DNA of 61,869 nucleotides, counting the filler, from Rhabdomonas costata (lineage: Eukaryota): the NCBI GenBank assembly GCA_019059605.1. It is 17 parts of 17 records of this genome, joined end to end, with 100 filler letters (N's around TTAATTAATTAA, not from the genome) between each part and the next. Parts side by side here need not be neighbours in the genome. Positions count along the whole stretch, not along the records: positions 21,948 to 25,496 come from JAHMHO010000741.1; positions 25,597 to 29,144 come from JAHMHO010000742.1; positions 29,245 to 32,787 come from JAHMHO010000743.1; positions 32,888 to 36,421 come from JAHMHO010000744.1; positions 36,522 to 40,061 come from JAHMHO010000745.1; positions 40,162 to 43,698 come from JAHMHO010000746.1; positions 43,799 to 47,330 come from JAHMHO010000747.1; 10 more parts are not named here. One strand, written 5' to 3'. The notes under the pieces were generated by a model. It was not told the DNA's origin and did not search any database. It worked only from the letters and a program-made list of their open reading frames with translations. How positions within the stretch are numbered: position 1 is the stretch's first letter; each line of letters opens with the position of its first letter. Positions 1-61,869 of the stretch are shown here, in pieces. A program made the position numbers and the translations under genes.

Positions 1-6
1 TGTGTG

Positions 7-87
7 GTGTGCGTGTGCGTGTGCGTGTGCGTGTGCGTGTGCGTGTGCGTGTGCGTGTGCGTGTGCGTGTGCGTGTGCGTGTGCGTG
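7..87. repeat. (GTGCGT)n hexanucleotide microsatellite
   Basis: About 13 perfect GTGCGT units; this explains the spurious poly-RV ORF 9..197. Confidence 0.95.
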
Positions 88-405
88 AACGCGTGCGACG
101 TGTGTTTGTAGCAGTCCAGTGGCCTGACGCGTTCCTGTCGCCATCTTTCAAATGTGTTCATTCGTGCATGTGTGTATGGGTGGGTGGTGGGTGCTGAGTC
201 CTGGTGCTCTGGATTGCACTAACTCGTATAGGCACCCAAAGAGGGGAACAAAGACCGGTGTTCAGCTGCAGCTGCAGCTTCGACCCGTAGGTCCCTTCGA
301 CACAGCGATTTTTAAATTCAAAGGTGCACCATGCACAATGATGAGCTAACTCTTTGCTTCTCGAATGTCCTGTGGCCCCATGGAACTGAACTGTATGGGG
401 CATAC

Positions 406-1998
406 CCTTAGAGGGCAGGACGGTGATCACACAATACAGCACGTCGCCATCTTCATCAGCGTGGGGAAGCTCAAAGGAGATAAGCTTGTTAGAGGGGGCA
501 GTCACCCTAGCACCCTGGGCTGTGGGGATGTGATTGACCCGGAGCACAACCTGTCCCTTCGCAAAAAGAAATACGAACGACGCACGACATGCACAAGGAA
601 AGCGTCTGTTTTTTTGGTGGCATTCGTATAGGCGGGCATATGAACACTGTACCGTCGGATTGGCAACTGCGCTTCCTCCACCTTCTACCACTTTTGGTCA
701 CCGGGGCATTAAAAACCACTGGATTGCTTCTCCGTGTGATTTGCCCATCTTTGCTGTCATTATCCCGTGATGCAGTCCAGCTTAGAGAAGAAAAAACCCT
801 GAACTCCCAAACGAAAATGTACCGCCCGAGGGGTGAGAAAGATACCGTCGCAATGCTGCCGTCGTCCAGAGTGGCAGTATACGTGAAGCGGTCCCCGGTG
901 AAGTTCTCCGAATGGCTCTGGTACACCAAAGTTGTATTCGCAGGTACAACGCTGCCGGTGGAACTCACCACTACACCCCCAGCCATCAGGGTCCCTTGGG
1001 TGGGAAGGACAGCGACACTCATGTCTAAAGCCATTGTGACATCCACCGCACTGCTCGGGATGTAGCTCACCACAACATAGGGCTGCTCCGAGTGGAAGAT
1101 CGGCGCGGCGTTGGCGGCGTGGAAGGGGCGAGTGGCGCCCCCGCAGGAGGTGTCCTGCAGGTTGGTTCTGTCCACGAGGGGCAGGGGAATGCCCTGCGCG
1201 GAGAGGGCCAGCAGGCCATCGGGGCTATCCGTGAGATCATCGAAGTGCCACTGCACCACCAGGTTGGGGGTGTCCTCTGGAAGCCTGGTGCAGTGTAAAG
1301 AGAGAGCTGTCAGTATTAGCGGGGACTACGGTTATAGTCTATTTCTCCCGACTCTCACGTGGAAGGAGGCAACCACGCCATTACTTTGAACTTTCATGTT
1401 GCTGAGGCTAAATGAAAGTGTTCTGAGTAAACGACCCGACAGCGGGCTGATGGCAGAATCTGCAATACAATCATCCCAAACCTAACCCTAAATATAAAGC
1501 AGACCAACCATGAAGATAAAGGTCTGCAACACTTACCAGCAACCTTGACATTTCACACTGCACAACCCCCTCCCAACCCTACACCACCCCAGCCTCCTCA
1601 CAATACCGGCGGTACATGTTGGTCAGCACGGTCTCTTCAGAGAGCGTGGCGTTCCAGATTCTCACCTCGTCCACATACCTAGGAAGCAGGTTGTTGGTTG
1701 GAAAGTCAAACAATACAGCCTCAAAGCAACAAGAACTCTGACAAGCATACAGAGGAAGAAACCAGAAAACTGCCCTTGGCGGAAGCAGTGGAGCAGACCA
1801 GGTACAATGAATTTCACAACTTAAAACGCTCAAAGGCACACACACGCACACACAGACCCAAGCATGTTCATGCTGGTGTCGCTGCTAAGGGTTTCTGAGG
1901 ACCAGCTCGTCACGAATTTCGAGATCACAAAGAAGGCGGTGCTGGCAAAGGAAGGCACGCTCCAATTGAACCTCCCAATTTCCTGCCCGTCCACGTAT
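406..1998 (-). CDS. Partial multi-exon extracellular protein: LamG/concanavalin-like C-terminal half followed by Ig-like (tandem-95/cadherin-like) repeats
   Basis: GT-AG exons 1998-1858, 1678-1607, 1284-846 and 550-406 splice in frame to YVDGQEIG...G-YVDEVRIWNATLSEETVLTNMYRRLPEDTPNLVVQWHFDD (LamG end), then LVYQ..FTGDRFTYTATLDDGSIATVVLRVNHIPTA..DEDGDVLYCVITVLPSKG (Ig-like repeats). Confidence 0.75.
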
Positions 1999-2173
1999 CT
2001 GTGGCAACAGAGAAAAAAGGCTGAGAAGCACCATTAAAAAACAAACAACGCTACCTGTGAACTGTACACGAGGACGAAGAAAGAAGCGAAAACCGAAAGG
2101 AAGAAAAACTTCTCTCAACCATGTGAACACCCGCAACACAGCAAGCAATCGACCCCCATGGCGACCGGAACAC

Positions 2174-3233
2174 CGTCCCCCCCTCCCATAGAGCGGCTGT
2201 TTCTGTACATAGGCTAAGAAGGCAGCATTTTCAACGTCATTACTGACACGGAAAGTGGTCAGCATTGAAAGGATGCAAAACGTGTTAGGATAGCAGTGTG
2301 GTGGAGACCGGCAGTGCCCCCGGACACTGAACACGTGAATCCAGCACGCAAAGCCTCGGATCCGGAATGGGAAGTTACAATCCGGACATAAGTCACTGAT
2401 CAAACCACCAAGCAAAATCACCCAAGTGTCAGCTATCATCCGGCCCAATGACACAGCAAAAGCGAAAATGGAGAAGCAGACGTGCACGTGCACCGGAGGT
2501 TAAAGAAGTCATTCAGCACGGGCTGGTCCACCGCCAGAAAGCCCTGCTTCCTCACGTTGGCCTTGTAGAAGATGTGCACCAGCGCCTGCGAGAACAACCC
2601 CACCGTCGCCGGGGTGGGCGAGAACAGCAGCACCCCCGCGTTGAACGTCCGTATCCCCGCCGCTGCCAGGGCAGGGTAGTGCTTCTTGACATTCCTGGAC
2701 AGGCTCCACAGCTTGCTGGTGAACCACCCTTCGGCCGGGGCGTACAGATAGCGTGGGTGCGGACGAAGCTGGAACAGCCGCATCACGTCCTCCCGAGCAA
2801 GCATATCCGTGTCCGTGTACAGCACCGTACGGTACTTCTGTAGGTCAGGGTACAGAAGAAACGCGTACTTCGTCATCATGTTCTGGTACCTGTTAAGGGA
2901 GAAGGCAGAAGCAGAATGGGAAGCAGCCCGAACCGCAGGAATGAGAGGTAAACCACCGCAATACAAAGTAAGGGGCCACTGACCTTCTTTCCCCGGTTCC
3001 CCAACAGGGACCCCAACCCAGTCAACCCAAAGTTGCGCACTTTGTGGGCGTTTGCTGTGCCCCACCCTAGCATAACAATAACAGCCCCACTTATGATTCT
3101 CTGAGCCGATGATTCAGACAATCCCAGGGTGGCCACGAGCACACCTTGTTCTAGTGGAGGACAAGAACAAAAACCTCACGTGCAGCACCTCGAGCTCGGC
3201 CAGCAGCGGCAAGGGCAGCGCCTCGTAGGCGAC
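2174..3233 (-). CDS. Glycosyltransferase family 8 (GT-A fold), partial
   Basis: Exons 3233-3175, 2889-2494 and probably 2242-2174. Motifs: KYAFL..YRTVLYTDTDML (DxD), FNAGVLLF, DQPVLNDFF. Confidence 0.85.
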
Positions 3234-3583
3234 CTAAGTTGAAGCAGGGAAAGCCTTGCAGCAAAGCGCACGAGCGCCGAGCCTTGAGCCTTGAGAAGAA
3301 GAGAGATGGAGGGGGGCAGGGAGCGCAGGAAATCGACAAAGACGCCACAGGGACCAATTAAAAAGAGAATATGCAGTCTCCGCCACACACACTCTCTCTC
3401 ACCGCAGAGAGATGAACGAGTCAAAGAAGACCAGTCCGCTGGGTCACAGGAATTATTTTGTTTACGTGGCGTACGTGAGGTCAGGCGCGTTAGCTTCCCC
3501 CGCCCGGGCAACACAGTGCGCAGAGCTCTGAAAGTGCACGCATGTGTGCTAGGGAGCAGCAAATGATGCGGCATAAGGGCCCC

Positions 3584-3683
3584 NNNNNNNNNNNNNNNNN
3601 NNNNNNNNNNNNNNNNNNNNNNNNNNNTTAATTAATTAANNNNNNNNNNNNNNNNNNNNNNNNNNNNNNNNNNNNNNNNNNNN
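3584..3683. other. Artificial contig spacer (N44-TTAATTAATTAA-N44); 16 copies in the window
   Basis: Identical 100-nt six-frame-stop linkers also start at 7239, 10893, 14545, 18195, 21848, 25497, 29145, 32788, 36422, 40062, 43699, 47331, 50963, 54612 and 58241. Confidence 0.99.
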
Positions 3684-3989
3684 GTGGGTGAAATACTCTC
3701 ACACGAACGAAGCATTTTTTTTGGACTCCTTGAGAGAAAATCCTGAAGAGGTACTTCGGCTTACAGCCTCTCCCCAAACACACGGGCACACCTCAGGGAG
3801 CTCCAAATCCTTCCCTGACGAGGAGCTCCCCAGCAGCAATAGCCTCTCGTCAAACCATGTCGAGGCCCCGCTGGGGCATACATACGCCACAGCGCCTTTC
3901 GAGGTGTGCTGGACGCAGTTCAGGCGGCGTAGGCCAGGCACGAAGTGCCCCGGAACGCCCACGATGGGGGCTAAGGCCCGAGGGCAGAC

Positions 3990-5730
3990 CTTGATCTGCG
4001 TTGCGCAGGCGACAAACTGGGCGTCACGGCGGAGGGCCTCCTGCTTGTGCTCCGCCGCAAGCTCCTCCAGCACGGCCTCCGCAGCCTCTCCCTATGAGTG
4101 CCGGCCCTAGAACTTCCCAGCTCTCACATATGTCAACTACAACATGACTGGGGTGTCACAAAGAGCGGGCTGGAGGATAGTTGAAACGCCAGAAGCGGGC
4201 CACGAGCACTCCAACGCGGACGAGAATTTCCTGGGGCATTCAAAGTAACGGCAAAGCCACCAGCCCAACCCAAAGCAGACAAAGAGGTTGCGAAAATGCG
4301 AGAGAGAAACGAGAAAGAGAGAGAGTGAGCGATTTGATGTACAAGCGGTCTTCAGTGTAAAAAGGGCGGTGTGGAGCCCAAGCCTTGCACAAATTATCAA
4401 CTTTCCAACTTTCCGACTGAGTAAGGCAGGAAGGTGTGGGGGAAGGACCTCTGCGAAGCGCGTGCGGAGCTCCACCAGCACGTCCACCACGGATCCCTCC
4501 ACCAACAGGGCCATCTCGTCAGTGGTCAGCGGCCGAGAAAGCATCCACGCCACGGACTTGGCTTTCGGGGGAAGGCGGGCCTCCAGCGTGGCCCGGCGCT
4601 GCCTCAACAGCTCAAAGGCGTTGCACAGCTCCTCCAGGATTCCAGGTGCGCCCGAGCCTGCGTCAACACATACAAGACTGCACTGCTCTGAGGCGAAGGA
4701 GGTGATGGGAGTTGCCATCGCTGGTCACGCACATCCACACACACACAGTCGATGACAGAACTGCACATGGAGTTCACGTTGTTGGAGCATAAGGGAGAGC
4801 TTTCGGCACCGCAAGGCGACCGTCAAGACTTGCAGGCAGAATGCGCAAGTTTCACGAAAATAAATGGAATTTCACGTCTCAGAGTGAGAGTCTGATGAAC
4901 AAGCTGGGAGAGAGAGAGGGAGAGCAGAGCCATGAGGGATGAAGAGCCCACCTTGAGGCGGTGGACGTGCGCAGGATTCAGGAAAATGGGTGACTTCATT
5001 CCGAATAGTCTTGTGCGGTGGGGACATGAACCTACTGTTGATGACGTTCCCCTTTGTTTTCTTGTTTTCGTGTGCGCACGCGTGAGAAAACTCGGAAAAC
5101 ACTATCATGTTAGGACGTGTAAGAAGCGAGCACCGTACACTGGCGCGAGCATGTATCTGGCGGCCTGAAGACCTTGCCCTGTTGCCGTTTTTATGCTTTG
5201 CGTAATCATTCCTGTGTGTTCAGCTCTGATGAATTCGAAGGCAAAGCACGGGACGGTGAAACATGGCAGGAATCGTCCGAAGCAAGACCGGAGGACAACA
5301 CAATACAGCGAAGTGAAAACATCAATAAAAAACACGAGAGAAATGGAAGCAAACTCAACCCGCAAGTGCCCAAGGCAGACACTACCATGCACTGTGGCCT
5401 ACACAGAAACACCAATTAACAGTCCCGGGCAGCACCATGCGCGTCACCATGCAAGAATATATCCCAAGCGCTGTAAAATTTACCAAATCTATAGCTGGGT
5501 AACTGGGAAGGAACATTCTCTGCCCAATGTATCAAACCTGACCTCCCCGCCCTCCCAAAGCCCTCACGTGCACTGCGAAACAAAAAGGGGGCAGACCTCG
5601 ATCCAACTCGACATTAACCTTTGCCACCCCTGCCGGGGAAAGCGCACCGAGCAGCCTTTCCTCCACTGCACTGAGAGGCCTCTGGAGCTGGGGCTCCAAA
5701 AGCCTTGCCAGTACTGTCGCACGGGCCACA
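3990..5730 (-). CDS. Hypothetical multi-exon helical protein (fragment)
   Basis: GC-rich exon-like blocks with GT donors at about 5730-5598 (ARATVLARLLEPQLQRPL..VNVELDR), about 4670-4410 (GILEELCNAFELLRQRR..LLSRK) and about 4090-3990 (VLEELAAEHKQEALRRDAQF). No family recognised. Confidence 0.5.
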
Positions 5731-7481
5731 GCCATGAGCAAAAGAAACCAAAAACAGAAAAGACCCAAACACAATACTAAAACAATCAGCAGCGCATGAA
5801 AAAACAAACTCGGGACCGCGACACAGGCGAAGGACACAGCAGGTCACAGCAGATGCAGCGGTTGAGGCTATTACAGGGGAAACTGATGTGTGGCGAGTGC
5901 ATTTGACGAACGGTAGGGAGGGCGTTGAGAAAGCGATGCTCCTTATAAGAATACTATTAACAAACTTTCAGTAGAATTGTGCAGCGCAGAGTGGGTGTTT
6001 CGGGGCCTACCGATTACTTGGGCGACGGATAACACAATTGCAAACTCGAGATACGCGGCACTCGGTGCGAAGGACCCAAAGTTCGACCTTCACTGATAAA
6101 TCTGCATCACAAACAATGCGGACTTGCCAACTAAGACATGCACACCGATCCTTCCCCCAGACTAACCCCAGCTTTCAAGTTTACTTTATAAGGGCACTTA
6201 TTTCCAGGGGCAGCTCAGTTAAATGCATTCTTGACCATGCAGTGCGGCATCCCGATTACTCTGATCGCCCCCCTACACACACCTCCATCTCGGAACGGAC
6301 GAGGTTCAGGAAACAGGGGAAAACCCACTTTCACACCCGCCGAAACCTCCATTCGGACCCACTACAAAGGACAGACTCGGAACAAGACCGCGAAGAGGCT
6401 CCATTTTAGATGCTGCACTTGCAACGATTTCGAAAAAGCGTGGACCCTTCAACCCGAAACCCCAACATCTATGTTGAAAAAGGTCTTTTGCTTATGAGAC
6501 AACAACATTGATTTTGGGGAAACATGGACGTGTTCACAGAAATTTTGGAAATCGTTTGTTGGGTAGCCTTCCAGCGATTAAAGCTGTTTGCAACAGTCCC
6601 CCGATTCTCCTGGGAAAAAGCAATGCAAATTCACTCCATGGAACACTTCCCTCAAATTCAATTAACACCAGCGTCCAGAACGAGTAGCAAAGGAAAAGTT
6701 GGTAGCCTCGAAGAAGCATGAAAACATCAACACACACAAAGCACACCTGTCACATGGCAGGAACGGCCACTTCTTTTCTTCTTTCAACACAAAACGGCCA
6801 CCTCTTTTCCTCCCTCCGCACACAACACACTGCTCTCCGCAGACCTAAATGGATCTGAACCGATGCTTCAGCGTTCACCCTCAAACCTCTGCTCTTTTCG
6901 AAAGCAGAATTCTTCAGCAAACAGTAAGACCCAAAATGCCCACCATAAAAATGTCAAGGCAGACAAACGAAGGTACGGATGAGAGAAAGAAGGGAACTTT
7001 CCCAGAATATGAATACTGTATGATGTCAACCTTTTCGCGCACCACGCAGGGAAATCCGCGAGGGTTAACAACCAGGAAGTGCTAAAGAAAGATAAAGAGG
7101 AAGACACGACCCAAAGTTGCATGAACGCCGGGAGGGGGATATTTTGCTTGCCGCGTGCACCAGAATCGGAAATGCAGTCGCCGCCGAAATAAAACGCAGC
7201 AAAACAAGAGAGAAACCAAACGAAAAATACCCAAAAACNNNNNNNNNNNNNNNNNNNNNNNNNNNNNNNNNNNNNNNNNNNNTTAATTAATTAANNNNNN
7301 NNNNNNNNNNNNNNNNNNNNNNNNNNNNNNNNNNNNNNTTGTGTTTTTTCACACACCCTGCACTGTTCTTTCATTTTAATTTCTGTCAGTCAGGCACACA
7401 GAAAATAAAATGAAAGAACAGTGCAGGGTGTGTGAAAAAATCCAACAAAACCCCTCTCATTCATGAAGCACCAGGCCCTAC

Positions 7482-8600
7482 CTGTGCTTGCCCTCCCTCT
7501 TCAGCAGACAGCTGGAGTTGCTGAGGGTGGTGGCACGGACGTCGAGCCGCTCCAGGACGGGCAGGGTGGGATCTGGTTCCGTCAGTTCCTCCGCCGTCTG
7601 CAGGTACTTCTTCACAGTCTCAAGTTGCTGCATCCCATCCACCATCGCACACCAAGACAGTGCAAAGTGAAGAGAGAGAAAGTGAAGAAAGCCATTCAAG
7701 AGAAAGAAAAGGAAAGCCAAAGGAAGAGAACAAAAAAAAGAAAAGAATAAACATTCCAAAACAAAAGTAGGCACGCAAGAATTCGCCACCCCCGTTTCAG
7801 GAGAAGAAGAACGCAGGGTTTGAGGGCGGGAGCTCCAGGTTTTCTCTCCGCGAAACAGACTCCTATCAACCGAGAACAAACCAAACACCCCCTTCTCTGC
7901 ACCCTCTGCTCTGTGCCTCTGAAGAGGCGTCTGGCTGGTTCAGCAGGTACAACGCCACCCGGTTGTACAGTCTAGCTTGCTCCAGCTTCGGCAGCTGCGC
8001 CGGTGCCACCCCCAAAATGCTCAACCCGCAGAGGCCTGCCGACCCATCTGAAGCATGCGCTGCAGCGGATCGCGCCGCGGGGGCACAGGAAGATGATGGC
8101 GCCGGGCTGTCGTGGCAGAGGCAGGGGCAAGGGCTTCGGGGTGGGGCAGTCATCAGCTCGACAGCCTTCCGGTGCAGTACGGAGCAGTTCATCGAGCAGG
8201 AACCCTGTGGAGAAAAAGGAGAAAAAGAACCAAGGGCAGCCAGAAGCAAGACCTGATCACCAAACGCAACAAACGGCGCGAATCATTGACATTGCTCAAA
8301 AAAAAAGAGAGTGCTTGTAACACCATTTATTGTGGTGTAGACCTGTTCTGCAGAGCCCAAGGATTGGCAGCGTTATAGCTGAAGGGGGTTCAGAACGGGA
8401 ATGAACGTGACACATCGGGTATCGTCCTCACAATAAGAAAGTTAAGGACGCGTGAAGGAATGTGAGTCGCACGACACCCCCCTCCCCCGTCTGATTATTC
8501 CCCAACCGACCTTGTGCATGAGGCGCAGGGTTAGCTCTGAGAGGTCCTGCAGCCCCAGTGTGGCCGCCGAGGGCAAACTCATTGATAGGACCAAAGAGTA
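7482..8600 (-). CDS. Hypothetical multi-exon protein (fragment)
   Basis: Exon-like blocks at about 8600-8511, 8203-7902 and 7650-7482 (..LEQARLYNRVALYLLNQ..; QLETVKKYLQTAEEL..TTLSNSSCLLKREGKH). Possibly TPR-like, not confirmed. Confidence 0.45.
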
Positions 8601-9777
8601 AAGCCGAAAGTACTGACAGTACTGACAGGACATGAAGCCGATACGGAAACACCAACATAGTACTTGACATGAAAACCTTCATTTACAAAGCTTTCCGAAG
8701 GTGAACGTGGCATCTGGTATCGTCGTCCTGACTCACGAGAACACCAGTGGGTAAGAAAGTGAAGGTAAGGTTAGGTTAGGGTTAGGTGACTTTGCCGGCG
8801 TTGTGTCCTCTGCTTCCCTGCTTGCAGAACAGGAGAGAACTGGAATGGTTCAGGAGAACAGGTTTGCAACAGCAGCAGGGTATGATCACCAAGGGTCCGT
8901 TAAGGAACTTTTTCTGTTCGGATATTGGAAAAACTTGGCTTGTTGAGCTTACAGCCCTTCACAGCCCCAAAAGCTATCGCCCATGGGCCATATGAGTGGG
9001 CGAGACAAATAAGAAACTGCTCTCTGAATGAATTGTCATACCCCCGTATTATTCCTCCTGTGCGTGCCAACAAAGTGGACTACACTCTGTGACAACTTTC
9101 CTGAAAGTGAATTTGCTATGACTTTAAGGATGTTCTATTATGGCATTTAAGGAGGTTCTAGGAGAGTTCTAGGAGGTATCTCAACCTTGGAAAAGTTAAG
9201 CTCTGGGGATCTGAAGGGGGCGGGCCACCCCTTTGCACAGCAACGCACCCTCTTGAGGAGTTCCAGTGGTCGTCACTAACTCCAAGCTTTCCATGTTTCT
9301 GAAAGAAGTCTTTACTCACGTTTAAACGGGAGCATTGCCGTTCCCAGAGAAACAGTTTATCTATACTGTCCATTTTTCGGAGACCAAAAAAATCGGCGGA
9401 ATTTGAAATAGCCTCACCTCGGCAGCCTGCGCTTGAAACTTGCTCTGAGCACAAAAAACACTGAACATACAAGGAGCCAAGGAGCCAGCCAGCCAGCCAG
9501 CCAGCCGATTGAATGAGTTCCAGCAATATGCGTGTTGCCGGCAAACCAGTTTCCGCCTCGGGCATAACTCACGCAATCGGGAGCTATTTACACGCGAAGC
9601 AAGAAGCCATAAGTGGGAGCCAACGGCGGCGGAGGGCGCTGAAGCAACAACAGCAAACTAAATGACAACAATACCACGCCGAGCACCGAATACCCATATC
9701 GATTGAACCCACCCACGCGACCACCCAAAGGCCTTAAAACCACCTCCAAGCAAGGTTATGGCAATACGTTTTTACCC

Positions 9778-10726
9778 TTACAGCCACAGCTGCCTCGTCT
9801 TCTTCGCCCCGTTGCGGATGTCGTAGATCTGCAAGGTCACCGCACGCCGGCTGCGGATCAGGGTGCGGAACTGCGCCTGAGTCAGGATGTCGATGTCGTT
9901 CACTCGAAGAATAATATCCCCGACCTGAATGCTGTGGAAAGGAAGAGAACACATCAAATTCAACTTCGCTTTGTTTTTTCTTTCACTAACGAAATTAGTG
10001 ATCTCCACAAACCGGCAAAGGAGGGCTGTACTTGAGACAACGGACATCCATGGTGGACCTGTCTAGTTTTCAAAAGAGGTCACACGTATCAATCAGCTGC
10101 GGAGTGAAGAACCAAAAGCGAGCAAATGAAAGCATCCCAGAAGCACAACAATGACGTGCACATGTTTTGTATAAACTGACAGCATCAACACGAAAAGCTG
10201 TTCATACCGTATTTTCATGCGAATTTTCTCTTGACTGATTTCAGCCAAGCTACATTCAGCGACGTGGTAACTTTTCGGTGGCCCACGCTGCCCCTCTGGC
10301 ATGCTCCAATGACCTTAATGACTTCAGGCGACGTCTCCGTGATAGCAGCTCCCTGTCATAATTAATGATTAAAATTGGTACCACGCTTTTCACGCAGAGA
10401 GGGACTGCACCCGCAATATTGATCACCCAGGTACCACCCCCGAGGACGAGAACGTACCCAGCTCTCTCCGCTTGACTGCCTGGCGCCACGTGCTTCACCT
10501 GCAGCCCCGTCGGCGAGCCCGACCGTATGCTCTTCAGCAGCAGCCCCATGCCACTGCTGCCGGCACGATCGAAGCTCACCGAGGCTGTACTAGCATTCAC
10601 ATTCGGAGCCACAGCTGGGGCGGGCGACGAAGACCCCATGGCAGGTGGGGTCCCGTCAGCAGGTGAGAGTTGAGCAGCTGGAGGAACCTGAACAGCCTTT
10701 ACCACGGAAGAGCAATACTGCACCAA
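9778..10726 (-). CDS. PDZ-domain protein, 3' part
   Basis: Exon ending at 10458 (SFDRAGSSGMGLLL..GLQVKHVAPGSQAERAG) joins the phase-2 exon 9931-9778 (IQVGDIILRVNDIDI..RAVTLQI..stop) to give a canonical PDZ domain. Confidence 0.85.
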
Positions 10727-10992
10727 TACTGCACCAATACTGCACCACTACACATCCTCGTTGCATAGTAGTAGCAAACGAAAGAACGGGGTTACAGTGC
10801 CATTTCATTCACTGTAGCAGCAACATTAGCGAGGAACCACAAAATTACAGCTGCATAAGGAAAAATGAACAGAAGGCGGGGAGGACCCACAANNNNNNNN
10901 NNNNNNNNNNNNNNNNNNNNNNNNNNNNNNNNNNNNTTAATTAATTAANNNNNNNNNNNNNNNNNNNNNNNNNNNNNNNNNNNNNNNNNNNN

Positions 10993-11119
10993 TGAGCCTT
11001 TAATTGGGTTGCTATATTCGACTCTGATCCGAAATGGTTTCCGCTCTTGGAATCGTGGGCACGACCGACAGACTGGACCTGACTGGATGTTGTCTCAGCA
11101 AAATTGCCGTTCCAAAGTC
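10993..11119 (+). repeat. 127-nt exact terminal direct repeat, copy 1 (contig start)
   Basis: TGAGCCTTTAATTGGG...CCGTTCCAAAGTC is identical to 14418-14544. Confidence 0.97.
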
Positions 11120-11601
11120 TTGTTGAACGTCATTAATCCTCTGAGTCTCTCTGAGAGTGCAAAACGAACTCTTTTTTTGCATCGGTTTTTGCTTCGGCAA
11201 TTGGTATTTATCGGATTCTGTGGTATTTTGTCACCTTGACTGTCTTTTGATACTCGTTTCGGTTTCAGATAGCCTTCTGCATCTCTTTTCTCTTTTTCTA
11301 TATCTTTGCATCCTCTCGCTTCCAAGAGGATGGAACCGAGAAGAGCTTCTGTCGTGAGGGTTGCTCCAATTCCCATGGTGCAGTCTTATGAAGCCCACAG
11401 CAACATGAAGTACTCTGTGGGGGAGGACGAGGTGTGCAACCAACTGTTGCTACCAAGATACCATTTATGCTCTCGCGCGGGGTAAGGTGTCAGTTGCAAG
11501 ACAAAAATAATATCCCCTCACTTATGTAAGTACAATTGGCCGTAATCCCCCCTCCTCTAATTTTTGTCCCACAAAGTTAGAACGCATGGTAATGATCCAG
11601 C

Positions 11602-13756
11602 ATGGCCGCCAACATTGAACTCTACCGCGATCGAGAACTTTCGCGGAAGTTTTCCGAAAGGAAGAAGGCTCCCTGGGCACCGTGGGATCCTGAAAAATTC
11701 AAGGGACATGTTGGATTCCAGAGATTCCCTCCTTTTGTGATTCCTCTTTTTTGCATTGATAGCCCCTTTGTCCGGCGCAGTCTTTTCTTCTCGAACAAGC
11801 AATCATTACAAATTACGAATGTCCCCTTTCAAAAGCTTTAGCGGAGCCAATTCTCGTGAAAGTGGATGGGTTCCGCGGTTCTGCTGTATTCAGTGCTGAG
11901 CCCTTCCTTCCTTTTTTTACAGCTGTTGGACGAAGATATCGCTCGGATCCTTGAAGGCAATCAAGACTGGGTGGCTAGGATGACCTCCGTTGACCCCGAA
12001 TATTTTATTGCCCGAAGTTTGGTCCACAAGCCCAAATACCTTTACATCGGTTGTTTTTTTTTGGGGGGGGGGGTTCCTGTGCTTCTCGCTCATCACAAAG
12101 TAGTGTTCGTTCTACTGTACGGGGACTTCGCTTCACCCCCTGTCTTTCTTTTTGACGGAATAGTGAGGTTTGTGTATAGGGATATGTAGGAAAGAGCCGG
12201 AGACTTTGTGTTTTTGCTTGTCTACATTCTTTTGCCAGGTTGCTCTGACGCCCGCGCCCCAGCGGATGTCATGATGGGGCTGCAGCCTGGCGACCTCTTT
12301 GTTCACCGCAACATTGCTAACCAGGTCCCTGGTCCATGGTCTGGTCATTTTTCTGGGATGTTAGTCGATCCCCGAACGCCAATGCAAAACGCGGCTATTT
12401 CTTTGTCTCAGGTTGTCAGCACGGACTGCAACTGCGGCTCAGTCATCGGTATCTCCAGCTTTCTGTTTTTAAATACGGCATGGTGCTTTTTTAATTTTAT
12501 GGGAATCGTGGACTCGTTGTTTTTTTTCCAGAGTACGCCACGAACCACCTGAAGGTCAAGCATATCATCGTCTGTGGGCACTATGGGTGTGGTGGGATTA
12601 AGTACGCCCTCCAGAGCGACGGATGGGGTATGATTGACCACTGGATGCGGCTGATCCGGGATGTGTATCGGATTCATGCCCATGAGGTTTGCCTGTGTGC
12701 ATGAGTTTTGCGTGTTAGACAAGGGCCTAGTTGAGTTCTTATTTTCGGATATTTTTGGTTCAGCTCGACGAGATCCCTGACAAGGAAACGAAGTTGCGGC
12801 GGCTCGTGGAGCTCAACGTTGCGGAGCAAGGTATTCCGCCAAGCTTCTTTTGCTGTGGTTGCGGTTGCAAATATTTATGCCATATGTTCTTTTGTTCTAA
12901 ACTTGCGTTCTATTTACCTACCTTTACGTACTGTGTTTTGCCTTGTCTGAAACTCGACTTGTCAAACCCCTTTTACCCCAAATCCCTTTTACACGCACTC
13001 TTTCGTGCCTATCCCCCTCCAACTTAGTGGGCCCTGCGTTTTTGTTGTGTTTTGTCGTGCCACAACAGTGCAATGCTGTACTGCGACGTCTGTATCGTGG
13101 TGGTGTTTAGGTGCCCTTATTCCCTGTTTCGCTCGCAGTGATGAACCTCTACAAGAACCCCCACGTGCAGCATTCTGTGAAGCTCACGGGATTCCCGAAA
13201 ATCCACGGGCTCGTCCTTGACATCGCCACTGGATTGCTCGTCACCATTCCCGTGGACTTGGGTTCGTGTCTCCGCGGCTGGTGTTTTTACCCCGTGTTTC
13301 AGGGTTTTGTTTGTGAGGGTTTGCTTGCCTTGTGCAGTTACGGACCCGTTGCATCGATACGACCACGTGTACCTCTTCTCTAAACCTCCGACGGTGACTA
13401 ATCCTCACCATGTACCTGGAGTTTCCGAGCATGGAACTCCTCCAAAACCCTCAGGTCCGCCAGGTTTTTGTTTAAGCTATGATTTTCCAAAAAAAAATCT
13501 TCGCTTTTCCACATGTTTTTCGTTCTCTGCTGCTGAACATGTCATTCCTGTTCTCGAGTGTTGTGCAAGAATTTTCTTTATTTCTGACCGCAATACTGGC
13601 TGTCTTCTTTTCTCTTCTCTTCGCTGCTTTTGCGCAGCAGAGCGCGGAATCTTCGGTGGCCAAGGACGGGAAGGAAGATTCTTAGTATCGCCTGGTATTG
13701 AAGCTTGCAGTGGTATTGCCTGCATTTCGTGCAGTATCCAGTCTTCTCGTTCATAG
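11602..13756 (+). CDS. Beta-class carbonic anhydrase, complete, about 9 exons
   Basis: Exons 11602-11709, 11923-12049, 12239-12324, 12412-12448, 12532-12686, 12764-12830, 13139-13261 and 13338-~13454, plus an uncertain last exon (stop at 13685 or 13756). Motifs: [75 protein letters not shown]. The Zn ligands Cys/His/Cys are present. Confidence 0.95.
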
Positions 13757-14417
13757 AATTTTGTTTTTGGGGGACTTGCCAACAAAAGCAGAAACGGGAA
13801 ATGAACTCTTTGCAGCTTATTGCTTTGCAGACTGCTTCAGAGTACGTACTCTTTCTGTATTTCTACCCTTCTCAGAAATGTGGCAGCAACATGCTGTCGG
13901 ATCGTGCTGGCCCTCCTTCCGGATTTGGTTGGGACGGAATTTTCAGACCAATACGCCTTGCTGCATTGGTGCTGTCCCACCATATATGATTTTTGCTTTG
14001 TGGAATTTCTCTTTCACGTTCAGTTGCACCGGATGTTCTGCCGTGGTGAGTCCCGGCGTTTGCTGATTCCCTCCCTTGCGTTTCCGGACAAGAAAAGCTG
14101 GTCTCACATTATTGCCCAAACGCGATCCCCGACTTCGGGCACTTCGACCTTTATGGAGGCAAAACACAAAATGCACAAACAACGCAGGACAACGGCTGAG
14201 TGCTGCCAGTTGGACTGCACTCTGAAGCGCAGTGCCCCGATCCCTCGTCACCCCTTCGTAACCCGGCCACCAACCACTGGATAGAAAGAGGCTTTAGAAA
14301 ACGCACAGGTCGACCACAATCTCAGTGTAGGTGAGCGAGGCGCGCTGCCGCCGCGCTGGCAGGTGTCCCAAGAAAGTTCGATTTGATTTGATCTCATTGG
14401 TGGGCTTCACTTTGATT

Positions 14418-14544
14418 TGAGCCTTTAATTGGGTTGCTATATTCGACTCTGATCCGAAATGGTTTCCGCTCTTGGAATCGTGGGCACGACCGACAGACTG
14501 GACCTGACTGGATGTTGTCTCAGCAAAATTGCCGTTCCAAAGTC
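14418..14544 (+). repeat. 127-nt exact terminal direct repeat, copy 2 (contig end)
   Basis: Identical to 10993-11119; period 3,425 bp. Confidence 0.97.
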
Positions 14545-14644
14545 NNNNNNNNNNNNNNNNNNNNNNNNNNNNNNNNNNNNNNNNNNNNTTAATTAATTAA
14601 NNNNNNNNNNNNNNNNNNNNNNNNNNNNNNNNNNNNNNNNNNNN

Positions 14645-15279
14645 TTTCGGGAATGAAAGACGGGGAGACCCTGCTGGACCCCTTCGTAGGCTCTGGGACA
14701 ATAGCGTTGGAGGCCGCCGTTCTGTTTCCAAACAGTGTGATTATTGGCGTGGATAAGAGCGAAAGGGTGGTCATTGGAGCCCGCGCGAATGCTGAGTTGT
14801 TGGGTATGAAGGTGGACCTTCGAGCTGCAAACGCCAGGAACTTGGTAAAAGTGGTCGAGCGAGGATCGGTGGACTGCATTGTCACAAACCCTCCATGGGG
14901 TGTGCGGATTGGCAAGCACGACGACGTGGAAGATCTCTACCGAGGGTTCCTATCCTCAGCCGCGGAGGTGCTGAAGCTGGATGGCAAGCTGGTGGTTTTG
15001 CTCTCCCGGTGGGAATCCTTCCTGCACCACTGCCGCTCCTCTGGGAAATGGTCCGTGGAACTCGCTCGGCCGGTTCGTACCGGGGACATGATCCCTGTGG
15101 TGTTTGTTCTGCGCCGATGCGATGATGTTCTGTGGGCTACTCTGAAGCAGCAGATCCGTACCCTCAGCGATCAGGCAAAGGCTGGCGACGGCTGTTCTCC
15201 CTTGGCGGACAGACGCGAGCCAGAGCACGCCGAAGGGGCCGAAGGTGGTGCAGGGCGCAAGCGGCAGTATTCTCAGTAG
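14645..15279 (+). CDS. UPF0020/THUMP-type RNA (m2G) methyltransferase, C-terminal part
   Basis: Motifs LLDPFVGSGTIALEAA, IIGVD, VDCIVTNPPWGVRIG and LYRGFL..A.EVL. 5'-truncated by the contig edge. Confidence 0.88.
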
Positions 15280-15949
15280 CTGGCGCATAAGGACAATGAC
15301 ATCCATTGTGATGCAAGAGTGGACATACCCATCTGCACGTTCTTTACTTTTAAGTGTGCTCCAAGTGGGATTTGACGTCTTGGTCAATGGATCTAAACTT
15401 CCTGAAAATTTAACCACAAAATCCTTCCTAAAAGGTTTTTTTTGGAGCATTCGAGTGTTCTATTGGCCGAATTGGTACGGAACATTTCCAAGACTGAGTA
15501 TGCCAACCACCTCGTCGTAACTTTGTTACCGTTATTTGTTTGCTCTTATCTCTGTAGCCGAAGATAATTCTATACACGGAAAAATGGTAGTTGAGCTTCG
15601 ATGAAGTTGCTTGGAGAGCTGGGTGATTCTGAGAGCGAGACTTCCCCACGCCGAATGCCAAAATACTCCATAATATTTCTTTAACACCTGTCAACAGGAT
15701 AGTGACTTTTTACTGTGGAGACGGGAGACTGTGGCCTCAGGCATTACACGATGCCCATCGAAACTGGGGTCGGTTCCTCATTATTTCACGCGAGTCCTAA
15801 GTTTTTTTGTTAGGTCTGAGTTCGGTTCTTCACAAAAGGCTTTTTTTCGCGAATCCCCTTCTTTCCTAGGTTTCTTTTTGCCGCACGTTGAACTGTAACC
15901 CCCATCTTTTCTGAAGAGAAGCCGCGGAGCAGCTTGTCTTCTTATTCCG

Positions 15950-17793
15950 ATGGTTTCAGAGAAGGCGAGGCGGTTGCCCTCTAAGAGAAAAAAGAAGCGG
16001 CGCGCGCCCAGGGACTCGGAGGAAATCGAGGACCCAGCGCTGGTTCTGGAGGACCCACCAGGTACAACAGCTATTTCCCCAGGGTCCCCTGCGCACTGTA
16101 TTTTGAAGGTTTTCTGGAAGCGAGTCAGGAGGAGGTTTCCCGCCGTTGAATCTTCATTGCATCTGCTTTCTGCGTCGCATATGGATCTGTTAGCTCAGTG
16201 GCTGTTTCTTGTGATAGGTTGTTCTATCGCTTACACAGCACACACCACTTATGTGACCAGGTGAACTTTTTCCGCGCCGAGTGTTCCTACGCTCTGTTCT
16301 GTGTTGCGCAGATGACATAGGGCTGTCTCTGGAGATGATTGGAGAGGTGTGCGTTTCTGTGTTTCTTCGGTTATTCGATGTTATGTTCTCTTCTTTTACC
16401 CGGACGCGCTGAATGCTTTGGGAGGAATATGACAAACTATTTGCACAGTTTCGAATGATGGATCTCGTGCTGTGTTCGACGTGTGTGGAAGCGTGTTTCG
16501 GTGAGTAAGGTGATGGGGGACCATCTGCGCACTCGTGCCGCGCCCACAGGGTGCCGAAGGGCTGACTGATAAAGAGAGGTTCCGGCTTTTGAAGGACAAG
16601 GTGACGGAGAAGCGGGGCATTGTGCTGGTCAACCCGATGCCACGGGGCATGAACCCCTCACAGCTTCGGTTACAGTTCCAGATCTTCGGTGACATCACCA
16701 ACATGCGCGTGAACAACCAACCTGGGAGACGCTGGGGGAAGTGGGCGAACCTTGTGTATACTCAGGCGTATGTGCCCTGGCTTTTTTGTGTGCCTACACC
16801 TCGCGTTGTTTTGGCTGCATGCCCCATTGCAATGAACGGAGGCAGTCAGGAGGTCGGGGGATATCGAGACTACTGATATTCTAGCGAATTTCCTGGTATT
16901 TGTGGGTTCGTGCCACAGAGATGGTTCCCAATGTTGTAGTCGGAATCAGTCTCGAAGGGCACCCGGACCAACCCAGAATACCGAATAGACGCCGGTCAAT
17001 GATCGTTCAGTTCAAAGTCTAAAATGGGTGGCATGCATCTGTCCGCGCTCCGGATGAGCTCTGCTTCCTCTTTGGGCAGCGTTGGTTTGTTGGTGGGGCT
17101 TTTTATGGGTTAAGATGCAGAGGATGGAGAATCTTATTGGGTAGTTTCCGCTCTCTTGGCCTCAGGTGGGTGGAGTTTCGACGCCGGAGAGACGCCAAAA
17201 CGGTTGCCCAGGCCCTGAATGCTTCGCCGATCCAGGCCTCGCTGAAGAAGGCCTACCGCGACGAGATGTGGTGCATCAAGTACCTCAAAGGCTTTACTTG
17301 GGAGGACCTGCTGGAAGAGGATGGTGCTGTGCATTTTTGGAGATGGTGATGGTTGGCGGAGGGCGCATGGGACGTTTGGCGGCTGTTGTGCGACTTGCGA
17401 ATGCCTGCACCCTCCTTTTCGTTCTCGATGGACGCTTCAGTGCGCTTCTCTTTCGTTTCCATTTTCATTCGACTGCGGATTCCTCAAACTATTGCGCATG
17501 GAGCGAATCCATTTTTCCTCCAATGAAAAGGTTTTGACGTCTATACCTTTCAGAACTCACTTTGCTGAGTGAATGGTATTGCTTGGTTGCCCTGTGCCAA
17601 GTGCCTTCATTGTAAGCTTTATTGACGTTTGTTCCGATGACTGTGGATGCACTTGAGTCCCCCCTCCCTCCCTTTGTCATGCCCCCAATTTTACTTTGCT
17701 TCAGTTCACAAGAAGCAGTACCAGCGCCACAGCCTCCGTGAGGAGAGAGAAAAGTGGGTTCGCTACAACAAGCAATACGTCAAGAACTACAAG
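15950..17793 (+). CDS. ESF2: Pre-rRNA processing protein ESF2 / activator of basal transcription 1 homolog, 3'-partial
   Basis: In-frame exons 15950-16061, 16312-16346, 16550-16767, 17166-17323 and 17705-17793 give KRGIVLVNPMPRGMNPSQLR..FGDI..YTQAWVEFRRRRDAKTVAQALNASPI..YRDEMWCIKYLKGFTWEDL. Confidence 0.9.
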
Positions 17794-19106
17794 GTAACTT
17801 CCCTCCAAACCCCGTTTCTCCCTCGCAATACAGTCGGAAAATATAGAGGTCAATTTGGAAACAGGCTTGCTGCAGAAAACGTCTTCTGCAACGCCAGGTT
17901 TCCTTTTGTTACGGGTGGATTGTTCTGGTCTCATACTTGTTTGTTTGGAGACGTGGCACACGTGTTTCTGATTTTTTTGTGTGTGGAGATGAGTAGAAAT
18001 TCAAAATACCACGCGTAGATTTCATTGCCTTGTGCGTGGTCTCAAACCAAACTGAGGCGCTATGCAATTTGGGAGGGGTTCTGGTGGTTGACTGGATTTA
18101 TGTTAACCTATCACTCACTTGCTGGCTTGGAAGAGCTTGTCGATGGGCTTCCGTAAGTGAGTGATAGGTTAACATAAATCCAGTCAACCACCCCNNNNNN
18201 NNNNNNNNNNNNNNNNNNNNNNNNNNNNNNNNNNNNNNTTAATTAATTAANNNNNNNNNNNNNNNNNNNNNNNNNNNNNNNNNNNNNNNNNNNNTGGTTT
18301 TTAGAGTAAAAAGTATGCATCAACAGTGTTTTCAACGTTTTTACATGTGCACAATACTGTACGCTTTTTCCTCTATGAAGTTTCGGTCTTCTTGTATTGT
18401 GCACATGTAAAAACGTTGAAAACACTGTTGATGCATACTTTTTACTCTAAAAAACGCCAAAAACAAACCAGATAAATCACTGCAGTCGTATCGTGTGCTA
18501 GCATTCCAATTCCATGCGGCCTCTTTCCCTTGGTTTGGCTGTCTGTATCCCAGTGATCTATTGGCAATCCGTAACTCCCATGTCTCTACTCTACTCTCTA
18601 GCTTATCTAGCGTAGATACAGAGTCTGACCTAGCATTTGGCAAGGAGCTGCATTACAAAAGGCTTTGCCTCTACCGCCTTCTTCTCTTACATCGTAGGGT
18701 TTGGGTTAGTGTCTACCTCTGAATGGAGAAACACATTGGTGACCCGGACCGTTCCACACTCATCCGCTAGGACGTGGAACGTCCCAACGTACGTGGATTA
18801 CTCTCAACCGTACAAATTTTTAAAAGTGTTGGAAATCACACGCATAAGATCGTTTTCTGAAACATCTCTACCCCAGATCTTCTTTCACGAACTTTCAAGC
18901 ACACAACGCACACTGTGAAAAATGCAACATTGCAAAACAAAAAACGTTCTTGAATGATGTAACATACCATATTTAAACACCACGCAACGTGTTAAAATTG
19001 AGTTATAAATATGATACTCTTCAGCTATGTACCCATGACAACACATACACATTGTAATAGCACTAGACCACGGCACAGTGTACACATTCTCCTCTCTTTG
19101 GAAACG

Positions 19107-19469
19107 CTAACTCCCCATATAATTTTGAAGTGGCATGTGTTTTAGTCTAACTGCAAACTTGAGGGTATACAACACTTTGCTCTGGACCTCTGGCGACGAC
19201 GCACATGGATTCCTTTGTTCCGTACTGACTTTGTTCTGTTTGTTGGTGGTCTTCTCATACCACCACCAACTGAAATTCACATAATGAGACAAGTACTGTT
19301 TCGTAATGATCATGTGGTACACGTTGTAGACGGCAAAGGTAACATATAACTCTGGAACACTGCAAGCCCACGCCAACTCTTTCGGCAACATCGTTGTCCA
19401 ACGGCGCCGGTACTCTGCAAGAAACAAACTGCTCGATAATTCACCCTTGTCTGTGTTACTGAAGTTCAT
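19107..19469 (-). pseudogene. Possible decayed piggyBac-like transposase fragment
   Basis: AT-rich region without splice structure. DK..AEYRRR..PK..W..YVTFAVYNVYHM..SH..F loosely resembles the end of a DDE_Tnp_1_7 domain; surrounding frames are disrupted. Confidence 0.3.
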
Positions 19470-20798
19470 CCCCCACCAACACGTTGGATAGTCTCAATTT
19501 GCACAGAAGTTTGTGTGTACAACGCACCTCTGCATTTTATCTACGTGAAGGCCTTGTCATGTTTTCAACAACATCTCTCGATGTTATACAAATTGCATGC
19601 CAATACTCCATTATGTGGAAGTGGATATTTACAAAACCACCTCACCATCTTCACATTTTCCTTTACTTTGTTCGCACTGAAACAGATTATTATTGAAAGT
19701 TTTTACAACGCCATCAGACATTCACAGCGGTGACTTAAGCACCGCTTTTTCTGATAGGCGAAATTTGAAGCCTTTGTTTTTGGTTTTTTGCTACGTTTAA
19801 CTGTAAACGCTCCAAAACTTTCATTTGCGAAAGTAGATGGTATGCAACATAACTACATAAGCCACGGCAATGCTAGGATGAGCTTGTGTGTTTTCGATAT
19901 GTTTTAAACGTTTTGATGCCGATGCCCAACAAAAGTTCCGAGTTTCCGTATGAAGTTCCATCCCTTTATAACTCTCTGGGGTCGAATTGTACCCAAAAGC
20001 AGCCGTATACGTTAGAAAACACATCTCAAGTTTTGCCCCGATTTAAATCACAAAAGAGGGTTTTTCAATAGCATTGGTACCCGTCCGAAGAAAATAATGG
20101 AAAAAACACTTCCTCCTGTGTGTTGTTTGCAAACAACAATTTGCAACCTTGGTGTGCTATTGACTTTAGTTCTTTTGGTTTGTTCAAAAACGGGTTGCGG
20201 CAGGGCACCCTTCCGGATTGCCAGTTCCTTTTTTATTATTTTCTTTCTCACGATCGCTCTGAAGTGGCGAGTATCCGCCTCCTCAACAAACCGGGGTTTA
20301 TCCAAATGCCCAAGTAAACAAATATTACAAAAAAGCGCATGACGAATTAGAACATGGCTGACATAGCCGCAGGACGGAGCCGCAGCGCGGACTGGCTTCC
20401 GCGCAGTGCCGCGGGATGGACTCCGCCCTAAACTATTGTCCCAACCGATCCACAATGTCCAAGTTTAACGTCGTTAAAGGTTTGACCCTTCCAATAAACT
20501 TGTCCCGATTTTATGGTTTGTTCATATCTGCATCTGGGACAATTCGAGGGAGGAATGTGCAGAAACCCGACCAGTAATGCAAGATTTGATATTGTGTGGC
20601 TATCCCACTGGTTCAGTAAAAGAAGCGATATCCCATATCCACATGACTAAAACTTAGATTATGATCCCACAATTGTTATGTTCAATAGGCACGTCCCGCA
20701 TTGCAACACGGGTTCAGGTACCAAAAACGATTTGGGAACCCCAAATAGCATCTTATAAGCATATTTTATTAAGAATTGACTTACGCATCCTCCGCAAC

Positions 20799-21062
20799 AC
20801 CGAACCCACCCCAAAGACAATGAAGGGTCCACCATCAGTACAGTCCAAAGTGGTGGATGGTGAATGCCCGGGAGTGAAAGGAGGAAAGGAGCCAGATACA
20901 CAAAATCAAACCCTCAATAAGACCGAACCCACCCCAAAGACAACGTAGGGCCCACCATCAGTGAAGTCCAAAGTGGTGGGTGGAAATTGCCCGGGGGTAA
21001 AAGAAGGAAAGACAGAGCCAGACACACAAAATCAAATCCTTCATAAGAATGAACCCAAACCC
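20799..21062. repeat. Tandem repeat, 123-126-bp unit, about 2.1 copies
   Basis: ACCGAACCCACCCCAAAGACAA...CAAAATCAAA recurs at 20799 and 20922, with a partial third copy near 21048. Confidence 0.85.
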
Positions 21063-21675
21063 ATCGTCAGCAATTCTGAAGATCCTAGCTACCAGATGTA
21101 TGGTCTTCAGCAGCCTGTACATGGAGGTCAGCGGAAGCGGCGAATCGAGACATCGAGAGGCACAGAGGGATGACAGGAAGGGAGGCAGCAAGTAGAAGTA
21201 CAAGCAAGTACCACTTACAGGGAAAAAGACAGGCATAGGGCACAACAAGGGGTGGGATGGGGGCACAACAATTTCTCCCTCTGTGTCAGCTCAATGTCAG
21301 TAGCTCATCCGTCACTCCTATCAATATAAGCAAGCAAAGCAAAGCAAGCACAGACAATGGTGGTGGTCTGAGTAGGTATGAGAGGGGGAGGGGCTGGGAA
21401 TCGGAAATAGGAGGAAGACAGGAGAAAGAAGGACTGTGTGTATGTGTGAACTCGCTCACCTGCAGAAGAGCAATAAGGCGGCAAGGGGGGAGAAAGAGCA
21501 CAGCGGTCAAAGGGAGGTTGGTGCTGGGAAAGTGGGAACTGGAGGGGAAAGTGGGAAAAGACTTAACTGCACAAAGGAAAACTGAAAATGACACCATGAA
21601 TATGATGAATGTGACAATTGATAACGATTCCGTGAAGAGAGTTGGTCAAGGTCAAAAATATTCCCCCAATTCGGC

Positions 21676-21847
21676 TCAAACAACGCGGACGGCGGTGCCT
21701 GGACGCCCCATCAACACGATCACAAAGGCGGCCTCCGTAAAGCCCAGCCGTACTACCTGCTCCCCGCCCCACACCACCGCCCCGTTCACCGCGAAGGCCA
21801 CGGTGCCCCCCATGGGGTCGCTGGGGTCGCTGCGGTCCACCCAAACC
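21676..21847 (-). CDS. Terminal exon of an unknown protein (weakly SPRY-like)
   Basis: GC-rich frame VWVDRSDPSDPMGGTVAFAVNGAVVW..VIVLMGRPGTAVRVV*, open from the contig edge. Confidence 0.4.
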
Positions 21848-22827
21848 NNNNNNNNNNNNNNNNNNNNNNNNNNNNNNNNNNNNNNNNNNNNTTAATTAAT
21901 TAANNNNNNNNNNNNNNNNNNNNNNNNNNNNNNNNNNNNNNNNNNNNTGTGTTGTGTCGGAAAGAAAAAGAAGAACTGGCTCGCCCGAATGACAGGCCAC
22001 TGTTGCGGCTGTCCAGAAGCCTGGAACCCATCCCCAACATTTCCATCGGGGACTCGCACTGCTCGTCTTGGCCTTCTTCCCCCGCAGCGACCGCAGCCAC
22101 CAGTCACAGGCTCCTTCCATGGGGCACAGGCGATTGCTCCGATCATCATCATCGTGAAGGTGTTTTGCTCTCCTTTGTTCTTTCTTTGCTCTGTGTTTGA
22201 TGTTTGCTGTTTGCTGCAAGAGCGATAATCCCTGTCTGAACCGCGTTGCTCAGCTTCACTGTTTCCTATGACGTGCAGGCTCTGCTTGCGTGCGCAGTAA
22301 TAGAAAACTACTGAAGCTCCACTCTCTCGACTGAGGTCAAGACAGAACTTCATCTACTGACCCCAACCCCTCTGCCATCTCCTCCACGAAGGCAAACCGT
22401 CGACAAAGGCTACTAAAATGGCACAGAATTCACAGAATTCCTTTCCCGCAATGTCAAGAAATTTAACAAAACAAGCATACGATAGAAGCAGTCCTAGAAG
22501 GACCCTTAAAGCAAGCATTTCCCTTCATTTCCGGCGATCTTAAAGAGACTCCTATTTAGATAACTTTCTTGACCAGGGCCCAGAACAGGAAGGTGTATGC
22601 CGACCGAAAAGTCAGGTCAATGAGCTCCGTCCGCTCATTTTCTACTACGGGAACCGTAAAACCATCGGCCAAGCGATGTGCCTGGATACGTAGGTGTGAC
22701 CTAGAGGCGATTAATCTAATTCCGATCGTGTAGGCATGTCTGTGTGAGTGTCGCGCGCGCTGCGCGCCGTGCACTCCAGCCCGAGCTCACGGAGAGTTGT
22801 CAGACATTACGGTAAAGGGTGACATAC

Positions 22828-24749
22828 GGTAGCAGCAGTCCGTGTCCGTGCAGCCTCCGGCCGAACATGGGGTGTCCGCCGGCTTGGGGGCGTCTCCAGG
22901 GGGGCAGCTGTGACCCGTGTTCCCGCACGTTGGAATCACTGCGGCGGGAAGCGAAGAGAAAAGCTAAACGATAATGCGCTAAGAACGCTTTCGTCACCAC
23001 CGGAACCGCGGATGAATGGGAAAGGAGCGATAAAACAATCGAATACGTGTGCAGCAGTCCGTCTGCTGGCACGTCGCCGTCGCGCACACGGTGCTGCTGG
23101 GATTCGTGGCGTACCCCGGGGGACAGCTGTAGCCGGAGCTCCCGCACGTCGGGTTCGCTGGAAGGGCGATGGAGCACACCGAAAGGGCACGAGAAAAAAA
23201 GTTTCGACTCCCATTGTTTTCATGCGTACTGCGCAATTCAGATTGAGACTGAGTCTTAGTAGTCACAAGGTCTCATGAGCGACCGACAGGCATCTACAGG
23301 AGCAATACCATCTCGTTTCACAATACATCCAAATTATACTCTTAAGAAATAAAAACCACGCGAAAATGATCAAGACAGCAAAAAGTGGCAAAAGAAAAAA
23401 CGCCAGCAGGTGAGACACGCGTGAAGAACAGTCGTTCCCGTCTTTAACGAAGGGTGGGGTGACGGAGGCAAACCTGTGCAGCAGTCAGTCGGGGTACACG
23501 TAAGCGTTCCACACACAGTGCTGGAATTTTTCGCCGTATACCCCGAAGAACAGGAAATGCTTCCACAGGTCGGGTTCGCTGCAAAAAGCAAGAGCTCCAT
23601 CAGCAGTCAGTCGGGCGACAACAAAACCGCACGTGAGAGCATAACATTTCTTTGCTACCTTTCTTTTTGTCATTGCCGGGTGATCAGGACAAAATTGTGT
23701 GAATGTAAGGATGGAAACAGAAAAGAAGTCCTTCCTGAAGCACGCGCACTGACTGATTACTCCCACGATGGACCCGGTAGCACGGGGGAGCGGTGGGGTG
23801 CACGCTGCCCACACAAGCCGAGGCCGACCGCCTGCTCCACGGGAGCAAAAAAGAGCAGAAGATTAGGAAAGGGAATGAGAGCGGTTTGTCAGAAACAGGG
23901 GCGTCCACAAGAAGGAGAGGGTACATAATTAAAAATACTGAAGTGGGGGAACAGGGATTTCGCGCGTAACCACCCTCCTTCCAATGACGCACTCACTCAC
24001 CGACGCATATCTCAGGCGACGGGAGAAAAACCCCGTAGAAAGTGTGAGAACGCCTTTGTTTAACCGCTGCTCAGCGTAGGATCTTTTTTCTGGACGCAGC
24101 ACCGTCGCCGATCATTGGCCAGGGCCAACACCGGGCAACAATACTAATGCCTAGGCATGCGTGATTCAACTAAAGCACAACTGGCAAATTAAATTCCGAA
24201 CAAAAGAAATCGCACACACCTATGCAACAGTCGGACTGGGCACAGGTTGCCGTACCGCACACCGTGCTCGAAGCCTTTGAGGAGTATCCCGAGGGGCAGG
24301 TGTACCCCGAGCCTCCGCATGTCGCTGTAAGAAAATCCAAAAGTACCCAAGGCCAACACCCACTGAACCGGTTTCCATTCCAGAGCAACAGGTTGCACTC
24401 ACTCGCATAAAGAGTACTTCTTCACACAGAGAATATCTAACTTGGCCATCGAGCGCCATGGCACGCTGTACTCTCCAAGTGAACAAGCTGGCGGCAGATC
24501 TGTGCGGTCGGGCTCCATCTTGGTCTCCGCACTCCTCAACAGTGACGAATGTTTTGAATGCTAATCAAGAGCCACTCACAAATGAAAAAACACGCAGGCG
24601 GACGTGCTCAACCAAAGGCATACGGCAAGGCACGACCATCTGGCAGGTGCCCCCCGTCAGGTGGCAGCCACCCTTGCAGTTGTGGACGTTGCACTTGTTG
24701 CAGTTGTGGGGGCAGCCATTCCCCGTCCGGGTGTCCGGGACGCTGCACA
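22828..24749 (-). CDS. Modular cysteine-rich protein, one module per exon, order B-A-A-A-A
   Basis: Phase 1-1 GT-AG exons: 24749-24624 (126 nt, VCSVPDTRTGNGCPHNCNKC..CQMVVPC), 24324-24220 (105 nt), 23578-23474 (105 nt), 23157-23047 (111 nt) and 22938-22828 (111 nt). The last four each match PTCG..C..G....T.C....C...DCC. Confidence 0.88.
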
Positions 24750-26155
24750 CTTATAAAGTGCACACCAAAGGAGGGCAAAACACTCCACCCTGCCGCTGAA
24801 AAGATGATGAACCAAGCTCAGGAAGGAGGAAATGAGTTCATGGATTCCACAGTTCAGGAAGTTGAAATTGCGGAAAAGGAAAAAACTCTTCGATTAATGC
24901 AAAAGACAAAAGAAAAAAGGCTACAAATACGCCTCTCAGGTTCACAGCAGAATCAAGTACTTACCACTGTAACTACATACAGACATAACGTTACCCGAGT
25001 GAGAACCAGGTGTGGGTAAAAACACTGGACGGATGACACTGCAAACGGACCTGTCGCAGCTGGTTCAAGGTGCCAACCATCTCCTGAGAAAAACAACCCA
25101 GATTCGAACCTTCGATACGAAGTGGAGAGAGAAGGAAAGAATAAACAGAAAACAAAGTCCCAAAGACAAGACAAACAATGAATGATAAACTGCAATGACA
25201 CTGGGTAAGAAATGCACCACATGCACCACACCCCTACAAGGATTTCTCGACCCAGTGTTGGGCATAGATTGGGGGAAGACACTGAGTACCTGCACCTATT
25301 TTTGTACTTTTGTAGCCTGGGACATGTCTGACGGCCTGTTGTCCTGGTGAGCCGGCACTAACGTCTGACAACAGTGCTACAGAACCCTCAGTGCGAGCAC
25401 TGAGGCTGCGCGCGCCGTCTCTACGCGGGTTCGTTCTGGGTGCTCCTCCCTCGGGTGCACAAAGGAACACCGTTGGAACTTGCATGCCACACCAACNNNN
25501 NNNNNNNNNNNNNNNNNNNNNNNNNNNNNNNNNNNNNNNNTTAATTAATTAANNNNNNNNNNNNNNNNNNNNNNNNNNNNNNNNNNNNNNNNNNNNGGGG
25601 GGAGTGGGGAGGGAAGGAAAATTTGGCTTCTGTGGTGATACACTTCTCCGCTTGACCAACGAGGCACAGTTTTGAAATGCAGACACTTGACCAGATTTCC
25701 GATTTTTAATGTCAAAAGGCATTTGCTCGCATGTGCCCGGTGCGGACACTTTGGCAGGAGCCGTTTTTCATTTGAACCCATACCAAGATTAGGCTCCAAA
25801 ATTGCTGGGGTGTTTCCGTTGGAATATTTCCTCCGTTTCTTTTGAATTTCAGTATTTGTCATTTGCTTCTGTGCGCGCGTGGGCGGACGCCTTTTCTCCC
25901 TTACTTCTCCTCCTTTTCCATCGCTGACATCTTTCATCGATGGAAGAGCCTGCGGCAGCGCATCACCGCCCGTCGGGGAGTGGGTGCAAGCAGCCCCCGG
26001 TGCGTTTCCCTGCTTTTTCCCACGATTTCATTTCTTTTTCATAGTTTGGCGAGTTCATCCGCCAGTTCTTCTGGGGATGTTCGCCCGCAAAACTACTCGG
26101 GTGTTTTTGCATGATATGATTTTTTTCGGCATAGGTTCGTTATTGGACCTACCTT

Positions 26156-26577
26156 GGAAACAGTCAACACGGGAAGTGTCCATCACGTACAAGGTTCAGT
26201 AATGTCAAGAAAGGGTCAGAGCCAGTACGCAGGTTATATCTCCACTGGAATTCCTTCAGATTCTCCCAGAGCAAGTGGTTCAAAGCCCCGCCACGAGCAT
26301 TCAGCCAGGTCTTTAGACGGCCCCAACAGCCGTCTATAGTGTTGGTGTGGACCCTGAGCCTGGTGCCCTTGATCACTGCATCCTTAGCATACTGACCTTT
26401 CCCATGATCCACATAGCCATGAATGAAACCGCATTTGGAGGACACCGTTGCATACGTCCTGGCCCCATCCGTGAAGAGAATTGAGCCTTTAGCAATTCTC
26501 GCAGCACATAGGTCAGCGACATCATTAATGCTTGGAGGACCGAAGCGGCGCTCGATGAAAAGAGCGGGAAACACTCC
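26156..26577 (-). mobile_element. Merlin (IS1595/ISXO2-like) DNA transposon, 5'-truncated; transposase ORF 26574-26164
   Basis: Motifs IAKGSILFTDGARTY, H..VDH, VHTNTIDGCWGRLK and L.EFQWRYN. The stop codon lies inside a putative terminal inverted repeat starting GGAAACAGTCAACAC at 26156, which fits the GGNRM start of Merlin TIRs. Confidence 0.88.
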
Positions 26578-27433
26578 CTAATACGATATAAGTTGCCTGG
26601 GGGGCGGTGCCCACCCCCAGACCCCCCCGCAGACGCATGGCGTCCTAACCCCTGCGAGAAAAATACTTTCTTCCCAAGGAAGGTCCAATACCGAACCTAA
26701 GCCTTTTATTCATACCCACTTAGTTCTACCTACAGTGATTTTTCGAGCACCCAGGCTGCCTTCGACTTTGGGGGTTGTCTATTGTGCGCACGAAGACAAT
26801 GTGAATGGGTTGTTTTGTTTTGCTTTTTAAAAATGTTGAATGGTGTTTCAGGAAAGCGGCGGCCCGACACTAGCTTCTCCGACACCGAATTCCCCCACCT
26901 ACGCAGCGTATGACGACTGCGAGGTGTGTGGTTGACTACAGGATTCACCTCTCTCTTAAGTGTCGTGCCTGCTCTCGAATCTTTGCGTTTCTGTCTCAGG
27001 TGGTCTCTTTGTACGAGTTGAAGCGGTAGTCTTTTGGTGTCATAGTACTGAATTGACACGTTGGATCTGGATCATTCCTATTCTGCAGTACATGTTAAGG
27101 GAATTTTGATGATAATGATTTAATTCCAAAAGCAACTGTGCTGCTGGAAATTTCGGGACTCAAAATACAGACTTTAGCAAAAAAAAAACCTTTGCCGCGG
27201 AAAAGGCACACAGTCAGTGTCAGAGCATAGCTTGACAGTCGAAAGCATCGTCCTTGAGCTTGTCGGGCTTAAGAGCTGTTGTAGTCTCTCCCCGCACACG
27301 TGGTCGATACCGAGAGGGCCATTCGTACTTGTTGAAACACTTGAAAGATGGGGAACAATTTGAAAACTGTCACTGTGCTGAGATAATGTCTGATCCCCGC
27401 TTCCCTGCTCCCCAGGTTTTCCCGATCAGTTTG

Positions 27434-29120
27434 ATGAAGACCCGGCAGTGGCATGGCCCGATGACGGTAATGGTGAGCACCTACCTCATCGTGCAGTGGT
27501 TGGGCCACATCATGTTGCGGCACTCGGGCAACATCCAGGAGAGCTTCATCCACCTGCTTAGGTGTTTGTGCTGTGGATTTGCCGACGACACCGCCAAAGC
27601 TTTCTTGATTGCTAATGGATTTTTCCCCCTCGTCCTTGTTCGCTGTGGGAACCGGAACAAAGGCTTGCGGGGTGCGCCATCCCGATGGCACTATTGGCAC
27701 TCCGCTGTGCGGGCATGCCTGTCTTGATCTCATTGTGCAAAAGAAACCGTTATGTAACCGTACGCCGATCTTGACACCACATTTCAGCTCCACTGTTCAG
27801 CGGTGGCTGCGCTCCTGTTGCATATGAGTGACATTCAGGTCTCCTAAGTTCTTTTTTCCTTAGTGCTGTGGCCTTTTCGAGTAATTTGGCTGTCAGTTGT
27901 CTGTTTTTTTGTTTCCGGCATTTTGTGCACTTTTCGGGCTCAGCCTTTCTCCGCTGGCAGTGCTGCAGGAGATGTTTGTCGGACTGCAGGACTTGCAGGC
28001 TCTGGGCTTTGTTGTAGGCTTCCTTCTCTTCGAAGGGTTTCTTCTGATCGCCGTGCCAGGAGGCAATTTCGACGGTCCACGAACTGCCAATGGGTTTGCT
28101 TTTTTATTTGCTCACTCCCCAAAATTGTGGTCGTCCTTTGCGTTGGCCAGTTCTATCCATCGATAACTACAAAAATAACACAAATTACACCCCGTCCTGT
28201 GCCCAAAACAGCAAACAGCACTAAAAGGAAAACACAGCATAAGGTGGGAAAATCCTGCAGAAGCTGCAAGAGACACGTAAGATGGGTTTTGGGGTCGAGA
28301 TTCCAAGCAGAGGCTGTGGAGGAAGAACGATGTAGCGGAACCGTAAGCAGTATTCACAGAGTGTTCGGAAAAACTTGGGGACTCCGAGGACATGAGATTA
28401 AGAGAAGCTCCTTGGGGTGCGGCACAGACGAACGGCGACAAAACTATGACAGGTTCGCGTGCATCAGGATTGACGATCGAAACTGTTCTTCTTCAAGGGA
28501 TAGGTTAACTTATTTTCTACCTTCCGGGTCATTGGGCGATTTGTCGTTGTTGCTCCTGTCTTCCGAAGGCGAAGTACTGAAAGCCACTCCACTACGATAC
28601 AAGACACTCAGCTCTGTTCGCGACATTCCTGAGATCAGGAGCCCCATCCGACCCGGACAAGTGACGCTTTCGCGCTTTCTGGGAACAGAAAGTGGTTACC
28701 TCTTCCTCTGACCTTTGCATCCCCTCCCCATATGCATCCTCCAACCCGAGTGGTCATGTCTTCGCGCTTTCTGGGAACAGATATGTTCCGGTGTACCGAA
28801 CCAACGGCCTGGCTTGCCACCTCCTCACCCTGGCCACCTGGGCCGTTCTGGCGGTCATGGGAGCCCTCCCCGCGGCCTTCCTTGCGGAGCACGTGCAGGG
28901 CGTGCTGACGTGGTGCAACCAGGTCGGGATGGTGGTGTGTGGGCTGCTGTACGTGAAGGGCAAGGTGTGCCCCACGGGTCCGGACAGCGGGCCGAGCGGG
29001 GAGAGCCCGGTGTTCGACTTCTACTGGGGCCTGGAGCTGCACCCCCGTGTGCTTGGGGTGGAGGTGAAGCAGTGGACGAACTGCCGGTTTGGGCTGATGC
29101 TGTGGTCCGTGGCCTGCCTT
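27434..29120 (+). CDS. DHCR7: Sterol delta-7 reductase (7-dehydrocholesterol reductase, DWF5-like; ERG4/ERG24 family), 3'-partial
   Basis: Exons 27434-27561, 27944-28093 and 28781-~29120 give PGGNFDGPRTANGYVPVYRTNGL..LLYVKGKVCP..DSG..FDFYWGLELHPRV..VKQWTNCRFGLMLW. Confidence 0.9.
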
Positions 29121-29244
29121 TCACGTACAGCAGCCCACCCACCCNNNNNNNNNNNNNNNNNNNNNNNNNNNNNNNNNNNNNNNNNNNNTTAATTAATTAA
29201 NNNNNNNNNNNNNNNNNNNNNNNNNNNNNNNNNNNNNNNNNNNN

Positions 29245-29558
29245 GGTTGGCGATGAGAGGAAACTTTTGTCCCACATCTCGCTCTCCCAGCGCTCCTCCT
29301 CGGCAACAGACCAGGTGTCCACATGGGTGGACCGTGGCGGTCAGCCGCATCACACTCCCCCACAAAGAGCGATCCCTGATCAACGCAAGGGGCTCCAGTG
29401 GAAGGAGGGCGGCTGGACCGGAGTCTCAGTCCCAACCTCCAATTCCTAATGATGCTGGTGTGCTCACCCGGCGCTCGATGGATGAACCGGACTAAACCAA
29501 CTCAAAACGGGGAATGAAGGGGAAAAAAGGGGGGCCAAACCACAGGCAAAGGCAAGAA
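29245..29558 (+). repeat. About 314-bp imperfect direct repeat, copy 1
   Basis: Matches 32454-32767 with about 9 substitutions counted by eye. Confidence 0.92.
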
Positions 29559-32453
29559 CCGCGGGAAAGTCGACAAACAAGAGCAAAGGCGCACTGGGGA
29601 TCACCTTAATCCTTGCAAGCCTTTATTACCAAAGGGCGTCTCTCATCTTATATCTGGCGTTGCAATTTTTCTCCTCTCCCCTCTGAATGTTGGCTGCTAT
29701 CCTTTCTCCTGTGCCTCTGGCTTGCCCGGTCTTCCTGCTTTTTCTTCTTTTCCATCCTCCTTCCCAACATCTCGCGCGCGGGGGTATCGCAATTCTATCT
29801 GTCCGGTGCGGTCTTCTCTAACCTCCACCTTCCTGTCTCTTTCTCTCTCGCGGCGCTTTTCTGCCAGTAATGGGGTCATATGCTCGGACTGAGATGTTCC
29901 CAACTTCCCAGGGTGAGGTGTTGAATCCCTTGCATCATTTACTAAAAAAACTACAACGAAAACGAATGAGTGATGCGCGCGGGGAGTTGTGGTGTTTCAC
30001 ATCTTCCTACTTTGCGAGCGTTTGCAGTTGTATGTCTGGTGGTGCACCATCTTTCCGTGAACCTCGTTGTGTTTGACTTCTCCGTGCCCACTTCAACAAA
30101 CCTGTAACCATGCTTGGCAATTTATGCGCGTAGCATACTACTTTGCATAACACGCAGGGCGAAAATCACGCAAATGCTTGGAGAAGCGACCCCGCCCGAC
30201 TCTATACCAGTGGGTGGTAGGAATGATACATCACAGCGAAACCATAATTGCAGCGTTAGACATCTAGCAACAACTGGTTCTATTCCTGGATAACGGTGAA
30301 AAGTTTTACACAGCGCAGCGCAGTTTCACGACTTGGAAGCAAGCGGGCGAAGAGCCTCGAAGAGCGCGTCCTGAAGGTCAGGACGGCGGACGCCCATCCG
30401 GAAGAAGGTACTCATCTCATACCTATGATAAAATGGGTTCAAACAATCGGTGAGCTTATCTAACTGCACGTGGCAGACGTGTGGGTGGGTAAATGATAGA
30501 TTTTGGTATTCCGGCCATTGAAATGGTCCAGGTGAAATGGTGCAGAATGGAAACTGTAGCCAAATTCATCTAATGGAGGGCCTACAATGTAGAGCCTACA
30601 ATGTCCAAGGGGATGGATGGGAAGTTTTCCAGAGGTCAGAGGGGCTCAGCCTCCGATTCCACTCCACTACTTGTCTCATTTTCATCCGCATGGAGCTCAA
30701 ACCACCCAAGAGATGACACGGAGGGCAACGCGCTGTGAAAGAAGCCGAGAATGCAACCGCAAGGAAATTTGTTTGGGATTTAGAAAGCGGTTGGCCGTGG
30801 TGTTCAAAGTCAGACGCAGGCAGACGTTCACCGCGTTATTTTTACTTCGCAAAGCACACAAAAACTAGCAAAAAATGAGATGAGGAGGCTGATGGGTTTT
30901 GAACAGGTCACATTGAACTTTGAACTCTGAATTTCGGTATCCCTTGAATTTTTGACGTTTTTTTTTGCGATGGTCATGACAATGAGCTTTGAATTCAACT
31001 TAGCACATTGAACTTTGAACTGTTGACACTGAAAATTGATCTCCCCACATTAAACTTTGAGGTTGGTGGTGTCCTCATGGGTGGGTTCTGAAAACAAAAC
31101 ATTCGCAAATTGTTACACGAGGAATCGCCGGTGGTCATTCAAGGGGGGGGGGATATGCGCTTCTTCATTAGGAAAACCAGTGAAGTCCCTCCAGCCCCAC
31201 TGCTACACTTCGTCAGGCTTTGACGCATTTCGTACAATGAGGCTTATGCCACAATGATTTTGGATATTGAAAATGAAAATATTAATGAAAAGTTTCATTC
31301 TTCCCACCCCCTTTTCCCGAAATTTGCAACTTCGCGTTCGGTTACATCGTTTTTCCTTTTACCTTTTTCTTACTTTCCCAGAGGTCCCCAGAGGTCACAC
31401 ATGGCAGTACAGGAAATCAACCAAAGAGAACAAACCAGTGTCCACCCACAGCGAGGGAACCCAAGGTTCTCCGTAAACCTTCCAGCCCATGGTCTCCTCC
31501 AAAAACTTCTTGGAGCGCTCTCTCCTGGGTAGGGGACAGATTCCTTCTGGCCAGTTTAACATGCAAGAAATCACTGTTCTGGACTCCGATTTTGCGGGAG
31601 CAAATCCGAGGAGTTCTGATTAAAATTCCCGATTCCATTCATTGCTACTCTCCAGGGCATTGGCCATGGAGAGGGATTGGGATCGGAGCAGAGTCAGAAT
31701 GTACTCAAGAGACATGGTCATGGATATGATTCGATGAAACGACGGAGTGGAACGGAGCGGCTAGACCGACGGGCAACTGTGCCAACTGTGCTCTTATTCA
31801 AGTATGTTTTGCAATGGACCTATGCAAAAGCGAACCAGGGAACAACAAACCAACCGCCTCGTGCGCCGGGGTATGTTTAACTCGGCGGGCGAGTTATTGC
31901 CCTCGACTCTTGTACGTTGAATGTCGGTTTGTCAGCGCTTGGTACTATTCTGTTTCGTCCTGCGCGTGCTTGCCGCACTCAAAAAACTCGAACAACTGAA
32001 GAGGAAGTACAAAAGGCAAAAACAGCACCGGATTCCAAAATGCGGGCCGAGGCGGTATTTTTATCCTCGGCTACCCGTTGTTGCGGTCGGGCCGACTGGG
32101 AACCGGTACTTCCGAACCAGGTCGGCTTTGCCTGGGCGTAGGATCGATACCTCAACCAATCGGTTGCCGGCTTTGGTTCGAGTTTCGGTGCCTCTTCCTG
32201 GCACTTCTGTTGGGATCAGCGGCAGTACGGAATTAAGAACAACACAATCTCATATTTGCGTTCCGTCCAACGAAGCTTTGGCATGCAAAATTGAGGCAGC
32301 TATTGAGGCAAAGGATTTTACTCCCAATCCTCAGCTCTCGTTTCCGGCCCTCTCAATCCACCCGTGCCGATCTTTCAAGCATTCGGTCCGAAGAGGGAAT
32401 TCTTCCGTCTCTCTCGGTTCCTCGCTCTCTCTCCGATTCTGCCCGGTGGATCG

Positions 32454-32767
32454 GGTTGGCGATGAGAGGAAACTTTTGTCCCACATCTCGCTCTCCCAGC
32501 GCTCCTCCTCGGCAACAGACCAGGTGTCCACATGGGTGGACCGTGGCGGTCAGCCGCATCACAAACCCCCACAAAGAGCGATCCCTGATCAACGCAAGGG
32601 GCTCCAGTGGAAGGAGGGCGGCTGGACCAGAGTCTCGGTCACAAACTCCAATTCCTAATGATGCTGGTGTGCTCACCCGGCGCTCGATGGATGAACCGGA
32701 CTAAACCAACTCAAAACGCGGAATGAGGGGGAAAAAAGGGGGGCCAAACCACAGGCAAAGTCAAGAA
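32454..32767 (+). repeat. About 314-bp imperfect direct repeat, copy 2
   Basis: Offset 3,209 bp from copy 1. The minus strand carries a decayed RING-like stretch (TVHPCGHLVCCRGGA..PL..NPI). Confidence 0.92.
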
Positions 32768-34772
32768 AAGCCAAATAGACCCAAACCNNNNNNNNNNNNN
32801 NNNNNNNNNNNNNNNNNNNNNNNNNNNNNNNTTAATTAATTAANNNNNNNNNNNNNNNNNNNNNNNNNNNNNNNNNNNNNNNNNNNNCGGGGGAACACCC
32901 GATTTGACTGGGCATGTCGGAATCATCTGGTCACTTGGGAAGCAGGGGGGGAGTGGGGTACATTATGCCCGCTCTGCCTTTTGACGCCTGTTCGTCTGTT
33001 CCGATATCAAGGCGATCTTGACAAGCCCGGCAACGCCAACCACGGAAACGGGGTAGGGAACTTGACTTCGCAATGTCAACCTCGCCACGCTGTGCGGGGG
33101 GTAGCAAGTCCCGTTCATACGTGGAAGGGGTTAATTGCTCCGTCCTCTCTCTTTCTCGAACGCGTGTCCGGCCCAGCGGAATGACTTCAACTCAAACCAA
33201 AAAAAACCACACCCAAACTTTTGGAAGGATGGCACGATTCCCGGTTTAAAGGACGGATCGAGGGAATGTCCCGTAGGCGGGGATTGTACCCAAGAAGCGC
33301 CTCTCTTGGAAGCCCCCTCTCTCTTCGATTCGGCCAGCGCCCGGGGCCTGGGCACGACCACCGGGCCACGGGGAGGGGCCAGTTATAGGCTACAACAGCG
33401 GGGATCGAACACGAGACCCGGGGCGCAGCAGGACGGTGGGGTACTGGCAAGGAAGGGGTTGCGGAGGGTTTTGGTCGCGGGAAATTTTTTGCCGTGTCTC
33501 CTATGGTTTTGCTCGTTCGCGGGTCCCGGTAGGGCGGAAGCAAAAAGGACGCATTGAAGAACAGAAGGACGTATCAGCAAGGCGCCCAGCGGATGGTAAA
33601 CAAACACAGCACAAACACTACAATACCTAGTGCCGGAAGGGCTTTCTTTGTACGCGGTCCGCCGGGCTGTGGTGTTTGTTTGTGCATCTGTGAGCTGCTG
33701 GGTGTGCCTGTGGCTTCCCCCTGCTGCTCTCCTGTCAGCGCGGTCAAAAACCGCTTTTAGAAAGCGGCTTCCGGCAGAAAAAACCGCACCAAACAAAGCA
33801 TCACGCGATGGTGGGAAGGGGTCGAGGGCACGACCGTAGTGCATCCTAACCGTCGTGGTGTGTGCGTTGCCTGGGGAACGGGACGAATGTTTGTCGAGGA
33901 GTTCTGTTAGGTTGGCTGATCGCGTCAACAAACGCCACAACGCACCAAAATTTGCCGATTACCATCTTTGATATGCTTGGAAATCTGATCTTTTCAAAGA
34001 CGTGCACACACGTCGGTACTCGAAAATCGTTATAGCCAAACAATAGAGTAAAGCACACGCAGCTATTAAAATGCAAGACACAAAATAGAAATAGGAAGTA
34101 TTATGGGCAAAGAGGTAACGTGGCGTTCCACCACAGACCTTGCCAAGAGAAACCAATAAAACACAGGGAAAAAGCAGAAAAACACTCTTAGCTATAGCAG
34201 GGAACTCCGCCACAAGGAGCGGCTGAATCACAGCTGAAGATGCAGATCACAAACTTGGACTTGTAGAAGGCCACCACTGTCCCAAAGGCTGAAAGGCGGG
34301 AAAACTCAAAAGATCCCCACTCAAAAGCAAAACCAAGGCCACTCTTTCACGGGACACAGCCTTGCCTCAAACGTGTTACTAAAGTGGCAAGCGAAAAAAA
34401 AACTAAAATCCTGCAGTCTAGGGTCCGTTCCGTACTTTTAGCAACGCCAGGAAGAGGTGGAGGGTGCAAAAGCGTGCTGGGTGATGGAGACATACCTGGT
34501 ATTGATGATGAAAAGCTTCTCCATGTTCAAGCTATAAAAAATGCGGACGTGGAAGTTAAAAGAGAATCACGAAGGAAAAGCATTGTTTTTTGCGACCAAG
34601 GGACACAAAGTTGAAGTGAAGCAGCAGAAAATTACAAATTGAACCACTCTTGAACCATCCAGTGAGAAGCCTCACATGGTCAGGTCTCTTCGCCAAGAAG
34701 ATTTACAAAAGAGCTTTCCTCACCGACTCCTTGCAACCTGAAATGGGTCACAATCAGAAAAAGCGCCCCAAC

Positions 34773-36298
34773 CTGAGCAGCAGTCCTGCTGTGTGCAGGC
34801 GCTGGAGAAGCAGACCGTGCTGGGGTCCTTCGCGGTGAGACCCGAGGGGCAGGAGAAGCTCTCGCTGCCACAGGTCGCGTTCACTGCACAAGCAAAAAAA
34901 AAAGCCCTGCTGGAGAGAAGCGGTGAGGGATGCAATGTGGATCTTGCCATTGAGTTCTCCCATTGACGGCGGATGAGCCACTCCCCCTCCCCCTCACGAC
35001 GTGTTGGCTAAGCTAGAGCCATGGTAAAGAGGCAGTCCTGCGAATTCCTGTTGATCAAAAACAGCATACAGGGAACGCGAAAGACGAAAGTCGGAAAAGC
35101 ACAGGCCCAAGGGCGTACCGCAGGGCACAATCAGCTCGCACGCCGTGCCCGTCCACAGGCACTCCACTTTGGCTTGCCCATTCCCGCACGCATTTGGCGT
35201 GGTGCAGTCACCGCAGTTGTTGCCGCAGCCTTGTCTGCCTCGGTTGTCCGGCGCGGTGCACACTGGAGCTAAAGCAAACGTACGTCCACACATCGCACGA
35301 CCATGGTCCCACCTGTGTCCTCTTTGCGAATGCATTGCGAGCTCATGTGCATCTCCACAGAGCAAAGTTCTTGCAATCGCATCGCAGCGCAGCCCACAGC
35401 CCATCACGGAAGCCTTGACCTTCCCCAGACCATTAGAAGGAGGGAGACTCTGTTGGCGGAGCAAGTTTCTTGAAAAGGCTACTGGCAACAACACAGCAAG
35501 GGCCACCACGCCGCCACAGGATACCACGCCGCTGCTAAAGAAAGCATATGCCCAAAACAAGCGTTCCGTGACTCGGGACATCTTTTGGGAAGGAAACGCA
35601 ACATTGGGCGGGAGGTTTTGCAGCCGCCTCTGCGTAAGGAAGGCTTCGTGCAACAATACTAAACGCTTGGGAAGATGCGCAAAACTCCGCCGGGAAGTAT
35701 TACGAAAACGAAGGTGACAAGAGGTCATTAAAAAGAGGTCCGCAAACGGCACCCTCCCTCGGTCCTACTCTCTCCGTCAGGGCTTGCGCGCGATTGCATG
35801 AGAGAAGGAACCCCAGATACTGAGAACGTACCGCAGGGCACGACCAGCTCACAAATCGTGCCCGTCCACACGCACTCCTGCTTGGCGACTCCATTGCTGC
35901 ACGCCTCCACCGTAGGGCAGGCAGTGCAGTTGTTGCCGCAGCCATGCCCTCCTCGGTTGTCCAGCGTGCTGCACACTGCGCATATCATTGCAGAAGCACA
36001 AGCGCACGCAAAGAGATAATCACTAGCACCAACCCCAGAGACTCTTCTGCGCACGCAGCGCAAACGCAAACGCAAACCCCAGCCAACTAGACTAGATAAA
36101 CGGTGTGTGGGAGTGGGAGGGAGTACACGTACACATACACGTACACCCACCCACCCACAGGCACACCACCCTCGCAGCAGTCCGCAGTGCTGCACGAGGA
36201 GCTGAACGTGCAGACCGTGCTGGGGTCTTTCGGCGTGGAGCCCGAGGGGCAGGAGAAGTTCGTGCTGCCGCAGGTCGCGTCGGGGCCCGGCAGTTGAA
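34773..36298 (-). CDS. Modular cysteine-rich protein(s), one module per exon, order A-B-B-A
   Basis: Phase 1-1 exons: 36298-36170 (129 nt, A), 35975-35832 (144 nt, B: VCSTLDNRGGHGCGNNCTAC..ECVWTGTICELVVPC), 35262-35119 (144 nt, B) and 34883-34773 (111 nt, A). Confidence 0.88.
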
Positions 36299-36550
36299 CT
36301 GGAGGGAAGTTGCAAAATATGCGCCGCCACGCTTCCCAGTTCGAACCGAAAGAACTAAAAAAAAATCGGTCCCTCGTTTCCTGCACAGGTGGCTGGCGTG
36401 GAAGAGGCTAGTTACACTTCCNNNNNNNNNNNNNNNNNNNNNNNNNNNNNNNNNNNNNNNNNNNNTTAATTAATTAANNNNNNNNNNNNNNNNNNNNNNN
36501 NNNNNNNNNNNNNNNNNNNNNGGGTTGTTGTACCTTCCCTTGCCCTTACC

Positions 36551-36711
36551 TTGGACCATCCCCACACGGACTCATACGCAGTGGAGTGGAGCTGCCACCC
36601 GGAGTACCACCACGACGGGGTGTGGTCGAACTTCGTCGGGCCCTACGCCATGTTTCGGCACTGCATTGCTGGGCGGGAGGTCCACCAGTACCAGCTGGAC
36701 CACCTGCAGCA
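36551..36711 (+). CDS. Exon-like fragment of an unknown protein
   Basis: GC3-rich frame DHPHTDSYAVEWSCHPEYHHDGVWSNFVGPYAMFRHCIAG..LQQ ending at a CAG|GT donor. Confidence 0.4.
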
Positions 36712-37317
36712 GGTGCCCCTGACATCCTTAGCTTTGGGGTAAGGGTCCAGGGTCACCAAAAGTTCTGGCACTTCCACAGAGAAAGACAGAAGACAGCGTC
36801 TCTCGGTCTCTCATCTCAGAGATTATAAGCCCAAAGTGGCCACTTTAACTGGAAGATTTGACCACACGGCAGATCTATGGGCCGTCGAGTACTCCGAGTA
36901 CTCGCCCCCCATCCTTGTTCTTGCGTCATTTTTGTCGTTTCTGCAACTTTTGAAACGATGGTACCTACCAAGTCGGATGGCGTGGCACCTTGCTTTGGTG
37001 CTTGGACGTGCATATTTTTTATCAGGCGATGTCACCAGCTATCAGGGTGCAGCGGAAATTGGGTAGAGGGGAGTAACGGTTACCACTGGTAAGGTATCAA
37101 ACGTATCAAAAAGTGTTCTTACTTGCAAACTTGCAAAGGTTAAGTAGCTGTTGAAAGCACTCTCGAAATGACTTAATTTTCCTGTAACGGGTTTAGGTGA
37201 CCTGTGCCAGCGTTCTCTTAATGAGTGCTGCAGCAGAAACTAAGAGCAGCATTGGAGCGGGGGGGCTCTTTCTGGACCATATTCCACCGCTAAGTCTGAT
37301 CTTGAGAAGGGCTCTAC

Positions 37318-39875
37318 CTCCACGGGCACGGACGAGCGAATGGGCGAGGTCATGGGCGAGGGTGCGGCCACAGGACGGGCGCCGCACTGGGTGGCCATTG
37401 CAAGGCTATGTGCCAGCAGTTCCTGCAGGCTGGCCTGCTGTAGGCTGCTCCGCGAATTCTCCTCGAACTGTGCGTCCCCGGTATGCAGGTGGAAAGCCAG
37501 TATGTGTGCGCGCGCGTATGTGTGGGACACTACATCACTGCTTGATGCACGTTCTGCATGCAGGAAAGAATCAAGTCAAAAATATTGAGGGAAAGAGGAG
37601 GAGCGAGCAGACCGAACTGGAACTTCACGGTAATTATGTGGTTTGTTATCAACTCGCCAATATAATCTTCGAGGCAAACAAAGATCTGTGTGATTTTATT
37701 TAGGAATGTTTGCTTCTGGTCGTAACGCTCTCCTAAAGCTCTTCAAAAGGATCTAAGATAGCACTCGTTCCCTTAGGGACAAAGCTCAAACCTGCAAAAG
37801 AAGTGTTTCCTGAAGTTGGAGCAAGTCGGCTCCAGAAGTGCTCGGAACGACCTGCAACAGGGATAGAACCTCACTCACAGCTGCCTCTGTGCTTGCAAGA
37901 AAAGCCCAAAACAAAGTGTGAGAAACGCCGCGCCTAACTGCGACTTCTGAATTGTACTTATGACAAGTGCGTTCGTTTTTCTTTGTGCAACGCCATGAAA
38001 ACACACACGCACAACGGGTGACAAAATACACTGACAATCGTGGTGTGCATATGTTTGAGGTTTATCATATAACACTTGCTTTGGGAGATGACTCGCAGGT
38101 ATTTGGAACTTCTCACCAGTCCTCGAGCATGCCACAGAAATACGACGAAGAAGTTATAATAGTAATCCAACTACGGACAAAACAGCACAGAACTTCACCG
38201 GGGAAAGGTGAATAACCCACTCTCCCTCTCACTTCCTAACCCCCCCACAACCCTCTCTAATTGTGATCAAACGTTGACTAACGGCAGCATACCTTTGGTT
38301 CTGGTACTGCGGGAGAGCAGGCAGCTTGAAGGTCATGTGACTCTAGCACGGTTTGCACCTATGCGAAGGTCGAGCAGATGGCTTCGATGTGGTAAGCTTT
38401 CGGACAGACTGTCATAACATTTGTTGGCGGGCATCATACCTCTGCTTCAAGACCGGCGGTGCTTCCTCCAAAAAACGATACTACACTTCTGTGGCCCCCA
38501 TGAAGCAGCAAATACACCCTTGGAACGCAAAGTTTTTCCAACTCAAAGGGGCAGACGCGATGAAAGTACGAAGAATGGGAGCATGTGCAGAAAATTCCGC
38601 TTCTCCATTGCGTGCGTGTGCGAAAGGCAACAGATCACCGGGAGAGAAACCTTGGCTGCGACGCGCTCCAGCTGCGCCTCACTCAGCACAGAAGAGGACC
38701 CTGCAGCACTGATAGATTGAATCTGCATACAGTACCACCCAGCAAAGACAATATGGAAACAATGCAACCCAAAACCACACAGAAGAAAAAAGGGGAATGG
38801 GGAGGTGTCCGTGTGCACTGCCTTTGACATCAAATTCCACAAATTCCACGAATTGCGCCAGAATGGTCGCAACTTGGTGCAAAGGTTCCCTCCACTTCAC
38901 CCCTTTTCAGTAAATCAGATCCTATTTCCTGGTCTCGGTTGCAGACCTTGCGTTCCAGGGCACTTGCGAGCTTCACGACCTGGTCCTCTCCAGACACCAC
39001 CGAGCACTGAACCTGAGACAGAGCAAACTGCTGAAGAAGCAACGCGCAAAGCTCAAGGCAGGAAAGGGGGGTGGGCGGCTTTTCCCGGCTGAAAGGCAGC
39101 CGATTTGGCAAACAGCTACTACCCAGGACCTGCACTTGGGCAAAAAGCTTCACCCCCCCCCCCGTTAGCAATCGTTTTGGTTTGGGTCTGTTTAAGTTTA
39201 TGTTTAGGTATCAACAAGTGTCTCCTTGAGGATCGCGGCTTCATGAAATGAAAAGCCTGTGCAGGCTAGCAGGGGTCGGACACTGTGAAGAGATTCTGAA
39301 GTCCTAAAAAATTTATTCCATGGAATTTTTGATGCGTGAAAAAACCAAGCGGAGGGCTCACTAGTTCTGGCGCTGACACTGGGGTGATTATGCAGACTGC
39401 TCGGTTCTATCTGCCCCTTTCCAGAATACCTACATTTTTGCCCTAAATTTGGTCCGCAAGTATAGGCAAAATTCTACTTCTCGGATTCCATTAACCTCAG
39501 TGTGTACTGAAATTGTTATAAGGGGGAACACAGGGTCGTGGTGGTGGTGGTGGGGTGAGTCGAGAATTCCGTGCGTCACCTCCCTGGGTGTACTCGAGTG
39601 GGTAGGTGGTGATGAAATTGTAACTCGTAAAAAATATTATTGAAAATTCGCGATGAAAAAGATTCTTATACGAGCAAGTGTGGCACTGGACGGTATTAAT
39701 GCCCATCCCTAGTCAGCGCACCCACCCACCCACCTGCTCGGCCAGCGCTCTCATCTGCGTGGTGAGCTGCTGCCCCGTGCGCGTCGTATGCGCCGAGAGG
39801 CGCTGCAGCATCAGCTCCCGCCGCTCGGCGTCCTGCTGCGCAAACAGCGCCCGCCGCAGCACTTCCTCGGAGCTC
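37318..39875 (-). CDS. Hypothetical multi-exon coiled-coil protein (fragment)
   Basis: Short exons ending in AG|GT at about 39875-39734, 39030-38980, 38710-38652, 37890-37792 and 37462-37318 (EEVLRRALFAQQDAERRELMLQRL..; LSEAQLERVAAK; LLQLQETLLLQ). Confidence 0.5.
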
Positions 39876-40452
39876 TACAAAACCAAATTCAAAAAAGCAG
39901 AAGCAGCGCACTTGTCAATGGGTCTGTGAGAAGCTGGCTTGCTCCAAAGGCACTGGGAGCCCCAAAAGCGGTGGCATTCCGCACTGCTTTGACTCAGATC
40001 GAATTCGGGATTACTTTCCTGACCCCCATAAACGTAAACCCCAAAAACCCCCCAGGACTGCNNNNNNNNNNNNNNNNNNNNNNNNNNNNNNNNNNNNNNN
40101 NNNNNTTAATTAATTAANNNNNNNNNNNNNNNNNNNNNNNNNNNNNNNNNNNNNNNNNNNNGGTGGGTTTTTAACACTGCTTCTGCTTTAGGCCGCTGTT
40201 AAAGAATTGACAAACTGCACCCCTTTCCTACTTTTTCGCGTCACTGTCGTTTCCCACACTGAGGTTATAATTCACTGGTCCGGTCTCACCAGCCCCTCGC
40301 GGTCATTCTTTCGTCACACTCACGCGGTTTTTATCACAGTGGGGACAAGCTTACTACCTATTTACGTGCACCAGATGTGTTTCTTTCGGCTTTATCTTCC
40401 TTCGAAAACGGGAGAATGGAATGACCGCACCCATTACGAAGTGCGGCCCTAG

Positions 40453-43297
40453 ATGCCCGCGGAGCCCTCGAACAGAATGCTCACGATGTGCTCTGTGGTG
40501 TTCAGCGCATTGAGCCTGTTGTGGGTCAGCCATGTATGGCTGCATGCCTTCACCCTGGTACAAACACGGAGAGGGAAGTGGAAGTGGAATTGGAATTTCA
40601 GTGTTCTTGCTTTTTTGAAGAGAAGGTGAAAACTGTGCATCTCGTGAGTAAAATGAATTTCATCAGAATCGTACGGATTTCGACCACTGGTTCGTTTTGG
40701 CGCGAACGCACGCACTCACGCACACACACAGACAGACACGCTCATTCTGATTGTATCGCCAACACGGATGTTATTAACAGTCGTCCGCCCAACCATGAAA
40801 ACCGTTTACGAGCGCACAGTAGTAGCACCCCCCCCCCAAAAAAAACTCCAGAGTTTTCCGAAGTGCCGTTAGCATACCTTTCAATGAACAGCATTCGTGT
40901 GATAGCATCCCTCTGGTGCGAAACCCCTCTGCGTTGGGGAGTGGGTGCTCTTAAGCGCAAGCGACCCATAATCCAGTTGTGGTGTTGCGCAGAGTTTGTT
41001 GACCCCTACAAGAACCTCTACTCCGATCCAGATCGTGGATCCTGCCGCAGCGGAGGGTCCTGAGCTTCGCGTTCCCTTCCCACCTGAAGGTTTCTTGTTA
41101 CCTCAACACCCGACTGCTACTCATTGGACACCTTTCCTTTGCAACGCAAATGGGGAAGTTGAAGTCAAAGCGTTTCCCTTTTGGGCAGAGGCGAAAGCTT
41201 CCCTTCTGCTTTGCCACTCATGAGGGATGGGTTCCTCTTTCAAAGCTTGCTGGAACACCGCTGCTGATTGGACTGGGCACAGCACCACAGGCAACGCCCA
41301 TCAAGGGGACATGAGATGAGAAGATGACAAAAATGGAAGAGCAGTCCAAGGTCTCAGAAAAAGGCAACGCCCTCCCACCGCGAGAATTCTATCCCATTAT
41401 CCCAAACTACTCCAGGACCTTACGGTGATCGCTTGGCGCTGTATTTTCAGCTCTTCTGCCTGCCGAGCTGCCTGGGGTGGAGGAGCCTCTCTCCGATGGG
41501 CCCCCCCGGTGGCAGAACCCCTTGCTGGCGGGATGCGTGCCGGTGTACCCCGAGAGCGAGGCGGTGGTATCTTCCCTTCGGGTGGTTGGGGCCCACCCCG
41601 AGGTCCGCCACAACGTGCTGCTGCGGAACCACCCTCGGCCTCAGGACTGTGTTCGAGCGGGCTGGAAATGGCGAGGTCCCCCCCCCCATGTCTCCCAACG
41701 CACAGGCCAGTCTTCCCGGTGTTTGGTTGGGGATGTGGTTGGGGACGTGGAAGCCTCGCTCCGCTCCGTTCCTGATGCGAAGGATATCAAACGCTCCCGT
41801 GAGGGTGCGATGGTCGCTTGCATTGGGATTACTGAAGAAGAAATTCAGGCATGAAGATAATGAGCAGAGGTAGCAAGAAACCTCCCGGGTAGTGCCGCTT
41901 TGCCTGGGTGCATATCTCGCACCTTCTCACGAAGTAAAAAAATATGAGAAAGGTGGGGAGGTACGCCACCGCTAGGGAGGTCCGCAGCTCGACACGATGG
42001 CAGGTAGGGGATTGGCACAAAGCCCTGAAAGTGACCATTGCAAGCCAGTAAGGATCACCTTATAACCCTCTCCATTGCCAACAGGTAACAGGTATAGGAA
42101 GTAAACCGGAAACTTGCCCCTAACACCCATAAATGGCCCCCCAAAAATGGTCCGCTAATGTCCGCCAGGGCAGCTCAGCCAGGTAGCTGTTCGTAGAAAG
42201 CTCTGCTTCGGTAGGCGAGCCGGCTCCTGCGGGCCCGGCGGTGCCCTGACGTCGTGCAATGGCCTCAGCTATGGCTGCCATACTCTGCAGAGGGACCAGC
42301 GCCGCGAATCTTTCTGGGGTTAACCTTCAACCTGGAGGTGGCCGTGCTGCTGCTAAGCCTGCGGGAGCTGCACGCTACGGTGGACTTCTTTGTCGTCGTG
42401 GAGAGCGCATTCATGAATAGCGGGCTGCCAAAGCCGCTGTATTACGACCAGGTGCACAAAGGACCCCGCCCCCCTCCGCACTCTCGCACACCTTCCTTCT
42501 TATGTGGCGCAATGTGTTTTTTGCGGCACATCGGAAAAAATGCGCTAAGACCCCTTCGTGTCCACTGCAACGATGGATGGATGCCATTTTGATATTCGCT
42601 CTCCATCTTTTAGGCTTTTCTCCTCAGTCGTTGTTTGTTTTTGAGTGCATTGACCTCTTTCCTCAGGTGAAGAACACTACGGACTTTCTCCCTTTCCGAG
42701 ACCAAGTGATTCATGTGCCGCTGGTGTGCAAGGGGTGTGGGTCGGGCTCTCGTGTCCTTTCTTCCAACCCAAACCTTGTCCTGCTCTGATACCGATTTGC
42801 TTCAAGCAAAAATTTGACTCCTAAACAAAATCGGATGCCCGCTCACATTGGTCCACCTTCAGAAGCCGACCATCTATTGATTGATGTGTGAGTGTTGTTC
42901 GAACAGTAGGTGATTGGTCCGGTAGCGCTTGGCTCCTCAGATAACGGTGGTTTTTACTAACGTACACGTGGTTATACTTATACGGTGGTTTTTCAAGGAC
43001 CCCGAGAACCCCAACTGTGGCTGTGCGATGGTTTTAAGTTCTTTCTGCGTTCCGTGCAGACAAAGCCGCCGCAGGGCAGCGCCCGTCAGCATCTGAAGCT
43101 ACAACGCCAGCAGGTTGTCCGTGCTGCGCTGGCGCACAGCACAGACCCCAAGCGCGACCTTATCGTGCTGGCGGACTGCGACGAGGTGCCCAAGCCTCCT
43201 GCGCTGGCCATGCTGAAGGCTTGTGATGGTATAACTAGGCCGAGGTTTTTGCAAAGAAGGCACTTTCACCGTTTTACCATGAACCTGGTGCCACAAG
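40453..43297 (+). CDS. Glycosyltransferase family 17 (MGAT3-like beta-1,4-GlcNAc transferase), type II membrane protein, 3'-partial
   Basis: N-terminal hydrophobic exon at 40453. Catalytic exons at about 42291-42451 (FNLEVAVLLLSLREL..VDFFVVVES..SGLPKPLYY), about 42668-42735 and about 43060-43296 (DLIVLADCDEVPKP.AL..LKACD). Linkage of the 5' exons is inferred. Confidence 0.85.
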
Positions 43298-43900
43298 TGG
43301 CAGAACGGTCCTCAGAGCTTCTCGGCAGCTGCTTTGAAACCAATTGTCAATCATCACAACCTTTCGTTTGTTGCTCCTTTACTTGGGTGGGTTCCAGCAG
43401 TTAGCTGGATTGCGGCGCCGTGACTTTCATTGTTTTTAAAACCGGCTATACTCTCTCTCTCTCTCTCTCTCGCATTCATATAGGCTTGCCCCCAATTACC
43501 AAGATTTCATCATTGATGATTGAGACCGATAATAAAAGCAAAAGCAGAAAAAAACGAAAAGCCCAACGAGCTGGCGCCACACTTCCTGCTTCTGATTTAC
43601 GACCCGACTTTTCCAAGGCGGAGGAGGGCGGGTCAAAGTTTGCTTAGCTGTCAGGGGATGTGAGGAGAAGACAAACTTTCAGGTTAGGACCCAACCCCNN
43701 NNNNNNNNNNNNNNNNNNNNNNNNNNNNNNNNNNNNNNNNNNTTAATTAATTAANNNNNNNNNNNNNNNNNNNNNNNNNNNNNNNNNNNNNNNNNNNNTT
43801 TTTGGGGGGGGGGGGCATCTTTGAGTTTATGTTTTCGCTCTCCTTGAAACCGCATTTGAAGCGGACAACCGCACTTTCTTTCCCTTCTTTATTTTTCCAG

Positions 43901-45200
43901 GCTTACACCCCCACGTTTGAGGATGAGGGTTCCTGCCTGCGTGCGGAAGTTCTTTCCTACATTGGAGGTTGTGCACCGAGCACTGTCAATCGGGGGTGGG
44001 GTGGGGGAACATCTTCCAGCAATCAGAAGGACACTAATCACCACCGTTCTTCTTCCGCGCACGTGCGCGATTTTGCTGTACAGGTCAGTTCGAGGCTCTG
44101 GTGTTCGACATAACCGAGCCTATATCCCGTGGTATGTCATTTCTGACTTGTACGCGTGGACGCCCAAACCCGGTCATCCTTGGGGTGAATTAATGAGTGA
44201 ACATGTTTGAGTGGGTGCAGATTTGCGGACTTCAAGATCTGACTGTACGATTGGGTTTACTACCGGGTTTGTACCGGGGTTTTGTGTGTGCCCATAGGCG
44301 TTCCGAAGGCTTTGGCGCTTGAGTCTGACGCGCCACCGCAACAAGGGTTACCTGTTAAGGTGCTCTCCTTCTCTGTGCTACTTGCAACTGTTGGAAGAGC
44401 AACCCTTTGACGTAATTTGGGGCGGGAGGGGGCAGGTTTCTACAAGATACTCTGGAGGCCAAGATGGAAGCAGCACTTTTCAGTATGCCCGTTGAGCGCT
44501 ACACCCACACAATATGCGATCTTCAGATGCGATCCTCAGCATTTTAATTTGCTTGTGTCATATTCCTTCGTTGGTTTTGCATGCTGGTTTTGTTAGGAAT
44601 GTGTTTTGGATTGCTCTTCAGCTCTCCTAATTTGCTTTTCTGGTTTGGAGCATTTTACGCGGACTGAGTACGTTGCCTGTTTTTGCAGGTGGTTTCGGAA
44701 CTTGGCTGATGGAAAGCCTCCCGTCGGTCTGGAAACGGATCCCCTGTCCAACTCGTACACCCCCACAGAACAGGACGTGGGCTACCCTCTGCGAAGTGGT
44801 GTGCCTGTTCTTCTGTCGATCATTGTGTTGCCCTTTGACAGGTCTTCTCTCCTTTCTGTCGTGGCAGTGGTGAAGTCTTCGCATTTGTGACTTCCAGTCG
44901 ATAGTCCGCCTCAATGTTCGTCAGAGATGAAGAATTGACAAACTGCATGGGGTCAGTGCGAAAAACGTCGAAAAACGTCGAACGCAATGTTTGGAGTCCC
45001 CCGTCTTTTCTGTGGACCTGAGTCCCGTGGCATTGTTGTGGAAGTTGTAGATTTCAACTCCTCCGACCTTTTCGTTGTTAGTGTTGTAATCCTCTTGTTT
45101 CTCTTATTTGCAGATGTACAGATGGTACACCCCTTGCCGCTCTGACGGCGTCACAGGGGAACCTCTTGAGGCGACCTCTGCCGTTGTTGTGCCGTGGTAG
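43901..45200 (+). CDS. AIR9-like microtubule-associated protein, C-terminal A9 (Ig-like) repeats
   Basis: Exons at about 43901-43967, 44084-44131, 44298-44359, 44436-44482, 44689-44800 and 45114-45200 give YTPTFEDEGSCLRAEV..YSGGQDGSSTFQWFR..SYTPTEQDVGYPLR..YTPCRSDGVTGEP*. Confidence 0.8.
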
Positions 45201-45870
45201 TTGCAAACTTCTATGAAAAACTGCTACAAAGCCGATTTCAACAAAAAAAAGATTACAAGGTGGCGGCTAAGAGCACTGAGAGAACATGCAAAAACATACT
45301 GGAATTCTGGGCATGTTTTAGGGATTTTGGATAGCCAATAAGATGGGTTGTGAGGTCGAACAAAAATGGATTTTGTGGGCACGCAATTATTCCCCGATGA
45401 AAAAGCCACATCCGATATATTTGCAGAAAAGGGACAGATTTTGTGAGAAAGCAAACTTCAGTAAAGGTGCAGCGGGTCACATTTTGGTGCGCAATAGCGC
45501 ATAAAGCAAGTATCTTCCAATTTTCGCGAAATAAAGTCTCATCATGTTATCACTAGCGACGTTTTACTCCAAGACAGCGCACAACAGGATTAATCGAAGT
45601 AAAACAGCAAATGGGATTGAAGGGTTATTCATGGGCAGCAGTTCGCCGACTTTCTACAGACTTGGGAATCCGGAATCTAAACACGGCCGTGCCATTCTGT
45701 GCCCGCAGACAGAAAGGGCTAGAATAGGCCCACCTGGAAGGACCCCATAGCAACATTGAATGCAAAAACTGCTGCCCCACAACTGAGGCAAAACTGAAAG
45801 AACTGTAAGCACTTATATGGCGGAGGAGGGGAAGGAGGACGCGCCGGGTGGGTGGGTACGGATACATTAC

Positions 45871-45984
45871 CAATGCAACACTCCGTGTCGGTGCACATCG
45901 AGATGTTGCACACCGCGCTGGCATTGTGGAGCGAGTACCCTGCTGGGCAGCTGTAGTTGCTGCCGCAGGTGGGACCCATCTTAT
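45871..45984 (-). CDS. Single type-A cysteine-rich module exon
   Basis: 114-nt phase 1-1 exon, KMGPTCGSNYSCPAGYSLHNASAVCNISMCTDTECCI, with the same 6-Cys pattern as the type-A exons at 22.8-24.3 kb and 34.8-36.3 kb. Confidence 0.85.
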
Positions 45985-47649
45985 CTGCGCATTACAACCC
46001 CATTAACAAAGCGACATCAGCGGGAGGGATGCACATTCCCCACTCGCAGCAATCCCTTGGCTTCGGCATTACTGAGCGGTGACCCTACACCCCCTTCATT
46101 CCGGGACTGAGAGGGCCAGACAGCTGACAGTTCTATTGTTTGTTGGTTTCCCTCGTGGTTTTCCTCGTCATTGTCCCGCCTCGGCAGCTCTAGCTAACGA
46201 CCAAGCCGGCAGCCCACTGAATGGCTACAGCGGCGGCTCTTCAACACATGAAGCGCGTGGCCATCCCAGATATTACCACAGCGTGCGTATCTTCTTCCAG
46301 CCTGCCTGGAAACCTTCCCCCACTGTGCACTGCCATCAACGCAGCAGTCGAGTCGTTGCACTGGGCCTAAAATCGCGCGTGCACGGAGCTGCCTTGCTGG
46401 GCCGCAGTGGGTTCAACTATTACTCTTTCCCAGAAGGAAACCCGAGAGCTCCACTGACTCAGTACAAAAATTCCTGGCTGAGTATCCATACCCTAACAGC
46501 CGGACTAGAGAAGCAATCATATCGCGACCTGGCACACGCGTCGGGACTGGAGAACAAGGGGACAAGAAGCGGTTCGCAGCGAACCACGCTTCAAACGACC
46601 TGGGCGGCTAGATATCGATAAAAAACAACCCTTCTCCATTGTTCCTTTGTCCTTTCGTGGGCGTCCCTCTGTTTGGATCTGAGCAGAGAGCTGACTCCCT
46701 CCATCCCAGAAGCGCGCAAAGTCAAAAGCTGTTGGGAAACGCTGGGCGTTGCCGATGTGCTAACTAATGCGAAATTCAATTTTTGGCATTGCTGGAAGAC
46801 CCAAAAGTCACCGTATGTTAAGCAGGCCCCAGCCGAAAGTTTGGGCTCCGTATGCAGGCCTGCCAAGGGCTGCAAACAGCACCCAGGGCATTGTAAATGA
46901 GGCGAATGAGTCGAAAAGGCGCTAAAAGGCCCAAAATGACCCTTCAGAATGTCACACCTGAACGTAGAGATGCATCCAGAGGCTGGGAAGCTGCCAGTAA
47001 AATCAACTCAGAAGAACTACCAATGGGCCCCAACCGGCGAGTTTTTCCTCATGTTATACTACCCGCGGCAGGTTCTCCGGTCCAGTCCGATTCCCTCCGC
47101 AGGGCGTCCATGTGGGAAGAGAACCCAGCAAATTGGTTGAATATTTGAACCGAATTAGTCCCACCACCCTCTCCCATTTCAGGGGCATGTGCGGAGGCAC
47201 CTCGAGGAGGATAGATGAATGCTGAATAAAGACCTCAGAAAGAAAGAAAAATTATACAAGTCAAAAGCACAGAACATCACTGCCGTATGCCGTAGTGGCC
47301 CGAAATGGGAGAGGGTGGTGGGACCAACCCNNNNNNNNNNNNNNNNNNNNNNNNNNNNNNNNNNNNNNNNNNNNTTAATTAATTAANNNNNNNNNNNNNN
47401 NNNNNNNNNNNNNNNNNNNNNNNNNNNNNNTTGTGTGTTGCCCTTCCGCGTCCTGCCTTGAAAAGGTCAGGTCAGCAGTTTTAATGTCAGTGATTCACAT
47501 TGCGGAGTATTACGATATAGCAGGAGACAAAAGGGAAGCGCTGTCAAGGTTTGCGGAGAGTATGCATTAGCTCGAGCTCCAGGCAAGGGACACTTGGTTA
47601 CTTCATGTTCGCCTGACAGGATCGCATAAGGGGGCAGCGGGCCAACAAG

Positions 47650-48593
47650 TTTCCTGTGACGGGGGAATGGTATGATGCCATCCGGGCGCAGTTTGATGCA
47701 CTGGTCAATTTCCACGCCTTCCGAGACCATCTGCTCTCCCAGAAGTCGGGGTCAGGGTGCCCCGCTGTGATGGAGCTTGCTACCACTGCTGCCGACACCC
47801 TGGACAAGATCCTCGAGCAGGCTCTGGCTAGCAATGCCACCCGCGAGAATGTCGAGCATTTGGTGTACCAGGCCACGGTGCTGCGCCTAGAGACAGACCT
47901 GCGGGTGGCGATGGCGATCGTGGAGGAGCGGGCCTCATCCAGCGAAATGGCTCAGGTTTTGATCCGTCACTTCAGTCTTGTCTTATCTTTCGCTTCACCT
48001 GCCGCTGTTTCGTTACCTTGCGCTGAACCGTGGACCTTGCGCCGTACTACTGTCACAATGACACGTCATCGTTTTATCAGCATGCTTGTGTGCAGTGATT
48101 GTGCTTACAGAAGATTACACCATCCTGCTGACCGACCCTTTGCGTTTAGAATGGCTGGTTTTTGTCCTCTGTCAACTTTCTCCCAGCAGCTTCTTTGTTT
48201 TGCATCCAGGATCTCCGGTCCGCCCTGGATCGCTTTCTAGTAGTCTCGCAAGCGATGATTCCCGCCAGCGAGCTCACCCAATGGGAGGCCGAGGTTGTGG
48301 ACCTGTGCAAGGCCGTGAATTCCCCACCCACCCCGCAAGAGCTGCGGCAGATTCACGAGGCCCTTGGGCTGGGCAAGGGCCACTGGTTCAAGTGCCCCAA
48401 TGGCCACTTCTTTGTCATTGGGGACTGTGGAGGAGCGATGGAAGTGGGGCGGTGCAACGAGTGCCACGCCCAAATTGGGGGCACAGACCACAGCCTGAGG
48501 TTCGGCCGCCACACTGGAGAGATTGATGGGAGCGCCCATGCCGCCTGGAGCCAGGAGGCGAACCTCGCCCTGGGGGGACTGGCCCACTTTTGA
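47650..48593 (+). CDS. ZNFX1-like protein C-terminus with RZ-type zinc finger
   Basis: Exons 47650-47955 and 48210-48593. GHWFKCPNGHFFVIGDCGGAMEVGRCNECHAQIGGTDH followed by EIDGSAHAAWS matches the ZNFX1/RNF213 RZ finger and the ZNFX1-type tail. Confidence 0.88.
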
Positions 48594-49245
48594 ACAATTC
48601 ACGTTAATAGTGACCCAGGGACCCGGGAATGCAGATTTCGATGAAGCGGAGCTAGTAAAAGTATATATGCTCTTTTCCTAGGCCTTTATTTTGGCCCTCT
48701 TGCGTTGCCAATACCCTTTGGGATTTTTTATCGAGAAGGAAGAAATTGTGTTGCCTGGATGGCACACTGCTCACTTGCACTGTTCGCGTGCCCAGTCGCT
48801 TTTTCATGGGTTTGCCTGTTCTTATGCAGCAATGAGGGATTCATTGATTCAAGCAAGTGATTCGCAGGAGGTTAGGTGGCGATGCATGGTTTGGAAACAT
48901 GGTTTTCCTGGATGATTGGGCCGCTTCGCCCAGCGGGGCTGTTGTAGTGATTTGTCTTGAGGAATTGCACCCATTTCTCTGGTGAAATAGTTTGTGCCCG
49001 GTTTTAACATTTTAGGGAGTAAGGTTTGCGTTTTTGTGTGCTTCTGTGGGGTGCTGTTGTTCCACCTTCACCCCATACTCACCGAACGTTGAGAAAATAT
49101 AGGGGAAGAGTTACGAATCGGAACATTCGATAACAGCCAAAACGGTTATCCACAAGCTGTCTCGCAAGCCATTTGCTCAATGGCAACAGCCCGATCATGG
49201 CCCTAGGGATTCTGAGGGGACCGCGGGTAGTTTTTCGAATCAAAC

Positions 49246-50640
49246 ATGGACTCACGCCCGTTTTTCTGCCTCCTGCCGTGTTTACTGCCCCTTTCTCAGC
49301 ATCTTTCTGCCATCCCAAGTCCCCCAATGCAGAGGGTTGGTGCAGGCATTGGTTGGTGCTTACGCCGTTCCCTGGTTGCGTCGGTGCTCTCTTGTCCCCC
49401 TCATCGGCGACTGCACCTCGGCAACACGCCCCCCTCTGTAAGAGAACCCAACAACAACAAGCTGTCTGAGGCCTCCCTTAACTCTGACCTCCAAAACTTC
49501 ACGCTGGCTAAAGCAGCACTTGATCAAGCCGAGGCTTTGGTCAAAGAGACCCGGGCTGCCTATGTCTCCGCACTGGAAGCTCTGGACGCCGCGCGTTTTC
49601 GGTACAATTTGCTCTGCGGTTCCAAGCGCCAGGGCAGCATCTCGGCGTGCAGCAACAAGGTTGCAGCTCCTTCTGCTTCGGCTGCTACCCCTGCCACTGG
49701 ACTGCCCCATACACCTGGCATTCGCCCCTCGGGTATCCCGTGGCAGACGTTGGGTTCCCCAGAGACGGTCCGAGTAATAACTCTGGATGGAATGCTCAGC
49801 GAGCCATGCGATGTCGTCTTTGAGCCCCGGCGACGAATGTACGCCGTGGCAGATTTTGGAGCTGACCGCGTTGCCCTGCTGGACCCTCGACTCAACTTTT
49901 TGAGGAGCTTCTCCACTGACAAGAATGGTGATCCCCTTGTGCTGCCAATTTCGGTTGCCTTCAGTCACCGCGGCGAAGCGGTTCTTGCGCTGGATTCTAA
50001 AGGACAGATCCATGGCTTCGATGTAGAGAGCGGGAAAGCAGTGCTCGGCGTGGGACCCACCATCGAGGGACTGGAGCCCCCTTTGAACAACCCTCACGGG
50101 ATACGTGTTGACCCTAGCACCGGGAACCTATACGTGGCAGACTTCGGGAACCATCGAATTGTTGTGCTGAGCCCGCAGGGGGCCTTGCTGGGGACCCTTG
50201 GTGGACGGGGTACCGGGGATGGCCAGTTCAGCTTTCCGACAAACTGTGATGTCACGGAGGACACCCTGTGGGTGTGTGACTACAGCAACAGCCGGGTGCA
50301 AAAGTATCGTCGAGCAGAATCCCAAGGAAGCTGGGACTTTGCCCTCGCCCAAGGGACGTACGGGCCGGGCCCGGAGAGCTTTCATTGGCCGGAGCGCATC
50401 TGCGCGGTGGCGGAGGAAGCCGTGGTTCTGGTTGCTGACAAGGACAACCACCGTGTGAAGGTGGCTCGGGCAGAGGACCTGAGCTTTGTAGCGAGCATTG
50501 GGACGCCAGGCAGCGGGCCAGGCCAGCTCAATCAAGCCTGGGGCGTGGCAGTAGACCTGCAGTGGGGGGCCGTCACCGTAGCAGACTGCTACAACCACCG
50601 CCTGCAGCTGTTCTGCGCTCACGGGCTACCTCCGAATTGA
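49246..50640 (+). CDS. NHL-repeat (beta-propeller) protein with N-terminal coiled coil, intronless
   Basis: Six NHL-like repeats (e.g. LNNPHGIRVD..LYVADFGNHRIVV, GTGDGQFSFPT, VADKDNHRVKV, VADCYNHRLQLF). The true start may be downstream of 49246. Confidence 0.9.
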   Translation: MDSRPFFCLLPCLLPLSQHLSAIPSPPMQRVGAGIGWCLRRSLVASVLSCPPHRRLHLGNTPPSVREPNNNKLSEASLNSDLQNFTLAKAALDQAEALVKETRAAYVSALEALDAARFRYNLLCGSKRQGSISACSNKVAAPSASAATPATGLPHTPGIRPSGIPWQTLGSPETVRVITLDGMLSEPCDVVFEPRRRMYAVADFGADRVALLDPRLNFLRSFSTDKNGDPLVLPISVAFSHRGEAVLALDSKGQIHGFDVESGKAVLGVGPTIEGLEPPLNNPHGIRVDPSTGNLYVADFGNHRIVVLSPQGALLGTLGGRGTGDGQFSFPTNCDVTEDTLWVCDYSNSRVQKYRRAESQGSWDFALAQGTYGPGPESFHWPERICAVAEEAVVLVADKDNHRVKVARAEDLSFVASIGTPGSGPGQLNQAWGVAVDLQWGAVTVADCYNHRLQLFCAHGLPPN

Positions 50641-51737
50641 GGAGAGGGGATTGTTCACGATGGGAGGACACAATATACCTGACCCTTGCGTCCTTGTGTC
50701 ATTTAGACTGTCAGTGGCGCTGGACTTGCCTGTGTGATTTGTTCTTTTTCGTCCCCTTGTTCTGTTTCTACTGCGAAACATCCTGACAATACAGCGATGG
50801 GTACTTCTCATGGGGACCCTGAAATTTCGTGTGCATTGACCACTAAACCTCTTCATACGTCCTTTCATCCCTCCAATTAGATGCCATTTGGGGGTGCAGG
50901 AGCGCTCGTTCTGTCTGTGTTCGGTTGCGCTGTTCACTTTCAATGAGGTGCGGCCTTCCTAGNNNNNNNNNNNNNNNNNNNNNNNNNNNNNNNNNNNNNN
51001 NNNNNNTTAATTAATTAANNNNNNNNNNNNNNNNNNNNNNNNNNNNNNNNNNNNNNNNNNNNTGTGGTGGGGGGAAGCAAAAAACAAGGGAAGGAAGAAG
51101 AAGGGAAGTCAAAGGCCGCCGACCCGTGACAGGTGGGTCTCAGTGCGTGTACCCATGCTGTGAGTCCCGATTTCATCCATGGTAGAATCCAGATTTGGGG
51201 CTGTCAGCCCTTCCTGTCAAGCCCCCACCCATGAGAGTCCCGAATTGGAGGTGCTGGGTGCGTCTTTTCCTATTTAGCCCTGGCCTATACGATATAGCGG
51301 GACGGGAGAGTGGCGGGAGATGAGGAAGCGCGGTTGGAGTGGGGACACAACCCATTTAGCTCTTGGCAGGTAAGGGCAAATCGAATTAGAAATCTAGACC
51401 CAGTTCGTTTGGCTCAATAGGGAGCGTACCCCCCCGCCCGTCATGCTCATCTAATTGAGGATTATTCCGATAAAACGGCTGGCAATCCGACTCAATGAGT
51501 GCGTGCATACCTGGAAGCCTTTCCACACTAGTCCCCAAATGGTAGACAATGGAAAACGCAAACTGCAGAACAATCTGGAACGACGTCGGGCACAAAAGTC
51601 ATCCGATCGGTAAAAATACGAGAGAGAGAGAGAGAGAGAGAGAGAGGCAGACAATGAATCACATGATGAAGCCAACGGAGGGAGAACAATTCGAAGACGA
51701 AGTATAATGCAATGAATGCGTCAGTACTATGACAGCA

Positions 51738-52571
51738 TCACGAAATAGGTTTGATCACAGCCCATTTACTTTGCTTCAAATGCACAATAAGCTCCAGCTT
51801 ATGCTTCTGGGCAAACTCTCGGACAGCACGGACCACCCCAGGCCAAGCGCGGGGTCGGAAGTCATCGCCCAGCAGGACACCCCCTGGGGCCACAAGAGGC
51901 CACCACAACCGGATGTCCTCCGCGACGTCCTCGTACTCATGGGCGGCGTCGATGTGAACCAGGTCGGCGAGTACCTTGCGGGAGGCCAGAAAGGTCGCCG
52001 CAAGCCGAGAAGGAACTGGGAATGGGATGACGTAATCTTTAAGCCTCTGGCGCACCATGTTGCTGAGAAAGGTGTAGTACACGCTGGGGTAGCCATGGCG
52101 GAAGTGAAGGTTGCGGGAAGGGTCGATGTGCCCCCGATTCCAGAATTCCAGGGCGCCCAGCCAAGTGTCCACGCACAGAAGGGCTCCTGAGCCCTGATCC
52201 TTGAGGTACCCTCCTAGGTGGGAGGCGGAGAGCCCCTTCCAGACCCCAACCTCCACAATGAGTTGGGGGCGGGCCATCTTGCAGAAGAGGTTATAGAGCT
52301 CGGCGTGAGGGGACGGGCCGGTGAGGTTTCCGGGCAAGGGACGAAAGCCTTGGAAAACGTTGTGCTGGTGGTAGATTGTGGGCATTCCGAAGGTGCAGCT
52401 GGGTCCGCCGCGGCCAGGGGCGCACTTGCAGGAATTGTTCACACAACTGCCCCACCCGCTGGAGGAGTAGCAGTTTGCTGGGCATCCTTGATACTGGATC
52501 ACTGCGCCCGCACAGAAATCCAGCAAAAGAATGTGTACCAAAAATAAAAGGGGCAGACAAGGAAAAAACAT
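51738..52571 (-). CDS. Signal peptide + EGF-like domain + class I SAM-dependent methyltransferase (Methyltransf_24-like), intronless
   Basis: MFFPCLPLLFLVHILLLDFCAGA leader; CPANC..G.C.NNSCKCAPGRGGPSC; IVEVGVWKGLSA, CVDTWLG, DLVHIDAAHEYEDV..D..W..LVAPGGVLLGDDF, WPGVVRAV. Confidence 0.9.
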   Translation of the reverse strand: MFFPCLPLLFLVHILLLDFCAGAVIQYQGCPANCYSSSGWGSCVNNSCKCAPGRGGPSCTFGMPTIYHQHNVFQGFRPLPGNLTGPSPHAELYNLFCKMARPQLIVEVGVWKGLSASHLGGYLKDQGSGALLCVDTWLGALEFWNRGHIDPSRNLHFRHGYPSVYYTFLSNMVRQRLKDYVIPFPVPSRLAATFLASRKVLADLVHIDAAHEYEDVAEDIRLWWPLVAPGGVLLGDDFRPRAWPGVVRAVREFAQKHKLELIVHLKQSKWAVIKPIS

Positions 52572-53063
52572 CGCCGTGGGGAACTGCGTGTGTGCGCGTT
52601 GATGTGATACGTGAAAGTGCTTTAGGAGCAGCGAAAAACACAGTGATACCCACATCGACTTTTGTCATCGTCTGTCTACACAAAGGGTAACCCGCACTGT
52701 TTATCCCTGATGCGTGATAGTGCCCAGGCTCCGAAATATGCGCAATTAGGCACGGAAGAGATGGATGGTAAACGCCGAAACATATAGTGACCTCCGCTCA
52801 ATTGCAAACCCTCTACCCAACATGGAAACTGCCGAGTACGAGGGAGTACCCAAGCGCCATGAAACTTCACTGGCCTCTGACCCAACAAATGGCATTGTAC
52901 GCCAAGGAAACTACAGTGCAAGCTTCCAGGATACACGACGAGAGCTCCGCATGTGCACAATAAGACTGACACCGCACACTCCAAACTCAGCAAAAAAAGG
53001 CGTCTGTGCCTGTGCCTCACATCCAGGGGCACAACTAGAAGCGGAACAACCCCCCTCCCACAC

Positions 53064-53100
<37 letters not shown>

Positions 53101-54739
53101 ATGCACTTGGCAATAATAAGTATTTTCTGGGGAGGACTCGAGGTCCACTTCCCCCCTGGGCTCCCACCTTTCGATGGGGCATGGGCCCATCGGGCCTCAC
53201 ACCCTTGTCGGCCCATGGTACCTTGTCCCGCTGTCTTGTCACGTATGGTTGGTTTACCCCATGTGACCCCCGATCCACAGTGTACGCGGGGCCTTGGGAA
53301 CCCCGATTGGCGCGTTTGGAGATCTCTTTGCTCTCTTGTTGTTTGGTCTGTTCTTTGGTCTCGTACACTTCCTTTTGGGCGCTATTGCCCTTGTGGGTTT
53401 GGGTCCTCCATCCCACTCCGGGCTTAGACCCGCTTTCCTGGTGGACGGGCATGGTTACCTTACTCTGTCCCTGCTGCCATCTGGGCTTCGCTTCTCTCAC
53501 TTCTCCACTTGCCCGGGCATCCCTTCGTGCCTTGTGGGCCCTCCGTATTGCTTCCTCACTTCCCCTCTGGTCTCCCACTTCTCGCTGCCATTCTCCCCTT
53601 CTCTCGTGCTGATCCTGCACGCTGCTCCTGTCCCACCGCCGGCTTTCCACTCCTCGCTGCCACTCGTCACTTCTTGGGGGCTCCTTTTCTCGCCTGATCC
53701 AGCCTGCCCTCACACCGGGATCTGTGGTTCTCTCCATCTCACGCTCCACCGTCCATTCTAACCATTCCTGCTCACCGTCCCTTCGCGCGCTCGACTTCGA
53801 GCTCTTCTGTCCATTCCGCCCATCTCTGAACATGCGTCCCAGCCCGGATGCTAGCCACGATATCACCTTTGCGGGTCAGGCTGTAGCCGTCATTGCATGG
53901 GTGATTCTGGGGGCGTCGGTCTACTCGCTGTGGCTGTTTCACTCTGGCCCTACCCCCTTGACCGAGGGGGTAATCTCCGTTTTGTCATGAGTAACGATTA
54001 TTCCAGTTCTGGTGGCTCCGGAGGATGCGGGCTTGTCAGGCTATGCACCCGTGCCAGGGTTTCACCCTTTATTGTCCCCACAGGGACCCGTCAGATCACT
54101 GCTTCTCTCCTGGGCACCATCTTCTCCACCTCCGTCACCACGGCTTTCACCACTCTTTTTTTTCCTTTCCTCCCTTTCTCCTCCTCCCTCCCTCCCTCTT
54201 TCCTTCTTCCCACCCTTCTTTATCTCCACCTTCTCTTGTCCTTTTTCCTCTCCTTTTCCCCCTTGCTTGGCCTCGCGCCTGCCCCTTTCCCTCATTCTTT
54301 TCTCTGCTGGCTCCCACTTCGCTCCTTAGCTGCTGCACACTGCATCTCCGTTCCCCCTCTCTTGGGTCATCACTTCCATTCTCTCTGCGCTGAACTCCGC
54401 ACTGCTACCGCCTCCCACTGCGTGCTGAAGAGTCTCAGGCCTGGCTTTTCTTATCGCTGCGTCTTCTCTTCTCACCTCAAGCGGGTCCATTCCAAAACGC
54501 TTTGCCAGCGTGATCACCCGGTACAGCTCAAACTCCCCTGGATGTTCTGGACGCACCGGTTCGGTCCAGCAGACTGAACAGTGCGGGAGCGAAGAACTTG
54601 GCCACCCCCCCNNNNNNNNNNNNNNNNNNNNNNNNNNNNNNNNNNNNNNNNNNNNTTAATTAATTAANNNNNNNNNNNNNNNNNNNNNNNNNNNNNNNNN
54701 NNNNNNNNNNNGTTTTTGTGGAACTGCTTCTACCTGGCC

Positions 54740-56245
54740 CCCCGCACCATAGATGAATCCCAGTGGGCAGCGGGACGGGTAGAAGCAGTTCCACCAAAAT
54801 GCAAGCCAGCCCACGTACAGGTGCCCCGTGCAGTTACCATGACAGCTGAGCTCCTCCAGCAGCGAAAGCACCTTGTGGGGGCAGAACTGAGTGTCGGAGT
54901 CCATCTTGGCCACGAAGTCTGCCGTGGGGAAGTGCTTCGCTGCGAAACGCCACCAGTACATAGACTTTCCATTGTTCATGTTCTCTCGGATGGGCAGGTA
55001 GGTGACCCCAGGCTCTGGAACCTCACCGGGATTCAAGCGGCCCTGAACAAGAGTAAAACTAAGCCCGCATTTCAGGGGCGCAGTGGGACCCTGAGACTCT
55101 ACTCCTCCTCCTGCTATTGCCGTGGACACGAAGGCTGCCTCGCCAAGTAGCGCCCGCCACTGCCGCCGCCTCACCACTTCATGGGAGGTGGTGAAAAGCC
55201 CCACCAGAACTCGCAGGCATGATCCCTTGACTCGTTCCACTGGCGGGGTTACTGGCAGCGGAGTAGGAGCACCAGGGATGGGCTCATCCCACGGGCTACC
55301 AATGACTGGCAAGGGTGGTGGACGACCCTCGGATGGTCCATGGCCAGCCCGGCAGCTCTTTTCGAAGTTCTCCAGCTTCTGATCAGGGTGCTCGACGAAA
55401 TTCCACACCAAACCACGCATGGGAAGGAGCTGTACGAATCGCAGTCGGAGCTTCGACCAACACAAGAGCAGACCCGTGATCCGCTGGTCCACCGACTGCC
55501 CCAGGCTTTCCCACGACTTAGTGGAAAGGTACTGGACCAAGTCTTGCGACAGCACCTCCAGGCCACCGCCGTCGTTGATAAAATAGTACTTAGGGCATGA
55601 TCTCCGCCGCCTGCAAGGCCAATTGAAGTGAAAGACCGCCGCATACATCGCTACCAAGCAACCGCCGCGACAGCTCACCTCATCCAGCAGGGAAAGCAGT
55701 CTATGGGGGCAGAATTGAGTCATTGACTCCACCTTAGCCACGAAATCTGCCGTGGGGAAGTGCTTCGCCGCGAAGCGCCACCAGTACATAGACTTTCCTA
55801 AGGGTTTATTCGCCTCAATGGAAAGGTAGGTGACCCCAGGCTCTGGAACCTTACTGGCATTCAATCGGCCCTGAACAAAGGTGTAACTCAGCCCGCATTT
55901 CAGGGGCGCAGTGGGACCCTGAGACTCTAGTCCTCCTCCTGCTATTGCCGTGGACACGAAGGCTGCCTCGCCAAGTAGCGCCCGCCACTGCCGTCGTCTC
56001 ACCACTTCATGAGAGGTGGTGAAAAGCCCCACCAGAACTCGCAGGCAGGATGCCTTACCCAGCTCCGATGGCTGGGCGAGGGGAAGCGAAGAGGTATCAA
56101 CAGTGACCAGGGGATTGGGCTCGACCCCTGAGATTCCTGTGATTTGCAACGGTGAAGTAGCTGGCATGTTTCTTGGCACCCACGCTCCCAGAGACTGAAC
56201 AAGAAGACAGATGAGCAGCACGGCTGCTCTTGTGAGCCCTTGCAT
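54740..56245 (-). CDS. GT31 galactosyltransferase-like protein with two tandem catalytic domains, intronless, 3'-partial
   Basis: Leader MQGLTRAAVLLICLLVQSLGA. Domain 2 has RR..R, ENMNNGKS..WW and DFVAKMDSDT. Domain 1 is an 828-nt-offset copy with EANKPLGKS and DFVAKVESMT. Confidence 0.87.
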
Positions 56246-56768
56246 TTTACTCAGGAAGCTGAAAGCACGCAACAAAAGCGCTTTATTCTTATCACTCTGC
56301 GAGAGTTGCGAGAGAATGACAAACAAAACTCAACAGTTTATACCATCGGAGGGCTGCCAGAGTTGAAAGCTAACATCAACCACTCTCTGGCGGCGTCTGG
56401 CCTCCGCTTCTACGCTTATGCTAACGCCACTCTTCAGCCAAAACCCAGCGGCAGGTGCTGCACTGCTGAAAGCGAAAAAATTAAACCACGGAATGCAATC
56501 GCGCTCGGTTCCGAGACGTCAATGAAAAAGGTTCTAGCCGTTCTGGCTCTGGTTGGTGGAACAGACCTGTGACACTGTACAGGATCACAGAAAATAAGCA
56601 CTGAGAGTGCCAGCGGTCACCAAATGGCAAGAACGATGACTGCTGCTGCAGTACTATGATACAGGCCCTTGTGAAACAGCCCAACCACCAGAAGGGACCT
56701 CTTCCCTAGGTCAGGGGAAGTGGACCCACAGTGGAGAGTAGAGTGGTGGGATGATTACGGACTACCAC

Positions 56769-58166
56769 TCAGCGTCTGGACGTAGGCAGTCCCACCCCAA
56801 CAGGGGGTGGGGGAGACCGCACGCGGCGCAAGGAGACCTTCCCTGCGGAGGTGGAGGAGGAGGGCTGCGGGGGTGGTGTGGCGCCTGGCGGCGGGCCAAA
56901 GACATGGCTCAGCCGCTGCTCAAGCACCCGGAAGACCTCAACAATCTGGTGCTTCAACACCATCAGCGGAGGGGACAGCACCAGCGTGCTGCCTTTGAGC
57001 AGAGAGGCGAGAGAGCGAGAGACAGAAAGAGACAGGCGTGGGTGGGCGGCTCATAGGTGCCCTCGCGTGTACACGCGTGTCGCGGGTCTCGGGGAATGCT
57101 TTTGGTGGTCGCGTTCTGCGGCTAATCGCGTGTAAACCGAGGGCAAGCGTTATTGCCACTGAGGCATGGTGGTCATGTTCTGCATTTGAGTAAGGTGCTT
57201 CTTGGAGCATACGTGCATGTCTTTATACAATGCGGGCCGCATCGGAACTGCCCAATGAGAATACTTTATTGGGGTGCAAATAGCGAAGATAACTTAGGTC
57301 AGGAGAAAGGAGAAAGAAGGAAGGCCGAAAGCATACAGCGCAAATGGGACGCATGTTCTTGCCCCACTTGTGGAAGCCGCTCAGCGAAGGCCCACCACCC
57401 CTCTATCTTGAGACTGTATTTCTAAAAATAGTTCAACGAGTCTCATGGACACAGAGAGAAGCAGAAGTACCAGAGCCAAAAGGACCACAACAAAGAAACG
57501 CGCCGTTGCTAATGGTGAAGCTCAGCCCCAACTCCATGCACCCATACATCACCCGCTCGGCCTCCTCCACAGCCCTCTCTGTGGTCCCAGGCCGCACCAG
57601 CTCCACGCACAGCACCAGTCCCACGCCGCGGACCGCGGCGATGCAGGGGTGCCGGCACTGCATCTCCTGCGGTACGAATGGGACAAGTGGGTATGTGTTG
57701 GCCTTCGCGTTGGACCTTGGACTGCGGTTTGCTCCCGTTGCCGGGAGCAGAAAGGTGCAGCGCCCAGTCTGGAGTGGTGCCAAGTGGGTACCTTAAGAAG
57801 TGTTGAGTTCCAGACGCAGCTGTCGCAAAAAGACTGTCGAACTCTGCCCACTGCTATTGCGCAGCAAATGGCACACACTATACTAAAGACGCGAGGGTGT
57901 GTGTATGTGTGTGTGCGCGCGCCACAGTGTAAGGCTTCAGTTTCTGTTCAGCATCTGTGAGCCAGTGCATTTCTTGAGTAAGATATCAGAATGGCCTGCC
58001 CTTTCGCTCAAAATAGTGAACGTGCTGCCCGCGATGTGTGCATAGGATGTGCGAGTGTGCGCGTTTGCCTCGAGCTTCTCCAGGGCGAACCGCCCGGTGT
58101 CCAAGCAGCGCGACAGCACCCCCTCCTCCTCAATGATCTCCAGCACTGTCAGCGCCGCGGCGCACC
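56769..58166 (-). CDS. Class-III PLP-dependent aminotransferase-fold enzyme, C-terminal part (PbfA-like)
   Basis: Exons 58166-58069, 57666-~57500 and ~56988-56769 give GCAAALTVLEIIEEEG..HPCIAAVRGVGLVLCVELV..EAERVMYGCMELGLSFTISNG.TLVLSPPLMV. Confidence 0.85.
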
Positions 58167-58821
58167 CTGAGCCCAAGACCCCCAAAAAAAACCTACCTTC
58201 CCATCCGCCAACCACTTCAGATTGCTCAGACGTCCAAAAANNNNNNNNNNNNNNNNNNNNNNNNNNNNNNNNNNNNNNNNNNNNTTAATTAATTAANNNN
58301 NNNNNNNNNNNNNNNNNNNNNNNNNNNNNNNNNNNNNNNNTTTTTGATGTTTACCACCTATAAATTAAAGCTATTGATTTGTTTCAAGGCAGATGGCATC
58401 AGCTAGCTTCACTGCGTTTCCTGTTCTCCTTCCATGCCCTTCTTTTGTATGGAGCCGAAGTTGCTCTCATTTTCCAGCTAAAGGAATATAGTTATAGTTC
58501 ATGGTTCATAGTTATATAGTTCATCATATAGTTCATTATTAGTAAAAACAACAGTGAATAGTGAAAACAGTTGAGGAAGTCGGCTCACCACAAAAGGCAA
58601 CCTCCGGTTAGCTTCCGTCCTTTCCTGAGCAGCGCATCGAACTCAAAATAAAAACCGACCTACAGCAGGTAGCAAGGTTGCTATGAAACAGACTCCTGTA
58701 TGCAAGAATAATGGCAAGGATCGAGCAAAGACGTCCCTTTCCGCGAGGAAAGAGAGTGCAGACGAGGCGACTGCACAGTGAATCACCCTCACCTATGCTC
58801 ACGGACGAGCCTGCTTGGCTC

Positions 58822-61800
58822 TCAGTACACGTAGATTCGGCCATCACCGCACGTGATCACAATCTCACCGTCCCGCAGAAGGATGTCTTTGGGTTCAGCC
58901 AAAAGCTTCAGCACGTGCAGAAGCTTGCCATCGGGACTCAGCACTTGCATCGCCCACCCATCCTTGTCCAAAATGACATAGTTCCCTGTACCCACCAAGT
59001 GACAACCCCCCACATTCCACGGGAAGCACCGGGTTGGGTGGAGTGCATCCGAAAGACAGACCAACACTTCCCCACAGTCTGAGGTCTGACGGTTCTCCAG
59101 AGGTGGCCAGCGCCATCAGTGATAATAGTATATCAGTGATAATAATATATCCTCCGCTTTAGCCCCGCAAAAAAACGGGGAACTTTCGACAATTGGAGAC
59201 TGTTCCACTTCAGCGATGATTCCCAGCCCCCAAAGCCTCACAACATCCCAAATTAAGTCTCTACGCCCATATGGATGTCTCATGAACAGTATTCTCACTA
59301 TCACAAAACAGATGGCAAAGGAAGAAAGGAATGATCGCAAGGCCCTTATCGACATCAAGTGGGGCCGAATTTAGTGCAACATAGCAAAGAAGTCGCGCAT
59401 GGAGATGACGAGAGAGATGACAAACACCTACGCTGTCCACCGCGACAGCCGTCGGCCTGCAAGAGACCATTGGCAGAGAAGGAGGCAGCTGGATTCGTCG
59501 AAGAATAGCCCCATCCGCCTGAGCAGGGAGGCATCGAGATAAGGCAAGCAGGCACAGGCTGTGCAGAAAGGAATAGCATTGCAGACAACATTTCAGATGA
59601 ACTGCAATAACCTACCCCTCCTATTGGCCATTGGTTCAAAAGATGGGTGTCACATCACACTGACCAAAAAGGATGGTGAGAACCCGCACTACAATGCATA
59701 GCAAAAGCGGAAAAGAAAACGGGCACTGGCGGTGGTGAATGCCCACAGCAGACAGGATTCCTTCAAAAGCAACTCAGCAAAAAAATGCACGGTGGGAAGG
59801 TTCTAGCAAAGGAAGGGAAGGGTTCGAAGGAAGGGAAGGGCCCTGCGGCGAAACCAGTGCATTGCCAGTCCATGGCGTTGTTCAACCACCTCAACTCTTC
59901 CCATGGGAGGAAGGGGGCGAAAACATTCCTGGGCAAGATATGTTGAATCCGGAGCACTTTCAATCTCCCGTTAAAAAGCCACTTGGTCATCAAAGAGGAG
60001 GGGGGGGGTGCACACGCCTTCGTGATGCACAGGAACCCGGTCTCCCACTCCACGACCGCCAAGTGACCCTCTGGGGTCTCCGCCACTCCCATGGGGCGGT
60101 GCATCCCCTTCACCTCCCCAAGCGGGTGGCCATCCTCCAGATCGAAGACTTGAAGGCGGTCGTTGCGGCTGTCCGCAACTACCGCGCGGGGCGGGCCATG
60201 CCGCGGAAGGCACAGCCCCTTGGGATACCACAGCTGTCCCAGCTCTACCACAAGGAGGAGCCAAACCCGCTAACTTTTCCCAGTGGATGAAGGTGAAGGA
60301 AGACAAGACCACGAAGGGGAAACAGTAGCTGAGGGTAGCTGAGGGTAACTGAAACCAGAGATGAGCCTAGGATGGTTACAAGGTGGGTCTAAGAAAGCAG
60401 CCCGGTACTAAATAGCGCTTAACGCTATTCCTCCTCCAACGCACCACGTTTTATTTCACTAACCGCACCCCACAAGGCAAAACATTCCCAGATCAACATG
60501 TCACGCTTCCATTGTTCGAAAATGTCTCGAACGTACCCCCCACCCCGGTATGCTGTGTGAACGGTTCAGTCAGTGCCACTCAGTGATCTCAACTTGTTAC
60601 CAACTGGTACTGGTACACGGAAGACAAAGTCAACTTCAAGGGTAATTTGGCGGCGGTATATGAGGGCGGGTGCAAAAAGGTGGCACTCACCAGTGCCGTG
60701 CCCGCCCCCAATGAAGCGGAGATGGATCCCCTCTGGGCTCACCACCTGCAGCCTGTGGTTGAGGTATTCACTGATAACATAGCCTCCGCCAGGAAGCACC
60801 GCCACCCCGTAAGGGCATGAGAACTGCCCTGGGCCGCTGCCCTCCCCGCCAAACTGCCGCACCATTGACCCATCCGGCTTCATCACCTGAAAGTGAAGTT
60901 CAACTTCATAATTCTTCGCACAGCAACATTTGCCAAAGATACCCCATTTTGTAACGTGTTTTTTGTGAAAGGCTGGAAAGAATAATCTACTCTGTCACGC
61001 CAGTCAGCCGAGGGGTGGGGGTAAAGAAGGTACGGGAACGAGTGCAAGAGTGCATGCTGCGGCGGAGACGAAATCGGGCCGTCTGGGCAACTGGTTAGCG
61101 TATGGCGATTTCACATAGGAACGAGGACTGATCGTTGAGGCTCGCCTCATGCTACAACACACGCGCCTGCTGGAATTATGAAACTATACAAAGCCACGCA
61201 GTGTTTTTTGTAAATGAACGGGCTGCCACGAATAAATTTGGACGGGCCACAGCACTTCATAGCATGCTTTTCACAATGCGCACTTCACATAGTCACCAAA
61301 ACGAAGAGCGAGAGAGCGCAGAAAGAATCCAGCACTATTCCACGTCCGGATTGGCGAATAGGTGACTGCACGTCTGCGAAACTCGCAAGCAACCCTCAGT
61401 GTACCTTCACACGGTGGCTCAGCATATCGGCCACTACCCAGGCAGACTCGCGGCTGTCCCAGGCAATCCCAGCGGGAAGCTCGTCCTGGAGGAACTCCGG
61501 CAAGTCCTTGCCCAGCACTGCTCTGGGGTTAACCTTGGAACTGTAGTCCGCTACGGGCACTCGCCTGGCATCGTATCCGTCCTCTTCCCTATTCTCCTTA
61601 CCGCTCCGACCAACAACGCTGCTGCTGCTGCTCGTCGAGCTGCTGGTTTCCCTGTCTTGCAAATCACTGCGCCCTTCGGGGATCGCGCGTGGTGCAGCAG
61701 CAGCAGCAGGTTCGAAGCTCGGGGTCACAGGTGCAGGACTGATGGTCGTTGCGGATGTGGGCGGCGAGTTCAACACAGGATTCACCGGAAGGATGTGACA
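58822..61800 (-). CDS. NHL-repeat protein, multi-exon
   Basis: Exons at about 61800-61405, 60886-60691, 60244-60037, 59964-59889, 59455-59428 and 58985-58822 (PAGIAWD..VADMLSHRVKV; GEGSGPGQFSCPYGVAV..NHRLQV; YPKGL..VADSRNDRLQV; RPTAVAVDSVGNYVILD). Confidence 0.85.
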
Positions 61801-61869
61801 GTGCTGTGGAGTTGCAAAAAGCATCGCTACGCAGACGTACAGACGCACGTACACGAGAAATGACAAAAA

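Follow-up and report, generated by a model that had tools for sequence, protein, structure and literature searches.

Cysteine-rich modules of two types, each encoded by a single class 1-1 exon, in probable secreted or surface arrays of a probably euglenid-like eukaryote

Ten internal exons, belonging to at least three multi-exon genes of a probably euglenid-like eukaryote, probably encode tandem arrays of disulfide-rich modules of two types, A and B, likely situated in secreted or surface proteins. They were located in a window of 61,869 nucleotides, the whole stretch of DNA that was analysed, which comprises 17 contigs, each 3529-3583 nt long, with N44-TTAATTAATTAA-N44 spacers between them. 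The preliminary description of this DNA had placed ten one-module exons on 3 of the 17 contigs, and this count was reproduced: a regular-expression scan of all six frames and module HMMs applied to the full set of 1763 stop-to-stop ORFs (minimum length 20 aa) both yielded exactly seven type A and three type B modules, with the runner-up ORF beyond these ten at E = 0.069 for A and E = 1.3 for B. All modules lie on the minus strand, with outermost exon ends at 22828 and 45984, and their order varies by locus as had been proposed, being B-A-A-A-A on contig 7, A-B-B-A on contig 10, and a single A on contig 13. An IUPAC DNA pattern of module A matches 5 of the 7 A exons and has 0 matches in 100 dinucleotide shuffles. 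When 44 relatives of module A were compared with the window by tblastn, all 190 HSPs fell in the ten exons, and 0 homologous exons appeared beyond them. The exons and introns are as follows.

24624..24749, minus strand: contig 7 type B exon, 126 nt, 8 Cys, phase 1-1; HMM 70.8 bits
24220..24324, minus strand: contig 7 type A exon 1, 105 nt, 6 Cys, phase 1-1; HMM 57.7 bits
23474..23578, minus strand: contig 7 type A exon 2, 105 nt, phase 1-1; HMM 55.3 bits; spliced junction CCI-A-NPTCG
23047..23157, minus strand: contig 7 type A exon 3, 111 nt, phase 1-1; HMM 63.2 bits; spliced junction CCT-A-NPTCG
22828..22938, minus strand: contig 7 type A exon 4, 111 nt, phase 1-1; HMM 60.6 bits
22939..24623 (span), minus strand: four GT-AG phase-1 introns of contig 7, 299, 641, 316 and 108 nt
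36170..36298, minus strand: contig 10 type A exon 1, 129 nt, phase 1-1; HMM 55.5 bits
35832..35975, minus strand: contig 10 type B exon 1, 144 nt, phase 1-1; HMM 95.1 bits; Paramecium_SA 13.6 bits
35119..35262, minus strand: contig 10 type B exon 2, 144 nt, phase 1-1; HMM 92.0 bits; Paramecium_SA 14.4 bits
34773..34883, minus strand: contig 10 type A exon 2, 111 nt, phase 1-1; HMM 65.0 bits
34884..36169 (span), minus strand: three GT-AG phase-1 introns of contig 10, 194, 569 and 235 nt
45871..45984, minus strand: contig 13 lone type A exon, 114 nt, phase 1-1; HMM 64.3 bits

The type A exons measure 105, 105, 111, 111, 111, 114, and 129 nt and the type B exons 126, 144, and 144 nt. Every length is divisible by 3, and each of the ten exons is preceded by AG and followed by GT, in line with the multiple-of-3 lengths and phase-1 GT-AG flanks reported earlier. 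The phase is 1-1 in 10 of 10 exons, each opening with the last 2 nt of a codon and closing with the first nt of one, and the donor GT of all seven A exons occupies one fixed spot, 4 nt past the CC pair. Since all exons are of class 1-1, any of them can be duplicated, lost or moved without a frameshift.

Several lines of evidence bear on the coding nature of these stretches. Among the 8 blastn self-matches listed, 7 link module regions, and all 7 end within ~7 nt of exon borders, while intron-to-intron DNA similarity was absent from the blastn self-comparison of contigs 7 and 10, the introns being not alignable. Across 24 module pairs, pS ranged from 0.29 to 1.05 and pN from 0.19 to 0.42, with pN below pS in every pair; dN/dS, computable in 18 of the 24, was 0.12-0.82 and always below 1, with synonymous sites close to saturation between modules and amino-acid change lower. 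The spliced models are stop-free with a Cys content of 16-17%, and the contig 7 model aligns with P0007, an uninterrupted four-module protein, over 156 ungapped residues at 49% identity (E 1e-55). Both junctions expected from splicing, CCT-A-NPTCG and CCI-A-NPTCG, recur in the uninterrupted relatives P0007 and P0010; the inter-module junction is the same in the window and in these proteins. We infer splicing of the window exons from sequence and homology; no complete gene model could be built on contigs 7, 10, and 13, where gene ends lie outside or are unrecognised. These observations support the reading of the ten stretches as real coding exons with one module per exon, and the earlier claim of frame-neutral, one-module exons is confirmed for all ten.

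The predicted exon design is repeated in a second, independent genome fragment, the metagenome contig L004. There, a Kelch-like exon ending in phase 1 is followed by a 120-nt GT-AG intron and then by a 111-nt A exon, which ends directly before gt at the same position as the window A exons. Exon borders and phases are the same as in the window, and the combination of one module per exon with both introns in phase 1 was observed in 10 of 10 window exons and in this unrelated contig.

Module A contains six cysteines in the consensus P-T-C-G-S-x-[FY]-[TS]-C-P-x-G-[YF]-T-x-K-x(3)-T-x-C-x(4)-C-x(3)-[DE]-C-C, and the seven window modules follow the family pattern C-x(3-5)-C-P-x-G-x(9)-C-x(4-5)-C-x(3)-[DE]-C-C with HMM scores of 55-65 bits. 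An exhaustive HMMER search of 1.84e9 representative proteins returned 41 relatives at E<=1e-3, 8 of them at E<=1e-10; 132 module instances were counted in 44 relatives, or 121 in 42 after removal of two likely false positives. Many of these relatives are uncharacterised proteins from genomes and metagenomes. Module arrays occur in P0007, P0008, and P0010, while partner domains include Kelch (P0009, P0027, P0037), Methyltransf_FA (P0018), Peptidase_S8 (P0029), pentapeptide (P0040), fn2 (L003), and tyrosinase (L005). Adjacency to at least six unrelated domains in the relatives supports module A as a mobile module, and its presence in several unrelated architectures is what is expected of class 1-1 shuffled modules.

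No named domain accounts for module A, and the preliminary description had assigned it to none; Pfam, PDB, Foldseek, and VIA-align all gave no match. Pfam covers only the other domains of the module A relatives, none of which is annotated for module A itself, and none of the seven window modules has a Pfam match above threshold. Against PDB sequences, the best rows were Sushi-containing chains at E 0.3-0.8, and Sushi, RNase, and capsid rows at E 0.3-8 were all non-significant. The AF2 model, with a mean pLDDT of 79.9 from a 21-row alignment, likely represents a compact fold. Compared with the PDB it gave 0 Foldseek matches and 0 VIA-align matches at Z>=2 among 48161 chains, and BFVD contained nothing at E<=0.001, although at 42 residues the model is probably too small for the scores of all three. 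A search of the ESM Atlas with P0008 gave no usable match, and none of 68 pattern matches from a metagenome search with P0007 was confirmed. No description of module A was found in the literature searched, including passages of PMC8219788 and PMC6366073, whose supplements might list such families; in the main text of PMC6366073 the word 'cysteine' occurs 0 times. Module A is a widespread yet unannotated and unnamed 6-Cys module. A giant-virus origin of the Lys/Asn-rich relatives (P0003-6, 13, 14, 26, 31, 41, 42) was considered and is unsupported, the test being a weak one: viral contigs scanned with P0004 gave nothing, and a DNA pattern scan of viral contigs returned 6 loci with 0 real modules, one being a low-complexity repeat.

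Module B contains eight cysteines; the contig 10 copies have C-x2-N-C and N-C-x2-C as their two C-x2-C pairs, and the contig 7 copy has a third. The type B motif given previously stands as a pattern, except that three residues rather than two separate the first Cys from Asp. A single word-indexed search, which tests isolation weakly, returned no module B relatives, and the module is absent from the 44 module A relatives and from loci L001-L005. It has no PDB sequence match and no usable ESM Atlas match, and its fold model is unusable at a pLDDT of 53.7. Profile comparison of the Cys-rich stretches of P0008 and P0019 with module B was not significant. Type B had been called loosely PSI-like or Paramecium-antigen-like. 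The first likeness found no Pfam backing, as none of the 10 modules matches PSI (PF01437) at E<=10, while the second persists below threshold in 2 of the 3 B modules: the two contig 10 copies score 14.4 and 13.6 bits against Paramecium_SA, under the gathering cut-off of 21.2, with no match at E<=10 for the contig 7 B module or any of the 7 A modules. Giardia VSP (PF03302) likewise gave no match at E<=10 for any module. Neither module type thus matches a curated Pfam repeat above threshold in any of its copies.

Evidence on cellular location derives largely from the relatives. By a crude Kyte-Doolittle measure with a threshold set post hoc, a hydrophobic N-terminal segment is present in 18 of the 31 plausible full-length relatives; the remaining 13, some of them fragments, lack a clear one. 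P0002 and P0029 combine a signal peptide, the module, and then a C-terminal membrane span, whereas P0008, P0009, P0011, and P0016 have a signal-peptide-like N-terminus and no membrane span. The hydrophobic N-terminus in 18 of 31 relatives and the C-terminal span in two suggest, indirectly, that module A proteins are extracellular or secretory. On contigs 7, 10, and 13, no exon for a signal peptide, GPI anchor or membrane span was found, and N-glycosylation sequons are not enriched in the window products (7 seen vs 5.5 expected, P = 0.29). Secretion of the window's own products, their disulfide bonding, and their function are what we infer. P0002, which carries a Rhabdomonas costata-style identifier, is the nearest named relative. 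This one relative, together with GC content and exon and intron sizes that are compatible, is the basis for regarding the source as probably euglenid-like.

Comparison with known systems places the window modules close to the animal class 1-1 modules, such as EGF-like, Sushi/CCP, and RECK CC domains, in exon organisation. Both have one small disulfide-rich module per exon, phase-1 introns on both sides, and tandem arrays of variable order, and module A of the window type likewise adjoins unrelated domains in different proteins. The principle of exon-shuffled class 1-1 extracellular modules has been described (PMC7502776). Unlike EGF-like, Sushi/CCP, and RECK CC domains, the window modules show no match to them in sequence or fold, and the host is a protist rather than an animal. 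The Paramecium surface antigen domain (PF01508) is also Cys-rich and periodic, and 2 of the 3 B exons match its profile weakly at positions 14-58 of 62; however, the scores remain below the cut-off and the window arrays mix two module types. Paramecium antigens are very long, GPI-anchored, almost entirely composed of the repeat and expressed singly; the window contigs are each about 3.5 kb. To the eye, type B shares with the PSI domain eight Cys, one C-x2-C pair and, towards its C-terminal end, a Cys-x-Trp, but it has no Pfam or PDB sequence match. In contrast to Giardia VSP, with its frequent CXXC, type A has no CXXC, while type B does have C-x2-C pairs. The relatives P0007, P0008, P0010, P0009/P0027/P0037, L004, and P0002/P0029 all share the 6-Cys module, with 45-63% identity to the window modules, and none carries type B.

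These comparisons bear directly on the other explanations of the arrays. A variable surface coat of the Paramecium antigen or Giardia VSP kind, in which one or few members of a very large family are expressed and the loops vary, would fit the constant Cys positions with differing loops, the weak Paramecium_SA scores of two of the three B modules, and the occurrence of members on 3 of 17 contigs that are presumably unrelated, a hint of numerous loci if the sample is fair. Yet those scores fall short of the cut-off, the third B module gives nothing, VSP and PSI profiles are silent at E<=10, and the module A relatives are mostly mosaics with enzymes or propellers rather than pure repeat coats, so such a coat seems improbable. 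Cargo of extrusive or mucus organelles (mucocysts, muciferous bodies), as secreted matrix or adhesive proteins that are not membrane-bound, agrees with the four relatives whose N-terminus resembles a signal peptide and which have no membrane span, and with window products rich in Cys, Thr, Ser, Gly, and Pro, but the C-terminal membrane spans of P0002 and P0029 argue against it, and we consider it equally improbable.

Skipping of 1-1 exons could also turn each locus into a combinatorial generator of many protein variants. The frame-neutrality of all exons is the sole evidence here, permissive rather than positive, and is equally expected from a plain history of duplication; we regard this explanation as unlikely. 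Decaying or non-functional repeats, whether pseudo-exons or remnants of mobile or viral elements that resemble exons, might be suggested by the lack of a full gene model on any of the three contigs and by the single, isolated module of contig 13. Against this, none of the ten reading frames is broken, pN stays under pS in 24 of 24 module pairs with dN/dS below 1 in all 18 computable ones, similarity is limited to the exons, all 10 of which have their splice signals at homologous positions, an uninterrupted relative matches the spliced product along its whole length, and none of the six loci from the viral-contig pattern scan is a real module; decay is therefore very improbable.

The reading of the ten exons as parts of secreted or surface arrays would imply the following. 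In other organisms, module A would lie on the lumenal or extracellular side of proteins that are secreted, type I or signal-anchored, standing in arrays or beside enzymatic or binding domains. In the lineage of the window, each module corresponds to one class 1-1 exon, so that arrays could grow, mostly by local exon duplication, and intronic recombination could transfer a module between genes with the frame kept. On proteins that are secreted or exposed at the cell surface, the likely role of the modules would be that of a stalk or binding array that is rigid and disulfide-stapled.

A wider proposal, which we hold only tentatively, is that type A is an unnamed extracellular 6-Cys domain of several protist lineages that became a mobile 1-1 exon in the euglenid-like one, where it was duplicated inside genes and put beside propellers and enzymes. 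If true, animal-style shuffling of extracellular modules would operate at large scale in a free-living protist, and if the 3 of 17 random contigs are representative, hundreds of loci or more would be expected. Accounts of 1-1 exon shuffling usually treat it as mainly an animal process, and textbooks on animals cover mosaic extracellular proteins assembled from frame-neutral exon modules; to our knowledge, such proteins are rarely documented in protists. The window provides a clean protist case, built on a domain named in no curated library, and makes it tractable to ask whether module shuffling with a bias in intron phase has an independent origin outside animals. A model of module A would label at least 39 representative protein clusters, and the exon signature of the modules could be recognised by gene finders in fragmented protist assemblies.

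Minor features were seen at individual exons. The contig 7 type B exon has an in-frame TAA immediately upstream, with acceptor tataag/TG and donor C/gtatgc (slash at the exon border). At A exon 1 of contig 10, an alternative phase-1 donor lies 3 nt downstream and would give 132 instead of 129 nt. The contig 13 A exon contains an in-frame ATG 2 codons in and could also be a first coding exon, opening the protein at Met-Gly-Pro-Thr-Cys with no signal peptide.

The window contains 1763 stop-to-stop ORFs of 20 aa or more. Unfiltered searches of all of them with hidden Markov models, one from each module alignment (A1 and A2), returned exactly seven type A modules (six cysteines, 55-65 bits) and three type B modules (eight cysteines, 71-95 bits), the next best ORFs having E values of 0.069 and 1.3. 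A six-frame motif scan and reading of the three contigs placed every module on the minus strand; contig 7 has the order B-A-A-A-A, contig 10 has A-B-B-A, and contig 13 carries a lone A. Each exon is preceded by AG and followed by GT, and carries 2 nt of a split codon at its start and 1 nt at its end. The A exons measure 105, 105, 111, 111, 111, 114 and 129 nt and the B exons 126, 144 and 144 nt; each of the seven A exons has its donor exactly 4 nt past the Cys-Cys pair. Five of the seven match a degenerate DNA pattern of module A, which has no match in 100 dinucleotide shuffles. The preliminary description had claimed ten exons on 3 of the 17 contigs, and both the motif scan and the models bear this out; the sample is tiny, and this density is not convertible to family size. 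Its multiple-of-three lengths and phase-1 GT-AG flanks hold in all ten exons, as does the differing module order of contigs 7 and 10; the exceptions are minor points in the B consensus and a single donor that is ambiguous.

The ten stretches are real exons, because four independent lines indicate it: self-blastn, substitution pattern, spliced homology and an outside locus, L004. An all-against-all blastn of the three contigs listed eight matches, seven of them involving modules, and all seven begin and end within about 7 nt of exon borders, with no intron alignments among these contigs. In the full set of 24 module pairs, synonymous sites differ at a proportion of 0.29-1.05, most values being close to saturation, and non-synonymous sites at 0.19-0.42, with dN/dS of 0.12-0.82 in the 18 pairs for which it was computable; the copies are old duplicates held under protein-level constraint. 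When the exons are joined in silico, the frames stay open over 185, 175 and 37 residues, of which 16-17% are Cys. The spliced contig 7 product aligns with the uninterrupted database protein P0007 over 156 residues (49% identity, E 1e-55), and P0007 and P0010 also contain the residues predicted at the junctions, CCT-A-NPTCG and CCI-A-NPTCG. L004, an unrelated 1043-nt metagenome contig picked up by the module A DNA pattern, holds a Kelch-like exon that ends in phase 1; a GT-AG intron of 120 nt separates it from a 111-nt A exon, again with GT 4 nt past CC. Its spliced junction (..TLNL-A-NSTCG) is similar to the Kelch-to-module junction of P0027.

Module A is rated a new domain family, lying outside every curated family tested. 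None of the A modules has a Pfam match at E<=10, and none was found across the module stretch in 20 relatives; the PDB sequence search gave non-significant rows only. An AF2 model from a 21-row alignment reached pLDDT 79.9 with little regular secondary structure, and structure searches found no neighbours for it. No description of the module was found in the literature searched. Relatives do exist: among 1.84 billion representative proteins, a profile search found 41 at E<=1e-3, eight at E<=1e-10 and one at E<=1e-30. The 44 stored proteins contain 132 instances (domain E<0.01), or 121 without P0032 and P0036, which have YSCPSGYT repeats but lack the CC pair and were treated as false positives. 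Across the family the consensus reads P-T-C-G-S-x-[FY]-[TS]-C-P-x-G-[YF]-T-x-K-x(3)-T-x-C-x(4)-C-x(3)-[DE]-C-C. In P0001, P0020, P0023, P0024, P0025, P0030, P0033, P0034, P0038, P0039 and P0043, a single module runs into intron-like junk. By reading, these 11 representatives appear to be prokaryote-style read-through ORF calls, and would be additional loci built in this way in the genome of some relative; none of them matches a window module exactly.

The remaining relatives are mosaic proteins, and the following architectures were recorded among them and among the metagenome or transcriptome loci:
P0008, P0011, P0016: module arrays after a signal-peptide-like start
P0009, P0027, P0037: Kelch propellers with modules
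P0018: Methyltransf_FA with modules
P0029: subtilase, two modules and a membrane span
P0040: pentapeptide repeats with modules
P0003-6, P0013, P0014 and others: Lys/Asn-rich group, anchored N-terminally, with as many as 6-7 scored modules
L003 (metagenome locus): fn2 with module A
L001, L005 (metagenome loci): tyrosinase with module A
L002, 26-2863, plus strand: 945-residue ORF of contiguous A-like modules with a hydrophobic tail at its end

The L002 ORF, from a metagenome or transcriptome record, also holds a further Cys-rich region and an Ala/Val/Ser-rich stretch, and is perhaps the family's best full-length model of an array protein. P0002, the sole named relative, has an identifier in the form of Rhabdomonas costata transcriptome proteins and combines a signal peptide and a membrane span with a single A module, which shares 63% identity with one on contig 7. 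By Kyte-Doolittle hydropathy, P0002 and P0029 have an additional membrane span past the module. With read-through calls and false positives set aside, 31 relatives remain, of which 18 have an N-terminal 9-mer with mean hydropathy of at least 2.5, a crude Kyte-Doolittle measure, not a signal-peptide predictor, with a threshold fixed after the values had been seen.

The three copies of module B are 44-66% identical. It had been called loosely PSI-like or Paramecium-antigen-like: Paramecium_SA scored two of the three copies at 14.4 and 13.6 bits, below the 21.2 cut-off, and neither PSI nor any other Pfam family matched. No relatives were found in the word-indexed protein search, in PDB, among the 44 stored proteins or in the fetched loci, and comparisons with the Cys-rich stretches of P0019 and P0008 were not significant. 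The AF2 model of B is unreliable. Judged by a word index, which is not exhaustive, module B may be lineage-specific.

The exon anatomy of the window is that of class 1-1 shuffled modules in animal extracellular proteins, a principle stated in PMC7502776. Every module forms an autonomous, frame-neutral exon. On contig 10, A1 and A2 are 69% and B1 and B2 66% identical, and on contig 7 A1/A3 and A2/A3 are 68% identical, the best between-locus pair being 62%. Copies are thus most alike within a locus, so that arrays grow chiefly by local exon duplication. Module A has also been placed beside at least six unrelated domains, at least once (L004) after a phase-1 intron. The cysteines, even in number (6 and 8), would form intramodule disulfides in the secretory pathway, and the arrays would then serve as stiff stalks or as binding surfaces on secreted or membrane-anchored proteins. 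Several results count against such a secretory or surface role. Contigs 7, 10 and 13 yielded no exon for a signal peptide, membrane span or GPI anchor, tblastn with all 44 relatives found nothing in the window beyond the ten exons, and sequons are not enriched in the window products. The contig 13 A exon has an in-frame ATG, so that its protein could begin directly with the module. The domain family is rated as new, and its host as unusual for an evolutionary mechanism that is already known.

The 61869 bases of the window comprise 17 separate contigs of 3529-3583 nt, ordered by falling length and joined by N44-TTAATTAATTAA-N44 spacers, with per-contig GC of 45-57% and no rRNA, tRNA or Rfam families. 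This GC, the 105-144 nt exons and the conventional GT-AG introns of 108-641 nt are compatible with euglenid draft figures printed in PMC8219788 and PMC6366073 (R. costata GC 51.6%; E. gracilis median exon 112 nt, median intron 598 nt, 80% conventional introns). A euglenid-like source is assumed with moderate confidence. Other features of the contigs are:
Contig 1, 2439-3113, minus strand: ORF with a glycosyltransferase family 8 domain (40.6 bits)
Contig 4, 10996-11079 and 14421-14504: 100% identical same-orientation stretch at both ends (28 aa translated)
Contig 6, 20658-21290 and 18304-18447: tandem repeat and perfect short palindrome, on the most AT-rich contig (GC 45%)
Contig 9, 29257-29683 and 32466-32775: direct repeats near both ends, about 89-95% identity
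Contig 13, 44597-44890, plus strand: exon-like open frame, opposite in strand to the module exon
Contig 14, 49231-50637, plus strand: long ORF with NHL repeats (Pfam 86.5 bits)
Contig 15, 51741-52664, minus strand: ORF with an EGF-like Cys-rich stretch, then a Methyltransf_24 domain (73 bits)
Contig 16, 54733-55379 and 55719-56250: internal direct repeat, 75-97% identity
Contig 17, 59766-60269, minus strand: weaker NHL-like ORF (16.7 bits, under cut-off)
Contig 17, 60569-60994, minus strand: ORF 43% identical over 51 aa to the contig 14 NHL ORF

The contig 13 open frame has a polypyrimidine tract and AG just upstream of its coding-looking part and GT past ..LPFDR, which suggests a convergent neighbouring gene and less space for the module gene to have exons downstream. 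The end repeat of contig 4 may reflect a circular or tandem element, or else an artefact of assembly, and the contig 9 repeats are LTR-like or a tandem duplication. The NHL ORFs of contigs 14 and 17 (49231-50637, 59766-60994) are the sole other family common to different contigs.
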